Of a stretch of DNA of 47,021 nucleotides, positions 1 through 47,021 are shown one piece after another. The notes beneath the pieces are model-generated. The model was not told the origin of the DNA. It did not search any database and saw only the letters and a list, made by a program, of their open reading frames with translations. Source of the stretch: Escherichia phage ChristineMuster_Bas80; the sequence record PQ850597.1. The stretch is one strand, 5' to 3'. The translations under genes were made by a program, and so were the position numbers. Positions within the stretch are counted from its first letter, which is position 1; each line of letters begins with the position of its first letter.

Positions 1-489
1 ATGTGCAGACGCGAAATGAAAATGCATGGTGCTACACAAAAAATCATACAAATGGTAGATGAAATGAAGCTAACAAAAAAACAACGCGAAGAGCTACGCA
101 TGAAGTTCGGTGGTCGCTGTGCTTATTGTGGGTGTGAGCTACCTGAGAAAGGTTGGCATGCAGACCATGTTGAACCAGTGCTACGTAAATCTGAGCAGTG
201 CATGAAAGCAGCGGCGAAAGGGATTTTCAAGCTGAAGGCAACCGGTGAGCTATATCGACCAGAAGCCGAGCGACTGGAAAACCTTTACCCTGCGTGCGCC
301 CCCTGCAATCTGATGAAAACTTCCTATTCCCTGGAAATGTTCAGGAAGCAGGTATCTCTTCAGGTTGCTCGTGGGCGCAAAAGCAGCATGAATTTCCGCA
401 CTGCAGAGCGTTTCGGTCTTATCGCCGTGGTGGAGAGACCGGTTGTTTTCTGGTTTGAGAAATACCAGGAAGAGAACGAAAAAAAATAA
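1..489 (+). CDS. HNH-family endonuclease (may continue upstream of window edge)
   Basis: Translation shows paired Cys and His residues in HNH-like spacing (CAYCGCEL...HADHVEPV...CAPCN); sits directly upstream of terminase genes. Confidence 0.65.
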   Translation: MCRREMKMHGATQKIIQMVDEMKLTKKQREELRMKFGGRCAYCGCELPEKGWHADHVEPVLRKSEQCMKAAAKGIFKLKATGELYRPEAERLENLYPACAPCNLMKTSYSLEMFRKQVSLQVARGRKSSMNFRTAERFGLIAVVERPVVFWFEKYQEENEKK

Positions 490-611
490 ATGTGTTTATG
501 ATGCTCTGTTGGCAAGCGCGATAATGATGGTGTACAATAAACGCATAACCACCATTGCTTTCACTTATATCATCACCCAACCTTTAACCCGCCTTGTGAG
601 GGTTCTTTTTT

Positions 612-633
612 ATCTACGTCTATGTGTTAAAAT
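612..633 (+). promoter_or_regulatory. Putative promoter: ATCTACGTC motif followed by extended -10 TGtTAAAAT
   Basis: atctacgtc at 612-620, TG at 625-626, TAAAAT at 628-633; about 35 nt upstream of the 670 start codon. Confidence 0.4.
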
Positions 634-669
634 TAGCGTATGTGAGTTACTCAAAGAACACAAAAAGAC

Positions 670-1113
670 ATGGCGAATCCAAATCCAAAACACAAGTTTT
701 CCTCTACAAATCAACCGCCTCCGCGCGGTAAGAGTTATCGCACAGTGCTGCTTGAGGCGCTTCGTGCTGCAAATACACCGATGAATGAGATTGAATTCGT
801 CACGTATTACATCAATAGGGCCATGACATGCGAAGACGCTCAGGCAACTGGTATGCTTCGAGAGATATTCCTGCGGCTCAACCCAATTCCTAAGCCTGTA
901 GCTCCTCCTGTGGAGTTTGACTTCCCTGCTGACGGAACTCCGGTTCAGAAAATGGATGCAATCATCAAGGGTGTCTCCACTGGCGTCGTGCCTGCTGACA
1001 TCGGCAAGATGATGGCTGACATTATCAAGTCTGGCCTTGATATTCAGGAAATCACCGAACTCGCAGCGCGACTTGAGCGACTGGAGAAATTACTGGAGCA
1101 GCAGAATGCGTGA
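670..1113 (+). CDS. Putative terminase small subunit
   Basis: 147-aa ORF immediately upstream of the large terminase gene; assignment by position only. Confidence 0.45.
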   Translation: MANPNPKHKFSSTNQPPPRGKSYRTVLLEALRAANTPMNEIEFVTYYINRAMTCEDAQATGMLREIFLRLNPIPKPVAPPVEFDFPADGTPVQKMDAIIKGVSTGVVPADIGKMMADIIKSGLDIQEITELAARLERLEKLLEQQNA

Positions 1114-1253
1114 TGTTGTTACGTGGTGTTTTGTGGCATCTATCGCCATGAGCATGATTAGCGCCATTATGCCATCAGGGGATTTTGCTGGCAGCATATT
1201 CGCATTTATGTTCTGGATATCAGGATGGGTTATCGCTTGGGGACGGGTTCGAT

Positions 1254-2675
1254 ATGGCTCGTAAACGCCTCTCTGCACTGGCAATCGAAAAACTGGAAGC
1301 GCAGATTGATGATGCAATGACAGATGTCGCCGAGTCAGCCATCTTTGGCATCTGCGATATGCAGAAGAACGTCATTAAGCGGTTAAGGATGACTGCTACT
1401 GGCGTTGATGACGTGACCAATGCAACCACTCATGCCGACCACCTGATTCCAGCAAAGCTGGAGCGATTGCTTTACCCGAAGCCGTGGAAGGTTGTTTATG
1501 GTGGCCGTGGGTCGGCAAAGACCCGCACAGTATCGACAATCCTTACCGAGTCGGCAAGGTTCAAATCAGAGCGTATCGGGTGCTTCCGAGAGATTCAGCA
1601 ATCAATTGAAGACTCCAGTTATCAGGAACTGGTGGACGAGATTGATCGCAAAGGAGAATCAAAAGAGTATCGCTGCATTGATGGCAAGATTACCCACAAG
1701 AAGACTAAATCAAAGTTCAGGTTCCGTGGCCTTTATCGCAACGTGACTGGCGTTAAGGGTTTTGCTGGTATCACGAAGGCATGGATTGAGGAGGCTGAAA
1801 ACGTCAGTCAGGCATCATGGGATATTCTTGAGCCTACCGTGCGTAACCCCGGCGCTGAAATATGGGTAACATTTAACCCTAACAAAGAAACCGACGCCAC
1901 ATGGACGCGCTGGGTGGCTCCGTGGCACGACAAAATGGTAAACGGAATTTACGAGGATGATGAAATACTCATCATTGAGTGTAACTGGACCGATAACCCG
2001 TGGATGACAGAGGAACTAATCCGCTCAAAAGATAAAATGAAGCGCGTAGATTTCGACCGCTACATGTGGATATGGGAGGGCAAATTCAACAAGCGCAGCG
2101 ACGAGCAGGTCTTCGGTGGTAAATGGCGCATTGATAACTTTGAGGTCAAACCTGAATGGCATGGTCCATACTTCGGGATGGACTTCGGATTCAGTACGGA
2201 CCCTACCGCAATGGTTGAGGTTTACATCGAAGAATTACCAGGTGGACGGCGCAATATTTATATTAATCGCGAGTACGGCAAGGTTGGTCTTGAGATTACC
2301 GATACGCCAGCCGCAATGGAGCAATCATTCCCGATGGCTAAGCGCGCTCGATGGTATGCCGACTGCGCTCGACCAGAAACTATCAGTCACATCAAGCGTT
2401 CTGGGTTCGATATTCACCCATGCACAAAATGGCCGGGAAGCGTTGAAGATGGCGTTACGTGGCTGCGCGGCTGTGACAGAATCGTCATTCACGAACAATG
2501 CAAGGAAATGCAGAATGAAGCGGCAATGTACAGCTATAAGGTTGATAAGCTGACAGGGAATGTGCTGACTGATATTGTTGATGCATATAACCATTACTGG
2601 GATGCTGTTCGCTACGCCCTCAATGACCATATCGTTCAGCGCGGTAGCGGAATGCTAATCCGGCGCAGGCGATAA
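1254..2675 (+). CDS. Terminase large subunit
   Basis: About 470-aa product with Walker-A-like VVYGGRGSAKTRT near the N-terminus and an acidic-residue-rich C-terminal nuclease-like half; follows small-subunit candidate. In-frame ATG at 1185 is an alternative start. Confidence 0.8.
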   Translation: MARKRLSALAIEKLEAQIDDAMTDVAESAIFGICDMQKNVIKRLRMTATGVDDVTNATTHADHLIPAKLERLLYPKPWKVVYGGRGSAKTRTVSTILTESARFKSERIGCFREIQQSIEDSSYQELVDEIDRKGESKEYRCIDGKITHKKTKSKFRFRGLYRNVTGVKGFAGITKAWIEEAENVSQASWDILEPTVRNPGAEIWVTFNPNKETDATWTRWVAPWHDKMVNGIYEDDEILIIECNWTDNPWMTEELIRSKDKMKRVDFDRYMWIWEGKFNKRSDEQVFGGKWRIDNFEVKPEWHGPYFGMDFGFSTDPTAMVEVYIEELPGGRRNIYINREYGKVGLEITDTPAAMEQSFPMAKRARWYADCARPETISHIKRSGFDIHPCTKWPGSVEDGVTWLRGCDRIVIHEQCKEMQNEAAMYSYKVDKLTGNVLTDIVDAYNHYWDAVRYALNDHIVQRGSGMLIRRRR

Positions 2676-2681
2676 AAAAAT

Positions 2682-2705
2682 AAAGCCCTCAATCGAGGGC
2701 TTTTA
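2682..2705. terminator. Rho-independent terminator (bidirectional candidate)
   Basis: gccctc-aatc-gagggc hairpin at 2685-2700 followed by TTTT, preceded by A-run; lies between convergent genes. Confidence 0.6.
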
Positions 2706-2831
2706 TCATCCTGTCATAACACTCAATATTTGACTTTGCCATTACTGTTTCTGAAAGTGAATGATAAACTTTTTCTTTATCATGAATGTCAATGCACTCC
2801 GCTTTTAACAGGGCGCAAATTGATTCAAATC

Positions 2832-3044
2832 TTAAAACATCGACGATAGAGTTTTCACACATGCTCTCAATTTCTCCAGGGTGCTCAAGCCATCTGTATT
2901 TGTCTGATTCATGATTTCCAGGCGATCTGAAGGGGTTAAGTAACCGTTCCAGATATCGTTAGCAATCTCCAGTTTTCCAGCGACATAACCAAATTCAGAG
3001 TTTTCATTTATGATTTTTTCAGCAACTTCAATTAAGTTAATCAT
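2832..3044 (-). CDS. Hypothetical protein (70 aa)
   Basis: ORF with ATG at 3044 preceded by GAGGAAAG RBS; track start at 3059 is a TTG and less likely. Confidence 0.4.
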   Translation of the reverse strand: MINLIEVAEKIINENSEFGYVAGKLEIANDIWNGYLTPSDRLEIMNQTNTDGLSTLEKLRACVKTLSSMF

Positions 3045-3077
3045 TTTTTCTTTCCTCAATTTCGTTTCAATGAGTTC

Positions 3078-3106
3078 ATTCTACGTCACCATTGAATCCA
3101 CGTCAA
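3078..3106 (-). promoter_or_regulatory. Sigma70-like promoter TTGACG-17-TAGAAT (minus strand)
   Basis: Reverse complement of 3101-3106 is TTGACG, 17-nt spacer, reverse complement of 3078-3083 is TAGAAT; about 30 nt upstream of the 3044 start. Confidence 0.5.
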
Positions 3107-3143
3107 CATTTATTATTATTGCTGATAAATCCGCATCACACGC

Positions 3144-3183
3144 TTGACCAATCTACACCGAGCGCATAGTATAATCTACATCA
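3144..3183 (+). promoter_or_regulatory. Putative promoter with perfect -10 TATAAT flanked by ATCTACA motifs
   Basis: TTGACC at 3144-3149, atctacacc at 3151-3159, TATAAT at 3170-3175, atctacatca at 3174-3183; -35 to -10 spacing of 20 is non-canonical. Confidence 0.4.
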
Positions 3184-3203
3184 GGCTTACCGGAGACATC
3201 ACT

Positions 3204-3410
3204 ATGCGCAGCTATGCAGGATTCACACAGGAGGAAAAAGAACAGGTTTATTCACTGGCACGAGCTGGTGTGCCTGACGAGGTAATTTGTCGTCGGTATG
3301 ACATCGACGAGGATTTTCTGCTGCGCGTTATTGATGATGTCTTCGTTAACCTGCAAGAGAAGCGCGGGTATAAGGGTATCTGCTGCAAGAATGATTTTTT
3401 GAGAGGGTGA
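3204..3410 (+). CDS. Hypothetical small protein, possible helix-turn-helix
   Basis: ATG at 3204 preceded by GGAG; 68 aa; segment QVYSLARAGVPDEVICRRYDI resembles an HTH. Confidence 0.4.
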   Translation: MRSYAGFTQEEKEQVYSLARAGVPDEVICRRYDIDEDFLLRVIDDVFVNLQEKRGYKGICCKNDFLRG

Positions 3411-3414
3411 TGTG

Positions 3415-3609
3415 ATGCTTAAGATAAGCAAGATGAGCAACAGAAGCAAGATCGGAAGGATTGCTTTACTGCCATTTTTTGTTCCTGTGTGGTTGTTGTG
3501 GGTTTTATTTTCTGGTGCAAGAAGTTTATTTGAGTATCTTGAGTTTTGGCAGAAAAATGTTATGCGAAAATTCCATGATGTCATTGATAAGTGGTTTCCG
3601 ATTGGTTGA
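3415..3609 (+). CDS. Small membrane protein (one predicted TM)
   Basis: 64-aa ORF with hydrophobic stretch IALLPFFVPVWLLWVLF; GAGGGTG RBS. Confidence 0.4.
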   Translation: MLKISKMSNRSKIGRIALLPFFVPVWLLWVLFSGARSLFEYLEFWQKNVMRKFHDVIDKWFPIG

Positions 3610-3851
3610 GGTGATGTGATGACAAGAAAATAGGTTCACGAATATTCTATTGCAGTCAGAAAGCGCGTCGAAGATGTATGGACGAATCATGGATTACGCA
3701 GCAATAGAGCCAAATTGGTTGCAAAATGCCATCAAGTCGTAAGTGGTGACAGGATTGAGTGTTACGCGTTTAATCAGTGGATGAAGTCTGGTGTTGTGAA
3801 TAAGGAATAATTATATCAGCACTGCACACTTCATAATCAACATTACCACCA

Positions 3852-3886
3852 TGCTATAATCCCATCCAACGTGATGGGATTTTTTA
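3852..3886 (+). promoter_or_regulatory. Extended -10 promoter (TGcTATAAT) overlapping a hairpin plus T-tract
   Basis: TGcTATAAT at 3852-3860; stem atcccatc (3859-3866) / gatgggat (3873-3880) followed by TTTTT; directly upstream of portal start. Confidence 0.45.
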
Positions 3887-3896
3887 TTGGTGACAT

Positions 3897-5309
3897 ATGT
3901 CAAAAATTGATGCACTAAACGCCTATATACGCGACCGCGTGGCGAACAATGACCGGGCGCTTCAGCAACAACGGCTTTGCGCTGGCGGGAAGAATCTTGA
4001 CCAGAAACGTGAGTTCATGTGGAAGGAGCTGGGATACCCGCAGGAAATCACTGCCGAGATGTTCCGCTATGCCTATGAGCGACATCCAGCTGCTGCCGCT
4101 GGCATTAACCGCATTATTAATAAATGCTGGCAGAAATACCCTGAAGTAGTTGAAGATGGCGAGGACGACAAGAACTCAACGTCGTGGGAAATGTCCATCA
4201 ATGACATGTTGAAGCGCGCCTATCCGTTCATCAAAGAGGCCGACAAGCGCAACGCTATCAACCGCTATTCCGCTGTGATACTGCAAATCCGTGATGGTAA
4301 GCAATGGAGTGAGCCGGTAGACATCACCAAAACACGCCGCATTAAAGATAAATCCATCGTCCGCTTTATTCCTGTGTGGGAGGAGCAGCTCAAAGTCAGT
4401 GCGTGGAATAACGATGAAGCCAGCGAAGACTACGGCATGCCTGAGATGTACGAATACCAGGAAAGCGCCGTGGAAGATTTCGATAGCGACGGCAAACCTG
4501 AACGTTCAGTGCAGATTCATCCTGACCGCATCATCATTCTGGCTGAGGGTAGCTTTGACGGCAGCATGTTCAGCGGCATCCCGATGCTGCGTGCTGGCTA
4601 CAACAGCCTTATCGACATGGCTAAAGTTTCCGGCAGTTCTGCGGAAGGATTCCTGAAGAATGCAAGCCGACAGCTGGCTGTTAACTACACGAAGGATAAC
4701 GTAACGCCAGCAAGCCTAGCTCAGTCGATGGGAGTCGATATTGAAGAACTCACCGACATCATGAATGAGAACATTGAGGCGCTGAACTCAGGGATTGACG
4801 CAGCCATGTTCACAATGGGGGCTGATGCTAAGGTTCTTGCTGTGACACCAGCTGACCCGAAACCCACATGGGAAGTTGCTGCCAACCAGTTCGCTGCATC
4901 AATGGCGCTTCCGTTCACCGTCATTTTCGGGCAGCAAACCGGACGCCTTGCGAGTGATGAAGACAAGATGCAGGAGGCGATGACTGCCAAGCAGCGCCGA
5001 GAAACATGGGTGGATTATGTTATCTCAATGTTCGTTGAGCGCATGATTCAGTTCGGCATCGTCGATAAAGCACCGGCAAATGGCTACAAGGTTAAGTGGG
5101 ACGACCTGCTTGCTCCATCAGAGCTGGATAAGGCGGAGTTGCTGTCTAAGCTCGCCACTGCGAACAAGTCGTTCTTTGATGCTGGTCAATCTGCGTTGCT
5201 TACCGTCGATGAGGCTCGCGGCATGGTTGGTATGGAGCCGATTGAACTTGATGAAAGTTATCGCGAAGACACACCACTGGAAGATGAAAATGAAGATACT
5301 CCGGTTTAA
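3897..5309 (+). CDS. Portal protein (putative)
   Basis: 470-aa ORF following terminase genes, acidic C-terminus, followed by Mu-F-like head gene; assigned by size, order and general portal-like character. Confidence 0.65.
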
Positions 5310-6243
5310 CGCCAGACTACCCCAGCCGCGCATATCGCAGAGCCTGACCGACCCGTTAGGCGCTGCAGCCCGCCTGTCGAAAATGGACAAGGTGATAACG
5401 CGCAAATACAAACAACTCAGGACTCGTTCGCTTGAGTTGTTTCGCACCATTCCGAGCAGTCAGACCAACGCAGAATCAAGTGGTCTGTATTTCTACGATT
5501 TCAGTAGTGCGCGTGCCGCTACGTTCATGGATGAGTTACAGGAGCTGGTTGACGAGATTCTGCTGGAAGGTGATGATTTCGGTCACGGCAGGATGTGGGC
5601 TAATATGTTCATTGGTGATGCGTATCAGGCCGGGACGCAGAAGGCAAACTCAGAACTATCAAGTCTGTCTCCGGTTTATGCTGAACAGCGACCGATTGCT
5701 GCAATACTCTACAGTGAGCCATATCTGAATCGGCTGCGGCTTGCGTATACAGCTGGTTACTCGGACTGGCGAGGATTGAGTGATTACTCACGCCAACAAC
5801 TGGCATCCGTCATTATGGAAGGCATTGCCCGTGGTGCCAATCCTCGAGATGTTGAGGCTGATATTGTTAAGCGTGTTGACGTGTCACATAGTTACGCGAA
5901 GCAGATAGCGCAGACTGAAATCACCGGAACGCTGCGGCAGGCTAACAGGAGAGAAGTCATTGAGGCTCGCGAGGAATTAGGTATTGAAACGGTGATGCTG
6001 TGGCAATCGGCATTATTGCCTGGTCGAACGAGATTTACTCACGCGGCACGGCACGGGCGGTTTTACGCGCCAGAGGAGATTGACACGTTCTATAGCGAGA
6101 ATGGCAATAGATATAATTGCCACTGTGCACAAGTACCAACATTGATAATGGATGGCAAGCCAGTCATTCTTGAGTCGTCGCAGGAAAGGCTTGATAAGCA
6201 GCGTGAAGCGTGGCAATCAGCCAATAAAAAGCCCTCTAAGTGA
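5284..6243 (+). CDS. Head morphogenesis protein (Mu F / SPP1 gp7-like)
   Basis: ATG at 5284 in frame with track ORF 5080-6243 and overlapping the portal 3' end; C-terminal half has Mu-F-family character (…[20 protein letters not shown]…). Confidence 0.7.
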
Positions 6244-6256
6244 GGGCTTGTTTTTA
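6230..6256. terminator. Rho-independent terminator (bidirectional candidate)
   Basis: agccctc-taagt-gagggct hairpin (6230-6248) followed by tgttttt. Confidence 0.6.
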
Positions 6257-6326
6257 TCTTATCAGCATGCACAGAACAAATACTATTATCGCATAGCACA
6301 ATATCTCTACGACGCTGAATATTGTT

Positions 6327-6935
6327 TTAATCATCAAGTTTCACGCCGGGAATTTTGCCTGCTGCGATGGCTTCATAAATTAGCTTAGCCTCATCCTCGC
6401 GCTTGTAATCTTGCGCTACCATTTCTAATACCGCGCAGATAGATTCAAGTACAGCCTCATGCTTCCTTTCTGCTTCTGTGCGAAATGGGATGAAAACATC
6501 CTTATTGGATGGGGTTATTGCGTAGTAAATCTCACCAGATGGTCTGATAACTATTTTTTCGCCATCAAGACCAATAACCTTGACTTTTCCCCATGACGTT
6601 CCGTTGCTGATATACTCACATTCACACCCAACTGGCGGCAGTCCTTCTCCGTTCCATGCTGAATTTTTCGATGCTGCGAGCGCTGCTTTGTATTGCCAAT
6701 AGGTTACTATCGACTCCTTATGGTCGGAAGATAATGGCGTAGCCCATTCTTCTCCATACCAGAAATGCACAAGGCTATTTCCTGTGTGATGTTTCCATGA
6801 GAACCCCTCATAGTGTGGGTCATTTGTGTCCCATGCGCACAGCGAACCGTCATTATCTTGAGTAATTGACAGCGCGTTTTGAGGCCACCCACCGCGCTTA
6901 GGTAATTCTTGAACCAGTAAATCAATAAGCTTCAT
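6327..6935 (-). CDS. Hypothetical protein (202 aa)
   Basis: ATG at 6935 (MKLIDLL...) preceded by AGGAG; overlaps stop of upstream HNH gene. Confidence 0.5.
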   Translation of the reverse strand: MKLIDLLVQELPKRGGWPQNALSITQDNDGSLCAWDTNDPHYEGFSWKHHTGNSLVHFWYGEEWATPLSSDHKESIVTYWQYKAALAASKNSAWNGEGLPPVGCECEYISNGTSWGKVKVIGLDGEKIVIRPSGEIYYAITPSNKDVFIPFRTEAERKHEAVLESICAVLEMVAQDYKREDEAKLIYEAIAAGKIPGVKLDD

Positions 6936-7407
6936 AATTAAAATCTCCTGCGTATTTAATTCTCGCCTCTTGCGACACAAGCTCTGCCAGCTCAATGTCT
7001 TCGTAGTAGCCCAGATGGATCTGTGTTTTATTTACGCATATCCTTACTCGCCATGAATTTCCGGCAGGATACCAGCTGACTCCCTTCATCCCTGTTTTGT
7101 TTCTGGATGTGATATCCTTGTTGTGCTTATTTTCAGATGAAGTGCATGGCCTTAAGTTGCATAATCTATTGTCATCTCTCACCCTGTTAATATGATCCAC
7201 CTCCTTTGGCATCTCTCCTGTCACGTATAGAAGAGCAAGCCTGTGCGCAAGATAAAGCTTTCCATCAATGCAGATCTGTATGTACCCTTTCCCATTTACC
7301 GACCCAGCCTTTCGACCGCTAAACCCATGTCTTCTTGATTTAATCCACGTGAATTCACCAGATTCAGGGTTATAACTAAGAACACGGAAAAGATCACATT
7401 GTTTCAT
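6922..7407 (-). CDS. HNH endonuclease with AP2-like DNA-binding region
   Basis: Motifs GYIQICIDGKLYLAHRLALLYVTGEMPKEVDHINRVRDDNRLCNLR typical of HNH_3-type homing endonucleases; GGGAGA RBS. Confidence 0.7.
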   Translation of the reverse strand: MKQCDLFRVLSYNPESGEFTWIKSRRHGFSGRKAGSVNGKGYIQICIDGKLYLAHRLALLYVTGEMPKEVDHINRVRDDNRLCNLRPCTSSENKHNKDITSRNKTGMKGVSWYPAGNSWRVRICVNKTQIHLGYYEDIELAELVSQEARIKYAGDFNYEAY

Positions 7408-7700
7408 TTTGTTTCTCCCAATGCTTTATTAACCGCCTCACGCGCATTATCCAGAGCGCGACGCTTGCTTGATGTTGTCCAGACTTTGCCGTCTGCAGAA
7501 TCGTAGCATTCAATCATTTGCTGCGTAGCAATAATCAATTCGGAAATAAGCATGTCGCGATATGCTAACTCAGCAGCAATAGCTGATTTTGAGTGCAATG
7601 ATTCAGAGCTCATGGCGCTAACATGCTGGGAATAAAAGCCACCAATTTCATCAAGGATATCTATATCCCGCTCTGCATACAGATTATTGCTGTCAGTCAT
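7404..7700 (-). CDS. Hypothetical protein (98 aa)
   Basis: ATG at 7700 overlaps upstream stop (ATGA); track start at 7724 also possible. Confidence 0.4.
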   Translation of the reverse strand: MTDSNNLYAERDIDILDEIGGFYSQHVSAMSSESLHSKSAIAAELAYRDMLISELIIATQQMIECYDSADGKVWTTSSKRRALDNAREAVNKALGETK

Positions 7701-7840
7701 TTGATATACTCCATAATCTCGCATTCACGCATCTGCACCAGACTAAATGGTGCAACCACTTTTCCGCACGGACGGATTTTGATTTGCTCAAAATTGAACA
7801 CTTCGCAGCGTCCGTTTTCTTTGAATTTGACCATTACCAT
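7697..7840 (-). CDS. Small hypothetical protein (47 aa)
   Basis: ATG at 7840 with GAGGAA RBS; stop overlaps next start; below the ORF-track length cutoff. Confidence 0.3.
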   Translation of the reverse strand: MVMVKFKENGRCEVFNFEQIKIRPCGKVVAPFSLVQMRECEIMEYIK

Positions 7841-7862
7841 AATTTCTTCCTCACTCATCGTT

Positions 7863-7919
7863 TGATGTAGATACTATGCACCACCACTCAATCTACGTCA
7901 ATAGCCATTGTGATAGAAT
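7863..7919. promoter_or_regulatory. Divergent promoter region with inverted ATCTACRTCA motifs
   Basis: tgatgtagat at 7863-7872 (reverse orientation) and atctacgtca at 7891-7900, then extended -10 TGaTAGAAT at 7911-7919 for the plus-strand lysis genes. Confidence 0.5.
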
Positions 7920-7945
7920 TAATCATTATTTGAACAGGAGGCAGA

Positions 7946-8224
7946 ATGAAACTATCGCAACGCGGCATGGAGGTGTTTGGAATTACCGATGCCGTAGATA
8001 TATCGCCTTACATCACCACTGAGACAACACAGAATCAGTTTGATGCGCTGACAAGCCTTGCCACCGACATTGGCACTGATGCGTTCCGCAAATCAACGTT
8101 GCTGAAGAAACATAATCTTCGCTGCTTCTCATGTGCTGTTGCGCATTTCATCGTGTGGGGCGAGAAGACTGGCAATAAAGCAAAACGCAATGCTGAAAAA
8201 GAGGTTTACTGGTATGGCTATTAG
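7946..8224 (+). CDS. Lysozyme-like protein, apparently N-terminally truncated (GH24/T4-P22 lysozyme C-terminal region)
   Basis: AGGAGG RBS; segment NQFDALTSLATDIGTDAFRKSTLLKKHNL resembles the conserved NQ(F/Y)DAL...FN(I/V)G...STLL block of phage lysozymes, but the N-terminal catalytic region is absent. Confidence 0.45.
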   Translation: MKLSQRGMEVFGITDAVDISPYITTETTQNQFDALTSLATDIGTDAFRKSTLLKKHNLRCFSCAVAHFIVWGEKTGNKAKRNAEKEVYWYGY

Positions 8225-8678
8225 CAAAAACATGAAGGCGTTTCTGGATATGCTGGCGTACAGCGAAGGCACGGATAACGGGCGGCAGAAAACCAATAAC
8301 CATGGCTATGATGTGATTGTTGGTGGCTCGTTATTTACTGACTACTCCGACCACCCGCGCAAGCTGATTAGCCTGCCGAAGCTGGGAATCAAATCCACTG
8401 CCGCAGGGCGCTATCAGGTGCTGGCTAAGTTTTATGATGCATACAAAAAGCAACTGCGCCTGCCAGACTTCTCTCCCGCATCGCAGGACGCCATTGCAAT
8501 GCAGCTAATCCGTGAATGCAAAGCCACTGCCGATATTGAGGCTGGTCGCATTGCTGATGCCATTCATAAATGCCGCTCCCGTTGGGCCTCGCTGCCGGGA
8601 GCTGGTTATGGTCAGCATGAGCAGAAACTGGATAAGCTGATTCAGGTATACAAGGATGCTGGCGGAGTCGTGGCATGA
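8214..8678 (+). CDS. R: Endolysin, lambda R-like lytic transglycosylase
   Basis: Translation KAFLDMLAYSEGTDNGRQKTNNHGYDVIVGG..FTDYSDHPRK...WASLPGAGYGQ is near-collinear with lambda R as recalled; start overlaps upstream stop. Confidence 0.85.
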   Translation: MAISKNMKAFLDMLAYSEGTDNGRQKTNNHGYDVIVGGSLFTDYSDHPRKLISLPKLGIKSTAAGRYQVLAKFYDAYKKQLRLPDFSPASQDAIAMQLIRECKATADIEAGRIADAIHKCRSRWASLPGAGYGQHEQKLDKLIQVYKDAGGVVA

Positions 8679-8914
8679 AAAAACTAAGCAACTGGCTGCT
8701 CGGGGTATGGATTTCATTCTGCTCACTATTGCAGCTATGGCCAGATGCAATGATGCATGTGTGGGTAATGATGCCGGATGACCTGAAAGCGGCGCTACCG
8801 CCAATCGTGGTTAAAGGCGTGAGCTACTCCATCATGCTGGTTGGTATCCTCGGCAAGATGCACGGCATGAGGAAGGAAAACCGGAGGCTGCGCAATGATG
8901 TCAATTCTCGCTAA
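8675..8914 (+). CDS. Putative holin or lysis-associated membrane protein (two TM segments)
   Basis: 79-aa ORF with two hydrophobic segments and a basic C-terminus, ATGA-coupled to endolysin stop, immediately upstream of the spanin genes. Confidence 0.45.
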   Translation: MKKLSNWLLGVWISFCSLLQLWPDAMMHVWVMMPDDLKAALPPIVVKGVSYSIMLVGILGKMHGMRKENRRLRNDVNSR

Positions 8915-24812: not shown

Positions 24813-27190
24813 TGGCTGAAGAAGTCGGCGGAATTGTCTATGAAGTCGGGATGGATGTTAAAGGTCTGAAAGCTGGCGCGACAACAGCTAATAAGACTTT
24901 AGATGACCTTGAATCATCACTAAACAAGACCACCGGAGAACTCAACAAGCTGGACAAAGGCGCGCGCAATGCTGGCAGCGGAATGAAGAATGCTGGCGGC
25001 GCAGCTTCAGGGCTTAAAACCAGCATGTCGATGTTGGCTGGCGCAATATCCGTGTCACTGATTATCGAATGGGGAAAGCGATTCCTTGAGGTTGCCGATA
25101 ATATGACACAGCTTCAGGCAAGGATTGCTCGCTTGTCAACAGATGCGAAAACCGCGAACGAAACATTCAGCTCACTGGCAAATATTGCATCAACCACTGG
25201 CGCAAGCCTAAGTGATACCACGAAGCTGTGGGAAACATTGACGTCATCACTGAAAGAGGCTGGTGCTACAAATGCGCAGGTTCTTAACCTTACAGATACC
25301 CTGCAAAAAATAGGTCGAATCGGCGGGTCATCGACCGAAGAAATGGCCAACGCATTACGTCAGTTCGGTCAGTCAATCGCATCTGGCACAATCCGCGCCG
25401 AAGAATTTAACTCCATCCTTGAACAGATGCCTGAACTGGCGCGCCAGATTGCTGCTGGGCTTGGCATTTCAATGGGTGAACTTCGCGCCAGAATGCTTGA
25501 CGGCAAACTGACGGCAGAAGATGCGCTAAATGCCATTCAGGACAGGACAAGCATCGTCAATGCTGAATTCGCAAAGCTACCGCGCTCTATATCTCAGGCG
25601 ACTGGCAGCCTTGAAACATCATTTGCAAAAATGATAGCAAGCATAAACGACGCAACAGGAGCCAGTTCTACCTTTGTTTCAGTTATTGACTCTATTACCT
25701 CAGCAATCAACAGACTAACTGGTCAGACTATAGGTGCGGCAGAGGTTATTTCTGATTTGACATCAACAGCAGAGATGTTCAGTCGCAGAGCAAGAACATG
25801 GTCATGGGTTGGCATTGATGGTTGGGCCGCGCAGAATCAGGCCATAGCGGCGGTAGCAAATCAGGCGGCCACATTGGTCGCGGATATGGATGCCGTCACC
25901 AAATCGACAGGAGAGGCGGCAAAGGCGCAGGCTCATTTGACAGTGCCAAAAGCAGCAGAGAAAGAGAAAAAGAAAAAAGCAACAGGGAAAAGCGCCGAAG
26001 AACGACAAGCTGAGTCAGTGGCTGAAAAGCTGGAGAAATTACGCCAGCAAACCATGCTCAATGCCACATCCACCAGTGAACTCTCCCGCGAACAGGCAAT
26101 CCTCAATGCGCAACAATCGCTTGGCAAGGCAGCCACTCAGGAGCAAATAAAACTGGCCGGTGAGTATGCGGCGAAAATTTGGGATCAGAAGAATGCGCTG
26201 AAGGAGCAGGCAGAAGCGGAGAAGGAAAAGCAGCGTGTAGAAAAATCATATCAGGGACTGCGTTCCATTGCGTCGCCAACCACTGGCATTGACAGTGAAT
26301 ATCAGCAACGTATGGCTGACCTTGACGCCTACACCGCAGCGTACCCGCAGAAAATTACAGAGATTGAACAGACTCGCGCATCGATTGAAGCACAATACCG
26401 CCAGCAGAGAATGGATGCCATGTGGGCTGAATGGCAGCAGCAAAGCCTTGGGGCGCAACTGTTCGGAACCGCACTGGATTCCGCAATGAGCACAGCCTCA
26501 AACAGTATTACCGGATTGCTGACAGGTACAATGAGCGTTCAGGATGCCATGCGTAGCCTCGGCTCTACGGTGCTTAACTCGCTGGTAAACAGCTTCGTCG
26601 AGATGGGTGTGCAGTGGGTGAAATCTGCGGTAATGGGGCAGACAGCTCAGGTGGCAGCAACCGCTACCACAACAGCGGCGCAAACGGCAGGACTAGCAAC
26701 CACCACAGCTGCCTCCACTGCGGCGGCAGCCACTACCACGGCAGCGTGGACTCCGGCAGCAATCGTCGCATCAATCGGTTCATTCGGCGGTGCTGCTGCA
26801 ATTGGGGTTGGTGCTGTTCTCGGGGCACTGGCAATGGGTATCGCTGGCAAGCGAAAAAATGGTGGCCCTGTTAGCGCCGGAAGTATGTACGAAGTGGGCG
26901 AGGGAAACGCACCAGAAATATTCCAAGCCAGTACAGGCAGGCAATACATGATACCTGGCAACTCAGGAAAGGTTATCAGCAACAAAGACCTTGCCGGAAG
27001 TGGTATTGGCTTGATTATAAATAATAATGTTTATAATAGTTCAAGCGGAGCAACAGCAACTACCAATGCCAGAGATAACGGTGATGGTTCGATAACTATT
27101 GAGACATTTATATCCGATATGAATGAAGGCGGACCGATGAGTCAATCCATCTCAAGGAACTTTAATACCAACAGGAGAGCAACAGAGTAA
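24812..27190 (+). CDS. Tail tape measure protein
   Basis: 792-aa ORF, largely helical/Ala-rich with Ala/Thr repeat tract (AATATTTAAQTAGLATTTAASTAAAATTTAAW) and Gly-rich hydrophobic segment. Confidence 0.85.
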   Translation: MAEEVGGIVYEVGMDVKGLKAGATTANKTLDDLESSLNKTTGELNKLDKGARNAGSGMKNAGGAASGLKTSMSMLAGAISVSLIIEWGKRFLEVADNMTQLQARIARLSTDAKTANETFSSLANIASTTGASLSDTTKLWETLTSSLKEAGATNAQVLNLTDTLQKIGRIGGSSTEEMANALRQFGQSIASGTIRAEEFNSILEQMPELARQIAAGLGISMGELRARMLDGKLTAEDALNAIQDRTSIVNAEFAKLPRSISQATGSLETSFAKMIASINDATGASSTFVSVIDSITSAINRLTGQTIGAAEVISDLTSTAEMFSRRARTWSWVGIDGWAAQNQAIAAVANQAATLVADMDAVTKSTGEAAKAQAHLTVPKAAEKEKKKKATGKSAEERQAESVAEKLEKLRQQTMLNATSTSELSREQAILNAQQSLGKAATQEQIKLAGEYAAKIWDQKNALKEQAEAEKEKQRVEKSYQGLRSIASPTTGIDSEYQQRMADLDAYTAAYPQKITEIEQTRASIEAQYRQQRMDAMWAEWQQQSLGAQLFGTALDSAMSTASNSITGLLTGTMSVQDAMRSLGSTVLNSLVNSFVEMGVQWVKSAVMGQTAQVAATATTTAAQTAGLATTTAASTAAAATTTAAWTPAAIVASIGSFGGAAAIGVGAVLGALAMGIAGKRKNGGPVSAGSMYEVGEGNAPEIFQASTGRQYMIPGNSGKVISNKDLAGSGIGLIINNNVYNSSSGATATTNARDNGDGSITIETFISDMNEGGPMSQSISRNFNTNRRATE

Positions 27191-27195
27191 AAAGA

Positions 27196-27222
27196 AGCCC
27201 CGCTATTGCGGGGTTAGCTTTT
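27196..27222. terminator. Hairpin terminator candidate overlapping the stop of the minus-strand gene
   Basis: gccccgc-tatt-gcggggt hairpin then T-rich tract. Confidence 0.5.
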
Positions 27223-28078
27223 CTATCTCCAGCATCAACCTTGGTGTTTTTATTACCCATTCCGTACACCCATCAAACCCAGAAAATCCAGCTCTCTGGA
27301 ATTCATTGTGAAATCTTGATTCTATGCTTGCGGCAGTCATGCCATTTGTTTTTATTATCTTGATGATATCGAATTGAAATGGCGTATCTCTGGTTAATTT
27401 CCTTATCCTCTCTGCTTTATTATGAGTTACACCAATCTTTACCGCCCCAGCTGATACGGAAACAAGAAAGTAAACATATGCCGTTTTGTTTGTCCTCTTA
27501 AACCCATAATCAGCGCATTCAGGGCATCCCTTTCCAGACATATGATCGGAAGTGAATTGCAAAAATTCCCCATGCTTACGGCATATTATTTTAACCTTAA
27601 CCCTAGAATTAACGAATGAATCAACATCATATTGATAAGCGAACGAGTGAACTATATTTGATTTTCTCACAAAAATATCAAACGTTAACTTCCTGTTCTT
27701 GCTGCATGATGGACATCCTGCTCCTGCCATATGATGACTTCTTCTTTGAGTGAATACGCCGTGCTCTCTGCATATTATCTTGATATTTTCTGAAGATACC
27801 TCACCTTCAACCAGGTAATAATCATATTTACATTCATGAATTTCATTAAACCTCTCAATCAGGGAGTGCAGTTTGATTTTTCTTGATTCACGCCCACACA
27901 ACCTGCACCCTCCAACCAAATGAGCGTCAGGCCTTTGTCTAAACTCCCCATGCTCCCTGCAAATTATTGTTAATTTTGTTTTAGCGTCAAAATAAACAGA
28001 TTTTGAGTAATCATATTTGTCGCCGTGCGTGAGCCTTGCACGGCGAATGAATTCTTCAGTAGTTAATCGCTTGCGCAT
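27203..28078 (-). CDS. Zn-ribbon-repeat protein with C-terminal T5orf172/GIY-YIG-like domain (homing-endonuclease-like)
   Basis: Three tandem repeats of about 57 aa each with YDYS and C..HG.F...H..G.GCP.C; C-terminal YVYFLVSVSAGAVKIGVTHNKAERIRKL block. Confidence 0.5.
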   Translation of the reverse strand: MRKRLTTEEFIRRARLTHGDKYDYSKSVYFDAKTKLTIICREHGEFRQRPDAHLVGGCRLCGRESRKIKLHSLIERFNEIHECKYDYYLVEGEVSSENIKIICREHGVFTQRRSHHMAGAGCPSCSKNRKLTFDIFVRKSNIVHSFAYQYDVDSFVNSRVKVKIICRKHGEFLQFTSDHMSGKGCPECADYGFKRTNKTAYVYFLVSVSAGAVKIGVTHNKAERIRKLTRDTPFQFDIIKIIKTNGMTAASIESRFHNEFQRAGFSGFDGCTEWVIKTPRLMLEIEKLTPQ

Positions 28079-28175
28079 TTGAATCCTCGGTTAAAGGTGG
28101 TTTGAAGTGATGCAGCAGACGATAACCAATCGCTTTTCGGACGCCTCCTAGCTGCATGTTAATTATACCATGGCA

Positions 28176-28184
28176 TGCTAAAAT
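28176..28184 (+). promoter_or_regulatory. Extended -10 promoter TGcTAAAAT
   Basis: Identical 9-mer to the 19634-19642 element; 25 nt upstream of the 28210 ATG. Confidence 0.45.
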
Positions 28185-28209
28185 AAAATAAAATTAACTG
28201 GAGATTAGC

Positions 28210-29580
28210 ATGCCTATACCTTACCCCAGCTGGTTACCTTTACCACAAAGAGCCAACAAGAATTTAACATTCCAAACCCCATTCAGACAGGATGTTCCTG
28301 CTGTTGGCGCGCCTATTTTTCAAAAATTAACGACTGATATAAGTTCGCAGTGGTCACTGACGTGGAAGTTCACGCTGGTACAGGAGTGCGCATTCATCCA
28401 GTGGTTGCGTAGCCCGAGCTACCTCAACAAATGCAACAACTGGTTCACCATGATGATTGACCTCGGCGGTAGCGGATTGCAGGAGCAGACACTGCACTTT
28501 ACCGATTATCCTGTGCAAACCAGTATTGATGGTGGTGTGGTTACGTGGACTGGCAATGTTATCGCCAAGAAAATCAATAACACGATGGATGAGTTTGATG
28601 ATGTTCTGGTTGAGCTTGATTACAGATGGTATAGCTGGCTGGATGAAGTTGTTAACCGTGAACTTCCGCAAGTCTATATGACACCGATACTGCATATGCC
28701 AATCAACATGCTGTCATCTACGCTTGATAGCCGCATTGTTTACGACGGACCACAGGTTTACTACGTCAACAGAAGCGGCAATCTTGTGCAGTCCTCCGCC
28801 GGTGAATGGCCTCTTACGTTTATTGATGGGGTTGCTGTTGGGCGTGTACCGCCGGAAAAGGCGGCTACCAATGTGGTAGAACATTCTAACAACTTACTAT
28901 CTACATCATTTTCGCGCGCCAGAACAACAACTACGGCGAGTTCTTTGAAGTTATTCCAAGAAACTTATGCCGCTAAATTAACCGCAACGTCGGTATCAGA
29001 TAACCATTATATAAACCAGAGGGTGGCTCCAGCACCGGGAACAAGGTATTCTCTTAGCGTTATCATGAAAGCAGATGAGCACCAGTCGGCAGCGGTAGCC
29101 ATCGGCAACCGAGCCGCTTTAGATAATTTCCAGTATGCCTATGTTGACTTAGCCTCTGGCGATTTGATATCAGGCGACACCTCAAGGTCGTTTGTAAGCA
29201 ATATTGGTGGAGGGTGGTATCACGTTTCAATGGCTGCGGACACTAACGACTCTGGAGGATTGATTTATTCTCAGATAAACATGTTGTCGCCGTCTAACTC
29301 CCTCACCTTCATGGGGGATGGTGTCAGCGGCTTCAATGTGGCTCTAATTCAATTGGAGGCATCGCCATTTGCCTCGTCCCCGATAGTAACCGAATTGTCA
29401 CCAGGAACACGCACGACGGCATCCGCAAAAGTAGTAATGAACGGCGCAACCAGTATAGACATTACCTATTCCGACGGCTCTGTGGTAAACGTTACGTCTG
29501 TTGACGGTTACGCCACCGTTCCACAGGCCGATTCCGCGTGGGGTAGTAAGTACATCACAACAATAAAATTCAACGTCTGA
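28210..29580 (+). CDS. Minor tail protein (distal tail component) with C-terminal extension
   Basis: 456-aa ORF right after tape measure region, GGAG RBS. Confidence 0.45.
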   Translation: MPIPYPSWLPLPQRANKNLTFQTPFRQDVPAVGAPIFQKLTTDISSQWSLTWKFTLVQECAFIQWLRSPSYLNKCNNWFTMMIDLGGSGLQEQTLHFTDYPVQTSIDGGVVTWTGNVIAKKINNTMDEFDDVLVELDYRWYSWLDEVVNRELPQVYMTPILHMPINMLSSTLDSRIVYDGPQVYYVNRSGNLVQSSAGEWPLTFIDGVAVGRVPPEKAATNVVEHSNNLLSTSFSRARTTTTASSLKLFQETYAAKLTATSVSDNHYINQRVAPAPGTRYSLSVIMKADEHQSAAVAIGNRAALDNFQYAYVDLASGDLISGDTSRSFVSNIGGGWYHVSMAADTNDSGGLIYSQINMLSPSNSLTFMGDGVSGFNVALIQLEASPFASSPIVTELSPGTRTTASAKVVMNGATSIDITYSDGSVVNVTSVDGYATVPQADSAWGSKYITTIKFNV

Positions 29581-29586
29581 CATTAA

Positions 29587-32927
<3,341 letters not shown>

Positions 32928-32966
32928 TACAATATACATCAAATTCACAAAGGAGCATTTATTATA

Positions 32967-34874
32967 ATGACTACCACACCAACTAATAAACCAATTCCGT
33001 CTGAAGACCCGCGCGACCTGAAATTTAATGCCGGGAAAATCGACGAAGTTGTTAACTCTGATGCGCATTACTACACCGATCGTTTCGGCATTCGCCGGTT
33101 TACTATCGCCGGTTTCCAATATACAGCAGAAGAAGCTATCCGTAATTATGGCTATATCACGATGGACAGTTTTGAGGATGGGGCGACACTGACGTTGCCT
33201 AATCAGGTTCTGCGCTATGAGGCTACTGGCGAATATTACCGCTGGGACGGTGAATTTCCTAAAACTGTTTCTGCCGGCTCAACACCTGAAGCATCTGGTG
33301 GTGTTGGTATTGGTGCATGGGTTAGTGTTGGTGATGCTTCATTGCGCAGTGATTTGGCCCTAAGCACTGGCGCAGGGTTAGTTGGGACAACATCCGGCAG
33401 GACCGTACAGGCAGAGTTTGACCATTTCAAAATAGGGTATATGACACCCGATGATTTCGGCGCGGTAGGTGATGGTGCCACCGACGACACCACGCCTTTG
33501 CAACAGGCTATTGACTATTGTTCAAGCAACGGTATCGCGTTAAGAATCCCCGCAAAATCTTATGTTTGGAATGGCGGTATTATAACTTCACCCATAACAA
33601 TAATCGGTGACAGACGTCCAGATTACAATTTTAGCTCCAATTCTATGTCTAACGGGTCTGTCATAATTGGCAATTTAAGATTTTCCGCAAGCCAGGTGAT
33701 TATTAAGTCACTTGGTGTGCGTAGGCCTACAGGCTCCCCCGGAGATTGTCTGGTGTTATCGACCGATAACTATGCTGGTGGGTCTTGTATTGTTCAAGAT
33801 GTAGTTGCCGCGGGCCTTTCCGGTTCGGACACGTACCACAGCGTTCTTGTTGAAGGCTACGATTCCGCGCATGTATCTCAAATAACTGGCGGTTATAATC
33901 TTTTTGGCCTCGCGATTAAGTCAAGAAACGTTGTTGCCAGAGGCGTAATAACCGTAAGCTGTGATACTGGCGTTATCATTAAATCTGATAGTGAGTTCAG
34001 CACGGCAAAAAATGTGGTGCTGGACGGGCACATTAATGTCGGTAATGGTGTTTCTAGTCAAGGTGTTTGGATTTACAGCACAACCGCACAACTTGAGCGT
34101 ATTACCTGCGCAAACTTACAAAGCATCGATTCCGCTATACATATGCGGATTAAGTCCGAAAACGTAGCTAATGACGTGCAAATTGTTGGGGCAAATTATT
34201 CAGGATCTACTTATGCGGATGTGCTCGTCGAAGGCACTTCGGCTGGCACGTTGTACAATGTTAGTTTAGATAGTATAACCGCAGTAAATAGCCAGAAATT
34301 TATGGCTGCAGGTTTCTGTGAACAACTGATGGTAACAGGATTCTATGGGTCCCTGAAACCTGGCGCTCCCGCCGATACTGCGTTTGAGGTTAGCTCCGCC
34401 GTAGGGCTTTTTAGCGTGTCAAATATCCAACTAGTCCGTCAATACAGCAGTGACCTAATGACAATGAATCTCGGTAACAGTTATCTTAATAATAGATTAT
34501 CATCTGTTAAGGCGAAAGTAATAGGAAACGGCAAACCTAGGCCGGGGTATAAAGAACAGAATATTAGCGGCGCTGCGGCTACAATGATTGTTGGCGACAG
34601 TTTGGGGCCCTCTGGGGTTGTGTCTGTCACCGCGATATCCGCCGGCAGTTCATTCAGCAGTATTGCTATTAATGACGACTATGGTCAGCCGGTTAAGCCA
34701 GGTTTTCTTCTAATAATCCGAAACGCATCCGCTATCTCGTTCGTTATGAACCATAATCCAGGGCCTGGTGGAATCGCAAATAACGGGGAGGTTGGTAAGA
34801 CCATTGCGGGCGGAGACACTATAATGTACGTTTTTGACGGGGCGAATTGGCGTCAAACTCCATCTATAGCTTAA
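32967..34874 (+). CDS. Tailspike / tail fibre with pectate-lyase-like beta-helix (putative depolymerase)
   Basis: Motif DFGAVGDGATDDTTPLQQAIDY typical of pectate-lyase-3-type beta-helix proteins; 635 aa; last structural gene. Confidence 0.65.
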   Translation: MTTTPTNKPIPSEDPRDLKFNAGKIDEVVNSDAHYYTDRFGIRRFTIAGFQYTAEEAIRNYGYITMDSFEDGATLTLPNQVLRYEATGEYYRWDGEFPKTVSAGSTPEASGGVGIGAWVSVGDASLRSDLALSTGAGLVGTTSGRTVQAEFDHFKIGYMTPDDFGAVGDGATDDTTPLQQAIDYCSSNGIALRIPAKSYVWNGGIITSPITIIGDRRPDYNFSSNSMSNGSVIIGNLRFSASQVIIKSLGVRRPTGSPGDCLVLSTDNYAGGSCIVQDVVAAGLSGSDTYHSVLVEGYDSAHVSQITGGYNLFGLAIKSRNVVARGVITVSCDTGVIIKSDSEFSTAKNVVLDGHINVGNGVSSQGVWIYSTTAQLERITCANLQSIDSAIHMRIKSENVANDVQIVGANYSGSTYADVLVEGTSAGTLYNVSLDSITAVNSQKFMAAGFCEQLMVTGFYGSLKPGAPADTAFEVSSAVGLFSVSNIQLVRQYSSDLMTMNLGNSYLNNRLSSVKAKVIGNGKPRPGYKEQNISGAAATMIVGDSLGPSGVVSVTAISAGSSFSSIAINDDYGQPVKPGFLLIIRNASAISFVMNHNPGPGGIANNGEVGKTIAGGDTIMYVFDGANWRQTPSIA

Positions 34875-34880
34875 AACTAA

Positions 34881-34902
34881 GGCCCCGAAAGGGGCATTTT
34901 AT
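34881..34902. terminator. Rho-independent terminator (bidirectional candidate)
   Basis: gcccc-gaaa-ggggc hairpin with T-rich flank between convergent genes. Confidence 0.6.
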
Positions 34903-34915
34903 CTTTGGTCACCAT

Positions 34916-35401
34916 TTAGAAGGGTATTGAATCATCGAAGTCTATCGGATGCTCATTGCCTCCTTGTATGCTTTGTTGTTTTTGCTGTTGTTGTTGCTGT
35001 TGCGATTGTTGGCCTGATTGCTGTCGTGGTTGCTGCTGACTGGAATCATCACGTTTACCACCAAGCATCTGCATAACGCCGCCCACCTGTGGAATAACAA
35101 TCTCAGTGGTGTATCGGTCTACGCCATTGCTGTCAGTCCACTTACGAGTGCGTAGCTGACCTTCGATATAAACCTGCGATCCTTTGCGAAGGTATTCTCC
35201 TGCAACTTCTGCAAGTTTCCCGAAGATGACAACGCGATGCCATTCAGTTTGCTCTTTCTTTTCTCCTGTTTGCTTGTCCTTCCACTGTTCAGATGTTGCA
35301 ACAGAAAGATTGGCAATTGCAGAGCCTGATGCTGAATATTTAACTTCAGGGTCGTTGCCGAGAGTGCCGACAATAATTACTTTATTTACGCCGCGTGCCA
35401 T
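34916..35401 (-). CDS. ssb: Single-stranded DNA-binding protein
   Basis: OB-fold-like N-terminus ([18 protein letters not shown]...[12 protein letters not shown]), Gln-rich linker and acidic C-terminal tail DFDDSIPF. Confidence 0.9.
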
Positions 35402-35404
35402 TTA

Positions 35405-36448
35405 TTAAAATCCTTCAATTGGAGTTGGTTTGTGTTCTGTTTTTTCTTCCTGCGGTTCTGGCTGCTGTGGTTGCGGTTTAGCCAGTTTTGCAGGATTGAA
35501 ATTATCCTGCGGAGTTATTACCACAGGAGATAATTGCTCATCATTGATAAAAGACTCAATGCGATCATATTCAGCGGCAGAAGCAGCCAGAGAAGGCCAG
35601 ATTGCGCGAATTTTATCTTTCAGGTTATCAGGTATTGATTTTGCTTCTTCCTTCAGGCCTTCCATGCCTTTTGCTGCAGAAAGCTGAAGTCTTGAGCGCC
35701 ATGACTCAAACTCTTCGTCAACTTTAACGCCAGAGTCAACCCATTTGATGAGTCCGCGACCATGCGCCTCTCCAATATATCCATGGCGAACACTTTCACG
35801 ACCAGACTCAAAGAATATTGGGCGTAGTTCTTCTGGTAATTTTGTGAACTCCTGAATTTTGCCTCCATCGTGCATCATCATGCTCACGGTCATCTCGAAC
35901 ATGAAATCTTTCTCGCACACTGGTTGCAACCCAAGTGATACAGGTTCCTTCGGGTTTGCGAAATCAGTTTTCTGACGTGCGCGAAGGCAGACAATGATAT
36001 GCATATTGCTTTGTAGCATGGCATTCATGAACTTCTTGTGTTCAGCTTTGGCGCGCTTCCAGTCAGCCATCTTTTTACCGTTAAGCAGCGGCTTTTCAGC
36101 AATCTCCGTGCAACTGCCTTCACCTTCCCATTCATGCGAACCTGAATCAATAACAAGAACCTTAACGCCGGCAGCCTGAAACTCTTCAATGGCCTGACGG
36201 TAACGGGCCGGGCTGAATGGAGCATACATATCAGCGTGCAGGAATTTGCCATCAAGGATGTTTGAGTACAGGCGACCGCGACCGTTTTCAGTATCAAGGA
36301 ATCCGATTTCTTCTGGTGAATCAACCATCCCGCGAGCCAGCTTAAGTGCGCTATATGTTTTGCCGCTACCTGACTGGCCTGAAATGCCGATGACCACGCG
36401 AGAACCTGAACGCTCTGCTGGTTTAATATTGAGAATACCCATTTTCAT
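35405..36448 (-). CDS. RecA-like P-loop ATPase (AAA_24/Sak4-like recombination protein candidate)
   Basis: Walker A GQSGSGKT and Walker-B-like VLVIDS; sits between ssb and exonuclease genes. Confidence 0.5.
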   Translation of the reverse strand: MKMGILNIKPAERSGSRVVIGISGQSGSGKTYSALKLARGMVDSPEEIGFLDTENGRGRLYSNILDGKFLHADMYAPFSPARYRQAIEEFQAAGVKVLVIDSGSHEWEGEGSCTEIAEKPLLNGKKMADWKRAKAEHKKFMNAMLQSNMHIIVCLRARQKTDFANPKEPVSLGLQPVCEKDFMFEMTVSMMMHDGGKIQEFTKLPEELRPIFFESGRESVRHGYIGEAHGRGLIKWVDSGVKVDEEFESWRSRLQLSAAKGMEGLKEEAKSIPDNLKDKIRAIWPSLAASAAEYDRIESFINDEQLSPVVITPQDNFNPAKLAKPQPQQPEPQEEKTEHKPTPIEGF

Positions 36449-36459
36449 CACCTCACTAA

Positions 36460-37398
36460 TTATAAATTAAACTGTTTTTTGAACCATTCAGGCGTTTCCA
36501 TTTCTATGACAGGATTACCCATTGAATAACCGGGCCACGAATTGGCTTTTTTGCACGCCTTGTAAATTTCCATAGCGCCATGCAACTGAATTCGACCGAT
36601 GCGTAATTGCTCTTCAGTCAAGCGAATTAACGCAGGAATAAATGGTGCTTTCTTTTCCTGAACGAGAAGATTAACAGAGCGTGGCGCATGACCATATGCC
36701 GCAACAAACATGTCGTGCTGCATCGCCATTTTCATAAAGTACCCAAGTCTCGCAGCATGACGGAAAAACTCTTCTGGCTTGGCGCTCACCGCTGTTTTGT
36801 AGTCGATGATGTCGCCACCTTTGGTAAGGCAGTCAAAGCGAACTTTTGCCTTCTCTCCGTTAAGTTCACCTAGAATTGACACTTCAGCATAAGCACCAGC
36901 GAGAAGACTGCTGTAATAGCTGTTTGCGTGGATTACAGCACGCATTTGCTGAATAGCGTCATAATCACCACCTTCCAGCATTTGCTTTCCTACAGCAGCT
37001 TTTTCAGCCTCTTCACGGATGACATCGTAAATTTTCACTGGCTCGCCAGTCGCCTGGATGATTTTGATCACCTCAGCTTTCGACTTTCCTGAAAGTCCTT
37101 TGATGCCTCGTTCTTTTGCCCATGAGTTCATATCACTTACAGTAACAAGCAGGTCATCACCAAAATCTTCTTTGGTTGGCATTCGTGCATATTCAGCATC
37201 AAAACGCTCTGGTTCAAGCAACGCAGTATGGCTACCTGTACCGAATATAAGAGCTTTTGATTGCTCATCCTCTTCGTCTTTGTATCGCCATGCTGCTGGG
37301 CATCTGTCATATATGTTCCACAAGCCAGAGCCATTAATATGCTCTGTGTCTGCGTGGTAATCTTCATTACTGAGTTCATTATTGAAATAGACTTTCAT
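36460..37398 (-). CDS. PD-(D/E)XK-type exonuclease (putative)
   Basis: ATG at 37398 with GAGG RBS; D...D.K-like motif (FDCLTKGGDIIDYKTA). Confidence 0.45.
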   Translation of the reverse strand: MKVYFNNELSNEDYHADTEHINGSGLWNIYDRCPAAWRYKDEEDEQSKALIFGTGSHTALLEPERFDAEYARMPTKEDFGDDLLVTVSDMNSWAKERGIKGLSGKSKAEVIKIIQATGEPVKIYDVIREEAEKAAVGKQMLEGGDYDAIQQMRAVIHANSYYSSLLAGAYAEVSILGELNGEKAKVRFDCLTKGGDIIDYKTAVSAKPEEFFRHAARLGYFMKMAMQHDMFVAAYGHAPRSVNLLVQEKKAPFIPALIRLTEEQLRIGRIQLHGAMEIYKACKKANSWPGYSMGNPVIEMETPEWFKKQFNL

Positions 37399-37427
37399 TG
37401 TTAACCTCACTCATCATCACGTAAATG

Positions 37428-37456
37428 AATCTACATCAATCCACATCGAAAGGCAA
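37428..37456 (-). promoter_or_regulatory. Putative internal promoter TTGCCT-17-TAGATT (minus strand)
   Basis: Reverse complement of 37428-37433 is TAGATT with ATCTACATCA motif at 37429-37438; lies within the 3' end of the VRR-NUC gene. Confidence 0.4.
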
Positions 37457-37891
37457 GCCAAAATAGGTCAACACTGCAATCTTTATCTGGTCGAGTCCAC
37501 ACGCCACCGCAGAGAATGCACCAGCGCTGGCGCTATCGTTGAGAAACGGTATCTGTCCTGGTTGCCATTTGCTAAGCGTTGAATCATGGCGCTTCAACTC
37601 TATCGTCGCTTTATGCCACTTCACACCAGGCGTCAGGATTATCACATCAGACACCCCTGACCTGACACCTTTCCTTGCGCGCGATGACAGATGCTGCACT
37701 GAGTTGCTTTTAGTCTCCTGAGATGGATGGAACCACAGCACATCAGGAAACCGATAATCCATCCACCACTTAAACGCTATCAAGTCTGAATCCTCATGCG
37801 GACACTCGCCACGGTAACCTTCATCAAAAATTAATACCTTGTCACTCAGCTCATGCTGCTTGAATCGCTTTTTCACTATTCTCTCCTGCAA
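37436..37891 (-). CDS. VRR-NUC domain nuclease (putative)
   Basis: GVSDVIILTPGVKWHKATIELKR matches the D...E.K core pattern of VRR-NUC proteins. Confidence 0.5.
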   Translation of the reverse strand: MQERIVKKRFKQHELSDKVLIFDEGYRGECPHEDSDLIAFKWWMDYRFPDVLWFHPSQETKSNSVQHLSSRARKGVRSGVSDVIILTPGVKWHKATIELKRHDSTLSKWQPGQIPFLNDSASAGAFSAVACGLDQIKIAVLTYFGLPFDVD

Positions 37892-39797
37892 AATCTTTTC
37901 TATGGATTATGTCGCGACCTTTATCATTAATGCGATGAGTGATGCGTTTTGGCGCTTTAATCAATCCAGCATACATCATGAACTGCTTAGCATTCTGGCA
38001 TTTCAGGATTTTCCCCGCCATTGACTTATCATCAAGGTGAGGAAAAATAGCCTTTGCCTTGAACATGTTTTTCATGTGAGTCGCACCGCCATATGGGTAG
38101 AAAACTTCGTTAGCCCAGCCTTCTTTGCCATCACAACGATTAATCCAGTAGCGATACAAAATACCTTCTCCATCCTTTGTTAGCTGGACTTTGAAATCAA
38201 TAACATCAGCCCACTCATTATCGGTATACGCACGCTCATTCAGCGCCGCATTCGGGTCGCGCAACACGTGATCGCAATGTCGGCAATAACGCGCCGTCGG
38301 GTCATTTTTAGTCCCGCAGCCATCATCAAAAATACGGATTCCGTGCTTATCAAAACCGCAACGGATGTAACTGAAAAACTCTTCGCAACGACCATCTGGA
38401 GATAGTGGGTCTTTTCCTATGCAACGGCGCGCATATGGGCTGTTCATTGTTCCGCACTTAGGACACGGAACCTGTTCACCACTGCGTTTTGAACGTTGTG
38501 CTTCAGCCTCTTCCAGAATCGGGTCTTCATACAGTTGACCAAGCTCAAACATCGTTCCTGAGAAATCAAGGACCAGATGGTCTTCTTTATGATACCCGGC
38601 GTCAATTTGCTCTTTCTTCAGCAGGCGCATACCGCGACCAAGCAACTGAACAAGAAGGGTGAGTGACATTATTTTTCGTAATATCACGCTTGTATCCCAA
38701 AGCGGGATATTGACGCCAGTCGTCAAACAACCAATCTGGAAAACATATTTAATCTTGCCAGTGTATGCGTCTTTTAACGCCTTGCGTCTGGCTTTCTGTC
38801 CCATATCCTCGGTGACGATAGCGTAACTTCCTTCGGGTAAATATTTAGATGCCTCCTGACAGTGTTTTTTACCTGCGCATGTAATTAGTACGCCATTTCT
38901 GTTTTTTGTCAGCTCCATAACCTTGAGCATGATTTTCTGCGTGAGTGTCCCTTGCTCAAGTATTTCTTTCTGCATCTGCTTGAGTTGCTCGGCAGTAAAG
39001 TCTTGTGTACCGTCAACATCTGAACCATGGAAGTTATGCAGGTCATATTTCAAATCATCAACATCATGAAGACCAAAGATTGTTGGCACAACAAAACCGC
39101 GATCTACCATGTACTTTGTATCAATGTTTATTATTTCATTTTTCCAGTACGCACCTTTCATTGATTCAGTACCACGGAATGGGCTGCCGGTGAATCCAAT
39201 TGTTATCATTTCATGCCCATATCTTGCCTTGCAGCGCCTATTAAGTTCAGTAAGTATTGCGCCATATTGTGTTGTTGGATTATCACTAATAATATCCTGC
39301 CATGGAGCTTGATGGGACTCATCGATCAGGCAAAATCTTGGGGTAAAATCACTCAATCCACCTTTCTTAACGTCACCGTTTGATTCATCTTTTTTATCAA
39401 AAAGTGCGTTCGCGATTGTTCCTTCAGTACCGCATATAATAGGGTATGCTGTACTTTTCCTGCCAAGAGATGCGCTATAAAGAGAATTTTTTACACCGCA
39501 CTCCCACATCATCTCAGCATTCTGCTCAGCTATCTCCCCCTGTCTTGAAATTACAAGCCCATCCCATCCCATATCCTGAAATCTACTGCAAAGCATTGAA
39601 ATCATCACTGTCTTTCCTGATGAAACCGACGCTGTAACATAGCTTGGCTCAGGTTTCTTTCCAAAATTACGAATAACCTCAGCGCACTTTGCGTAAACAA
39701 GCCATTGGTAATCATATGGCTCTATGGAGCCTAGTTTTATTGATTTCTTTAAGTTACCTATATCAATTTCTGAAATCATCTTGTCTATTTTGTGCAT
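37851..39797 (-). CDS. Superfamily-2 DNA helicase with C-terminal zinc-ribbon
   Basis: Walker A SVSSGKT, DExH box CLIDESHQ, C-terminal CPKCG...CRHC. Confidence 0.8.
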   Translation of the reverse strand: MHKIDKMISEIDIGNLKKSIKLGSIEPYDYQWLVYAKCAEVIRNFGKKPEPSYVTASVSSGKTVMISMLCSRFQDMGWDGLVISRQGEIAEQNAEMMWECGVKNSLYSASLGRKSTAYPIICGTEGTIANALFDKKDESNGDVKKGGLSDFTPRFCLIDESHQAPWQDIISDNPTTQYGAILTELNRRCKARYGHEMITIGFTGSPFRGTESMKGAYWKNEIINIDTKYMVDRGFVVPTIFGLHDVDDLKYDLHNFHGSDVDGTQDFTAEQLKQMQKEILEQGTLTQKIMLKVMELTKNRNGVLITCAGKKHCQEASKYLPEGSYAIVTEDMGQKARRKALKDAYTGKIKYVFQIGCLTTGVNIPLWDTSVILRKIMSLTLLVQLLGRGMRLLKKEQIDAGYHKEDHLVLDFSGTMFELGQLYEDPILEEAEAQRSKRSGEQVPCPKCGTMNSPYARRCIGKDPLSPDGRCEEFFSYIRCGFDKHGIRIFDDGCGTKNDPTARYCRHCDHVLRDPNAALNERAYTDNEWADVIDFKVQLTKDGEGILYRYWINRCDGKEGWANEVFYPYGGATHMKNMFKAKAIFPHLDDKSMAGKILKCQNAKQFMMYAGLIKAPKRITHRINDKGRDIIHRKDFAGENSEKAIQAA

Positions 39798-39805
39798 TTC
39801 ATCAC

Positions 39806-40507
39806 CTATGGCATGTCAGGCCAATAAGAGTTGCTTTTAGATCTGTTTTCACTTGGTGCAAGTAATTGCAAGTTATGCCAGCAGTGAAGGCCGCAAACCA
39901 ATTTACTATTTATTGGCACTATGTGATCAACTTGCATACCAAGAACGCCAGCCATCTCATAAACCTTTTCAATTAAAACCCTTTCATGTTCAAACCATGA
40001 TGGTATCGCCCGTCTTTTAAGATACTTATATTTACGCTGATGATATCTAACAACACCCTTGTTTTTCTGTCTCCACTGTTTTGACTTCTCGTTGTGCTTT
40101 TCCTTGTTTTCATTGTAATACTTCTTTGATTTTGCGTTTATCTTGTTCTTATTTGCTGCGTAATTACCTTTCTTGAACTCTGATTGGCACTTCTTACATT
40201 CAGGCCTAAGACCATCAAGTGATGATTTGTTTTTATTGAAGTTTTCTTCATTTGCATCAAGAACTGAGTTGCATTTAGAGCATACTTTCCTTCCATCAAC
40301 AAGATATCTCAGCCTTTTACCTTTGTTTCCATCGCATGATTTACAATGAGATTTTAAACCAAGCCTCATCTTCTTATCTGAGTAGAAGTAATCACTTGTT
40401 GCAGGAAGCATTAAATTGCATCTTGAGCATTTCTTTTTTGTCCCTGTGCTTGCGCAACCTGCACTTTCCTGAGCAACATTTTGCTTTTGCAGTTCCGATA
40501 AACTCAT
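39806..40507 (-). CDS. HNH homing-endonuclease-like protein with CxxC repeats
   Basis: C-terminal VDHIVPINSK...CWHNLQLL...ENRSKSN core, preceded by CSRC...CKSC and CSKC...CKKC pairs; start at 40507 has a GAGG RBS; track start 40579 also possible. Confidence 0.55.
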   Translation of the reverse strand: MSLSELQKQNVAQESAGCASTGTKKKCSRCNLMLPATSDYFYSDKKMRLGLKSHCKSCDGNKGKRLRYLVDGRKVCSKCNSVLDANEENFNKNKSSLDGLRPECKKCQSEFKKGNYAANKNKINAKSKKYYNENKEKHNEKSKQWRQKNKGVVRYHQRKYKYLKRRAIPSWFEHERVLIEKVYEMAGVLGMQVDHIVPINSKLVCGLHCWHNLQLLAPSENRSKSNSYWPDMP

Positions 40508-40544
40508 TTCCGCAAACCTCGCACTTCTTAACGGTGATAGCCAT
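40392..40544 (-). CDS. Small Zn-ribbon ORF in alternate frame overlapping the HNH gene 5' region
   Basis: ATG at 40544 with AGAGGA RBS; product has CEVCG...CCSGKC; frames meet at an A6 run. Confidence 0.35.
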   Translation of the reverse strand: MAITVKKCEVCGNEFIGTAKAKCCSGKCRLRKHRDKKEMLKMQFNASCNK

Positions 40545-40651
40545 TTCTTGTCCTCTATTGTAACGATTAATTGTTTCATTTCAAGTAACGATTGATTGTT
40601 TCATGTGAGTAAATTACAATGATTCTACATCATCGTCAACAGGAAGATTTT

Positions 40652-41605
40652 ATGAGATACGACTGGAAAGATATTGAGCCAAAAATGCTTGGCAATTGGC
40701 AAGCTGCCATCATGTCTATCGTCAATGTGGATAGCAGAGTTTTCAATGGCAAGCACCAGCCATGCCCGTCATGCTCAGGAAAAGACAGGTATCGCTTTGA
40801 TGACAACTTCGAAACAAAAGGCGATGGCGGCGCAATCTGCAATCAGTGCGGTTCCGGCAGCGGCATGAATTGGCTGATGAAACTCTCCGGAATGAGCTTT
40901 CCTGAAGCGCTGGAGGCACTTGGTGGATTCCTGAATATGCACCCGCGTGAAAAGCTGGAGGCAATCAGGAAGGAGTTACCGAAGATAAATTACAACGATG
41001 ACTTCGTCACAGAGCAGGAAGTCGCCGCAATCATGGCTAAAACGACGCGTGTCGCGATGAATGAGTGGACTTTGATAAATGGTATTGGTTGCGACGTTAA
41101 CGTCACCAGAGGCAAATCTGGAGAACTTATTGCGGTTGAGATGATGCGAGCTGACACAATGAAACTGTGCAACGTGGCATTCATTGGCATGGATGGTGAT
41201 TCAATCAGAACGTTTTTCCGCGCAGGATACAACAAGGACTCAGCCATCAACGGCAAACTCACGCGCGGCGCGATAAGCCCAATCGGAGAAGACAACGGGA
41301 AGTTCATTTACCTGGTATCTGATTATGCCGATGCGTGGAAGTGCCATTACTTCACTGGCGCGCATGTCTGGTGCTGCTGGTCGCCGGAAAACATGTGGGA
41401 AGTGGTGCGCTCTGTTAGCAATGAGATGAAGTCACGGTTACGCTGCATAGTTAATTATAAATTTGACGAACTTTGCGCTGCGGAAAACGCAGGGATTCCG
41501 GTGATGCTTCCTGATGATGCCGACACTATCAGGATGGCAAAGAGAATCAGGAGAAAGATTTATGACGCTGGCGAGTTGATAGAAAAAATGTCAGTCAACA
41601 GATAA
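40652..41605 (+). CDS. DNA primase-like protein with N-terminal zinc-binding domain
   Basis: CPSCSGKDRYRFDD...GGAICNQCGSG pattern typical of phage/plasmid primase zinc-binding domains; AGGAAG RBS. Confidence 0.55.
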   Translation: MRYDWKDIEPKMLGNWQAAIMSIVNVDSRVFNGKHQPCPSCSGKDRYRFDDNFETKGDGGAICNQCGSGSGMNWLMKLSGMSFPEALEALGGFLNMHPREKLEAIRKELPKINYNDDFVTEQEVAAIMAKTTRVAMNEWTLINGIGCDVNVTRGKSGELIAVEMMRADTMKLCNVAFIGMDGDSIRTFFRAGYNKDSAINGKLTRGAISPIGEDNGKFIYLVSDYADAWKCHYFTGAHVWCCWSPENMWEVVRSVSNEMKSRLRCIVNYKFDELCAAENAGIPVMLPDDADTIRMAKRIRRKIYDAGELIEKMSVNR

Positions 41606-41609
41606 AAGA

Positions 41610-41636
41610 AACCCTCCATATGGAGGGTTTTTTGTT
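41610..41636. terminator. Rho-independent terminator (bidirectional candidate)
   Basis: aaccctcca-ta-tggagggtt hairpin followed by TTTTGTT. Confidence 0.65.
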
Positions 41637-42051
41637 ATTTCTTGAACTCTGGTGCTTCAGTCCAGAAGGCTACATTTCGCAGAGACTTACTCGTGTGATT
41701 GCACCAGTATATTCCTGAGTCATCATACTTGGCAGTAACCTTGACGCGATCAGTATCAATAATAACAACCTCCTGCCCATCTTTAGGGTCGAAAAGACGC
41801 GCATCCTTCCAGTTAGCAATCTCATTAAGGGAAAGAAGAACATAGCCTGGAAGATAAGCGCCGACATCAGCAATGTGAACTATTGTTCGCTCCGTTCTCT
41901 CTCCTGTGTAGTCGCCATTCCACTCATAAAGAATAACCGTGTCTCCAACCTTAAAATCACGATCGTTCTTCCTTAGTTCCGCCTTCTTGTGTCCGGTAAC
42001 AACAGGCCAGAAGTGCTCAGGTAAGATTTTTAGTTCGTGTGTTTTGCTCAT
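41635..42051 (-). CDS. ASCH-like / DUF3850-like protein
   Basis: N-terminal HELKILPEHFWPVVTGHKKAELRKNDRDFKVGD pattern recalled for DUF3850. Confidence 0.5.
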   Translation of the reverse strand: MSKTHELKILPEHFWPVVTGHKKAELRKNDRDFKVGDTVILYEWNGDYTGERTERTIVHIADVGAYLPGYVLLSLNEIANWKDARLFDPKDGQEVVIIDTDRVKVTAKYDDSGIYWCNHTSKSLRNVAFWTEAPEFKK

Positions 42052-43643
42052 TTCAACCCCCTCATAAATCTCATGCGCTTAACAGCAGCAGAAAGATAAT
42101 TTCTAACCGTTGAGTTCATTCGCAGTCCATCCCATGAACCATCGCTGCACATCTTAATCGCTCTTGGGTTATCTCTGTCCAGCATTAGTGGTGAATGCTT
42201 ATTCTCCTCAATCGCAAGAAGAACCTCATAAACAAATTTATCAGGTGTTAGTGTGATGTTATTAGAGTCAGCAGAATTAATTATCTTTTTAATTCTATCA
42301 CGACACAGCTTGTTCTTTATAACAGACAAGTAAGGCGTTTTAATGAATGCCTGTGACTCACAAATTCGCTTAATTTTTTCTACAATGTTCTCCCATTCAG
42401 TATTTTCAAGTCCATCAAACTCCTGTTCGCCCTCAAGGAATCTTTGCAGACCAGCGAGATGCTCAAGAACCACGATATATCCCCATTCGACATGCTCCAT
42501 CGTAACTGCTGGCGTCATTCCACGGCGACTTGACAGATCTGCGTAAGCCGCAAGAGTTGCAAGGTCTACAATCATCAGCCCCATGCGCGGGATAACGTCA
42601 CCAACAACACCATCGCGATCTCCAAGCTCACTTTCCAGTTTCATAGACAGAGATCTGTGCAGCTTTTTCACTTCATCATCAGCCCATACAGCGTTAGTTT
42701 TCGCGGTAAGAATCCTACCTTTCCACTCATTGATTATTTTTCTTGAAATTGTGCCGCTAACTTCCACATCCTTCATCGCTGGCATTTCCTCACCAGCAAG
42801 ATGTCCAAGCTGGAACAGCACTCGCCCCATACCGCCATCTTTCTGCCATGAACGCGCAGCATCTATTCCCTGCTCTGGAGTGACAGTAATCAGCGGAACA
42901 AATTTTGCGTTTTCAATTCCACCGTCTTTTGTTGCAATTTCGTATTCATTCATTGCCGACTTGAGCGCGCGACCAACGCTGTGGTCCATCATCGCAAGGC
43001 GCTTATAATCTATGACGCCTTTACCATCATCACCACCAGTGAGTGGAACTATCCATCCCTCAGCGCTTGCTGCCGCCATAATGCGTTTTTGGTTTTGTTC
43101 CCAAGTAAGGTTTTCAAGCAACTCCTTTATTATTGGCCTGTTAGGAACCCACACTCCGCCGTCAGTAAGACCTCTATACCACGCCATAGTGCCGCCAAGA
43201 TATGCATTACGCGGGTTGTTCCAGTCTTCAAGATGTTGCTTATCATCGTTCACAACGTAGAGCAAAGACCCACCTCCAGCAATAAGGTCTAACTGCATCT
43301 GTTTTGTCGAGGTTGATTTAGATGCGCAAACTCTGGACCCTATTCCCAGCGCGTTGGCATATGCCCTGACGAAACTCACCGGCGCACCCTTACCTGCACC
43401 AGAGCGAGCTACCAGAAATATGCCGGTATTGCAGATACTACCTGTTGGACCAATCAAATATCGGCCAGCCATCGCCTGAGTAAGGCCCAATGCACCAGTT
43501 AAACGATACCTCTCACCATCATTACGGCGCTCAAAGTTTTTCGCAATCTCATCCATAAACTCACCAAGTGCACCAGGAGCATCCCTATTCATACCCATAG
43601 CCATGGACTCAAAATCAATAGCGCCCATCAATATACCCTCCAT
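42048..43643 (-). CDS. Hypothetical protein (531 aa), possible P-loop NTPase
   Basis: Long ORF in replication block; Walker-A-like ARSGAGKG and hydrophobic-DD segment LLYVVNDD; function unknown. Confidence 0.45.
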   Translation of the reverse strand: MEGILMGAIDFESMAMGMNRDAPGALGEFMDEIAKNFERRNDGERYRLTGALGLTQAMAGRYLIGPTGSICNTGIFLVARSGAGKGAPVSFVRAYANALGIGSRVCASKSTSTKQMQLDLIAGGGSLLYVVNDDKQHLEDWNNPRNAYLGGTMAWYRGLTDGGVWVPNRPIIKELLENLTWEQNQKRIMAAASAEGWIVPLTGGDDGKGVIDYKRLAMMDHSVGRALKSAMNEYEIATKDGGIENAKFVPLITVTPEQGIDAARSWQKDGGMGRVLFQLGHLAGEEMPAMKDVEVSGTISRKIINEWKGRILTAKTNAVWADDEVKKLHRSLSMKLESELGDRDGVVGDVIPRMGLMIVDLATLAAYADLSSRRGMTPAVTMEHVEWGYIVVLEHLAGLQRFLEGEQEFDGLENTEWENIVEKIKRICESQAFIKTPYLSVIKNKLCRDRIKKIINSADSNNITLTPDKFVYEVLLAIEENKHSPLMLDRDNPRAIKMCSDGSWDGLRMNSTVRNYLSAAVKRMRFMRGLK

Positions 43644-43918
43644 ACTCGCAAGAATTTGCCAGGGATAATACCTTGTTTCACAGTTACCACCGCACCAGCC
43701 CTGTCAGCCTCAATTTTTATCGCCTTCTGAAGTGACGTCATTGTCATCTGAAAACCTCGCTCTATATCGTATGCGTAGCACCCATCTCTTCCACCAATCA
43801 AAATTGAAGTTGAATACCCGTTCTCAAAGTAAAACTGACACCCATCAGGAGCTGTAAGATTATTTATCACGTCGTGAGCAAGAGATGTCGTGACAGGGAA
43901 TATCTGAGCGCAACTCAT
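43628..43918 (-). CDS. Hypothetical protein (96 aa)
   Basis: ATG at 43918 with GGAGGT RBS. Confidence 0.4.
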   Translation of the reverse strand: MSCAQIFPVTTSLAHDVINNLTAPDGCQFYFENGYSTSILIGGRDGCYAYDIERGFQMTMTSLQKAIKIEADRAGAVVTVKQGIIPGKFLRVWRVY

Positions 43919-43920
43919 AC

Positions 43921-44160
43921 CTACCTCCACCCCATGTGTAACAATAAAATTTCGTCTTTATCAACATTCACCAACACCTTGATACCCATATCCCTTGAAA
44001 CAATACTGACATTTGTTCGAAAACTCGGTAACCCCATCGCGCGCGCACGTTCCCAATCTTCACCACAAACAAACCACCCATCATGCGTTCTCCTCAGGCG
44101 CTTAAGTAACCCGTACACCCACTCAAGATTTGACCCTTTACGGTAATTTAGTTCTTTCAT
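43921..44160 (-). CDS. Hypothetical protein (79 aa)
   Basis: ATG at 44160 with GGAGGTAAGT RBS; first gene after the iteron region on the minus strand. Confidence 0.4.
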   Translation of the reverse strand: MKELNYRKGSNLEWVYGLLKRLRRTHDGWFVCGEDWERARAMGLPSFRTNVSIVSRDMGIKVLVNVDKDEILLLHMGWR

Positions 44161-44260
44161 ACTTACCTCCATCTCCAGTGACTCTAATTTTATATAAATA
44201 AAAAAGATATGCAATTCTAATATGTGCTGGCTGTACAGTTTGGCTAATTTTTGCTCGATT

Positions 44261-44618
44261 TATACCGTCTTTACCTGGTTTTTACCGTGCTATTTTTGAT
44301 GCAACTAATTGATTAATAAGATTTTACCGGTTTTACCGGATTTCTTAAGTGGTATTTTAATTATTAAGATTGGCAGTGTATTAATTTGATCTAATTTTAA
44401 TAAACTTAAATAAAATCAATATATTAATATGAATGAATAACTTACTTACCTCTATAGAATTTACCGGGTAAAACCGGTAACTCCTCCGCAAGCCGCGCCA
44501 TTGCTGGCTTCATTTTTACCACCTGTAGGTAAATACAGTAGTTTTTAAGTGATAATTGTTTTGGTAAGCTGTTGATTACCGGTGCTTTATTTAAAAAACC
44601 GGCATTTACCGGTATTTT
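44261..44618. repeat. Iteron array: at least 10 copies of TTTACCGG-like 8-9-mers flanking an AT-rich core
   Basis: Copies at about 44263, 44271, 44281, 44323, 44332, 44461, 44471 (inverted), 44514, 44576, 44597 (inverted) and 44605; AT-rich stretch 44341-44460. Confidence 0.6.
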
Positions 44619-44688
44619 GTGGAGTGATTAATAAGTGCGCAATTAGTCCTTGTTTACCAGAATCAACAAGTGCGAAACCTAAATAATG

Positions 44689-44717
44689 TTGACGTAGAAA
44701 CATCATTGATGTAGATT
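44689..44717 (+). promoter_or_regulatory. Sigma70-like promoter TTGACG-17-TAGATT driving the early plus-strand genes
   Basis: TTGACG at 44689-44694, 17-nt spacer, TAGATT at 44712-44717; two tandem TTGAYGTAGA half-sites 17 bp apart. Confidence 0.55.
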
Positions 44718-44747
44718 GAACTCATCGGAACAAACGAGGGTGAAGAG

Positions 44748-44933
44748 ATGAACAAAGAAAGCACGTACAGCATCGACCAGATGAAGTTGTTCAGCGATAT
44801 ATGCATGGCATTGTCACAACAGGTTCCAAGTCTACCTGCTGATATGCGCTCAAATGCCATCATTGATGCGGCAAACATGATTTGTGAGGCATATGCTATG
44901 ACTGAAGATGAATATAAGGCATCGAAGAAATGA
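44748..44933 (+). CDS. Hypothetical small early protein
   Basis: GAGGGTGAAGAG RBS, first ORF after promoter. Confidence 0.4.
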   Translation: MNKESTYSIDQMKLFSDICMALSQQVPSLPADMRSNAIIDAANMICEAYAMTEDEYKASKK

Positions 44934-45025
44934 CAGGCGCAGCATTCGAGCTTATCTCCAGTCTGATTATCGTGGCATTCATCATTATCGCAGTGGCGGT
45001 TTCTAAATCAGGGTATAAGGAGTAA
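44930..45025 (+). CDS. Possible small membrane peptide (31 aa)
   Basis: ATGA-coupled ORF encoding hydrophobic LISSLIIVAFIIIAVAV. Confidence 0.25.
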   Translation: MTGAAFELISSLIIVAFIIIAVAVSKSGYKE

Positions 45026-45028
45026 CAA

Positions 45029-45211
45029 ATGGCAAAGACTATCTATCGTCGCGAGAAACTGGAGCCTGAACTCGGTCACGTTGGCGCGCAAAACTTTATG
45101 AGCAAGCAGGCACGCAATGCAATGGAATCTATACGCGTGAATCGCGTTGTGCGCGTGTTTAATGGTGAAGGTAAGCGAAGAGTAATGGATGAACTGATTA
45201 TCGTATTTTGA
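45029..45211 (+). CDS. Hypothetical small protein
   Basis: AAGGAG RBS. Confidence 0.4.
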   Translation: MAKTIYRREKLEPELGHVGAQNFMSKQARNAMESIRVNRVVRVFNGEGKRRVMDELIIVF

Positions 45212-45247
45212 CATCGATTCAGCAGGCTTATTTCTAATGGTGATGAT

Positions 45248-45481
45248 ATGGAAAAAGTAAAAACATACGAGTTCTGGTTTGTGCAGAACAAAATGTATGC
45301 AAGCAGGACAATCAAGAGAGTCAGCTGGTGGAATAAGTGGTTAATCCTCTCCGGCTGCATCGTGCTGGCAAAGTGCAAATTCAAAGCGATTGACATCACT
45401 GATGAAGACGCACTCAAAATCGCAAAGATTGAGTTTGAAGAGGATGGCTATTACGAAGAAATTATGGGGGTTAGGGTATGA
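45248..45481 (+). CDS. Hypothetical small protein with one hydrophobic segment
   Basis: 77-aa ORF. Confidence 0.4.
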   Translation: MEKVKTYEFWFVQNKMYASRTIKRVSWWNKWLILSGCIVLAKCKFKAIDITDEDALKIAKIEFEEDGYYEEIMGVRV

Positions 45482-45954
45482 GTGAAGTTAAAACATACGC
45501 AGTAAACTGCAACGACGCGTGGCTTAATACAGATGGCGATGACATCTCTGGCTCATATGTTAAGTATGCTGATTACATAACTCTTGCAACAAAGCTCGAT
45601 TTAGCCGAGCGTGCTTGCGCTGCCGTGGTGGCAGAGAGCGCGGCGTTTAAGGACATAAACGCATGGTGCAAAACGGATGCGTTCAGCAACATGTATCGTG
45701 AGTTCAAAACAGCAGAAGCTGTTGGTTGTTGCAACATTGACTGCATGCATGACGCAATGGTTGTCGCAATTATGCACGCACCTGAAGCGACAGTTACAGA
45801 TGCTTTCCTGGCTGAAATTGAACGCAAAGCAATCCGAAAGTTAATTAACAGCATTGAACACATCCTGCGTGACAAGCTGTCTCCGTATGACACCGAAGAG
45901 ATGCTTGAGGCTATGCGTATTTTTCTGGAAGAACAGGGAGGTGAGCAAAAATGA
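45478..45954 (+). CDS. Hypothetical protein (158 aa)
   Basis: ATGA-coupled ORF. Confidence 0.45.
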   Translation: MSEVKTYAVNCNDAWLNTDGDDISGSYVKYADYITLATKLDLAERACAAVVAESAAFKDINAWCKTDAFSNMYREFKTAEAVGCCNIDCMHDAMVVAIMHAPEATVTDAFLAEIERKAIRKLINSIEHILRDKLSPYDTEEMLEAMRIFLEEQGGEQK

Positions 45955-46298
45955 CGATAACAAAACAACGGGTAGAAGAAATCATATCCCGTATTGAAAT
46001 GTATGGGCATGGTGCCGGGTATACCGCTGATGAGGTTTATGACCTTGCTGTACTGGCGCTGAATTTATCAAATATCGCAAAACTCAAGCGATACGAGCTT
46101 GATATGGATGGTTGTGACTCGTTCGGTCAGGATTGCGGTGCAGACATGACTGAAGACCCTGAAGGCGAATTTGTCATGTTCAACGATGTTGTCAGTCTGG
46201 TTCAGTTTGACACCACCAACCAGCAATTCGAAAGCCTCAGCAATCACAAGCATCACTTCATCAACGGCACTTGCGTAGAGTGCCTGAAAAGTGAATAG
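45951..46298 (+). CDS. Hypothetical protein (115 aa)
   Basis: ATGA-coupled ORF. Confidence 0.45.
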   Translation: MTITKQRVEEIISRIEMYGHGAGYTADEVYDLAVLALNLSNIAKLKRYELDMDGCDSFGQDCGADMTEDPEGEFVMFNDVVSLVQFDTTNQQFESLSNHKHHFINGTCVECLKSE

Positions 46299-46436
46299 CT
46301 ACCCGTTCATATTAATTATCAGTGCGCTCTATGTGGCGCACGCTTTACAAACGACGCAAGTACACCACCGGCGCTAAAATCTTTCTTGCTGTGTATGTGC
46401 TGGCACTGGTGGCAGCTATTGCAGGAGTTGTGCATT

Positions 46437-46757
46437 ATGTTTAATAAATTAGCTGAGTTTTATAAAGCATATTCAGACTGGATTGATGCTGGCGCGCCAG
46501 AAGGTAAGCCGTTCAGTCGTAATTGCGGTATTTGTGTGTCCTTAACATTGCATTTAAAGGACATTGGGTTAACACCAAAGGAAAGGGAGCAGGCAAGAAA
46601 GTTAATGCGATCGCAATTCATTAAAGCTGGACTTAATGGTGACTACCCATTTAACAACCGAGAACTACCATATTTAACAGAAAGCGCAAGAGGAATGATT
46701 CACACCAACAAGAACCGCATAGCGTGGGTTAAAAAGGAGTGGCAGCATTATGTTTAA
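46437..46757 (+). CDS. Hypothetical protein (106 aa)
   Basis: ATG at 46437 with AGGAG RBS preferred over track start 46386. Confidence 0.4.
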   Translation: MFNKLAEFYKAYSDWIDAGAPEGKPFSRNCGICVSLTLHLKDIGLTPKEREQARKLMRSQFIKAGLNGDYPFNNRELPYLTESARGMIHTNKNRIAWVKKEWQHYV

Positions 46758-46929
46758 CGACATTAGTGACGCAATGGAATTCATGTGGAAGCGCTACTGG
46801 GACTGTATGATGACGTGTCATTACATGATGGTGCAGATAGGTAATTACATTGAGGTTGTGCCTGACAATGGCGTGCATAACATTAAGTACATGTGCTCAA
46901 CGAGGGCTTTCGCAAATGCAAACAACTAA
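46750..46929 (+). CDS. Hypothetical small Cys/Met-rich protein (59 aa)
   Basis: ATG overlapping upstream stop; below track cutoff. Confidence 0.3.
   Translation: MFNDISDAMEFMWKRYWDCMMTCHYMMVQIGNYIEVVPDNGVHNIKYMCSTRAFANANN

Positions 46930-47021: not shown

Follow-up and report, generated by a model that had tools for sequence, protein, structure and literature searches.

A conserved asymmetric 11-bp word in the early-type promoters of Skatevirus-like phages as a putative operator

In Escherichia phage ChristineMuster_Bas80 (PQ850597.1) and about 200 of its relatives, almost every early-type promoter appears to carry within its core the asymmetric 11-bp word WWTCTACRTCA (about 15 bits in a weight matrix built from seven related genomes). 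The window analyzed here, the whole stretch of 47,021 nucleotides, is the complete genome of a virulent Skatevirus-like siphovirus, the closest relative of which is the BASEL phage Bas77. The word is interpreted as a lineage-specific cis-regulatory site of virulent siphoviruses (Skatevirus/Macdonaldcampvirus/Swiduovirus) that may act as the operator of a phage regulator shutting early promoters and freeing late ones, in an early-to-late switch; we consider the chances of this joint reading to be about even. Early and late refer throughout to presumed temporal classes of operons.

The original prediction described a family of promoter-associated motif copies, and all of the positions that it listed hold the sequences ascribed to them, the site described as partial (13622-13630) containing only the degenerate copy GCTACATCT. 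Additional copies are found at 3095-3105 and, in degenerate form, at 37438-37448, 24073 and 32931. The claim that a 9-mer of this type is present beyond chance is borne out by ATCTACRYC, with 13 matches in the window against 1.01 expected, a number reached in none of 100 shuffles, and TTGAYGTAGAT, with up to one mismatch, occurs 15 times against 1.83 expected. In an unbiased k-mer scan, TCTACGTCA and ATCTACATCA ranked first in over-representation among 9- and 10-mers genome-wide, and the core weight matrix gave 21 matches in the window, versus 1.9 in shuffles (maximum 6). Non-coding DNA makes up 5.8% of the genome but holds 18 of the 31 matches to a longer matrix (binomial 5.5e-15). The motif is not equally frequent in coding sequence: 14 of the 15 strong matches are non-coding, counting those at 22625 (within a doubtful ORF) and 40624 (upstream of the real primase start), the only truly coding match being that at 28900 (28898-28908, + strand) in g65. 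According to our reading of the gene map, eight of the nine divergent gene junctions bear the motif, and the intergenic terminator regions contain no sites.

Nearly all copies lie within predicted RNA-polymerase footprints, and the sequence suggests that nearly every canonical sigma-70-type promoter of this phage lineage carries one or two of them. A generic sigma-70 scan called eight sites that contain the motif; each has 9-10 of 12 matches and stands upstream of a co-oriented gene. Two of these promoters are built from two copies 17 bp apart: TTGACG-17-TAGAAT at 3106-3078 (- strand, 10/12 matches), in which the reverse complements of AATCCACGTCA (3095-3105, +) and ATTCTACGTCA (3078-3088, +) supply the -35 TTGACG and the -10 TAGAAT, respectively, and TTGACG-17-TAGATT at 44689-44717 (+), ahead of the g84 early operon, in which TTTCTACGTCA (44690-44700, -) and AATCTACATCA (44707-44717, -) read on the + strand as -35 TTGACG and -10 TAGATT. 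The promoter of the ParB-like operon (19597-19625, -, TTGACG-17-TATAGT) was the top match of the scan and has hexamers invariant in 62 sequences; the reverse complement of AATCTACGTCA at 19614-19624 (+) provides its -35 TTGACG and first spacer bases, and TTTCTACGTCA at 19583-19593 (+) covers its predicted start site. In P(g17) (7873-7901, -, TTGACG-17-CATAGT), the -35 TTGACG is again the reverse complement of AATCTACGTCA (7890-7900, +), and TATCTACATCA (7863-7873, -) overlaps the end of the -10 and the predicted start site. The leftward TTGACA-17-TAGATT promoters at 22651-22623, pointing at a region that holds tRNA-Met, and at 24055-24027, serving the sii/g60/g59 operon, take their -10 TAGATT from the reverse complements of the variant AATCTACACCA (22623-22633, +) and of AATCTACATCA (24027-24037, +). 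Three promoters of this form (22623-22651, 24027-24055 and 44689-44717) had been proposed earlier and were verified in the sequence. The predicted leftward exoVIII/SSB promoter (37456-37428, TTGCCT-17-TAGATT), read directly, also owes its -10 to the reverse complement of the motif, here AATCTACATCA with the adjoining degenerate copy AATCCACATCG (37428-37448, +).

At other sites, the forward motif accompanies hexamers that it does not supply. In P(g05) (3144-3172, +, TTGACC-17-TAGTAT), the variant AATCTACACCG (3150-3160, +) occupies the spacer right after the -35 TTGACC, and AATCTACATCA (3173-3183, +), conserved in five relatives, overlaps the -10 end and the predicted start site. ATTCTACATCA (40622-40632, +) lies at the predicted start site of P(primase) (40592-40620, +, TTGATT-17-TACAAT), and in the divergent g26/g27 region AATCTACATCA (10844-10854, +) stands right after TTGACC and AATCTACGTCA (10871-10881, -) overlaps the end of the extended -10 TGGTACAAT of P(g26) (10887-10879, -). 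Relative to the promoters that it overlaps, the motif thus takes at least five registers and both orientations: it supplies the -35 or the -10 as its reverse complement, follows the -10 or sits in the spacer in forward orientation, or covers the start site. Copies 3173, 7863(-), 10871(-) and 40622 are forward, and copies 3078, 19614, 22623, 24027, 37428 and 44707 are reversed. The genes behind these canonical promoters comprise small early genes, anti-restriction, superinfection-immunity, recombination and replication genes, and the ParB-like operon.

A second class of promoter, presumed late, is built on the extended -10 TGnTA[ATG]AAT, which occurs 14 times in the genome, nine of them intergenic; all of the intergenic plus-strand occurrences lack a -35 and stand ahead of structural or lysis operons. 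Four of these elements are back-to-back with motif-bearing canonical promoters, at 6-11 bp from the opposite-strand -35: TGATAGAAT (7911-7919, +) of the lysis operon, 9 bp from that of P(g17); TGCTAAAAT (19634-19642, +) of the g49/head-tail completion operon, 8 bp from that of the ParB operon; TGATATAAT (22658-22666, +) of the major tail protein, 6 bp away; and TGATATAAT again (24067-24075, +) of the g63/tape measure operon, 11 bp away. The copies at 7890-7900 and 19614-19624 also occupy the -35 positions of the lysis and g49 promoters. Upstream of the g02/terminase operon, the -35-less TGTTAAAAT (625-633, +) directly follows TATCTACGTCT (611-621, +; -29 to -19 of the predicted promoter), a copy conserved in Bas77 and Klebsiella phage VLCpiS13e, and TGTTATAAT (13636-13644, +), upstream of g38/head genes, is preceded by the degenerate GCTACATCT. 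No motif is found near TGCTATAAT (3852-3860, +), upstream of the portal gene, or TGCTAAAAT (28176-28184, +), upstream of g65/tail genes. The five extended -10 elements of the original prediction and its three copies of TTGACGTAGATTG are present, and both of the promoter roles that it assigned to the motif, as a reverse-complement hexamer and as a forward word upstream of an extended -10, are supported. Its suggestion of strong bidirectional promoters holds in part: the four pairs are truly back-to-back, but they consist of two classes, canonical and extended -10, with no symmetric element.

The position of the motif at some late promoters could be taken to mean that it is a positive element, at which a phage factor recruits or redirects host polymerase to the -35-less promoters, as T4 MotA/AsiA do at middle promoters and phi29 p4 at the late A3 promoter. 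The motif is in the place of the -35, 18-19 bp upstream of TGn, at the lysis and g49 promoters, and 12-13 bp upstream of TGn at those of g02 and g38; as at T4 MotA boxes, a phage word replaces the -35 and a good sigma-70 -10 is kept (7890-7919, 19614-19642). The g05 product, which is small, acidic, helical and present in all 205 family genomes, might suit an essential polymerase-directed factor. However, MotA boxes are fixed at about -30, whereas the distance from the motif to the late -10 varies here (12-13, 18-21, 37 and 42 bp), the late promoters at 3852 and 28176 are devoid of the motif, and the majority of copies cover the -10 or start site of a canonical promoter, a position from which a bound protein should obstruct polymerase. 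Pfam scans of about 30 of the approximately 88 proteins revealed no MotA, AsiA or sigma-like protein. Such an activating role therefore appears quite improbable, and the varied registers fit promoter occlusion rather than a fixed activator position.

Orthologous promoter regions in Salmonella, Escherichia and Klebsiella relatives carry the motif as well. In Bas77, Vi II-E1, swi2 and two Klebsiella phages it ranks first among k-mers or shows strong enrichment, and it persists in IMG/VR relatives with proteins just 50-70% identical. The original prediction of conservation beyond the hexamers is confirmed by alignments of 62, 62 and 44 distinct homologous sequences, in which the whole 11-mer is invariant, spacer and start-site positions included, with variation in the neighbouring spacer bases and left flanks. 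No other repeat or palindromic site was common to all of the genomes compared, and no 10-16-bp palindrome outside coding sequence was common to five complete genomes. In a Kagunavirus of this host, the motif is not enriched (one copy versus 0.63 expected).

Part of this conservation can be attributed to ordinary promoter selection, because nine of about 17 sites use the reverse-complement hexamers (-35-like TTGAYG, -10-like TAGAWW) as such, which counts against an operator. Carried further, the argument would make the word the shared core of the family's strong host sigma-70 promoters (-35 TTGACG, -10 TAGATT), spread by duplication and kept by selection for promoter strength, with no dedicated binder. 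The generic scan called its eight promoters independently, the promoters at 44689-44717 and 3106-3078 are each completed by a pair of copies spaced 17 bp, and several -10 regions share G(A/G)YG right before TAnAnT, including the motif-like TGGTGTACAAT at 528-538. Against this, the TAGAT that follows the -35 is spacer and yet invariant, as is the start-site copy (62 sequences), and the -10 G and -9 A are fixed, unlike those of the late promoters, which use TAAAAT, TATAAT and TAGAAT freely. Forward copies located after the -10 or in the spacer, and start-site copies in either orientation, cannot be explained by strand-specific polymerase contact, and the word is missing from the Kagunavirus, which uses this host's polymerase. 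Sigma-70 contacts alone would thus not explain conservation of the whole motif, and this explanation seems rather unlikely. Between the two possibilities left by the original prediction, a shared operator or strong bidirectional promoters, the operator fits the sequence better, because the whole 11-mer is invariant at spacer and start-site positions while its neighbours vary.

Under the operator reading, a phage-encoded sequence-specific DNA-binding protein would bind the motif and, as it accumulates, occlude the motif-bearing early promoters. Shutting an early promoter would take away the polymerase that competes with the -35-less late promoter back-to-back with it, to the advantage of the latter, an effect that could be expected because the four pairs stand only 6-11 bp apart. 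Simple derepression of late genes would nevertheless be incomplete, since the g02, lysis and g49 late promoters carry the motif in their own footprints. Back-to-back divergent promoters with regulator sites overlapping the early one are also found at lambda OR (PR/PRM) and at the phi29 p4 sites (A2b/A3). In phi29 the late promoter likewise has no -35, and the choice of polymerase falls to the regulator. Lambda and phi29 have operators in the form of palindromes or inverted repeats, fixed in place within one control region, whereas a single asymmetric word is found here at about ten promoter regions and in variable registers. A dispersed, asymmetric arrangement is reportedly seen in the mycobacteriophages L5 and Bxb1, in which Brown and colleagues are said to have described, in 1997, stoperators, 13-bp repressor sites scattered over the genome. 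The L5 sites resemble those described here in being short and asymmetric, in numbering about 20-30 in a roughly 50-kb siphovirus genome, in occupying short intergenic spaces, with some overlapping promoter hexamers, and in being conserved across a whole phage cluster. They differ in having one orientation with respect to transcription and in lying mostly within transcription units, where they block elongation; the present motif has both orientations and lies nearly always in promoter cores, so that it is not a stoperator in this sense. L5 is, moreover, temperate and its binder is the immunity repressor, whereas this phage is virulent and has candidate regulators only. The motif does share the general character of operator families of the lambda or L5 type, as a repeated word overlapping core promoter elements and conserved as a unit.

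The best recognizable candidate binder is a ParB/Spo0J/KorB-family helix-turn-helix protein of 269 aa (18405-19214, -), which matches Pfam HTH_ParB (2.5e-11, 44.1 bits, cut-off 22.6) and KorB (4.5e-6, 27 bits, cut-off 22.3) and, in the PDB, Spo0J (6e-13) and KorB (8qa8, 0.0033), as well as ParB and Noc. Its helix-turn-helix is invariant in motif-bearing phages and different in the Jilinvirus homologues, which have no motif. This protein could act as a genome-wide switch via the asymmetric 11-bp operator, handing polymerase to the overlapping -35-less late promoters, although we judge this unlikely. KorB of the IncP plasmid RK2, a ParB-family global repressor acting through the site OB, provides a close parallel: in both cases a ParB-family helix-turn-helix protein is encoded, and about a dozen or more copies of one site are found at the promoters of many operons, that of the regulator (here the candidate) among them. 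However, OB is a 13-bp palindrome, and palindromic sites of 13-16 bp are typical of ParB/KorB systems, whereas the motif is asymmetric with no conserved palindrome. Such systems also typically have a ParA/IncC partner and a GERRxR box, whereas the N-terminal box here reads DGQHRYLGA (DGQHRY in place of the canonical CTP-binding motif) and no ParA/IncC partner was found in Pfam scans of the larger unknown proteins, a subset of the proteome; the AAA_24 domain of g71 is of a recombination-associated type, not ParA-like. Binding as a dimer to a palindrome is the norm for ParB-family proteins, and the asymmetry of the motif speaks against a binder of this family. In the natural isolate CHRF_10023.1, the ParB-like gene is cut to its last 33 codons and about 17 motif sites are kept.

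The retention of a ParB-family protein with no ParA partner in about 195 of about 205 family genomes, together with the lack of any other family-wide repeat, could also point to a non-transcriptional role, in which scattered copies of the motif would load or bind this or a host protein for genome organization, replication or protection from host nucleases, its overlap with promoters being incidental to intergenic placement. We regard this as very improbable, given that at every junction the sites lie within a few bp of the predicted core elements of a promoter, that terminator regions have none, and that the ParB-like gene can be lost. The iteron-like TTTACCGG cluster, which looks like an origin, is separate from the motif and module-specific.

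Two other proteins may be considered as regulators for the putative operator. The 68-aa family-specific g05 product (3204-3410, +) is acidic and predicted to form a three-helix bundle (pLDDT 81.5), the best fold matches of which are nearly all helix-turn-helix domains, none of them significant; it keeps its full length in each of the 205 family records, and no deletion mutant has lost it. g31 (11812-12300, +) encodes a MarR-like tandem winged-helix protein (PHROG 1687, 1.6e-58; weak Pfam MarR_2) but is absent from the viable 36-kb laboratory mutant seszw, which keeps all motif sites. Only g05, g26 and g34 are family-specific candidates present in every viable genome examined, and fold searches with the always-present small proteins gave no significant DNA-binding match.

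To our knowledge, temporal gene control in small virulent enterobacterial siphoviruses is almost uncharted. Skatevirus-like phages are candidates for therapy and biocontrol and form part of the BASEL collection. For about 200 sequenced genomes, the motif offers a regulatory map that can be put to the test, indicating probable early and late promoters, switch points and bases to mutate. Among the annotations of related records, several very small ORFs and one start codon that overlap motif sites are probably spurious. For genome engineering, deleting a single junction would remove two promoters together with their putative operators. If the ParB-like protein is indeed the binder, KorB-type global regulation would extend to lytic phages, with a KorB-like regulon and a way of recognizing sites that is new to the ParB family.

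The window is a complete-genome-sized sequence (47,021 bp) of a virulent siphovirus. Its nearest relative is Escherichia phage ClaudiaMuster (Bas77), with an identity of 93–95% across about 80% of its length and an identical start coordinate. The BASEL paper (PMC11990801) groups Bas77–81 with small siphoviruses that depend on O-antigen, in a cluster centred on Skatevirus; relatives carry the genus labels Skatevirus, Macdonaldcampvirus and Swiduovirus, and about 205 records of the phage collection belong to the family. The gene map, for which the Bas77 annotation was transferred and window-specific ORFs were added, gives a coding fraction of 94.2% and a non-coding fraction of 5.8%. Homing-endonuclease-like genes, including two HNH genes, lie at 27203–28078 (minus strand), 39806–40579 (minus strand), 1–489 and 6922–7407. 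The orf291 gene (T5orf172/MUG113 domains), not found in Bas77, is an insertion between the tape-measure gene and g65 with its own divergent extended -10 pair at 28162–28184; orf257 has a homing endonuclease annotation in Klebsiella phage ZCKp20p.

The original prediction described a promoter-associated word, over-represented and lying essentially always in intergenic gaps, and the sequence it gave is present at each of its positions, with a degenerate copy at 13622. ATCTACRYC occurs 13 times in the window versus 1.01 expected, and TTGAYGTAGAT, with one mismatch allowed, 15 times versus 1.83, confirming the over-representation. In a blind k-mer scan, the motif word topped the 9-mers and the 10-mers and, by ratio to expectation, came second among the 8-mers. 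Seven genomes were used to build a weight matrix iteratively; its 11-bp core, WWTCTACRTCA, has about 15 bits, with only weak flank preferences, and just 54% of its sites have the extra T completing TTGAYG. The core matrix identified 21 sites in the window versus 1.9 in shuffles. The intergenic placement was also borne out: 18 of 31 extended-matrix matches are intergenic in a genome with 5.8% non-coding DNA (P = 5.5e-15), and, of 15 strong sites, that at 28900 alone falls within a real coding region. By our own reading of the gene map, the motif is present at eight of the nine divergent gene junctions, the sole motif-free one adjoining a window-specific endonuclease-like insertion. A full-text search of the available literature found no description of the motif.

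The best intergenic matches of a generic sigma-70 scan, run blind to the motif, coincide with motif sites, consistent with the promoter association originally proposed. These canonical predicted promoters are TTGACG-17-TATAGT (19625–19597), TTGACG-17-TAGAAT (3106–3078) and TTGACA-17-TAGATT (24055–24027 and 22651–22623), all on the minus strand, with further ones at 3144–3172, 7901–7873, 40592–40620 and 44689–44717; TTGCCT-17-TAGATT (37456–37428, minus strand) was read directly. At least five registers of overlap between the motif and predicted promoters can be distinguished. The reverse complement does serve as a promoter hexamer: it supplies either the -35 and the first spacer bases (3095, 7890, 19614 and 44690) or the -10, in which case TGAYG falls in the spacer (3078, 22623, 24027, 37428 and 44707). 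Forward copies span the last -10 bases and the start site at 3173 (TATAAT then CTACATCA) and, on the minus strand, at 7863 (TAGTAT then CTACATCAA) and 10871 (TGGTACAAT then CTACGTCAA); the forward copy at 40622 lies 4 bp further downstream than these three. Forward copies are also found in the spacer, behind TTGACC (3150 and 10844), and a reverse copy is found at the start site (19583). An RNA-level role was rejected: the -35 and -10 copies are untranscribed, and the region downstream of promoter 22651–22623 is not unusually structured (z = -0.59).

A second class of predicted promoters has an extended -10, TGnTA(A/T/G)AAT, without a -35, and the operons behind it are those for terminase, portal, lysis, head, head-tail completion, major tail, tape-measure and distal tail. 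The leftward canonical -35 and the rightward extended -10 are just 6–11 bp apart at four back-to-back junctions (7901/7911, 19625/19634, 22651/22658 and 24055/24067), and both polymerase binding sites therefore overlap.

Some annotations touch these regions. The longest primase ORF, starting at 40619, would place both the motif and the ribosome-binding site inside the ORF; the conserved primase start is an ATG at about 40649, with AGGAAG ahead of it. Bas77_0083, a 38-aa ORF (44429–44545 in Bas77, 44587–44703 in the window), starts right on a motif pair, without a ribosome-binding site. The longest primase ORF start (40619–40648) and Bas77_0083 are probable annotation artefacts. A tRNA-Met (CAT) gene (22061–22137, minus strand) lies antisense within the late plus-strand gene block, and may be driven by the leftward motif-bearing promoter upstream of it, at 22651–22623. 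The segment 22342–22615 is 77–95% identical to unannotated DNA of unrelated phages (Ackermannviridae, G7C-like podoviruses, Jilinvirus ep3 and Klebsiella jumbo phages) and may be a horizontally mobile element. The ORF annotated there, g57, is truncated relative to Bas77; tmRNA-like Rfam matches on the minus strand are only sub-threshold (27.9 bits versus a gathering score of 47), and folding of the segment is not unusual (z = -0.59).

Conservation of the motif extends beyond the sigma-70 hexamers. In an alignment of 62 distinct sequences spanning the junction of the ParB-like operon with the g49 late operon, four elements are invariant: the start-site copy (TTTCTACGTCA), the -10 (ACTATA), the -35 together with seven spacer bases (AATCTACGTCAAC) and the late extended -10 (TATGnTAAAAT). 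The other ten spacer bases vary freely. The same pattern is seen at the sii/g63 (62 distinct sequences) and tRNA/major-tail (44) junctions, where AATCTAC(A/G)(T/C)CA is at least 97% conserved and its left side is unalignable between genomes. A site-specific variant, TCTACACCA, is conserved too. The number and position of sites per junction vary by genome, which resembles binding-site turnover; the primase promoter has one copy in the window and two, 25 bp apart, in Bas77. Sigma-70 contacts cannot account for spacer and start-site positions being conserved in both orientations, which suggests a separate sequence-specific binder. The word could instead be merely a family-specific strong-promoter core. 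This main alternative accounts for the nine sites serving as hexamers, but the invariant spacer and start-site positions and the use of both orientations are left unexplained, and we consider it rather unlikely. As a cis-element, a dispersed family of putative operators embedded in promoters, the motif is well supported.

In Bas77, Vi II-E1, swi2 (14 observed versus 0.58 expected) and ZCKp20p (10 versus 0.56), the motif word either tops the k-mer ranking or is strongly enriched, and it is frequent in VLCpiS13e (9-mer, n = 11). Orthologous promoter regions of these genomes hold it even at just 50–80% coding identity, and two IMG/VR relatives with about 50–70% identical proteins still carry it; among the matches listed in an IMG/VR motif-pair scan, most were chance ones in unrelated sequences. 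Kagunavirus Bas73, which has the same isolation host, contains one copy versus 0.63 expected, and this absence argues against a general host feature. A site for a host factor was rejected, as no convincing match was found to common E. coli regulator consensus sequences (IHF, DnaA, FNR, MetJ, EvgA, OmpR and RstA). No motif enrichment is seen in a Jilinvirus that encodes a ParB homologue of 43% identity, and its own repeat, AGATAGTCCCA, forms one local cluster. Jilinvirus ECO1230-10 has seven copies of AGATAGTCCC(A), clustered in one intergenic region (28512–28768), and five of GACAAACCCCAAGAAG along the late operon, on the transcribed strand.

About 30 proteins were scanned with Pfam and PHROG, and only two were recognisable as DNA-binding: a ParB/Spo0J/KorB-family protein (18405–19214; Pfam HTH_ParB 2.5e-11, KorB 4.5e-6; PDB matches to Spo0J, 6e-13, and KorB, 0.003) and the MarR-like g31 (11812–12300). 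The ParB-like protein is 81% identical in Klebsiella phages. Its helix-turn-helix, FGWTNEEIAKKV(G/A)RSVSDVQMHLSL, is nearly invariant: across all relatives carrying the motif, with identities as low as 63%, it varies at one G/A position only. The recognition helix is different in the Jilinvirus-type homologues, which occur without the motif. The predicted promoter of its own operon has two motif sites. No palindromic or other repeat common to the whole family offers an alternative target; a conventional parS was rejected, none being common to all genomes, and the TTTACCGG cluster (44270–44660) was rejected because it covaries with the g79–g82 module, not with ParB. However, the motif site is asymmetric, the N-terminal box is DGQHRY, not GERRxR, the scans of about 30 proteins found no ParA partner, and the natural isolate Salmonella phage CHRF_10023.1 keeps about 17 motif sites with just the last 33 ParB-like codons. 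In this isolate (1354–2490), the conserved promoter region has as neighbours an HNH endonuclease gene and a gene for an XRE-like HTH protein of 104 aa, and the same junction has also lost the late extended -10, TGCTAAAAT. It seems rather unlikely that the ParB-like protein binds the motif. A non-transcriptional role in ParB loading is very improbable, and would leave the base-pair-level coincidence with promoter cores unexplained.

MarR-like g31 was rejected as the binder, as it is missing from seszw_290S, a viable 36-kb mutant (Yuan et al., PMC9825161) that keeps all motif sites; g31, g86, Lar and others are gone from this mutant and the ParB-like gene is retained. Of the family-conserved, non-structural candidates tracked in CHRF_10023.1 and seszw_290S, g05, g26, g34 and g75 (a VRR-NUC nuclease) are present in both, and g60, g32, g36 and g37 are retained in seszw_290S, the genome in which these small proteins were checked. 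The candidate g34 was rejected: its model, a helical hairpin predicted with confidence, matched no DNA-binding fold. The acidic protein g05 is modelled as a three-helix bundle; nearly all of its top structural matches are to HTH domains, and all are non-significant (E of at least 0.67). One of the small family-specific proteins is a slightly likelier binder than the ParB-like protein, though still a tentative possibility; the remaining probability lies with a host factor or with no dedicated binder at all.

A second, unrelated repeat family, TTTACCGG(T), is clustered at 44270–44660, where a large non-coding stretch separates g81 from g84; it numbers about 10 copies, some of which make up ACCGGT palindromes. 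These repeats occur only in the window and Bas77, along with the g79–g82 module; the corresponding position in Vi II-E1 and the Klebsiella relatives is taken by TGCCCCAC repeats. The cluster is probably an iteron-bearing replication origin specific to this module. Two promoter-then-terminator pairs may be small RNAs or attenuators. At 509–611, TTGGCA-18-TACAAT (509–538) precedes a hairpin and a T-run ending at 611, kept in Klebsiella relatives; at 3852–3890, just 5' of portal, an extended -10, TGCTATAAT (3852–3860), is directly followed by a hairpin (3858–3881) and a T-run.

In function, the motif is similar to the L5 stoperators, a dispersed phage operator family, to the KorB/OB regulon of RK2 and to the lambda OR and phi29 p4 switch regions. 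Unlike the motif, however, L5 stoperators have a single orientation and MotA boxes a fixed position. Of the features defining parS/OB, the motif lacks the palindrome, the ParB-like protein lacks GERRxR, and no ParA was found among the roughly 30 proteins scanned. Activation of the MotA or phi29 p4 type would suit the lysis and g49 promoters but is a poor fit to the variable spacing, and is improbable. For binding, the sign of regulation and timing, we infer a repressive scheme. Early in infection, the canonical promoters would be used by the host sigma-70 polymerase, until a phage protein from one canonical-promoter operon occupies the 11-mer within the polymerase footprint and turns these promoters off, its own included. 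At the four back-to-back junctions, this shut-off would take competing polymerase away from the overlapping extended -10 promoters, which, once freed, would express the lysis and virion genes. Late expression may also be adjusted by the weaker or degenerate motif copies found at the promoters of g02, g38, g63 and the tail fibre.

Follow-up and report, generated by a model that had tools for sequence, protein, structure and literature searches.

A predicted divergent accessory operon with a fixed place in Skatevirus-cluster siphoviruses and the probable homing of an HNH endonuclease gene into its slot

The four minus-strand genes between the head-morphogenesis and lysis genes of Escherichia phage ChristineMuster_Bas80 probably form a divergently transcribed accessory operon that holds a conserved position in Skatevirus-cluster siphoviruses, and whose variable slot has probably been invaded, by homing, by a gene for an HNH endonuclease. 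The window is the whole stretch of DNA that was analysed (47,021 nt, record PQ850597.1), and all coordinates refer to it. The original prediction had placed four open reading frames here, at 6327-6935, 6922-7407, 7404-7700 and 7697-7840, and all of them are present. Its start codons are also correct, as the alignment of the 202-aa family opens with MKLIDLL at the ATG at 6935. In operon order, the genes are as follows.

7697-7840, minus strand: 47-aa gene, which heads the operon and forms the conserved core of the locus; soluble product, pI 8.6, three Cys.
7404-7700, minus strand: 98-aa gene; all-helical, acidic two-module protein (N-module residues 1-57, C-module residues 58-98).
6922-7407, minus strand: predicted free-standing HNH homing endonuclease gene, 161 aa (Pfam, PHROG and PADLOC matches).
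6327-6935, minus strand: 202-aa gene of a mosaic family; soluble protein, pI 5.1.

Gene size along the cassette runs from 47 through 98 and 161 to 202 aa. All four genes are read from the minus strand and are coupled in translation, with ATGA stop/start overlaps at 7697-7700 and 7404-7407 and a 14-nt overlap between the HNH gene and the 202-aa gene at 6922-6935. These overlaps, the divergent region at the head (7863-7919) and a terminator at the end bear out the coupled four-gene operon that had been predicted. The layout that we propose would comprise a promoter, the 47-aa gene, a PF27050-type gene, a variable slot, a 202-aa-family gene and a bidirectional terminator, with translation passed from gene to gene via short Shine-Dalgarno/ATGA junctions. 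The signals concerned are listed here.

7911-7919, plus strand: extended -10 element (TGaTAGAAT), read from sequence, that belongs to the divergent promoter of the lysis genes; this promoter and that of the cassette are arranged back to back.
7873-7901, minus strand: predicted sigma-70-like promoter of the cassette, with -35 TTGACG at 7901-7896, a 17-nt spacer and -10 CATAGT at 7878-7873 (promoter scan).
7404-7418, minus strand: junction motif GGAGAAACAAA-ATGA, a Shine-Dalgarno sequence with overlapping stop/start, which here drives the HNH gene.
6229-6256, both strands: bidirectional intrinsic terminator, with a hairpin at 6229-6249 and an 8-bp stem holding 5 GC pairs (scan and sequence).

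The promoter scan predicts that transcription of the cassette starts at ~7866. Promoter-like sites are not enriched in the region as compared with shuffled sequence (6 found, 5.2 expected), and because the scan thus performs at chance level, the call draws on position and conservation. In 11 relatives both hexamers vary hardly or not at all, and the divergent intergenic region has a mean column identity of 92% in the relatives' alignment. The TGTGATAGAAT motif of the lysis-gene promoter is almost invariant in relatives, and the consensus scan missed this promoter because its -35 is weak. Terminator-like sites are enriched in the region (7 found versus 2.0 expected). The terminator is common to the plus-strand head genes and the minus-strand cassette; the plus strand has a strong T-run and the minus strand a weaker one (TTTATT). 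An Rfam search of 5900-8300 returned no RNA family. With a conserved promoter-like site, a terminator and dispensability in some relatives, the cassette has the properties of a moron-type transcription unit, its expression being predicted, and we infer that it is transcribed early.

The cassette as a whole had been taken for another accessory insertion, and this claim fails. In a survey of 69 loci, 31 from close relatives (Skatevirus-cluster siphoviruses) and 38 from distant ones, the locus is ancestral and lies at a fixed position in most genomes. It is present in 30 of the 31 close relatives, which carry the 47-aa gene in 30 cases and a 202-aa-family gene in 27, and it is partly present in 30 of the 38 distant relatives, where the C-terminal half of the 202-aa family sits at the same position. 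One close relative (L038) is missing the cassette and three (L020, L021 and L024) keep only remnants; the small ORFs in DS8-type phages are likewise remnants of the 202-aa gene. The comparison of presence and absence that the original prediction had suggested therefore supports it in part: the locus is too widespread for a recent insertion, whereas its gene content is variable and the HNH gene is recent. The variable part of the locus is the content of the slots, with the HNH gene as the sole recent insertion. Ordinary structural roles and conservation in all relatives, which had been named as outcomes that would count against an accessory cassette, were not what we found: the products received no structural roles, and gene content is not conserved in all relatives. 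The paper on the BASEL collection does not discuss the locus.

In several respects the locus resembles moron-type cassettes. It also resembles the early-left genes that occupy the ea/b region in lambdoid and P22-like phages; both consist likewise of small genes with their own promoter and terminator between conserved modules. The ea/b-region genes, for example those for Ea22-like mosaic proteins, also vary in content among close relatives and combine conserved ends with variable middles, as here. The locus differs from moron-type single-gene additions in being ancestral and fixed in position rather than sporadic, and the phage itself, unlike the lambdoid and P22-like carriers, is of virulent type. 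Phage genomes commonly carry accessory cassettes as well as homing endonucleases, and nothing in this arrangement is surprising in kind.

The position beside the structural genes also raises the possibility that the cassette proteins, chiefly the 202-aa/98-aa pair, are head-morphogenesis or DNA-packaging accessories, and that the HNH protein is a packaging nuclease comparable to the terminase-associated HNH protein of HK97-type phages. A similar gene pair does adjoin head genes outside Skatevirus: portal and Mu-F-type genes are its neighbours in Skatevirus, Roufvirus and Jedunavirus alike. Nonetheless, the cassette lies on the opposite strand with its own promoter and terminator, one close relative does without it and three retain remnants, and profile and fold searches gave neither structural annotation nor structural homology for any of its proteins. 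The 202-aa family is moreover found beside int/xis and recombination genes in temperate phages, and the HNH gene, which about 97% of close relatives lack, is not next to the terminase. We regard a head or packaging role as very improbable, and an accessory operon remains our reading of the locus.

The call of HNH with an AP2-like region for the 161-aa protein was right, with the AP2 part at a sub-threshold level. The protein matches Pfam HNH_3 (PF13392; His-Me finger) at E 3e-12 and 46.3 bits, against a cut-off of 24.8. The match aligns residues 52-94 with positions 1-45 of the 46 in the profile, takes in the catalytic beta-beta-alpha core and reads ...EVDHINRVRDDNRLCNLRPCTSSENKHN... The AP2 match spans residues 106-152 and falls short of its cut-off (19.8 against 33.3 bits; E 1e-3). 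Over its full length the protein matches PHROG 99, an HNH endonuclease family (E 5e-66), and it accounts for the sole PADLOC-DB match among the cassette proteins, to a generic 'homing endonuclease' model (E 9e-5). A PDB search returned noise only, with no solved structure close by sequence. Both the endonuclease activity and the target of the protein are predicted from sequence. According to a passage in PMC10448857, citing Magnani 2004, the HNH+AP2 architecture marks a known family of homing endonucleases in phages; its members (Magnani et al. 2004; the ICP1 'IPA-HNH' genes) have an N-terminal HNH_3 domain followed by a C-terminal AP2-like region, an order that the 161-aa protein would share. 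Paralogous HNH genes in related seszw phages are annotated as 'pathogenesis-related transcriptional factor and ERF protein'. An apparent second HNH copy at 34916-35401, also of 161 aa, was rejected, as it encodes SSB.

The distribution of the HNH gene is sporadic. Among deposited phages (46 records match the HNH gene and 192 the wider 4.1-kb region), this slot is filled by it only in Sf11, at 98.4% identity, and it occurs in about 1 of 31 close IMG/VR relatives, being absent from about 97%. An identical 161-aa protein is encoded on at least 24 contigs, always between a PF27050-type gene and a 202-aa-family gene, where the gene upstream encodes 89-134 aa and the one downstream 182-211 aa. Nucleotide identity within 6900-7400 reaches 98-100% over the gene in 11 metagenomic contigs; in ten of these (L008-L017) the flanks just outside the gene are 30-60% identical, and the eleventh (L007) matches the window through the 202-aa side too. 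One copy is frameshifted, which fits the decay phase expected of homing genes. Two further features define the exchanged segment.

6915-7467, minus strand: exchanged, co-conversion-like tract, Sf11-type inside and with surroundings almost identical to those of HNH-less Bas77.
6912-6935, minus strand: opening 24 nt of the 202-aa gene, which here show the haplotype linked to the HNH gene, ATGAAGCTTATTGATTTACTGGTT, a putative altered target site.

The HNH gene is carried by a 472-bp insertion that falls exactly where the stop of the 98-aa gene meets the start of the 202-aa gene, a junction that in HNH-less genomes reads GGAGAAACAAAATGAAACTTATCGACCTGTTAGTT. The exchanged tract consists of the HNH gene and a short flank on either side, ~20 nt from the 5' end of the 202-aa gene and ~60 nt from the 3' end of the 98-aa gene; informative sites switch at 6911/6915 and 7467/7491, and these breakpoints were placed together with sliding identity. 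At the 202-aa side, the haplotype ATGAAGCTTATTGATTTACTGGTT departs from the HNH-less consensus ATGAAACTTATCGACCTGTTAGTT by seven differences, all synonymous, and the seven-site combination is present in 14 of 14 HNH-plus rows as compared to 0 of 23 HNH-minus rows. Wider scans with the HNH-linked haplotype yielded one IMG/VR match (Sf11) and one metagenome contig, each of which carries the HNH gene, and the HNH-minus haplotype gave 18 exact IMG/VR matches. The linked haplotype looks like a signature of homing co-conversion or target immunity; the linked synonymous changes could also be mere hitch-hiking from a single donor lineage, with no resistance to cutting. Sporadic presence at one fixed site, conservation above background and co-converted flanks, the sequence-level marks of the homing-gene class, were all found.

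These observations are consistent with a mechanism in which the HNH gene would have entered a Bas77-like genome via gene conversion, with a copied tract of ~555 bp (the 472-bp insertion plus 20-60 nt of flank per side). The incoming gene would have captured the Shine-Dalgarno sequence and the ATGAAAC start that formerly served the 202-aa gene; where relatives lack the HNH gene, the motif GGAGAAACAAA-ATGA lies directly 5' of the 202-aa gene. The insertion would in turn bring a new Shine-Dalgarno sequence (AGGAG) and start for the 202-aa gene, so that the operon remains coupled. During a mixed infection, the enzyme may cut genomes that lack the HNH gene, within or close to the highly conserved 5' end of the 202-aa gene. 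With the HNH-plus genome as repair template, the HNH gene would then be copied together with the seven linked synonymous changes, which would render the new allele resistant to cutting.

The same pattern might instead reflect ordinary homologous recombination at gene junctions, with the HNH gene an inactive or non-site-specific passenger and the synonymous changes carried along. The motif GGAGAAACAAA-ATGA closes every alternative slot ORF; since all of these ORFs are bounded by the same short junction, cassette exchange occurs here without any endonuclease. Internal modules of the neighbouring genes recombine too, and the frameshifted HNH copy is in keeping with a passenger. What such recombination accounts for less well is the presence of 98-100% identical copies in many backgrounds that have strongly diverged, where identity drops sharply within a short distance on either side, for which a transfer rate far above that of the neighbouring segments is needed. 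The HNH_3 domain is also intact and well above threshold, and the architecture is that of a recognised homing-endonuclease family. We consider a passenger unlikely, and favour homing. The junction motif was also considered as a genome-wide repeat and rejected, given its single occurrence in the window.

For T4, it is well established (PMC2988022) that free-standing endonucleases insert themselves between conserved genes, with co-conversion of the flanking sequence. Like the T4 mob genes and other free-standing HNH endonucleases of phages, the gene described here is inserted between conserved genes without disrupting them and is sporadic in close relatives, and it shares with phage free-standing HNH endonucleases the near-identical copies in diverged genomes, the co-converted flanks and the occasional frameshifted copy. 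In contrast to those systems, the insertion is at a stop/start overlap within a coupled accessory operon, where it re-uses the start codon of its neighbour, co-conversion extends very little into the flanks (20-60 nt), the AP2 match stays below threshold, and activity and cleavage site are predictions. With an insertion point exact to the nucleotide, a short tract and a candidate target-immunity haplotype, this would be a clean natural case of intronless homing outside T4. Bas77, which lacks the HNH gene and is available from the public BASEL collection of phages, offers a recipient in which homing is directly testable.

The 202-aa gene, at whose 5' end the insertion lies, belongs to a highly diverse family. 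The original prediction had recognised no features in its product, and none of the libraries tried annotates the family, which comprises 2,993 clusters at 90% identity and ~1,000 at 50%, as compared with 58 clusters at 90% for the co-transcribed 47-aa gene. A conserved framework (residues 1-18, ~76-107, 148-158 and 183-202) alternates with variable modules at ~19-75, 108-147 and 159-182. Structure prediction, which had been proposed as a check for the 202-aa and 98-aa products, gave a model of the 202-aa protein in which the central module (108-147) may be a Tudor/SH3-like barrel; the fold matches are generic. The AlphaFold2 model of the 202-aa protein is moderate (pTM 0.44), with residues 38-74 at pLDDT <50. 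Known barrels of this kind (Tudor, PWWP, the UvrD C-terminal domain, bL19 and the BirA C-terminal domain) are 4-19% identical to the module, and no sequence-level relationship to them was found; among the modules of the family, the barrel varies most and comes in at least 19 sequence types. A sequence-profile search of the PDB with the family returned nothing.

At synonymous sites, the internal anchors of the 202-aa gene (identity 0.61-0.73) are no more conserved than neighbouring genes (0.68-0.82), which indicates that the framework is under protein-level (purifying) selection, and the anchors were on this ground rejected as DNA-level recombination sequences. At the 5' end of the gene the value is slightly higher (0.87). 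In prophages and temperate phages, the family resides in the early-left operon next to xis/int or exo/bet/erf, and homologs are found in the P22-like ea region next to xis. An Ea22-like relationship was rejected: the 202-aa and 98-aa proteins and the BTP1, IME207 and FZ14 homologs gave no match to PF13935 (Ead_Ea22), whereas the same scan matched BTP1 gp24 at E 2e-27.

The 202-, 98- and 47-aa proteins gave no usable matches in Pfam, NCBIfam or PADLOC, no match to a defence or anti-defence family in PADLOC-DB, and only 'unknown function' families among the PHROGs. Literature searches by PHROG or Pfam identifier, by BTP1 locus tag and for Sf11 yielded nothing. A hydrophobic-segment check found no membrane segments in any of the four cassette proteins, and membrane or secreted proteins were rejected on this basis. 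We infer that the three non-HNH genes encode non-structural, soluble accessory proteins. Our best, though tentative, suggestion is that the 202-aa protein may be an early binder of a host or rival-phage factor, acting in host takeover or counter-defence. Skatevirus phages are reported to be markedly sensitive to restriction-modification systems and to the Old system (PMC11990801) and are thus not obviously well equipped against these.

The 202-aa family could also have a role in DNA recombination or repair, or in the decision between lysogeny and excision, rather than in conflict with host defences. However, this phage and its relatives are virulent-type siphoviruses, with no integrase seen in the surveyed region; the int/xis stretch of lambdoid phages is the usual home of miscellaneous accessory genes, and the extreme turnover of modules would be unusual for core recombination functions. 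We find such a role quite unlikely. A further possibility is that the cassette, or the hypervariable 202-aa gene, is a weapon of inter-phage competition or a means of superinfection exclusion that is not aimed at host immunity. The gene is hyperdiverse and modular, occurs in temperate and virulent phages alike and adjoins a putative homing endonuclease gene, which would act only in co-infections. Yet many exclusion proteins are membrane-bound, unlike the four proteins here, and besides the endonuclease there are no PADLOC matches and no toxin-like domain was found, which leaves competition or exclusion a distinctly improbable explanation.

A more speculative proposal, which we would put forward as an improbable one, is that the 202-aa family could represent a widespread and so far unrecognised class of modular phage effectors. 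In these, a selected framework would carry three exchangeable recognition modules, including a hypervariable Tudor/SH3-like barrel, and phages would swap the modules among themselves to match changing targets in hosts or rival phages, for instance defence systems. The invariant 5' end of the gene would also serve as a homing landing site, and repeated gene conversion there would contribute to the reshuffling. The analysis flags a family with a framework and swappable modules that is found both in early-left operons of many enterobacterial prophages and in opposite-strand cassettes of virulent phages, and hypervariable early genes of this type are good candidates in screens for host takeover or anti-defence.

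The N-module of the 98-aa protein (residues 1-57) is widespread in unrelated phages, and the C-module (residues 58-98, ...GKVWTTSSKRRALDNARxAVNKALGETK) is conserved at the locus. Homologs 84-93% identical to the 98-aa protein carry the precomputed label PF27050 (Phage_P22_Y8K6), in some cases marked as weak; the 98-aa protein itself had no PF27050 match in a Pfam copy that probably does not include that model. The 47-aa protein, which matches PHROG 21280 ('unknown function'), forms just 58 clusters at 90% identity, all at least 62% identical. Its GAGGAA Shine-Dalgarno sequence and the ATG at 7840 are conserved in relatives. Relatives do not conserve the ATG at 7858, from which the Bas77 annotation starts the gene (53 aa), and the annotation of the first gene is corrected to 47 rather than 53 aa.

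The anatomy of the cassette proved to be as originally predicted: direct ORF and sequence checks bore out the four minus-strand ORFs, and the reading of a coupled operon of accessory nature stands as well.

7901-7873, minus strand: promoter-like site TTGACG-17-CATAGT, from a promoter scan
7697-7840, minus strand: 47-aa gene
7404-7700, minus strand: 98-aa gene
6922-7407, minus strand: 161-aa HNH gene
6327-6935, minus strand: 202-aa gene
6229-6249, both strands: terminator hairpin, from its terminator score

ATGA stop/start overlaps join the 47-aa and 98-aa genes (7697-7700) and the 98-aa and HNH genes (7404-7407), and the HNH and 202-aa genes overlap by 14 nt (6922-6935). For the first gene, the 7840 start (47 aa) is a better choice than that of the 53-aa annotation in Bas77, because the upstream ATG is absent in several relatives and GAGGAA-N7-ATG is conserved. 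Across 11 relatives, the 106-nt intergenic region has a mean column identity of 92%, with almost invariant TTGACG and CATAGT hexamers and an equally well-kept plus-strand extended -10 element, TGnTAGAAT, ahead of the lysis genes. The cassette is probably transcribed from the minus-strand TTGACG/CATAGT site. An Rfam search of the cassette region matched no family.

The 4.1-kb region around the cassette finds counterparts, 80-95% identical, in 192 deposited siphovirus genomes, led by Escherichia phages Bas77, Bas78 and Bas79, Shigella phage Sf11, swi2, IME207 and Skate. The BASEL paper (PMC11990801) assigns Bas77-81 to a ‘Skatevirus’ cluster of O-antigen-dependent siphoviruses with 46-48 kb genomes. 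Gene order in the window runs from portal through a Mu-F-type head-morphogenesis gene (Mu-F), the minus-strand cassette and two lysozyme-like genes to holin and spanin. The first lysozyme-like gene, a 92-aa ‘endolysin’ (7946-8224, plus strand), is fragment-like, its match to the 125-position Phage_lysozyme profile being confined to positions 55-114, and is overlapped by the 154-aa second gene (8214-8678, plus strand); a single 146-aa Phage_lysozyme gene replaces the pair in contigs L010, L011 and L014.

Annotated genes at the cassette position vary among relatives, with 202+71+98+53 aa in Bas77, 279+HNH+98+88 aa in Sf11, 39+199+69+99+47 aa in IME207 and only 32+47 aa in DS8. With Mu-F as anchor, we collected 69 loci from IMG/VR and scored them with tblastn; 31 are close relatives (Mu-F identity of 89% or more) and 38 more distant ones (~63-77%). 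Of the close relatives, 30 carry the 47-aa gene, 26 the conserved 98-aa C-module and 27 a full or substantial 202-aa-family gene; three keep just the ~26 last codons of the latter, and tblastn found no trace of it in one (L038). In 30 of the 38 distant relatives, Mu-F is followed directly, on the opposite strand, by a 202-aa-family gene or, at minimum, its C-terminal half. Homologous gene pairs also occur in Klebsiella Jedunavirus myophages, flanked by portal and head-protein genes, and in a Roufvirus, between lysis and head genes. Because the locus is held across close and more distant relatives, the cassette is a long-standing accessory locus with turnover in its slots, including the one between the 98-aa-type and 202-aa-family genes, and not a recent insertion into this genome. 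The original prediction of an insertion into the structural region thus fails for the whole cassette, which is ancestral among the surveyed relatives, and holds for the HNH gene alone. DS8 gp49 (L003:1527-1625, 32 aa) is itself the last ~26 codons (IY.AIAAGKIPGVKLDD) of an otherwise deleted 202-aa-family gene, a remnant also seen in L020, L021 and L024.

The HNH gene is the sole part of the cassette that is a recent, demonstrably mobile insertion. Its 161-aa product matches HNH_3 far above threshold and, in the C-terminal third, AP2 below threshold, and aligns full-length to PHROG 99; HNH followed by AP2 is a recognised phage homing-endonuclease architecture (PMC10448857). Sf11 is the only deposited phage with the gene at the slot (98.4% nucleotide identity) and again the only carrier among the 31 close IMG/VR relatives. 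In a larger assembly collection, the identical protein is encoded on at least 24 contigs. On these contigs the gene always lies between a PF27050-type gene, the putative class of the 98-aa gene, and a 202-aa-family gene, and these neighbours differ widely between contigs (89-134 aa and 182-211 aa, respectively). Eleven contigs are 98-100% identical to the window within 6900-7400; in ten of them (L008-L017) identity falls to 30-60% in the variable segments adjoining the HNH gene, and the eleventh, L007, matches along the whole 202-aa side as well. L007 encodes an identical 202-aa protein beside a frameshifted HNH copy (L007:2530-3014) that is truncated after residue ~120 and lacks the AP2-like part; the endonuclease gene may be in decay, or the frameshift may come from faulty assembly.

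Against HNH-less Bas77, the window is ~100% identical over 6300-6911 and 7491-8050; window 6915-7467 is Sf11-type, and informative sites switch sharply at either end. Relative to HNH-less alleles, the insertion measures 472 bp and sits right behind ATGAAAC, the opening seven bases of the 202-aa gene. The HNH gene has taken over the Shine-Dalgarno sequence and start codon that were there before, which is why its product begins MKQ; from its 3' end, the 202-aa gene gains a replacement Shine-Dalgarno sequence, AGGAG, and a new start, ATGAAGC. In all 14 HNH-plus rows (the window, two records of Sf11 and 11 contigs) the 202-aa gene begins with ATGAAGCTTATTGATTTACTGGTT or a one-base variant, versus ATGAAACTTATCGACCTGTTAGTT or close variants in 23 of 23 HNH-minus rows, irrespective of upstream content. 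The two consensus sequences differ at seven positions, all synonymous. Exact-match scans found the HNH-minus haplotype 18 times in IMG/VR and the HNH-plus haplotype once there (Sf11) and once in a metagenome collection, on a contig that also carries the HNH gene (97.5% identity).

The T4 seg and mob genes are described as spreading by intronless homing, which involves short co-conversion tracts and a changed target (PMC2988022); the HNH gene resembles them in its short tracts and altered, presumably resistant target, the seven linked changes presumably protecting it from cutting. The near-identical copies, diverged flanks, sharp switches and linked haplotype are, taken together, the expected footprint of such homing. 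The likeliest mechanism, and a rather probable one, is that the HNH gene homed to the 202-aa gene's conserved 5' end; an inactive passenger moved by passive recombination is unlikely. We infer both the cleavage activity of the HNH protein and its exact target.

The slot also takes other content. In HNH-less relatives, the PF27050-type gene ends GGAGAAACAAA-ATGA and runs straight into the 202-aa gene. Alternative slot ORFs of 60-75 aa (loci L001, L004, L025, L028, L032, L035, L036, L040-L042 and L046) all end in this same 15-nt junction, with minor variants, which combines Shine-Dalgarno sequence, stop and start. Since the upstream gene shares the ending, these ORFs are flanked by direct copies of the motif, and recombination between the copies could provide a simple route for their gain and loss. 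The window has a single copy because the HNH insert carries its own 3' junction.

The 98-aa protein is a fusion of two independently distributed modules. Its N-module (...YAERD..LD..GGFY..HVSAMT.E.LHSKS.IAAEL..RD; window 7530-7700, residues 1-57) recurs in T5-like Klebsiella phages (~110 kb), G7C-like podophages (~68 kb), Seuratvirus, and Vibrio and Acinetobacter phages, at 48-77% identity, always unannotated and attached to other C-termini. The C-module (...GKVWTTSSKRRALDNARAAVNKALGETK) is specific to the cassette locus, and its homologs bear the precomputed label PF27050, ‘Phage_P22_Y8K6’. The modelled protein has four helices (pLDDT 76) and generic fold matches. One database protein, P0044 (290 aa, 3.7-kb contig), joins the products of a 98-aa-type and a 202-aa-type gene in a single reading frame, meeting at ...GETK/MKLIDLL. 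The fusion may be genuine or may reflect a single-base error where the genes overlap at ATGA, and as such a slip would give the same product, it is weak evidence for a functional link.

A cassette with a putative homing endonuclease is ordinary in kind for phage genomes; most worth following up is the large, unannotated and strongly mosaic 202-aa family. Searches of Pfam, NCBIfam, PADLOC and PDB sequences came up empty for the 202-aa protein, and its PHROG matches are only to ‘unknown function’ families. None of its 2,993 relatives in a 90%-clustered database (E ≤ 1e-3) is named, and the co-transcribed 47-aa gene has only 58 clusters at that identity; a 50%-clustered library holds 977 clusters of the 202-aa family. 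Family alignments share four framework elements:

N-terminus: MKLIDLLVQELPKRGGWP
middle: ...QYKAALAAS..AWNGEGLPPVGCECE
behind the putative central Tudor/SH3-like barrel: ..FRPLRTEAERK
C-terminus: IYxAIAAGKIPGVKLDD

The three segments between these elements are swapped wholesale for unrelated sequences across the family. Among 108 members with clean anchors, a sample skewed towards query-like types, the segments comprise at least 19, 19 and 17 sequence types in 45 combinations, and four-gamete-positive pairs indicate recombination between modules. Some members duplicate a module: within Sf11 gp44 (L002:1647-2486, 279 aa), the first variable module and the ...AWNGEGLPPVGCECE linker are duplicated in tandem, and other members, 260-390 aa long, align to the query as two or three distinct segments. 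DNA-level homogenisation of the internal anchors was ruled out, as their synonymous-site identity (0.61-0.73) is no higher than that of neighbouring conserved genes (0.68-0.82), so the anchors are maintained by selection on the protein. Only at the 5' end is this identity somewhat higher, 0.87 within each haplotype class.

By tblastn, the family is present in 220 deposited phages, labelled ‘hypothetical protein’ every time. Its gene is the last of the ea region in P22-like phage BTP1 (L005), adjoining xis and int, and lies directly upstream of exoVIII and bet in Serratia phage Eta and a few genes upstream of ERF and YqaJ genes in Pseudomonas phage Medea1. At seven Enterobacterales chromosomal loci (L091, L093, L094, L098, L100, L101 and L104; Erwinia, Atlantibacter, Yokenella and Rahnella), an integrase gene follows 0.6-2 kb downstream on the same strand. 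In prophages, the family occupies the distal end of the early-left operon, with xis between it and the integrase gene in L091 and BTP1 and ExoVIII homologs upstream in L099 and L104. The family is a typical early-left-operon accessory gene of temperate phages, a context which makes a structural role less plausible and favours early, dispensable functions aimed at the host or competitors. For the cassette proteins other than HNH, morphogenesis is the least likely role; recombination- or lysogeny-related functions and competition between phages are alternatives to our best-supported guess, a tentative one, of a modular binder with an early host-interaction or counter-defence role.

The cassette neighbourhood is a hot spot for endonuclease-type elements. 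Relatives carry further such genes nearby (L008:5084-5437, L017:5036-5389, L009:4268-5170 and L014:1831-2322), namely T5orf172/MUG113 genes between portal and Mu-F or right behind Mu-F, and also a second HNH_3 gene flanked by the lysozyme gene on one side and the cassette on the other. Elsewhere in the window, a second homing-endonuclease-type gene (27203-28078, minus strand; 291 aa, T5orf172/MUG113 with DUF723 and a treble-clef zinc-finger region) lies on the opposite strand within the tail-gene block, directly past a 792-aa gene (24812-27190).

Follow-up and report, generated by a model that had tools for sequence, protein, structure and literature searches.

The lysis region of the phage studied here raises the question of why a small gene resembling part of a lysozyme should stand directly in front of an intact endolysin gene of another family, and whether its product is an enzyme, a decaying remnant of one, or a protein that has been kept in a different role. 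The stretch of DNA analysed (the window; 47,021 nucleotides of Escherichia phage ChristineMuster_Bas80, sequence record PQ850597.1) is a near-complete siphophage genome of ~47 kb of the Skatevirus/Shuimuvirus group. Its first 25 kb share 93% identity over 84% with Escherichia phages Bas77-79, and its lysis region is 94.7% identical to that of IME207.

The lysis operon and its first gene

The following features were identified in and around the lysis operon:

7859..7945, no strand assigned: divergent intergenic control region (sequence read directly)
7901-7873, minus strand: leftward promoter-like site (consensus scan)
7911-7919, plus strand: extended -10-like TGaTAGAAT (sequence read)
7936-7941, plus strand: Shine-Dalgarno AGGAGG of the lysis operon, 4 nt 5' of the half-lysozyme ATG
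7946..8224, plus strand: half-lysozyme gene, ATG start (92 aa, 10.4 kDa, pI 8.6)
8214..8678, plus strand: lambda-R-type lytic transglycosylase endolysin (154 aa, 66% identity to lambda R)
8675..8914, plus strand: holin, DUF7940 (79 aa; Pfam PF25612; phrog_13249 holin)
8895..9383, plus strand: i-spanin, DUF2514 (162 aa; Pfam PF10721, E=1.4e-28; Skate annotation)
9073..9339, plus strand: embedded o-spanin, +1 frame, lipobox LAGC (ORF translation LLLSLAGCSNSS)
9384..9725, plus strand: DUF1353 gene, last of the transcription unit (Pfam PF07087, E=8.6e-25)
9729..9747, plus strand: terminator-like hairpin with T-rich tail, end of the lysis operon (scan)

The half-lysozyme gene, as it is called here, is the first gene of the rightward operon and has the strongest ribosome binding site in the stretch read; the 92-aa ORF and its AGGAGG are both present as the first-pass annotation had described them. 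The additional claim that the ORF begins right after a promoter held only in part. An extended -10-like element is conserved, and the control region as a whole is near-identical in HC6, L042, L045 and L049 despite differing downstream coding sequence, but a consensus scan of 7859..7945 returned, by its own rules, no promoter on the plus strand and a site on the minus strand only. It is for this reason that we infer, rather than map, a late promoter of the lysis operon upstream of the half-lysozyme gene.

The first-pass annotation had pointed to a lysozyme-type central/C-terminal block in the product, and the profile and sequence searches that it proposed gave clear GH24 similarity and not an unrelated protein. 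Residues 19-78 matched Pfam PF00959 (Phage_lysozyme; 43.2 bits, E=5.8e-11, cut-off 22.3) on profile positions 55-114 of 125, i.e. on the second half of the profile only. Solved GH24 muramidases were also matched by sequence (6et6, E=9e-11; P22 lysozyme, 3e-7), and on these scores the GH24 similarity of the half-lysozyme is far beyond chance. A full-length match was obtained with PHROG phrog_10457 ('endolysin'; E=1.1e-40, residues 1-90 on positions 1-95 of 95).

The last 11 nt of the gene overlap the ATG of the R-like gene at 8214, whose product was correctly recognised as lambda-R-like (66% identity to lambda R over 153 aa). This gene has its own GAGG upstream, is assigned to phrog_90 (endolysin), and keeps the AYSEGTDNG motif, in which the Glu of SEGT is the catalytic residue. 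Its product is 95-99% identical in 138 related phage records. An intact lambda-R-type endolysin does therefore, as had been proposed, adjoin a GH24 derivative without its catalytic segment. Further downstream, the Skate orthologue of the DUF7940 holin is annotated as a class II holin. The o-spanin at 9073..9339 had no match in a Pfam search; its start was set by analogy with the annotation of Skate, in which the O-spanin lies at the equivalent offset.

Full-length relatives, the excised segment and the predicted fold

The syntenic phages HC6 (Escherichia), BUCT610 (Klebsiella) and pIS4-A (Aeromonas) have a single 145-aa GH24 endolysin in the same slot, followed directly by the holin and a spanin, and they have no R-like gene. 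The promoter region, ribosome binding site and first seven codons of HC6 are near-identical to those of the window, and its holin is 96% identical. The half-lysozyme shares 48-52% identity over residues 19-88 with the endolysins of these three phages, as well as the lineage signature KHNxxCxxCA, which is common to the half-lysozyme and the full-length endolysins of the lineage. Alignment with these enzymes and with P22 lysozyme, which had been suggested as a means of locating the breakpoint, showed one internal gap of ~54 residues covering the FEG...PD...TxGYGHT region. We take this region to carry the Glu/Asp/Thr catalytic apparatus of the family, with roles as in the T4 and P22 lysozymes. 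Five further residues of the conserved GKVMNGLxxRR loop are also gone from the half-lysozyme.

The first ~11 residues (MKLSQRG...) are kept and are homologous to the N-terminal helix of the full-length relatives. This retained segment, together with the single internal gap, indicates an in-frame excision and not an N-terminal truncation. The first-pass annotation was thus right that the catalytic segment is absent but not that the N-terminal region is missing, as the N-terminal helix is kept and the loss is internal. The half-lysozyme is derived from a GH24 endolysin at the same slot.

AlphaFold2, with a 50-sequence alignment as input, modelled the half-lysozyme as a compact all-helical domain (mean pLDDT 96.6, pTM 0.89), of which 90 of the 92 residues map onto helix A and the C-lobe of 7m5i and P22 lysozyme. 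In this architecture, a short linker connects the GH24 N-terminal helix to the helical C-terminal subdomain, and the catalytic beta-lobe is excised. In T4 lysozyme, residues 13-74 form the N-terminal subdomain, and residues 75-164 together with the N-terminal helix (1-12) form the C-terminal subdomain, which folds autonomously when isolated (bioRxiv 10.1101/353649). As modelled, the half-lysozyme is a natural version of this C-terminal subdomain unit. It is the same unit as the engineered T4 lysozyme fragment (75-164 plus helix 1-12), in which the N-terminal helix likewise packs on the helical lobe and folding is autonomous. That fragment, however, is a laboratory construct of marginal stability without a biological role, whereas the half-lysozyme is natural and conserved and its interface has been re-surfaced. 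In the short forms only, the YN of ...SLAYNIGLGNF... is replaced by T/A plus D/S/A and the G by D, while two full-length relatives (P0259 and that of L049) are unchanged at these positions. From the alignment, these replacements look like a repair of the surface bared by the loss of the lobe.

An H-x3-C-x2-C arrangement (H56, C60 and C63; about 8111-8134) was found to be invariant in all tabulated short forms of 92-96 aa and is also present in the HC6, BUCT610 and pIS4-A endolysins; generic GH24 lysozymes have LN..D/Y..A instead. These residues may represent a metal site or a redox-sensitive pair.

Catalytic residues, selection and allele diversity

In T4 lysozyme the catalytic positions are E11, in an FEG/EEG context at the end of helix A, and D20 and T26 on the beta-hairpin of the N-lobe. 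At the column of the catalytic Glu the window protein has D and the alleles taken together have D/N/E/S/G/Y, without the EG context, and the segment with the beta-hairpin Asp (or Cys) and the Thr is wholly deleted. The two-lobed fold with its substrate cleft is also absent, the model being a single helical domain. Hence, of four testable features of GH24 enzymes, the half-lysozyme has the profile match and lacks the catalytic Glu, the Asp/Thr pair and the two-lobed fold; having failed three of the four, it should not be classified as an enzyme of this family.

Databases nevertheless imply a small active muramidase. The Skate orthologue is described in GenBank as "endolysin/glycosidase, has Ex5Dx8T motif", the gene is called "endolysin" in RefSeq and PHROGs, the score lies above the Pfam threshold for GH24, and the window protein does permit both E9-x5-D15-x8-T24 and the canonically spaced E9-x8-D18-x5-T24. 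Neither triad can be taken as kept, since E9, D15 and T24 vary and the residue of helix A opposite E9 in the alignment is a Glu that is not catalytic. In the 93-aa-type alleles E9 is Lys in 19 of 20 and T24 is A/S/K/R/E, with D18 alone nearly invariant. The genome announcement of Skate, furthermore, names only the transglycosylase as endolysin. With the entire beta-lobe and its Asp and Thr gone, these alignments make muramidase activity of the half-lysozyme very unlikely, and the database labels have very little chance of being correct in this respect. The related idea of a split enzyme, in which a catalytic lobe encoded elsewhere reassembles with the half-lysozyme, can draw on the ability of the T4 lysozyme subdomains to fold separately. 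A tblastn search of the 47-kb window with the N-lobes of the HC6, P22 and T4 lysozymes, however, found no match (best E about 0.8), which leaves this idea with next to no probability.

Selection on the gene was assessed with 38 orthologous loci, comprising 33 from IMG/VR together with GenBank phages and the window (35 distinct DNA sequences). The half-lysozyme ORF is 279 nt long, ungapped and without internal stops in all 38. By the Nei-Gojobori method the whole gene gave a dN/dS of 0.12; codons 19-78 alone gave 0.077, the variable codons 1-18 gave 0.35, and the R gene of the same genomes gave 0.033. A pseudogene should show a dN/dS near 1 with stops or frameshifts among its relatives, and neither was seen; the substitution pattern instead indicates that the half-lysozyme protein is under purifying selection.

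The short proteins are also highly diverse. There are 48 distinct proteins of 92-96 aa, along with forms of 90-101 aa, and identity falls to about 36%; even so, the 49 sequences of the 92-96-aa alleles have 23 invariant positions in common, and none of the more than 50 distinct natural sequences falls below 90 aa. Alleles of 93-96 aa that have diverged deeply (among them P0035, P0036, P0080-P0097 and that of the bat-faeces phage Tbat1_6) share 47-61% identity with the window protein and, where the context is readable, are followed by the overlapping 154-aa R-like gene, the DUF7940 holin and a spanin. The short genes of the window and L042 have a pS of 0.73 (saturated) and a pN of 0.29, as against an identity of about 95% in the promoter region and in R. 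Saturated synonymous divergence between intact alleles shows that these alleles are old and have been exchanged between similar genomes, and refutes a decaying relic.

Several sequences were set aside in this comparison. The contig L046 (ENA ERZ1948697 contig_319) has many fragmented genes with compensating frameshifts, also in its short lysozyme gene (P0033), a pattern typical of an uncorrected long-read assembly, so that protein clusters derived from it are unreliable; P0033, P0029 and P0037, which could be mistaken for broken natural copies, were ignored accordingly. Other GH24 matches of 80-110 aa from a representative search were not accepted as independent half-lysozymes, as they look N-terminally cut and several have artefact-like starts. 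The distant member P0143 (101 aa) was not used as evidence of context since its neighbours have no recognisable function.

Laboratory mutants give a further view of the gene. In a genome-reduction study of phage seszw, about 70 plaque-purified mutant genomes were deposited, and the main text of that article makes no mention of the lysis genes (PMC9825161). Among the best 60 records, at least 55 of the ~70 mutants keep the region 100% identical, even at 37 kb. Two that do differ are MZ375299 (L047:1234-1965) and MZ375313 (L040:2001-2686). Mutant seszw_30L, the former, has a 1-nt deletion at codon 57, so that the first 56 residues, a frameshifted linker and an intact R form a 243-aa fusion. It shows that the C-terminal third of the half-lysozyme is dispensable for plaque formation on the laboratory host, and its viability means that any role of the half-lysozyme is accessory. 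Mutant seszw_100L has the same 1-nt change and, in addition, a 46-nt deletion inside R that creates a stop. Although described as a plaque-purified clone, it is puzzling as no intact endolysin would remain, and the record may be an artefact of genome reconstruction.

The first-pass annotation had left open whether the ORF was a relic or a repurposed fragment. A decaying relic of a displaced endolysin, with its loss pending, would fit the loss of the catalytic parts, the working endolysin of another family next to it and the tolerated laboratory frameshift. Against it stand the 38 natural loci without stops, frameshifts or indels, the dN/dS of 0.12 and a length held at 90-98 aa across alleles with saturated synonymous divergence, and the only broken copies come from the error-prone long-read contig L046 or from a CRISPR-selection experiment. 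We regard a relic as highly improbable; the evidence favours the other half of that proposal, a repurposed, non-catalytic fragment, and the half-lysozyme is best read as a conserved pseudoenzyme accessory to lysis, by a mechanism that we infer.

Partner endolysins and possible roles

Close copies of the two genes are near-equal in number in GenBank, with 139 records for the short gene (at least 60% identity) and 142 for R (at least 80%), although about 70 of them come from a single phage, seszw, as laboratory derivatives. The short gene stands first and overlaps a separate endolysin gene in the window, Skate, Bas77, L042-L045 and L050-L052. A first gene likewise precedes a GH108 endolysin in L081, L084 and L085. 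A distant short branch (P0107 and P0256-P0258; 90-98 aa), with the signature ...KHNxxCFQCA...EREIYYYGY, occupies the same syntenic slot, in which portal, Mu-F-like head protein and small leftward genes precede the lysis operon. In the contexts of P0107 and P0256 (L081 and L084), the next gene after the short one encodes a 171-aa GH108+PG_binding_3 endolysin and the one after that the DUF7940 holin. The overlap between the stop of the short gene and the next start is 11-14 nt with R and ATGA with GH108. As the C-terminal YYYGY is kept before GH108, where there is no overlapping R start, the overlap cannot be what conserves it. The short gene keeps its place as the first of the lysis operon and is paired with two unrelated catalytic endolysins.

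Two genes may be evolutionary intermediates or recombinants. L085 (95-538) encodes a full-length, two-lobed protein of 147 aa (P0259) upstream of the same GH108 gene, with Tyr at the position of the catalytic Glu and Arg at that of the Thr. L049 (332-763) encodes a full-length GH24 protein with intact catalytic residues and a short-type C-terminus, followed by an R-like gene. Both are single contigs of ~1.1 kb, and the architectures in IMG/VR are two clean ones only, full-length alone or short plus R, with no equivalent of the L049 type; for these reasons both are suggestive only. L049 in particular, which could be an assembly chimera or a recombinant as well as a real intermediate, was given low weight.

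Modular exchange of lysis genes, which had also been proposed, is borne out by HC6, in which one full-length GH24 gene replaces the short gene and R, and by the relatives that pair the short gene with a GH108 endolysin. HC6, with its full-length GH24 gene, and L045, with a 93-aa allele plus R, both have holins that share 96-99% identity with the holin of the window, and the holins of Tbat1_6 (again a 93-aa allele with R) and BUCT610 (full-length gene) share 98%. The holin alleles did not co-vary with the short-allele type, and R hardly varies at all; the holin was therefore dropped as a clue to a partner, its alleles being shuffled independently of the short-gene type. Since the holin alleles are independent of the module, the single full-length gene and the pair of short gene and endolysin, whose two members always travel together, behave as alternative cassettes. 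The comparisons indicate that recombination in the interval from the conserved promoter to the holin exchanges one for the other.

We consider it somewhat more probable than not that the half-lysozyme is a functional, non-catalytic GH24 derivative kept for its benefit in lysis, an accessory that acts by binding. An in-frame excision removed the whole catalytic N-terminal subdomain and joined the N-terminal helix to the helical C-terminal subdomain; the dead full-length P0259 fits a trend towards loss of catalysis. Cleavage of the cell wall is left to the gene immediately downstream, lambda-R-type here and GH108 in some relatives. The half-lysozyme would be expressed first after the control region, in translational linkage with the endolysin, and would presumably be released together with the catalytic enzyme on holin triggering. 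It could then serve as a small accessory at the step of murein degradation, binding and not cutting, and assist or modulate the enzyme or its substrate, being kept for a fitness benefit during lysis. Its action in lysis, and by binding, is a proposal; what the comparisons establish is its origin, its fold, the loss of the catalytic apparatus, purifying selection, the linkage to two endolysin types and its dispensability for plaque formation.

There are points against an accessory binder. From the alignments, no signal of co-evolution points to a partner, the holin being shuffled and R almost invariant, and part of the purifying selection could stem from the need for a highly expressed leader ORF to give a harmless, well-folded product. 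In addition, the equivalent of F104/Q105 and the 137-145 loop, which we take to be the substrate-contacting segments of the C-lobe in T4 lysozyme complexes, are altered in the short forms, the former being variable (D/S/A/E/V) and the latter shorter by five residues, so that canonical murein binding would be weakened. With these segments degraded, a regulatory role through contacts with a protein partner becomes a serious rival, for example in tuning the triggering of the holin or in countering a host factor; the ancestral C-lobe would already have had this second job and been kept when catalysis changed hands. The rest of the lobe is conserved while the positions lining the cleft have degraded, the fragment is kept beside two unrelated catalytic endolysins, and its alleles are deeply diverged between near-identical flanks. 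The new surface at the excised interface is also acidic (D15, D18, D41 and D45), and the tail of the holin is strongly basic. Yet the holin alleles do not follow the short-gene type, holins 96-99% identical to one another occur in both full-length and short cassettes, and the holin is a candidate partner only. Since the short gene and the endolysin move as a unit, a link to the endolysin fits at least as well, and we consider a purely regulatory protein of this kind unlikely, if still worth taking seriously.

It could also be supposed that the ORF is a translational leader and nothing else, offering a promoter-proximal ribosome binding site and coupling onto the endolysin, its sequence being merely soluble and harmless. 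The strongest Shine-Dalgarno (AGGAGG) does precede it, its stop overlaps the next start in every arrangement, whether with R or GH108, and seszw_30L, which is viable, still translates through the region as a fusion. A leader of this type does not account well for a dN/dS of 0.08-0.12, for the 23 invariant positions, or for natural alleles that all have at least 90 aa, since in a phage with limited capsid space a pure leader should tend to become shorter; R and GH108 moreover have GAGG/GGAG sites of their own. The strength and pattern of constraint make the pure leader the weaker rival, and a rather improbable one.

More speculatively, half-lysozymes could form an unrecognised class of accessory or regulatory proteins of lysis cassettes, in which the C-lobe of the ancestral GH24 endolysin had a second, non-catalytic function that R and GH108 cannot replace. 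It would for this reason have been kept as a free-standing protein of ~10 kDa, while the catalytic lobe was first inactivated and then excised, possibly repeatedly. This is put forward as a tentative and on balance doubtful generalisation.

Among known systems, the closest are the GH24 muramidases of the P22 gp19 and T4 e type, and nearest of all the 145-aa endolysins of HC6, BUCT610 and pIS4-A, with which the half-lysozyme shares homology, the genomic slot (with promoter and first codons as in HC6), the A-helix and the C-lobe. It differs from them in having no N-terminal subdomain (with the FEG Glu, the Asp and the Thr), in the five missing residues of the GKVMNGLxxRR loop, and in the replacement of cleft-facing residues. 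The muramidase domain of SpmX in Caulobacterales is a GH24 domain co-opted for protein localisation, a case that the half-lysozyme also resembles, although it is only half a domain. In SpmX, both lobes are kept together with the cleft, and the domain belongs to a larger bacterial membrane protein outside any lysis cassette. At most, a working analogy is offered by PlyCB of PlyC, the extra cell-wall-binding subunits of Lys170 and the C-terminal fragments of CTP1L and CD27L, where a non-catalytic product likewise stands beside a catalytic one. Those products are dedicated wall-binding domains, assemble with the enzyme into hetero-oligomers and come from phages of Gram-positive hosts, whereas the half-lysozyme is half of a catalytic domain and belongs to phages of Gram-negative hosts. 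Gp1 of mycobacteriophage Ms6 is also small, first in its lysis cassette and encoded in overlap with the endolysin gene, but bears no relationship in sequence or fold. It is a chaperone-like protein, encoded just upstream of and overlapping lysA, which assists holin-independent export, and nothing suggests such export for the half-lysozyme.

The canonical lysis cassette of phages infecting Gram-negative bacteria consists of holin, endolysin and spanin, and a fourth conserved, non-catalytic component beside two endolysin types would give a new handle on the tuning of lysis. The half-lysozyme would also represent a natural and datable pseudoenzyme made by the clean excision of one folding subdomain, mirroring decades of folding work on T4 lysozyme. 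Its possible intermediates include a full-length form with dead catalytic residues and another with a short-type tail, and signs of surface repair are seen at the interface. The value of the locus thus lies in a correction of annotation, a natural case of subdomain excision and a candidate fourth component of the Gram-negative lysis cassette. The ORF itself is already known and widely annotated, but as "endolysin": the ~139 GenBank phage records mostly carry the label "endolysin" or "lysozyme", and in some, e.g. RefSeq IME207, the gene is not annotated. In the literature on Skatevirus phages, no description of the family as a lobe-less conserved pseudoenzyme was found, "endolysin" being mentioned generically. 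Many of the phages that carry the gene have been proposed for biocontrol of Salmonella, E. coli or Klebsiella, and cloning of the half-lysozyme as an enzybiotic would most likely yield an inactive protein.

A number of minor differences were observed in the surroundings of the lysis genes. A gene resembling a homing endonuclease with HNH_3 and AP2-type domains (161 aa, 6925-7407, minus strand) lies in the leftward operon just 5' of the lysis promoter and is missing at the equivalent position of IME207, which suggests a recent mobile insertion. The DUF1353 gene is present in IME207 and absent in Skate and Bas77, and its IME207 orthologue is named 'tail assembly chaperone' in RefSeq, a label that is doubtful given the position of the gene. 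An extra ORF of 56-68 aa occurs between holin and i-spanin in IME207 (L002:2695-2901), at L043:4950-5120 and in several IMG/VR loci (L007, L010, L012 and L039), and is absent from the window. Its end repeats the C-terminal coding sequence of the holin (…RLRNDV.SR), and it resembles a small insertion flanked by a duplicated segment. Elsewhere in the window, a single tRNA-Met (CAT) was predicted at 22061-22137 on the minus strand.

Follow-up and report, generated by a model that had tools for sequence, protein, structure and literature searches.

Results

A reverse-strand gene with three zinc-finger repeats lies between the tape-measure and distal tail genes

The DNA analyzed here (the window) is the 47,021-nucleotide sequence of Escherichia phage ChristineMuster_Bas80 (PQ850597.1). 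Its tape-measure gene occupies positions 24812-27190 (Pfam TMP_3, 1.9e-56), and the first distal-tail (minor-tail) gene lies at 28210-29580. The original prediction placed a free-standing gene on the opposite strand between the two, and this arrangement was confirmed: a 291-aa reading frame sits within a 1019-bp insert (Table 1). The start of 27196 first assigned to this gene is the first base of a terminator stem, and the reading frame itself spans 27203-28078. Similarity of the encoded protein to its homologues is far above chance, with 4309 matches at E<=1e-5 in a public protein collection and a best E-value of 3.6e-193. No paralogues of the reading frame were found elsewhere within the window.

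The product contains three tandem repeats, a feature already recognized in the original prediction. Direct alignment gives 35% mutual identity and 16 invariant columns, including a C-x2-H...C-x2-C pattern, and the internal repetition was also seen by tblastn of the protein against the window (E=6e-10); a self-BLASTP of the protein did not list the repeats. The measured period is 63 residues (C40, C103, C166) rather than the roughly 57 first estimated. All 12 zinc ligands (C-x2-H...C-x2-C in each of the three repeats) are invariant across 30 homologues. Repeat 3 is the sole repeat to reach a Pfam cut-off (DUF723, 26.9 bits against a cut-off of 20.9), and its residues 155-189 match DUF4379 at 24.3 bits, slightly under the cut-off of 24.5. 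By this Pfam match and the four conserved zinc ligands per repeat, the modules can be classed as DUF723/DUF4379/CapR-type fingers and are predicted to bind DNA. In the copy of phage LPST10 (locus L002, 3013-3888), a Tyr replaces the His ligand of the third finger (H169Y).

Table 1. Coordinates of the insert, its gene and the flanking blocks in the window (".", no single strand).
Feature	Position	Strand	Basis or remarks
Left flank haplotype, tape-measure 3' end, ~300 bp	26891..27190	+	Identity to insert-bearing versus empty-site genomes
Whole inserted cassette, 1019 bp	27191..28209	.	Tape-measure stop to minor-tail ATG; comparison with empty-site relatives
Bidirectional intrinsic-terminator-like hairpin, AGCCCCGC-TATT-GCGGGGTT	27196..27215	.	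Scan positive on both strands
Homing-endonuclease-like gene, 291 aa	27203..28078 (stop codon included)	-	ORF list; ATG start
Putative T5orf172/MUG113 (GIY-YIG superfamily) nuclease domain, residues 199-276	27251..27484	-	Conserved Y203, K214-I-G216, R224, E253, E273
Zinc-finger repeat 3, residues 129-192	27503..27694	-	Ligands C166, H169, C185, C188; repeat alignment
Zinc-finger repeat 2, residues 66-128	27695..27883	-	Ligands C103, H106, C122, C125; repeat alignment
Zinc-finger repeat 1, residues 2-65	27884..28075	-	Ligands C40, H43, C58, C61; repeat alignment
Shine-Dalgarno GAGGA of endonuclease gene, 5 nt before its ATG	28084..28088	-	Sequence; conserved in all T5orf172-bearing cassettes
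Candidate extended -10 promoter of endonuclease gene, TGgTATAAT	28162..28170	-	Sequence and conservation
Candidate extended -10 restart promoter for distal tail genes, TGcTAAAAT	28176..28184	+	Sequence and conservation
Shine-Dalgarno GGAGA of minor-tail gene (ATG 28210), cassette-supplied	28200..28204	+	Sequence
Right flank haplotype, first 160 nt of minor-tail gene	28210..28369	+	Strictly linked to insert in sample

The C-terminal domain belongs to the T5orf172 branch of GIY-YIG nucleases

The block YVYFLVSVSAGAVKIGVTHNKAERIRKL (residues 201-228), which had been likened to the T5orf172/GIY-YIG family, is part of a domain that exceeds the Pfam cut-offs of two families of the GIY-YIG clan: MUG113 (PF13455; residues 213-275, 37.5 bits, cut-off 22.3) and T5orf172 (PF10544; residues 201-265, 30.0 bits, cut-off 20). 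PHROG 681, labeled 'endonuclease', matches the protein from end to end (5.8e-64), and similarity to nuclease families is thus well established. The protein gave no match above cut-off in NCBIfam and none in PDB sequence searches. Within the C-terminal domain, Y203, K214, G216, R224, E253, G270 and E273 are invariant among 34 homologues. The GIY-YIG core (the Tyr of strand 1, the x-I-G of strand 2, the Arg of helix 1 and an acidic catalytic residue that follows strand 3) is retained as Y203, K214-I-G216, R224, E253 and E273. Judged from the order of secondary-structure elements, not from structural superposition, these residues would correspond to Y6, Y17, R27 and E75 of I-TevI. The His/Tyr of helix 1 is missing, as it is in ICP1 Gp88 (PMC8263062). 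As modeled, the domain is predicted to adopt an alpha/beta fold with a three-stranded antiparallel sheet, and the best matches of the model are the GIY-YIG nucleases SLX1, I-TevI and UvrC; Foldseek on the flexible full-length model was uninformative.

Other family assignments were considered and rejected. A match to the HNH endonuclease family PHROG 559 spans residues 57-219 only, that is, the zinc-finger repeats, and is not accompanied by a Pfam HNH match. A Hef/Vsr-like (EDxHD) endonuclease would share the finger array alone; the protein lacks a Vsr/DUF559-type Pfam match, and its C-terminal domain is T5orf172. PADLOC returned no known anti-phage defence system, only weak matches to the candidate family PDC-S57 (E=2.7e-4 and 1.1e-3) that span about 50-65 residues of the nuclease core.

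Selection was assessed from dN/dS. With dS against the divergent alleles saturated, the analysis was limited to near-identical copies of the gene, which gave values of 0.1-0.2, and to the nuclease domain compared with that of phage RCIP0103, which gave a value of about 0.09. The gene therefore appears to be maintained as a coding sequence, and its nuclease domain appears to be under purifying selection. These results bear on the idea that the protein is a catalytically dead, CapR-like DNA-binding regulator, perhaps one that controls the divergent promoters of its own cassette. The GIY-YIG enzyme I-TevI represses its own expression too, and the candidate promoters described below are arranged back to back. 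CapR-type zinc fingers, moreover, form a transcriptional repressor in PLE satellites (PMC10448857, PMC8096241). However, every GIY-YIG-type core residue is retained and invariant, and neither the nuclease domain of recent copies, in which synonymous differences are zero and non-synonymous ones few, nor the low long-range dN/dS fits a dead enzyme. We therefore find the regulator idea scarcely credible.

The cassette carries candidate transcription and translation signals for both strands

The hairpin at the left end of the insert begins 6 nt past the tape-measure stop codon (27188-27190) and has an 8-bp stem with 6 G-C pairs and a TATT loop. The T-run that follows it is better on the minus strand than on the plus strand, where it is weak, and the tail transcript may therefore be terminated only in part. 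The hairpin had been proposed to be shared between the two converging genes, with the stop codon of the endonuclease gene in its loop. It scores as terminator-like on both strands; the codon (complement of 27203-27205) spans the last stem base and part of the loop, which puts it at the stem/loop boundary. A G+C-rich hairpin is found just after the tape-measure gene in all 11 occupied junctions that were aligned.

At the other end, the 131-nt spacer 28079-28209 contains GAGGA, TGgTATAAT (minus strand), TGcTAAAAT (plus strand) and GGAGA. The plus-strand motif, from which the tail operon had been predicted to restart, is present at the expected position as TGCTAAAAT, and GTGCTAAAATA is conserved in 11 of 11 occupied junctions examined, including those with unrelated cargo genes. 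The minus-strand candidate behaves differently: TGGTACAAT is kept in other T5orf172 cassettes and is absent from KilA-N cassettes, the motif TGGTA(T/C)AAT being conserved only where the cassette carries a T5orf172 gene. A generic sigma-70 scan called neither of the spacer promoters, and neither has a -35 match; both candidates are based on their extended -10 motifs together with conservation across cassettes. On these grounds, the hairpin and the two motifs probably function as terminator and promoters, respectively.

The insertion is precise and variably present among related phages

Phages STGO-35-1, ZCEC08, Bas77 and IME207 have no sequence between the two genes: the stop codon of the tape-measure gene and the start codon of the minor-tail gene form an overlapping TAATG. 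The boundaries of the insert are exact, the two codons of this TAATG being split by exactly 1019 bp in the window. The original prediction named an alignment of related genomes as a check for insertion polymorphism, and such polymorphism was readily found. Using a 300-nt probe across the empty junction and scoring contiguous matches, we detected an uninterrupted junction in 155 of 203 related phage records, a redundant sample (it has many 'seszw' records) whose counts do not represent independent lineages. Empty sites are thus the majority, and the gene is far from universally present. The window belongs with siphoviruses of ~47 kb that infect Escherichia, Salmonella or Klebsiella, a group that includes Skatevirus, Swiduovirus and Caminolopintovirus. 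It is most closely related to the E. coli phages Bas77, Bas78 and Bas79, and Bas77 aligns to 80% of the window's right half at 95.3% identity.

Seven records from five phages (PSH-1, ECO111 5-P, PHA46_2, LPST10 and BS5) contain copies of the gene at about 95% nucleotide identity, and proteins 98% identical to the 291-aa product occur in PSH-1, LPST10 and protein cluster P0001. Divergent alleles with the same architecture occupy the same junction in VSt472, RCIP0103, VLCpiS13b, swi2 and VLCpiS13a; between swi2 and the window, the spacer alone can be aligned at the DNA level. Metagenome contigs encoding proteins 89% and 60% identical to that of the window carry the gene at this junction in the same position and orientation, and distant paralogues (35-42% identity) are located at other sites in Skate and STGO-35-1. 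In the Klebsiella phage VLCpiS13a, a frameshift divides the gene (locus L012, 2509-3385) into a finger-array ORF of 205 aa and a nuclease ORF of 106 aa. This split copy may be a decaying gene or, possibly, a two-part enzyme.

The gene is better conserved than its backbone and is linked to its flanks

Compared with LPST10, ECO111 5-P and PSH-1, the reading frame of the window shows 97.7-98.1% identity, significantly higher than the 91.9-92.7% identity of a 1400-nt stretch of downstream backbone in the same comparisons (Fisher p<=8e-8). Over this same stretch Bas77 is 98.1% identical to the window, yet its site is empty. We considered whether the gene could instead be ancestral to the phage group, inherited vertically and repeatedly lost, and not currently mobile. 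Long residence at the locus is shown by the divergent alleles (60-89% protein identity) found at one site in Salmonella, Escherichia and Klebsiella phages. Vertical inheritance does not, however, account for a gene whose similarity between genomes significantly exceeds that of their backbones, or for a closest whole-genome relative that lacks the gene and has a seamless overlapping junction; each loss would need to restore the TAATG overlap precisely. Inheritance with repeated loss is, in our judgment, very unlikely.

Sequences on both sides of the insert differ between carriers and non-carriers. Outside a window-specific patch, the left flank shares 93-97% identity with insert-bearing genomes and 47-80% with those of Bas77, ZCEC08 and STGO, whose sites are empty. 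The exception is IME207, which has the insert-type left haplotype and an empty site, and the right block alone is for this reason strictly linked to the insert in the sample. This block covers the initial 160 nt of the minor-tail gene, where insert-bearing genomes are 96.4% identical to one another, empty-site genomes 90.9%, and genomes of the two different classes 64.9%; for the following 140 nt the same three comparisons give 90%, 89% and 88%. The switch occurs at about 28370, beyond which the window is closest to Bas77. Nucleotide differences in the right block are mostly synonymous; about 8 of 57 residues are altered. Three endonuclease alleles that differ greatly from one another (those of the window, swi2 and VSt472) share this right-flank haplotype, so the block cannot be assigned to the specificity or target of the enzyme in the window. 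The sharply bounded flank blocks may have arisen by co-conversion, the right block being a candidate co-conversion tract, a candidate cleavage-resistant allele, or both. The linked haplotype could also be an old allelic lineage that merely co-segregates with the insert.

Several further discontinuities were observed in this region. Two short patches, 26951-27070 and 28210-28249, set the window apart from all genomes in the comparison (65-80% identity). At its start (40 nt, MPIPYPSW), the minor-tail gene is closer to that of the Klebsiella phage VLCpiS13a than to those of the Salmonella carriers. The two patches indicate fine-scale mosaicism around the insert. Further upstream, the middle of the tape-measure gene (24892-26011) does not align with Bas77, otherwise the closest relative, and LPST10 aligns to this gene only from about 26340 onward. 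The tape-measure gene is thus mosaic too, its breakpoints lying upstream of the cassette.

The distribution of the gene is also relevant to the possibility that it is a domesticated nuclease directed against competing phages, phage satellites (cf. ICP1 Odn) or host DNA rather than serving its own spread. In ICP1, a T5orf172 nuclease with a swapped DNA-binding domain is indeed an anti-satellite weapon (PMC8263062), and the gene studied here is intact, under apparent purifying selection, and weakly similar to the candidate defence family PDC-S57 (E=2.7e-4). These PADLOC matches, however, cover only the generic nuclease core, and a beneficial gene is not expected to be missing from most relatives or to be frameshifted in VLCpiS13a. 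The presence/absence pattern, the contrast between 98% and 92% identity and the linked flanks are instead predictions of self-propagation. A role as a weapon is very unlikely. It is not mutually exclusive with homing, because marker exclusion is itself a form of competition.

Unrelated genes occupy the same junction in other phages

Besides three very divergent T5orf172 endonuclease alleles, the cargo found at this junction includes a KilA-N-like gene and a 55-aa ORF. The unrelated reverse-strand genes are those of KFS-SE2 (locus L010, 3177-3827), Vi II-E1 (L011, 2167-2817) and BUCT_XGG_PSM_3377 (L009, 1677-1844); one such cargo encodes a 216-aa protein with a weak KilA-N match (PHROG 6095, labeled 'amidase') and another is the 55-aa ORF. 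Unrelated cargo is framed by the same kind of hairpin and GTGCTAAAATA promoter, and the site therefore behaves like a cargo slot. A broader reading would be that the junction is a standing slot, framed by a hairpin terminator and a GTGCTAAAATA restart promoter with its ribosome-binding site, that exchanges unrelated reverse-strand genes, and that the recoded 160-nt block marks the determinant of both cleavage and immunity. We put this forward tentatively, as a possibility that is more doubtful than probable. If true, the phage of the window and Bas77, which differ by little else in this region, would form a clean E. coli system in which T5orf172 homing and target specification by three fingers could be demonstrated.

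Other genes of the region and of the window were noted in passing. IME207 has a reverse-strand HNH endonuclease gene (locus L006, 3364-3855) one intergenic site downstream, after the first minor-tail gene. In the window, 6922-7407 on the minus strand is a second homing-endonuclease-like gene, whose 161-aa product matches Pfam HNH_3 (3.3e-12), PHROG 99 'HNH endonuclease' (4.7e-66) and, weakly, an AP2 domain. The first distal-tail gene (28210-29580, plus strand) is a long form encoding 456 aa. Most relatives have a 157-aa protein (PHROG 384), to which residues 3-155 correspond, and residues 132-456 make up an extra module (PHROG 11600, 2.7e-95; weakly, the tail-protein family PHROG 5939). The long form is also present in Bas77, at an empty junction, and the short form in LPST10, ZCEC08 and STGO-35-1. 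Finally, a reverse-strand block at 17608-19573, upstream of the virion-gene region, encodes a C-5 cytosine methylase-like protein that matches only positions 59-165 of a 324-position profile, a ParB-HTH/KorB-like protein and a 120-aa ORF without a match.

Discussion

The gene between the tape-measure and minor-tail genes of this phage is very probably a free-standing homing endonuclease of the T5orf172 branch of the GIY-YIG superfamily, a conclusion drawn from comparative sequence analysis. This reading is favored because a DNA-binding array is combined with an intact nuclease, because the insertion is precise and optional and the element appears younger than the backbone around it, and because the flanks are linked to the insert while alleles turn over and occasionally decay. 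The original prediction of a mobile, homing-endonuclease-like insertion is thus well supported, by the exact boundaries, the higher conservation of the gene than of the backbone, the empty site in the nearest relative, the linked flanks and the frameshifted copy. A weapon, a vertically inherited gene subject to loss and a dead regulator are all less well supported than homing.

The following scheme can be proposed. The three zinc-finger modules (DUF723/DUF4379/CapR type) would read an extended DNA site, and the C-terminal GIY-YIG-like domain would cut near it. During co-infection with a related phage whose junction is uninterrupted, the enzyme would cleave the empty allele, candidate positions for the cut being the junction, its vicinity and the ~160 nt at the start of the minor-tail gene. 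Recombinational repair templated by the carrier would then copy the cassette together with some flanking sequence, and the recoded flanks and split junction of the carrier would resist cleavage. DNA cleavage by the 291-aa protein, the location of its cut and homing itself are all presumed here from these features. The cassette would be cheap for the phage, as it sits exactly between two genes and probably brings a terminator for its antisense transcript along with its own promoter and ribosome-binding site. It would also break the translational coupling of the downstream tail genes to the tape-measure gene and supply them with a new promoter and ribosome-binding site.

The class of gene and near-identical copies of it are already public, and the element is of an ordinary, known kind. 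What the present analysis adds is a clean and tractable pair of BASEL-type E. coli phages, the phage of the window and Bas77 with its near-isogenic empty site, and a well-resolved example in which the insertion point is exact and the linked flank tract has been delimited at both ends. For annotation, it means that the reverse-strand gene in this tail operon is probably a selfish passenger and not a tail component. For phage engineering and therapy, it means that such a gene could cause local conversion of tail genes when related phages infect the same cell.

Comparison with known systems

The closest counterparts are the orthologues of Salmonella phage LPST10 (YP_010053780.1, 'endonuclease' in RefSeq), BS5, PHA46_2, PSH-1 and ECO111 5-P, which are 97-98% identical and occupy the same junction in the same orientation. 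These LPST10-type carriers differ from the window in having a backbone of about 92% identity and another N-terminal part of the tape-measure protein. RefSeq uses the label 'endonuclease' for the orthologues of LPST10, BS5, swi2 and VSt472 alike.

Free-standing GIY-YIG genes are known from T4, in which SegF and SegG mediate intronless homing and marker exclusion (PMC2988022). The mechanism proposed here is the same: a free-standing gene cleaves the endonuclease-less allele in a neighboring gene, and repair copies the gene and its flanks. The Seg proteins have a canonical N-terminal GIY-YIG domain followed by C-terminal NUMOD/HTH-type DNA-binding modules, whereas the protein of the window has the reversed domain order, a nuclease of the T5orf172 branch and a triple zinc-finger array. 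Hef-type (Vsr-like/EDxHD) homing endonucleases (PMC3239194, PMC2988022) have a nuclease domain unrelated to that of the window protein. Related finger arrays are nevertheless fused to Vsr-like nuclease domains in many homologues (protein clusters P0036 and P0066), and a 'Hef-like' protein of Tenacibaculum phage PTm1 matches residues 9-189 of the 291-aa protein.

T5orf172 has been placed within the GIY-YIG superfamily, and the nuclease activity of ICP1 Odn (Gp88), which depends on a conserved Glu, was shown experimentally (PMC8263062). Odn, the one member with experimentally demonstrated cleavage in the papers cited here, shares its nuclease domain family with the window protein. Unlike that protein, it has a RepA_N DNA-binding domain, targets a satellite replication origin and is not a homing element (PMC8263062).

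The best match in architecture is provided by the T5orf172 homing endonuclease genes surveyed by Barth, Dunham and Seed (2023; PMC10448857), of which 87% of 229 carry at least one CapR, DUF723 or DUF4379 zinc-finger domain, often repeated as 'beads on a string'. These genes cluster near structural or other essential genes and are variably present, prone to frameshifts and subject to domain shuffling; homing of those in ICP1 has not been experimentally verified (PMC10448857). The arrangement seen here, an N-terminal array of C/H fingers with a C-terminal T5orf172 domain, is identical to theirs (PMC10448857), and nothing essential is different. The gene also resembles them in standing free beside structural genes, in its variable presence among close relatives, in its tendency to decay by frameshift and in the shuffling of domains between alleles. 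The copy in the window belongs to an E. coli/Salmonella lineage of 47-kb siphoviruses (Bas77/Skatevirus-like) rather than to ICP1 or other vibriophages, and it takes the form of a reverse-strand cassette with what appear to be its own terminator and a restart promoter.

Follow-up and report, generated by a model that had tools for sequence, protein, structure and literature searches.

In Escherichia phage ChristineMuster_Bas80 (PQ850597.1), the minus strand carries a small Zn-ribbon open reading frame (frame A) that overlaps an HNH nuclease frame (frame B), and our analysis of the 47,021-nt stretch in which they lie, hereafter the window, leads us to favour, with moderate confidence, a conserved overlapping two-gene cassette, in which the nuclease most likely uses its own hidden start site rather than ribosomal frameshifting. 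The locus would then represent a free-standing homing-endonuclease cassette with two overlapping genes, and not one broken gene: gene 1 (frame A, 40544-40392) would give a Zn-ribbon protein of ~50 aa from a strong Shine-Dalgarno (SD) sequence plus ATG, and gene 2 (frame A+1) would give the HNH nuclease from the SD GAGGT at 40520-40516 plus the ATG at 40507, both inside gene 1. A preliminary description of this DNA had seen one HNH endonuclease gene in two frames that meet at an A-run, and had taken it for a homing endonuclease either in decay or using recoding. Its frames, the Zn-ribbon and the AGAGGA ribosome-binding site are confirmed, as is the +1 direction, since reading the ORFs of the minus strand places frame B at +1 relative to frame A. 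The claim that a one-nucleotide change in the A-run fuses the frames also holds, as the computed removal of one A results in a contiguous 245-aa protein; the run of six A residues lies, however, at 40439-40434 and not at 40455-40470, where it had been placed. The features of the locus are:

40392-40544, minus strand: Zn-ribbon ORF, frame A, 50 aa, MAITVKKCEVCGNEFIGTAKAKCCSGKCRLRKHRDKKEMLKMQFNASCNK followed by the stop
40551-40556, minus strand: SD sequence AGAGGA of the Zn-ribbon ORF, SD duplex energy -5.8 kcal/mol
39806-40507, minus strand: nuclease ORF, frame B, from the internal ATG, 233 aa plus stop
40516-40520, minus strand: internal GAGGT resembling an SD, 8 nt before the ATG of frame B at 40507, duplex energy -6.6 kcal/mol
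40427-40445, minus strand: junction, AGG GAC AAA AAA GAA A followed by TGC, where the selected frame changes from A to A+1; the string gggacaaaaaagaaatgc is located at 40444-40427
39830-39931, minus strand: HNH catalytic core VDHIVPINSKLVCGLHCWHNLQLLAPSENRSKSN, assigned by invariant alignment columns and PHROG matches
40508-40579, minus strand: first 24 codons of the annotated 257-aa ORF, MKQLIVTIEDKKW..., annotated thus in Bas78, AB4P2 and ZCKP8
40587-40604, either strand: 18-bp direct repeat copy 1, AACGATTGATTGTTTCAT on the plus strand, overlapping the -35 TTGATT of a plus-strand promoter-like site
40562-40579, either strand: 18-bp direct repeat copy 2, AACGATTAATTGTTTCAT on the plus strand, in the -35, spacer and -10 of a minus-strand promoter-like site
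40557-40584, minus strand: putative sigma-70-like promoter TTGAAA-16-TACAAT preceding the cassette, 10/12 consensus matches

The frame A protein shows the pattern CxxC-x12-CCxxxC and then a basic tail, and no Pfam model reaches the threshold for it. Frame B stays open over 257 aa, between 40579 and 39806, and includes the internal ATG at 40507; its protein consists of a ~22-residue unconstrained leader, CxxC...CxxC modules and a C-terminal HNH core, after which an invariant WPDMP forms the C-terminus. In 13 homologs, V-D-H-I-V-P and the residues N236, N245 and N250 are invariant, and the PHROG matches are to phrog_1035 (endonuclease VII, 6e-18), phrog_1271 (HNH, 1.6e-13) and phrog_99 (HNH, 3.5e-10), in agreement with the HNH identity first proposed. 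Pfam HNH models remain below threshold for this nuclease body, and a sequence search of the PDB returned no relative with a solved structure. With its family profile matches and its conserved D-H...N...N core, the frame B product is a predicted HNH (His-Me finger) endonuclease. Other nuclease-type genes that had been pointed out in the window are real as well, namely 1-489 (HNH), 6922-7407 (HNH_3+AP2) and 27203-28078 (T5orf172/MUG113).

The same +1 layout is found in about 10 clades with 72 cultured phage records, plus metagenomes, the hosts of these phages being Salmonella, Escherichia, Klebsiella, Vibrio, Listonella and Aeromonas. Among 35 distinct junction sequences the frame relation is always +1, as would be required of a programmed frameshift gene, and the distance from the last Cys codon of the ribbon to the first Cys codon of the body is always 3n+1 nt. 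At least five different nuclease body types occur in this layout, the split is retained across bodies that are only 35-47% identical, and the bodies are intact, with 166-313 aa, in 33 of the 35 distinct junction sequences. By direct reading, the A6 junction is identical base for base in Bas78, AB4P2, ZCKP8 and three IMG/VR contigs, and in further Klebsiella phage records the region matches at about 90% identity; since the A6 run is thus reproduced in independent assemblies, it is no read or homopolymer artefact. Upstream of the junction, the synonymous fraction of codon differences is 0.78 in frame A versus 0.00 in frame B (78% versus 0% over the Zn-ribbon, with 1, 3 and 11 variable sites at codon positions 1, 2 and 3), and downstream it is 0.60 in frame B versus 0.04 in frame A. 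Purifying selection therefore acts on frame A up to the junction and, with a clean switch, on frame B beyond it. The conservation of the Zn-ribbon is limited to residues 1 to about 34-37, and the tail of its ORF is a shadow of the nuclease N-terminus. The split is ancient and maintained by selection, and it represents neither a sequencing error nor a dying gene.

A form in which this ribbon and this HNH body share one frame was sought with a 72-aa fused profile and by exhaustive hmmsearch, and none was found among 5.8 billion proteins. The preliminary description had named a confirmed A6 run, a conserved independent Zn-ribbon ORF and the lack of any fused form as what would speak against a fusion, and within the clade this is essentially what we find; a contiguous Zn-ribbon does exist in distant relatives, where the same ribbon is fused in frame to other nucleases (L114, P0206, P0200). 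The exhaustive hmmsearch, with 1310 hits for the ribbon, also revealed stand-alone small genes for the same ribbon (L141-L144), which makes a free Zn-ribbon peptide a plausible product. We had predicted that newly found stand-alone Zn-ribbon ORFs would precede +1 nucleases, and this prediction failed, as L141-L144 are independent small genes. That the Zn-ribbon is a split N-terminus of the helicase can be ruled out, as the helicases at empty sites begin at the same MHKID... without a ribbon.

Zn-ribbon and nuclease come and go together, all or none, between the primase and helicase genes. The helicase is present in 191 phage records and the ribbon in 72, and at the empty sites of Seszw_1, C1 and BUCT541 the primase adjoins the helicase and there is no Zn-ribbon ORF. 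The slot is occupied by at least five different nuclease bodies, and such presence or absence at a fixed position in related genomes is what characterizes free-standing homing endonucleases. Judged by this distribution, the Zn-ribbon and the nuclease form one mobile cassette, and the selfish-element context that had been suspected is thereby supported.

The evidence for an internal start of the nuclease comes from the comparison of clades. Frame A has an SD plus ATG in every clade (duplex energies -4.9 to -10.6), in L086 its ORF is ATGA-coupled to the primase gene, and, by duplex energies, the SD of the internal frame-B start is as strong as that of frame A in most clades. Of 11 clades, 7 possess an internal SD plus ATG, compared with 0.95 expected if frame A is recoded synonymously, and none of 11 control ribbons without a +1 body does (Fisher exact p=0.002); threshold-free rank tests gave combined p-values of 7e-3 (ATG) and 1e-4 (any start), all of these enrichment p-values being optimistic because the clades are related. 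Counting GTG and TTG too, the internal start is found in 9 of 11 clades. As L085, L086, L088 and L090 were reached via gene-called proteins, which may introduce ascertainment bias, the clades found by ribbon scans only can be taken separately, and they show the internal start in 4 of 7 versus 0 of 11. The ancestral frame-B ATG is the TAT-GG of F-Y-G at +43/+46, and where it was lost there is another start, at +37 in Jersey-like phages and at +106, directly before the first Cys, in L014. The homologous ATG is the annotated start in P0003, Vi II-E1 and Skate, and the record of phage Skate annotates the internal GAGGT site as a ribosome-binding site. Upstream of the junction, frame B is open with a joint probability of 0.003 under synonymous reshuffling, but real control ribbons are open too (7 of 11). 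In some lineages the frame-B start is poor: L013 and L117 offer nothing but a GTG with a weak SD, the start of L115 is weak, and in L111 there is no frame-B start between the frame-A ATG and the body. Overall, in most clades, though not in all, both frames come with an SD and a start of their own and are under purifying selection, each along the part that belongs to it, and a downstream ORF that is devoid of its own initiation site, as in frameshift genes, is not the general picture, initiation being absent or weak in L013, L117, L111 and L115.

The preliminary description had further noted a duplicated start region, and the 18-bp direct repeat is exactly where it was described, with two copies that are identical at 17 of 18 bases; no further copy occurs in the window, and at least two matches were obtained in 0 of 100 shuffles. 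The reading of the copies as starts does not stand. The ATG of copy 1 is not a conserved start codon, since it is AAG in ZCKP8, and the 257-aa ORF that begins at the ATG at 40579 runs into a stop in L007, L130 and L134-136. This ATG lies inside the promoter-like site and has no SD (duplex energy +1.2), and codons 40508-40579 are probably not translated. The plus-strand promoter-like site faces the primase gene, and a CGTTACAAT-like sequence is also found 5' of the Zn-ribbon ATG in distant relatives. As far as the sequence tells, the repeat is part of divergent promoter-like sites and gives no start codons. Annotated nuclease starts have been chosen without comparative evidence, and in Bas78, AB4P2 and ZCKP8 they lie inside a promoter-like site; the Zn-ribbon gene itself is unannotated in 13 of the 14 deposited records whose annotation was read, with LPST10 listing a hypothetical protein.

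How the two genes arose and how they work together can be outlined as a model. Most likely, Zn-ribbon and nuclease formed an in-frame fusion in an ancestor until the insertion of a single nucleotide into the linker separated them, and the split form would then have been fixed and spread with several different nuclease bodies. As the start of the nuclease would lie inside gene 1, its product would begin with the unconstrained leader of ~22 residues, a +1 shadow of the Zn-ribbon, after which the conserved body would begin with K-x-CxxC. It may be that ribosomes translating gene 1 pass over the internal start site and hold nuclease synthesis low, and that the free Zn-ribbon peptide binds DNA as a regulator or partner, with the 18-bp repeats of the divergent promoters or the target site of the nuclease as conceivable sites of action. 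Counter to two genes, the end of the ribbon abuts the start of the nuclease body, with a basic linker of 4-6 residues between them. This order of ribbon, linker and body is the same as in the in-frame fusions L114 and P0206, and residues 3-241 of the hypothetical fused protein align colinearly with PHROG 1271, so that a fusion product would be structurally sensible. Gene overlaps of more than 100 nt are unusual in phages.

A fusion product would be made by a programmed +1 ribosomal frameshift, which we regard as unlikely. Translation would start at the Zn-ribbon ATG, and a minority of ribosomes would slip within about five codons after the conserved Arg codon, here at AGG GAC AAA AAA G, either through re-pairing of tRNA-Lys (AAA_A or AAA_G) or at an AGR codon that is read slowly, to give the 245-aa Zn-ribbon-HNH fusion, whereas most ribosomes would terminate and release the free Zn-ribbon peptide, as in the logic of IS1 InsA/InsAB'; such a frameshift could run alongside internal initiation. 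Besides the invariable +1 relation with its 3n+1 spacing, the colinearity with PHROG 1271, the in-frame fusions of the same ribbon to GIY-YIG/T5orf172 and HNH nucleases (L114, P0206, P0200) and the lack of a good frame-B start in some lineages, the junctions themselves speak for slippage of the ribosome, as they read NNY-AGR in 34 of 35 cases (CGA once), followed by Lys- and purine-rich codons, with an AAA_R context in most lineages and tandem rare Arg codons in L086, L088 and L014, and frameshifting at AGG and AGA in E. coli and at CUU_AGG_C of Ty1 provides precedents (PMC5009743). However, no single motif fits all 35 distinct sequences, and the AAA_R context is missing in L014, L086 and L113. 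A hungry AGR codon as the specific signal is not supported, because AGR makes up 13 of the gene's 16 Arg codons, compared with 29% in the other genes of the window, and the AGR codon at the junction is thus explained by the general codon bias of the gene; K-rich tails likewise follow the ribbon in stand-alone and in-frame homologs. No stimulatory RNA structure was detected at the junction (fold z-score 0.19), SD-like strings are neither universal nor at a fixed distance, and the sequence downstream of the junction differs between body types. Finally, a frameshift does not need the selected internal SD plus ATG or the open frame B upstream of the junction. A fuller recoding scheme, in which a low-efficiency +1 frameshift at the Arg/Lys-rich junction yields the fusion as the active, targeted homing enzyme, the frame A peptide, as a repressor or immunity factor, competes with this fusion for its DNA, and the internal start provides a third, untargeted isoform, appears to us doubtful; if it were true, an IS1-like logic would be conserved throughout a broad family of phage homing endonucleases whose nuclease bodies can be exchanged. 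The recoding half of the initial proposal is therefore not favoured.

Slippage of RNA polymerase on the A6 run (T6 in the template), which would drop one A in some transcripts and thereby create one long ORF, is highly improbable. The A6 run is shared by WIN-type and L007-type genes despite differing flanking codons, the variant P0001 has A8, and several lineages have A6-A7, but the junction run varies from A8 to A3 across lineages, and the split is kept where the longest run is A3-A5 (L013, L117, L088, L130, L014, L086, L113, L008), so that the A-run has to be rejected as a shared mechanism. A long conserved homopolymer is thus not a property of the junction, and 21 other runs of at least A6 occur in ordinary genes of the window. 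A6 is also shorter than the run length usual for efficient slippage. The other half of the initial proposal, a recent frameshift or a homopolymer miscall that broke a contiguous gene, is refuted at this locus and retains next to no probability, for even if homing-endonuclease genes are often frameshift-disrupted (PMC10448857) and the relative TanjaMuster_Bas81 has a truncated, unannotated body of 74 codons, independent assemblies agree exactly on the junction, purifying selection acts on both halves, and the layout with its mostly intact bodies is conserved across the clades.

With the overlapping two-gene cassette as the favoured reading, the locus can be compared with known systems. Phage lambda Rz/Rz1 is an overprinted pair, in which two proteins are encoded by the same DNA in different frames with their own starts. 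The cassette is likewise read in two frames, each with its own start, but only one frame is constrained at any position; where the two overlap, one frame encodes a junk leader and the other a junk tail, in keeping with a split fusion and not with de novo overprinting. With IS1 InsA/InsAB' and the IS3-family OrfA/OrfAB, the cassette shares its mobility, the A-rich junction, a short product that is expected to dominate, and the arrangement of a short upstream ORF for a small Zn-finger-type DNA-binding protein and an out-of-frame catalytic downstream ORF. In IS1 and IS3 the ribosome shifts by -1 at a defined slippery site (A6C, or A6G plus structure), and their downstream ORF has no start of its own, whereas the cassette has a +1 relation, no shared slippery motif or structure was found in it, and its downstream frame has a selected SD plus ATG. 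The +1 relation and the rare Arg codons AGG/AGA recall frameshifts of the prfB (RF2)/Ty1 type, the latter with CUU_AGG_C (PMC5009743), but the cassette lacks a P-site codon able to re-pair in +1 (CAC, TGC, TTC, TAT ...), a stop codon at the site and an SD at the fixed 3-nt distance.

A further likeness is to the free-standing phage homing endonucleases with modular Zn-finger DNA-binding domains, such as the T5orf172 and IPA-HNH genes and the stand-alone CapR (PMC10448857). These also show presence/absence polymorphism adjoining replication genes, recombination that swaps bodies, nuclease bodies combined with CxxC Zn modules as "beads on a string", and a Zn module that can stand alone as a small DNA-binding protein. 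Literature searches returned no report of a conserved frameshift or overlapping ORF for phage HNH or homing endonuclease genes; the Zn modules of the known systems are in frame with the nuclease, and frameshifts in such genes are normally taken as decay (PMC10448857). In the cassette, by contrast, the ribbon at the N-terminal side consistently occupies the -1 frame with respect to the body, and this split is fixed, selected and reused with at least five nuclease bodies across phages of Enterobacteria, Vibrio and Aeromonas, which suggests that the nuclease probably acts in a regulated pair with the free DNA-binding module—an arrangement that would bear on how selfish nucleases limit their own expression and toxicity.

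The best-supported reading of the region, which on balance we favor, is a conserved cassette of two overlapping genes, in which a nuclease gene would begin at ATG 40507 with its leader overprinted by the gene of a small zinc ribbon protein. Its elements are as follows:

40544–40392, minus strand: ORF A (frame A), encoding the zinc ribbon MAITVKKCEVCGNEFIGTAKAKCCSGKCRLRKHRDKKEMLKMQFNASCNK, with CxxC-x12-CCxxxC and then a basic tail
40579 (open from) to stop 39806, minus strand: long ORF in frame A+1 (frame B), internal ATG 40507, with CxxC...CxxC modules and a C-terminal HNH core
40439–40434, minus strand: A6 run of the frame junction, read as AGG GAC AAA AAA GAA A|TGC

ORF A has a good Shine-Dalgarno (SD) sequence, AGAGGA. 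The two-frame layout of the preliminary description was recovered, as both ORFs were found on the minus strand in a +1 relation and deletion of one A joins them to a contiguous 245-aa protein, but the A6 run had been misplaced at 40455–40470. The cassette probably originated when one inserted base split an in-frame fusion. Ribosome traffic over the ribbon ORF may throttle the internal start, and the free ribbon might be a DNA-binding regulator, a partner, or an immunity factor, with the stand-alone CapR zinc finger as an analogue (PMC10448857).

Start strengths were compared by anti-SD duplex energies. In most clades, the frame-B start that lies within the ribbon ORF has an SD as strong as that of frame A, and in the window, GAGGT with ATG 40507 reaches −6.6 versus −5.8 kcal/mol for frame A. 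Of 11 clades, 7 have an open frame-B ATG preceded by such an SD, versus 0.95/11 expected from synonymous recoding of frame A, and inclusion of GTG and TTG raises this to 9/11; threshold-free rank tests gave combined p-values of 7e-3 (ATG) and 1e-4 (any start), with clades that are partly related and not fully independent. None of 11 control ribbons of the same kind without a +1 body has a frame-B ATG with SD (Fisher exact p = 0.002), and the clades that came from ribbon scans only, which are unbiased as to frame-B starts, show 4/7 versus 0/11 in controls. The codons that provide the SD differ by clade (E-V as GAGGT, K-E as AAGGAG, G-R-E as GGGAGAG), and upon loss of the ancestral TAT-GG ATG a replacement start is found, at +37 in Jersey-like phages and at +106, just before the first Cys, in locus L014. 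The frame-B SD and start are no by-product of the ribbon amino acid sequence. Frame-B openness 5' of the junction points in the same direction, yet is not significant versus real controls, and a convincing frame-B start is missing in loci L013 and L117, L115, and L111.

A +1 ribosomal frameshift that generates a fusion, alone or in addition to the internal start, appears unlikely to us, even with a frame relation that is constant across junctions, NNY-AGR at 34/35 of them (CGA once) followed by Lys-/purine-rich codons, tandem rare Arg codons in three lineages, and a domain boundary resembling that of in-frame fusions. AGR is the gene's usual Arg codon (13/16), K-rich tails are also seen in control ribbons, the length of the A-run ranges from A8 to A3, and selection for the frame-B SD and ATG in most clades (7/11 versus 0.95 expected) argues against this mechanism, as does the junction fold, in which no RNA structure was seen (z = 0.19). 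Of the recoding idea of the preliminary description, the +1 direction stands, but a slippery motif common to the junctions was not found. Transcriptional slippage is very improbable. The deposited annotations that were compared use no slippage join; they place the nuclease start in frame B within the ribbon, or at an ATG further upstream in three records.

Variable sites 5' of the junction are distributed 1/3/11 over frame-A codon positions 1/2/3, and of the codon differences there, 78% are synonymous when read in frame A versus 0% in frame B; across 200 codons downstream, the synonymous share is 60% in frame B versus 4% in frame A. As the synonymous bias switches frame at the junction, the ribbon half and the nuclease half are both expressed and under constraint; judged by these substitutions, the leader in frame B and the tail in frame A are unconstrained shadows. 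The A6 run and the two-frame layout recur base for base in Bas78, AB4P2, ZCKP8, and IMG/VR contigs, some of these ~10% diverged, which excludes an artefact of reads or homopolymer calling. Decay of a homing endonuclease, as initially proposed, or a sequencing error can practically be dismissed, since both halves show synonymous bias in their own frame and a truncated body occurs only in TanjaMuster_Bas81. In that phage (L130, PQ850630.1, locus 1301–1907), the 45-aa ribbon ORF is intact, the +1 body ends after 74 codons, and ~500 nt are unannotated; unlike the window copy, this is genuine decay.

The hypothetical fused protein as query yielded thousands of HNH relatives, and none of the best 120 matches covers the ribbon. 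In homologs of 35–47% identity, annotated N-terminal 'leaders' align with the frame-B leader of the window, which is explained by the ribbon M(A)IT.KKCE.CG..F.GTA.A..CS.KCR...(H/Y)R that their DNA encodes in every case in the −1 frame relative to the body, each with its own SD and ATG, and 3n+1 nt separate the last ribbon Cys codon from the first body Cys codon. A ribbon-based IMG/VR scan and tblastn of cultured phages gave 35 distinct junction sequences and 72 phage records (hosts Salmonella, Escherichia, Klebsiella, Vibrio, Listonella, and Aeromonas). At least five nuclease bodies follow the same ribbon and +1 junction: CxxC+HNH, NUMOD4/HNH_3+CxxC+HNH, HNH_3+AP2-like, the YFTGKPCKYGH type, and the Vibrio 'DNA-binding domain protein' type. 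The small ORF, conserved but unannotated, is real and widespread, as is the fixed split; by these comparisons, the split is ancient and general. In a variant from protein cluster P0001 (95 member sequences, Logan), the frame-B protein contains ...STGKKKKCSRC, which would imply the DNA GGGAAAAAAAAG, an A8 via a C-to-A substitution with unchanged frame relation.

Elsewhere, the ribbon is found both as nuclease domain and as own protein. The ribbon is fused in frame to a GIY-YIG nuclease in L114, to a T5orf172-like domain in P0206, and to HNH in P0200 (tandem ribbons), and PHROG 1271 is colinear with the hypothetical fused protein. The suggested fused form did not emerge for this HNH body: among 5.8 billion proteins, none within the clade studied joins it to the ribbon in a single frame. 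A +1 nuclease, set as a prediction, was absent behind four new ribbon ORFs (L141–L144); as these stand alone, the free ribbon peptide is also a normal product.

The window represents a Jersey-like siphovirus, 99.7% identical in this region to Escherichia phage SandraMuster_Bas78, and the gene is flanked by a primase (Zn_Ribbon_Prim) that is transcribed divergently from it and by a ResIII/Helicase_C helicase. The helicase is present in 191 phage records, the ribbon in 72 only; in Seszw_1, C1, and BUCT541, the primase abuts the helicase with a differing intergenic sequence and no ribbon ORF in between. Ribbon, junction, nuclease, and 18-bp-repeat promoter region are therefore gained or lost together at this slot, as expected for a free-standing homing endonuclease cassette. 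The 18-bp repeat was confirmed in position (17/18 bases identical; two copies only in the window; two matches in 0/100 shuffles), but its ATG AAA CAA triplets did not hold up as starts: ZCKP8 has AAG in place of the first ATG, and the second opens an ORF without SD (duplex energy +1.2) that a stop closes in L007, L130, and L134–136. The copies overlap divergent sigma-70-like sites, TTGAAA-16-TACAAT toward the cassette and TTGATT-17-TACAAT toward the primase, and the repeat is likely an operator or promoter duplication.

The primase ORF listed at 40619–41605 (plus strand) begins with an ATG at 40619 (MILHHRQQEDFMRYDW...) that overlaps the −10 TACAAT of the plus-strand promoter-like site; in Vi II-E1 and ZCKP8, the annotated primase has 954 nt, from a downstream MRYDW... 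ATG with an AGGAAG SD, and this shorter start is the more likely candidate. In the L086 lineage (ENA k141_13386), one strand carries primase, cassette, and helicase, and the ribbon ORF start overlaps the primase-like gene stop as ATGA (~1158–1161), which couples frame A translationally to the gene before it. The window helicase (37851–39797, minus strand) has C-terminal Zn-ribbon/DZR-like motifs (residues ~445–512) besides ResIII and Helicase_C; no second CSxxCR ribbon copy exists anywhere in the window. The three further nuclease-type genes noted earlier were all found, each an ordinary single-frame ORF: 1–489 (plus strand, HNH), 6922–7407 (minus strand, HNH_3+AP2), and 27203–28078 (minus strand, T5orf172/MUG113 with DUF723/DUF4379 Zn fingers). 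A tRNA-Met (CAT; 22061–22137, minus strand) is present as sole copy; the phage encodes no tRNA-Arg, and AGR decoding thus relies on the host. OR544125.1 (L002, Acinetobacter phage vB_AbaM_AB4P2) is labelled an Acinetobacter baumannii myovirus; its region is 99.1% identical to Bas78 and the window, and the host and morphotype label looks doubtful, Bas78 being an E. coli Jersey-like siphovirus.

We do not favor the recoding reading, striking as it is, and the split is cheap to test. In the reviews and surveys searched, a frameshift in a homing endonuclease gene is read as decay, and no conserved example is given. The closest functional analogue of the ribbon/nuclease split is InsA/InsAB' of IS1. 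In IS1, the shift is −1 on a defined slippery site and the downstream ORF lacks an independent start, whereas the relation in the cassette is +1, without a common slippery motif, and frame B has its own SD and start in most clades. Modular free-standing homing endonucleases are a known kind; in the cassette, the DNA-binding module would have split off into an overlapping gene.

Follow-up and report, generated by a model that had tools for sequence, protein, structure and literature searches.

A candidate replication origin of repeated sites around an AT-rich core, and its putative MCM-like initiator helicase, in Escherichia phage ChristineMuster_Bas80

The DNA of Escherichia phage ChristineMuster_Bas80 analysed here (PQ850597.1; 47,021 nucleotides, referred to as the window) contains a non-coding gap of 587 bp, at positions 44161-44747, between the start of a leftward gene for a 79-aa protein, p79 (43921-44160), and the start of a rightward gene for a 61-aa protein (44748). 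An earlier sequence-only reading had marked out an ORF-poor intergenic region of about 530 bp at 44215-44740, which proved to be real and slightly larger. To the left of the gap, the minus strand carries the genes for p79, p96 (96 aa, 43628-43918), a 531-aa protein described below as an MCM-like AAA+ helicase (42048-43643) and an ASCH protein (41635-42051). Beyond these, 0.45 kb from the helicase gene, the plus strand encodes a DnaG-type primase with a primase-helicase zinc ribbon of the P4-alpha type (PF08273; 40619-41605), a partner in the replication module that is not matched to the repeats described below. Protein p96 belongs to a loose family of 67-97-aa proteins encoded just upstream of such helicases and is a possible accessory factor; p79 is a distant paralogue of p96 in the same family.

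The segment 43600-45100 shares 99.9% identity with Escherichia phage ClaudiaMuster_Bas77 (PQ850598), and genome-wide the two are mosaic, with segments 85-99% identical, some segments unmatched and the large terminase subunit (TerL) 63% identical. Bas77 belongs to the BASEL collection and is a virulent, Skatevirus-like siphovirus. Its public record places two tiny minus-strand CDS of 36 and 38 aa in the gap (window 44381-44491 and 44587-44703), both of which we regard as spurious; the ASO78B record has no CDS annotated in the corresponding gap, and those of Bas81 and ZCEC08 have a different, small plus-strand CDS there. An Rfam scan of 43900-44900 revealed no RNA family.

The right end of the gap carries a candidate rightward early promoter, TTGACG-17-TAGATT (44689-44717, plus strand), followed by the leader and ribosome-binding site of the 61-aa gene. 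This promoter, already pointed out in the sequence-only reading, turned out to lie in the best-conserved part of the gap: the final 60-65 bp (promoter, leader and ribosome-binding site) share 88-97% identity with about 35 relatives among the matches listed, which come from phages of Salmonella, Escherichia, Shigella and Klebsiella, and there are 154 matching records in all, most of those beyond the listed ones being 80-90% identical. By sequence comparison, the rightward promoter belongs to a conserved early region outside the exchanged repeat module. At the other end, we found by eye a minus-strand sequence, TTGCAT-16-TAAAAT (44187-44214), which we infer to be a candidate leftward promoter for an operon of p79, p96, the helicase and the ASCH protein; a promoter scan was silent on it because its -35 element matches at only three of six positions. 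In ASO78B, TTGCGT-17-TATAGT is present at the same relative position. Another promoter-like minus-strand site, at 44348-44321, overlaps the inner left pair of repeats and is weak in ASO78B; it is probably a by-product of the repeat sequence.

Between these two ends, the gap carries copies of the short repeat TTTACCGG. When matches with at most one mismatch were counted, 52 were found across the window, compared with 22.8 +/- 5.1 in shuffled sequences, and 10 of them fell in the gap, compared with 0.53 expected at the frequency seen elsewhere in the genome (Poisson P = 3e-10). This count against a shuffled control had been proposed in the sequence-only reading, whose estimate of at least 10 copies, mostly direct and two inverted, agrees with the eight forward and two inverted copies found; about four further copies are degenerate, two of them inverted. 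Four of the five perfect copies of TTTACCGG in the window are inside the gap, as are six of the 11 copies of TTACCGG, 10 of the 40 copies of TTTACC and all five copies of ACCGGTA, which occurs nowhere else.

The copies are arranged in two arrays, with five forward copies to the left of an AT-rich core and at least eight copies to its right, six of which are of mixed orientation and reach 44660. On the left, an outer group of three degenerate forward copies (44261-44288, plus strand) consists of TATACCGT at 44261, TTTACCTG at 44270 and TTTACCGT at 44281, spaced 9-11 bp apart; their positions are kept in ASO78B, Bas81 and ZCEC08, and swi2 has its own form of the repeat at these positions. Nearer the core is an inner left pair of perfect TTTACCGG copies (44323-44339, plus strand), which start at 44323 and 44332, 9 bp apart, and face the core; a tandem pair 8-9 bp apart likewise adjoins the core in swi2, BUCT541, KLB16 and the metagenomic relative P0092. 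On the right, the inner group, TTTACCGGGTAAAACCGGTAAC (44460-44481, both strands), contains a forward copy (44460-44467) overlapping an inverted copy (44465-44472), and a second inverted copy (44474-44481), the two inverted copies being 9 bp apart and facing back to the core. This group is invariant except for one G-to-T change in ZCEC08, and its layout is the same in swi2. The outer right copies (44515-44660) are TTTACCAC at 44515 (plus), TTTACCTA at 44526-44533 (minus), a weak copy, CTTACCAA, at 44561-44568 (minus), and, all on the plus strand, ATTACCGG at 44575, TTTACCGG at 44605 and TTTACCAG at 44653. The core is thus bracketed by two tandem pairs facing each other, forward at 44323 and 44332 and inverted at 44465 and 44474.

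The core itself, a candidate DNA-unwinding element (44341-44459), is 119 bp long with a GC content of 18.5%, compared with 46.5% for the genome. The very AT-rich, repeat-flanked core noted earlier at 44341-44460 is therefore real, and no other 120-bp stretch of the window is as poor in GC, the runner-up having 26.7%. It holds an invariant block, AATAAAATCAATATATTAATAT, with a match to the IHF consensus (44414-44426); three of the window's five IHF-consensus matches fall in the gap. A cluster of DnaA boxes (TTATCCACA), as would mark a DnaA-dependent origin, is absent from the gap, where none was found with at most one mismatch and three were found with at most two mismatches, compared with 2.2 expected; there is also no clustering of GATC in the gap. 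The global minimum of the cumulative GC skew lies at 44-45 kb, so the skew switch that the sequence-only reading had named as a sign to look for is present at the locus, but it is not independent evidence because it coincides with the switch in gene orientation.

Comparison with relatives showed that the layout is retained while the repeats change. The repeat region could be aligned in four records only, Bas77, ZCEC08, ASO78B and Bas81, which are exactly those with a 94-100% identical 531-aa protein, and in this alignment the repeats and the block in the AT-rich core are conserved against an overall identity of about 82%. More distant relatives of the helicase are accompanied by other repeats. 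In swi2, with a 52% identical helicase, the repeat is AGTTACCGG and the sites are at the same positions; the base preceding TTACC is G in 13 of 15 swi2 copies and T in 10 of 15 window copies. In BUCT541 (58% identical) the repeat is GAGTTCCC/GGGAAC, and in KLB16 (34% identical) it is TTTACTA/TAGTAAA, the repeat and core region directly adjoining the helicase gene in the latter. Three metagenomic contigs carry TTACCAA/TTGGTAA (P0092, profile E 4e-80), AATCACTGG/CCAGTGATT (P0094, 3e-52) and TTAACCG (P0091, truncated, 8e-147). The complete loci of these helicase relatives have forward copies on the side proximal to the helicase gene, an 80-bp middle of 15-25% GC and inverted copies on the distal side, and opposed pairs with at least two copies per side were also found in the swi2, BUCT541, KLB16, P0092 and P0094 loci. 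In every relative examined, an 80-bp stretch of 11-25% GC lies between the arrays, the core being 82-119 bp long. The origin architecture proposed in the sequence-only reading, of iterons with an AT-rich unwinding element, is thus supported by comparison across relatives.

In DS8, Vi II-E1, HC6 and Bas78, a sequence-unrelated 517-aa DUF3987 helicase (phrog_2373) occupies the same slot and CCCCACG repeats surround a core of 11-14% GC; a BLASTP comparison of the 531-aa protein with the DS8 helicase gave no match. Segz_1 and YX3973 have yet other primase-like genes and other repeats. Altogether, at least seven repeat types accompany seven helicase variants of the 531-aa family, and a different type accompanies the DUF3987 helicases.

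A natural exchange is seen between Bas77 and Bas78, which are 96-99% identical genome-wide and whose largest non-homologous block (Bas77 41481-44528, window 41639-44686) is a swapped segment of about 3 kb comprising the genes for the ASCH protein, the helicase, p96 and p79 together with the repeats and the AT-rich core. Homology resumes at window position 44687, two bases before the -35 element of the rightward promoter. The proteins encoded around the locus differ in how they follow the repeats. In an identity matrix that spans three repeat types, DS8, Vi II-E1 and swi2 have primases of 92-96% identity. DS8, despite its other repeats, has an ASCH protein of 96% identity, and the early proteins of Bas78, DS8 and HC6, which also have other repeats, show 90-100% identity. 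Since they are nearly identical in phages with other repeats, the primase, the ASCH protein and the early proteins are excluded as the determinants of repeat specificity. Among the candidates, the sequence comparison shows the repeat sequence to co-vary exclusively with the helicase type, and in part with the p96 family. The sequence-only reading had named the 531-aa protein, the primase or an early protein as a possible binding factor; co-variation selects the first of these and eliminates the other two.

The identity of the 531-aa protein was approached through its motifs, its relatives and its predicted structure. It has a Walker A motif, SGAGKG, and a Walker B-like motif, LYVVNDD, and across seven homologues the family motifs are SGxGK(G/Q), with invariant S81, G82, G84 and K85, and LLYVVNDD, with invariant D133. 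Neither phmmer nor profile searches gave a sequence match in Pfam, NCBIfam or PDB, and a PF13148 match is absent for the protein and its close homologues. A partial match was obtained to PHROG 3022, which represents the C-terminal helicase part of primase-helicases. A profile search of 1.84 billion representatives revealed 75 relatives, including proteins fused to PrimPol/AEP domains and the DUF3987-bearing P0100, which matches both the profile of the 531-aa family (1.4e-11) and PF13148 (2.6e-10) and is the sole, transitive link to DUF3987; alignment of the family with the DUF3987 alignment by hhalign gave a probability of 7%. The best AlphaFold (AF2) model, built from a seven-sequence alignment, has a pLDDT of 72 and a pTM of 0.61, the other four models being at about 50 pLDDT. 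In this model the protein has an AAA+ core with a predicted fold closest to that of MCM, and its C-terminus (approximately residues 435-526) is predicted to be winged-helix-like. The would-be recognition helix of the winged helix (467-479) is hydrophobic and acidic, not basic, making it uncertain which domain reads DNA. We call the protein MCM-like and DUF3987-like but do not assign it to PF13148. Other MCM-like helicases are encoded by SCCmec (Cch, structure 5dgk) and by a Bacillus cereus prophage; no sequence relationship of the 531-aa protein to either was detectable, and we know of no cognate two-array repeat origin that has been defined for them.

The closest analogue of the locus is the Rep/ori system of the SaPIs (Staphylococcus aureus pathogenicity islands). 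A SaPI origin has six to 12 iterons distributed around an AT-rich centre, no fewer than two of them on each side and oppositely oriented, and the self-loading Rep helicases bind the iterons through a C-terminal winged helix (PMC9371898). The window has the same features, namely at least six short (5-9 bp) repeats (10 plus about four degenerate copies, over 400 bp) on both sides of an AT-rich centre, with at least two opposed copies per side. The repeats also lie beside the gene of an AAA+ helicase with a C-terminal winged helix, which is the initiator in SaPIs and is so predicted here; a primase is encoded nearby, and the repeat sequence is specific to the helicase variant, in our case by sequence comparison. 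There are also differences. The SaPI origin is immediately downstream of rep, whereas the candidate origin in the window lies upstream, separated from the helicase start by 0.5 kb with two small genes and flanked by divergent promoters; the primase is separate, of the DnaG type and encoded on the opposite strand, and the motor is MCM-like; and SaPIs are satellites, whereas the present elements are virulent siphoviruses of Enterobacteria.

Proteins with DUF3987 (PF13148), here grouped with the MCM-like helicases of the pre-sensor-II-insert clade, form a second point of comparison. They have been described as MCM-related replicative helicases of SF6 that carry a wHTH at the C-terminus and whose genes adjoin those of primases (Kazlauskas et al. 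2016, PMC4889955), and one of them, the AgaPH helicase, has been shown to act as a 5'-3' helicase and to bind its primase-polymerase (PMC11724360). The 531-aa protein is similarly a P-loop protein of about 500 aa with a primase gene next to its own, and a C-terminal wHTH and an MCM-like fold are predicted for it; a true DUF3987 protein holds the same slot in DS8, HC6 and Bas78 with its own repeat origin. The 531-aa protein differs in lacking a direct PF13148 match and in the low hhalign probability given above. Among the papers searched, we found none linking DUF3987 helicases to iterons or origin repeats.

Several other initiators share parts of this design. Lambda O with ori-lambda and the iteron plasmids (RepA/RepE/Pi) have direct repeats beside an AT-rich unwinding element and an initiator encoded in cis (PMC4980987, PMC7466680). 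These features, and possible autoregulation, are common to the window, but the lambda and iteron-plasmid initiators are not helicases and recruit DnaB via P or DnaC, and the lambda repeats lie inside the O gene whereas those of the window are in a non-coding gap. The window also resembles the system of satellite phage P4 in having a primase-helicase system, origin repeats and the PF08273 zinc ribbon in its primase. The P4 alpha protein is a fused primase, SF3 helicase and DNA-binding protein whose C-terminal domain reads octamer repeats (TGTTCACC) at ori, and P4 replication requires a second, distant repeat cluster (crr); in the window, the primase and the MCM-like helicase have separate genes, and the two arrays flank an AT-rich core at one locus. 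In SV40 large T antigen and papillomavirus E1 the initiator is itself the helicase, of SF3 and with the origin-binding domain N-terminal to the motor, and inverted sites beside an AT-rich segment direct two opposed rings. In cells, MCM depends on ORC, Cdc6 and Cdt1 for its loading and does not itself read sequence. The likeness of the window to these eukaryotic systems is one of logic, with opposed sites by an AT-rich segment; double-ring loading would follow here from the orientation of the sites. Head-to-head loading of MCM is discussed in PMC9371898.

Taken together, these data make it likely, in our judgement, that 44260-44660 is a replication origin and that the 531-aa MCM-like helicase is its sequence-specific initiator. 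In one variant of this reading, which we consider unlikely, the region would be an origin whose repeats are read by the p96/p79-family proteins, which would then recruit a non-sequence-specific MCM-like helicase. A member of the 67-97-aa family lies between the helicase gene and the repeats in Bas77 (as two paralogues), ASO78B, swi2, BUCT541 and the P0092 contig, and probably in HC6 and Bas78, and within Bas77, swi2 and BUCT541 the family diverges in step with the repeats; in this subset, p96-family proteins could be DNA readers or co-factors. However, KLB16 has the full architecture of repeats and AT-rich core with no p96-family gene in 7.5 kb, and DS8 and Vi II-E1 have the repeats and helicase of HC6 and Bas78, yet the place of a family member is taken by a pseudogene or by an AP2-like protein of 90 aa that is unrelated. 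A search of the 6-7.5-kb loci in KLB16, DS8 and Vi II-E1 gave no homologue of the family, and DS8 and HC6, whose helicases are 99.8% identical and whose repeats are the same, have unrelated small upstream proteins. On this comparison, a p96-family protein is not required for the association of helicase and repeats.

The repeats might instead be operators that time the divergent promoters, with replication starting elsewhere or by recombination, a reading we find quite improbable. It would account for the position of the array between divergent transcription units, for the outermost copies preceding the -35 elements by about 30-45 bp (44653-44660 versus 44689; 44261 versus 44214) and for the promoter-like minus-strand site over the inner left pair (44348-44321). 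The phage also has a recombination module (SSB, AAA_24, PDDEXK exonuclease, SF2 helicase and RusA), so that much replication may be independent of an origin, and this module may take over replication later. Nevertheless, the conserved rightward promoter is outside the swapped module and unchanged whatever the repeats, most copies of the repeat are more than 100 bp from either promoter, and the repeats track the helicase and not a recognisable transcription factor. Opposed pairs on either side of the genome's most AT-rich 119 bp are the layout of an initiator-helicase origin, not of operators (PMC9371898). The label of regulatory hub given in the sequence-only reading may describe a secondary role, and it fits the anatomy less well than an origin does. 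A packaging site (cos or pac), with repeated binding sites for the small terminase subunit and an IHF site, is very improbable. On the circular map the region precedes the HNH and terminase genes by about 2.3 kb, and three of the five IHF-consensus matches lie in the gap, but about 1.3 kb of early genes separate the repeats from the HNH gene, and the repeats are dissociated from the terminase in both directions: Bas77 and Bas78 have TerL, HNH and 147-aa proteins that are 99.8-100% identical and different repeats, whereas the window and Bas77 have identical repeats and TerL proteins that are only 63% identical. The repeats are part of the helicase cassette, not of the packaging genes, and we rejected this possibility.

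If the 531-aa protein is indeed the initiator, a plausible sequence of events can be outlined. Host RNA polymerase would transcribe outward from both ends of the gap, from the conserved rightward promoter and the candidate leftward promoter, and the helicase, translated from the leftward transcript, would bind the TTTACCGG repeats, probably via its C-terminal winged-helix-like domain. The opposed tandem pairs across the 119-bp core would position one helicase ring on each side, and the core would then melt, possibly aided by divergent transcription and IHF. The separate DnaG-type primase and host polymerase would begin bidirectional synthesis; no phage DNA polymerase is listed in the Bas77 annotation. 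The outer degenerate repeats would increase occupancy of the region and may in turn influence the promoters on either side. In our literature search we found no paper describing an origin in Skatevirus, ASO78B or swi2, and no marker-frequency, binding or plasmid-replication assay for this phage group.

The type of origin is already known, and it is its presence in this phage group that has not previously been pointed out. For Skatevirus-like phages, some of which belong to the BASEL reference collection, the locus provides a concrete candidate origin and initiator, and it offers a correction to the present annotation, in which the helicase is 'hypothetical' and spurious genes overlie the repeats. 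Helicase variants that each have their own repeat in otherwise nearly identical genomes are natural data on DNA recognition by MCM-like and DUF3987 proteins, and could supply phage engineering with orthogonal replicon parts. More tentatively, and with somewhat more doubt than confidence, we propose that these phages possess a set of interchangeable, orthogonal cassettes of helicase and origin, in which an MCM-clade helicase reads 7-9-bp repeats and is loaded, without a loader, as two opposed rings around an AT-rich core. If this is true, it would be a counterpart in bacterial viruses of MCM double-hexamer loading without ORC and Cdc6, and the DNA-recognition code could be deduced from the natural variants in specificity, of which there are at least seven. 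For the phages themselves, the comparison suggests that a replication-initiation module is exchanged as a 3-kb cassette, with its right boundary just before the -35 element of a promoter conserved in about 150 related phages.

Equivalents of the candidate origin were found in related phages, with repeats of different kinds. We found that in DS8 and Vi II-E1 a 25-bp near-palindrome, GTGGGGCAACCAACCTGCCCCACGA, is present on both sides of the AT core, with additional copies of CTGCCCCACG to the right of the core (repeat sites at 3190-3215 and 3425-3485 of the DS8 locus L004, and at 3194-3218 and 3425-3449 of the Vi II-E1 locus L005); the Vi II-E1 record labels these sites merely as 'repeat_region'. 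Two further module types occupy the helicase/origin slot in Segz_1 and YX3973: the Segz_1 module (locus L011, 2353-2865) is associated with a 495-aa 'DNA primase' and has GGATAAA-type repeats (DnaA-box-like, TTATCC) together with tandem CTCAAAAATCTAT units, and the YX3973 module (locus L012, 1553-2861), which includes about 1.3 kb of DNA without annotation, is associated with a 778-aa primase/polymerase and has GGCATTTA / AAATGCC repeats.

In the public Bas77 record, two minus-strand coding sequences of 36 and 38 aa, Bas77_0082 and Bas77_0083 (window 44381-44491 and 44587-44703), overlap the repeats and the AT core. No coding sequence is annotated at this site in the ASO78B record, and a different small coding sequence, on the plus strand, is annotated there in the Bas81 and ZCEC08 records; the two Bas77 genes are probably spurious calls. 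Scanning for the IHF core consensus, WATCAANNNNTTR, placed three of the five matches of the whole window within the non-coding gap, at 44302-44314 (minus strand), 44414-44426 (plus strand) and 44565-44577 (minus strand), the total of five being not above chance (3.3 expected). The match inside the AT core is invariant across four phages. The segment 44683-44747, containing the promoter, leader and ribosome-binding site, matched 154 records in total, with 88-97% identity in the approximately 35 phage records listed, which span four host genera. One match is labelled Acinetobacter phage vB_AbaM_AB4P2, a host label that is odd for the group.

Directly upstream of the putative initiator helicase, many of the compared phages encode proteins of 67-97 aa that form a loose family, adjoining both MCM-like and DUF3987 helicases (loci L002, 2318-2846; L006, 2600-2878; L007, 2609-2887; L015, 795-998; and L009, 2188-2406). 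In the window the family is represented by a pair of diverged paralogues, p96 (43628-43918) and p79 (43921-44160), both on the minus strand. The predicted model of p96 was confident (pLDDT 82), with the order helix, three strands, helix, two strands, and a fold search with it gave no convincing match. Directly downstream of the helicase, inside the replication operon and the block swapped between Bas77 and Bas78, lies a gene for an ASCH/DUF3850 protein (PUA-like, putative RNA-binding; 41635-42051, minus strand); this protein is 96% identical in DS8, which carries the other helicase type, and is therefore not tied to the helicase.

Adjoining the replication genes is a recombination module (34916-39797, minus strand) that encodes an SSB, a Sak4-like ATPase (AAA_24), an exonuclease of the PDDEXK/DUF3799 type and an SF2 helicase of 648 aa that contains zinc ribbons; no phage DNA polymerase was found in the Bas77 annotation or among the ORFs scanned. 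Between the SF2 helicase and primase genes, a 257-aa ORF (39806-40579, minus strand) with matches to endonuclease VII/HNH-type PHROGs looks like a mobile homing-endonuclease insertion. Its counterpart is absent from the corresponding site of Bas77, and Bas78 has a gene of the same size, Bas78_0076.

Over the whole window (1-47021), segment-wise identity to Bas77 ranged from none to 99%, as exemplified by segments 1299-3123, 37872-39704 and 45590-46734. TerL (1254-2675) shares only 63% identity with that of Bas77, and the HNH and 147-aa proteins encoded upstream of it share 99-100%. Judged by these sequence comparisons, the window is a mosaic relative of Bas77, distinct from Bas77 itself.
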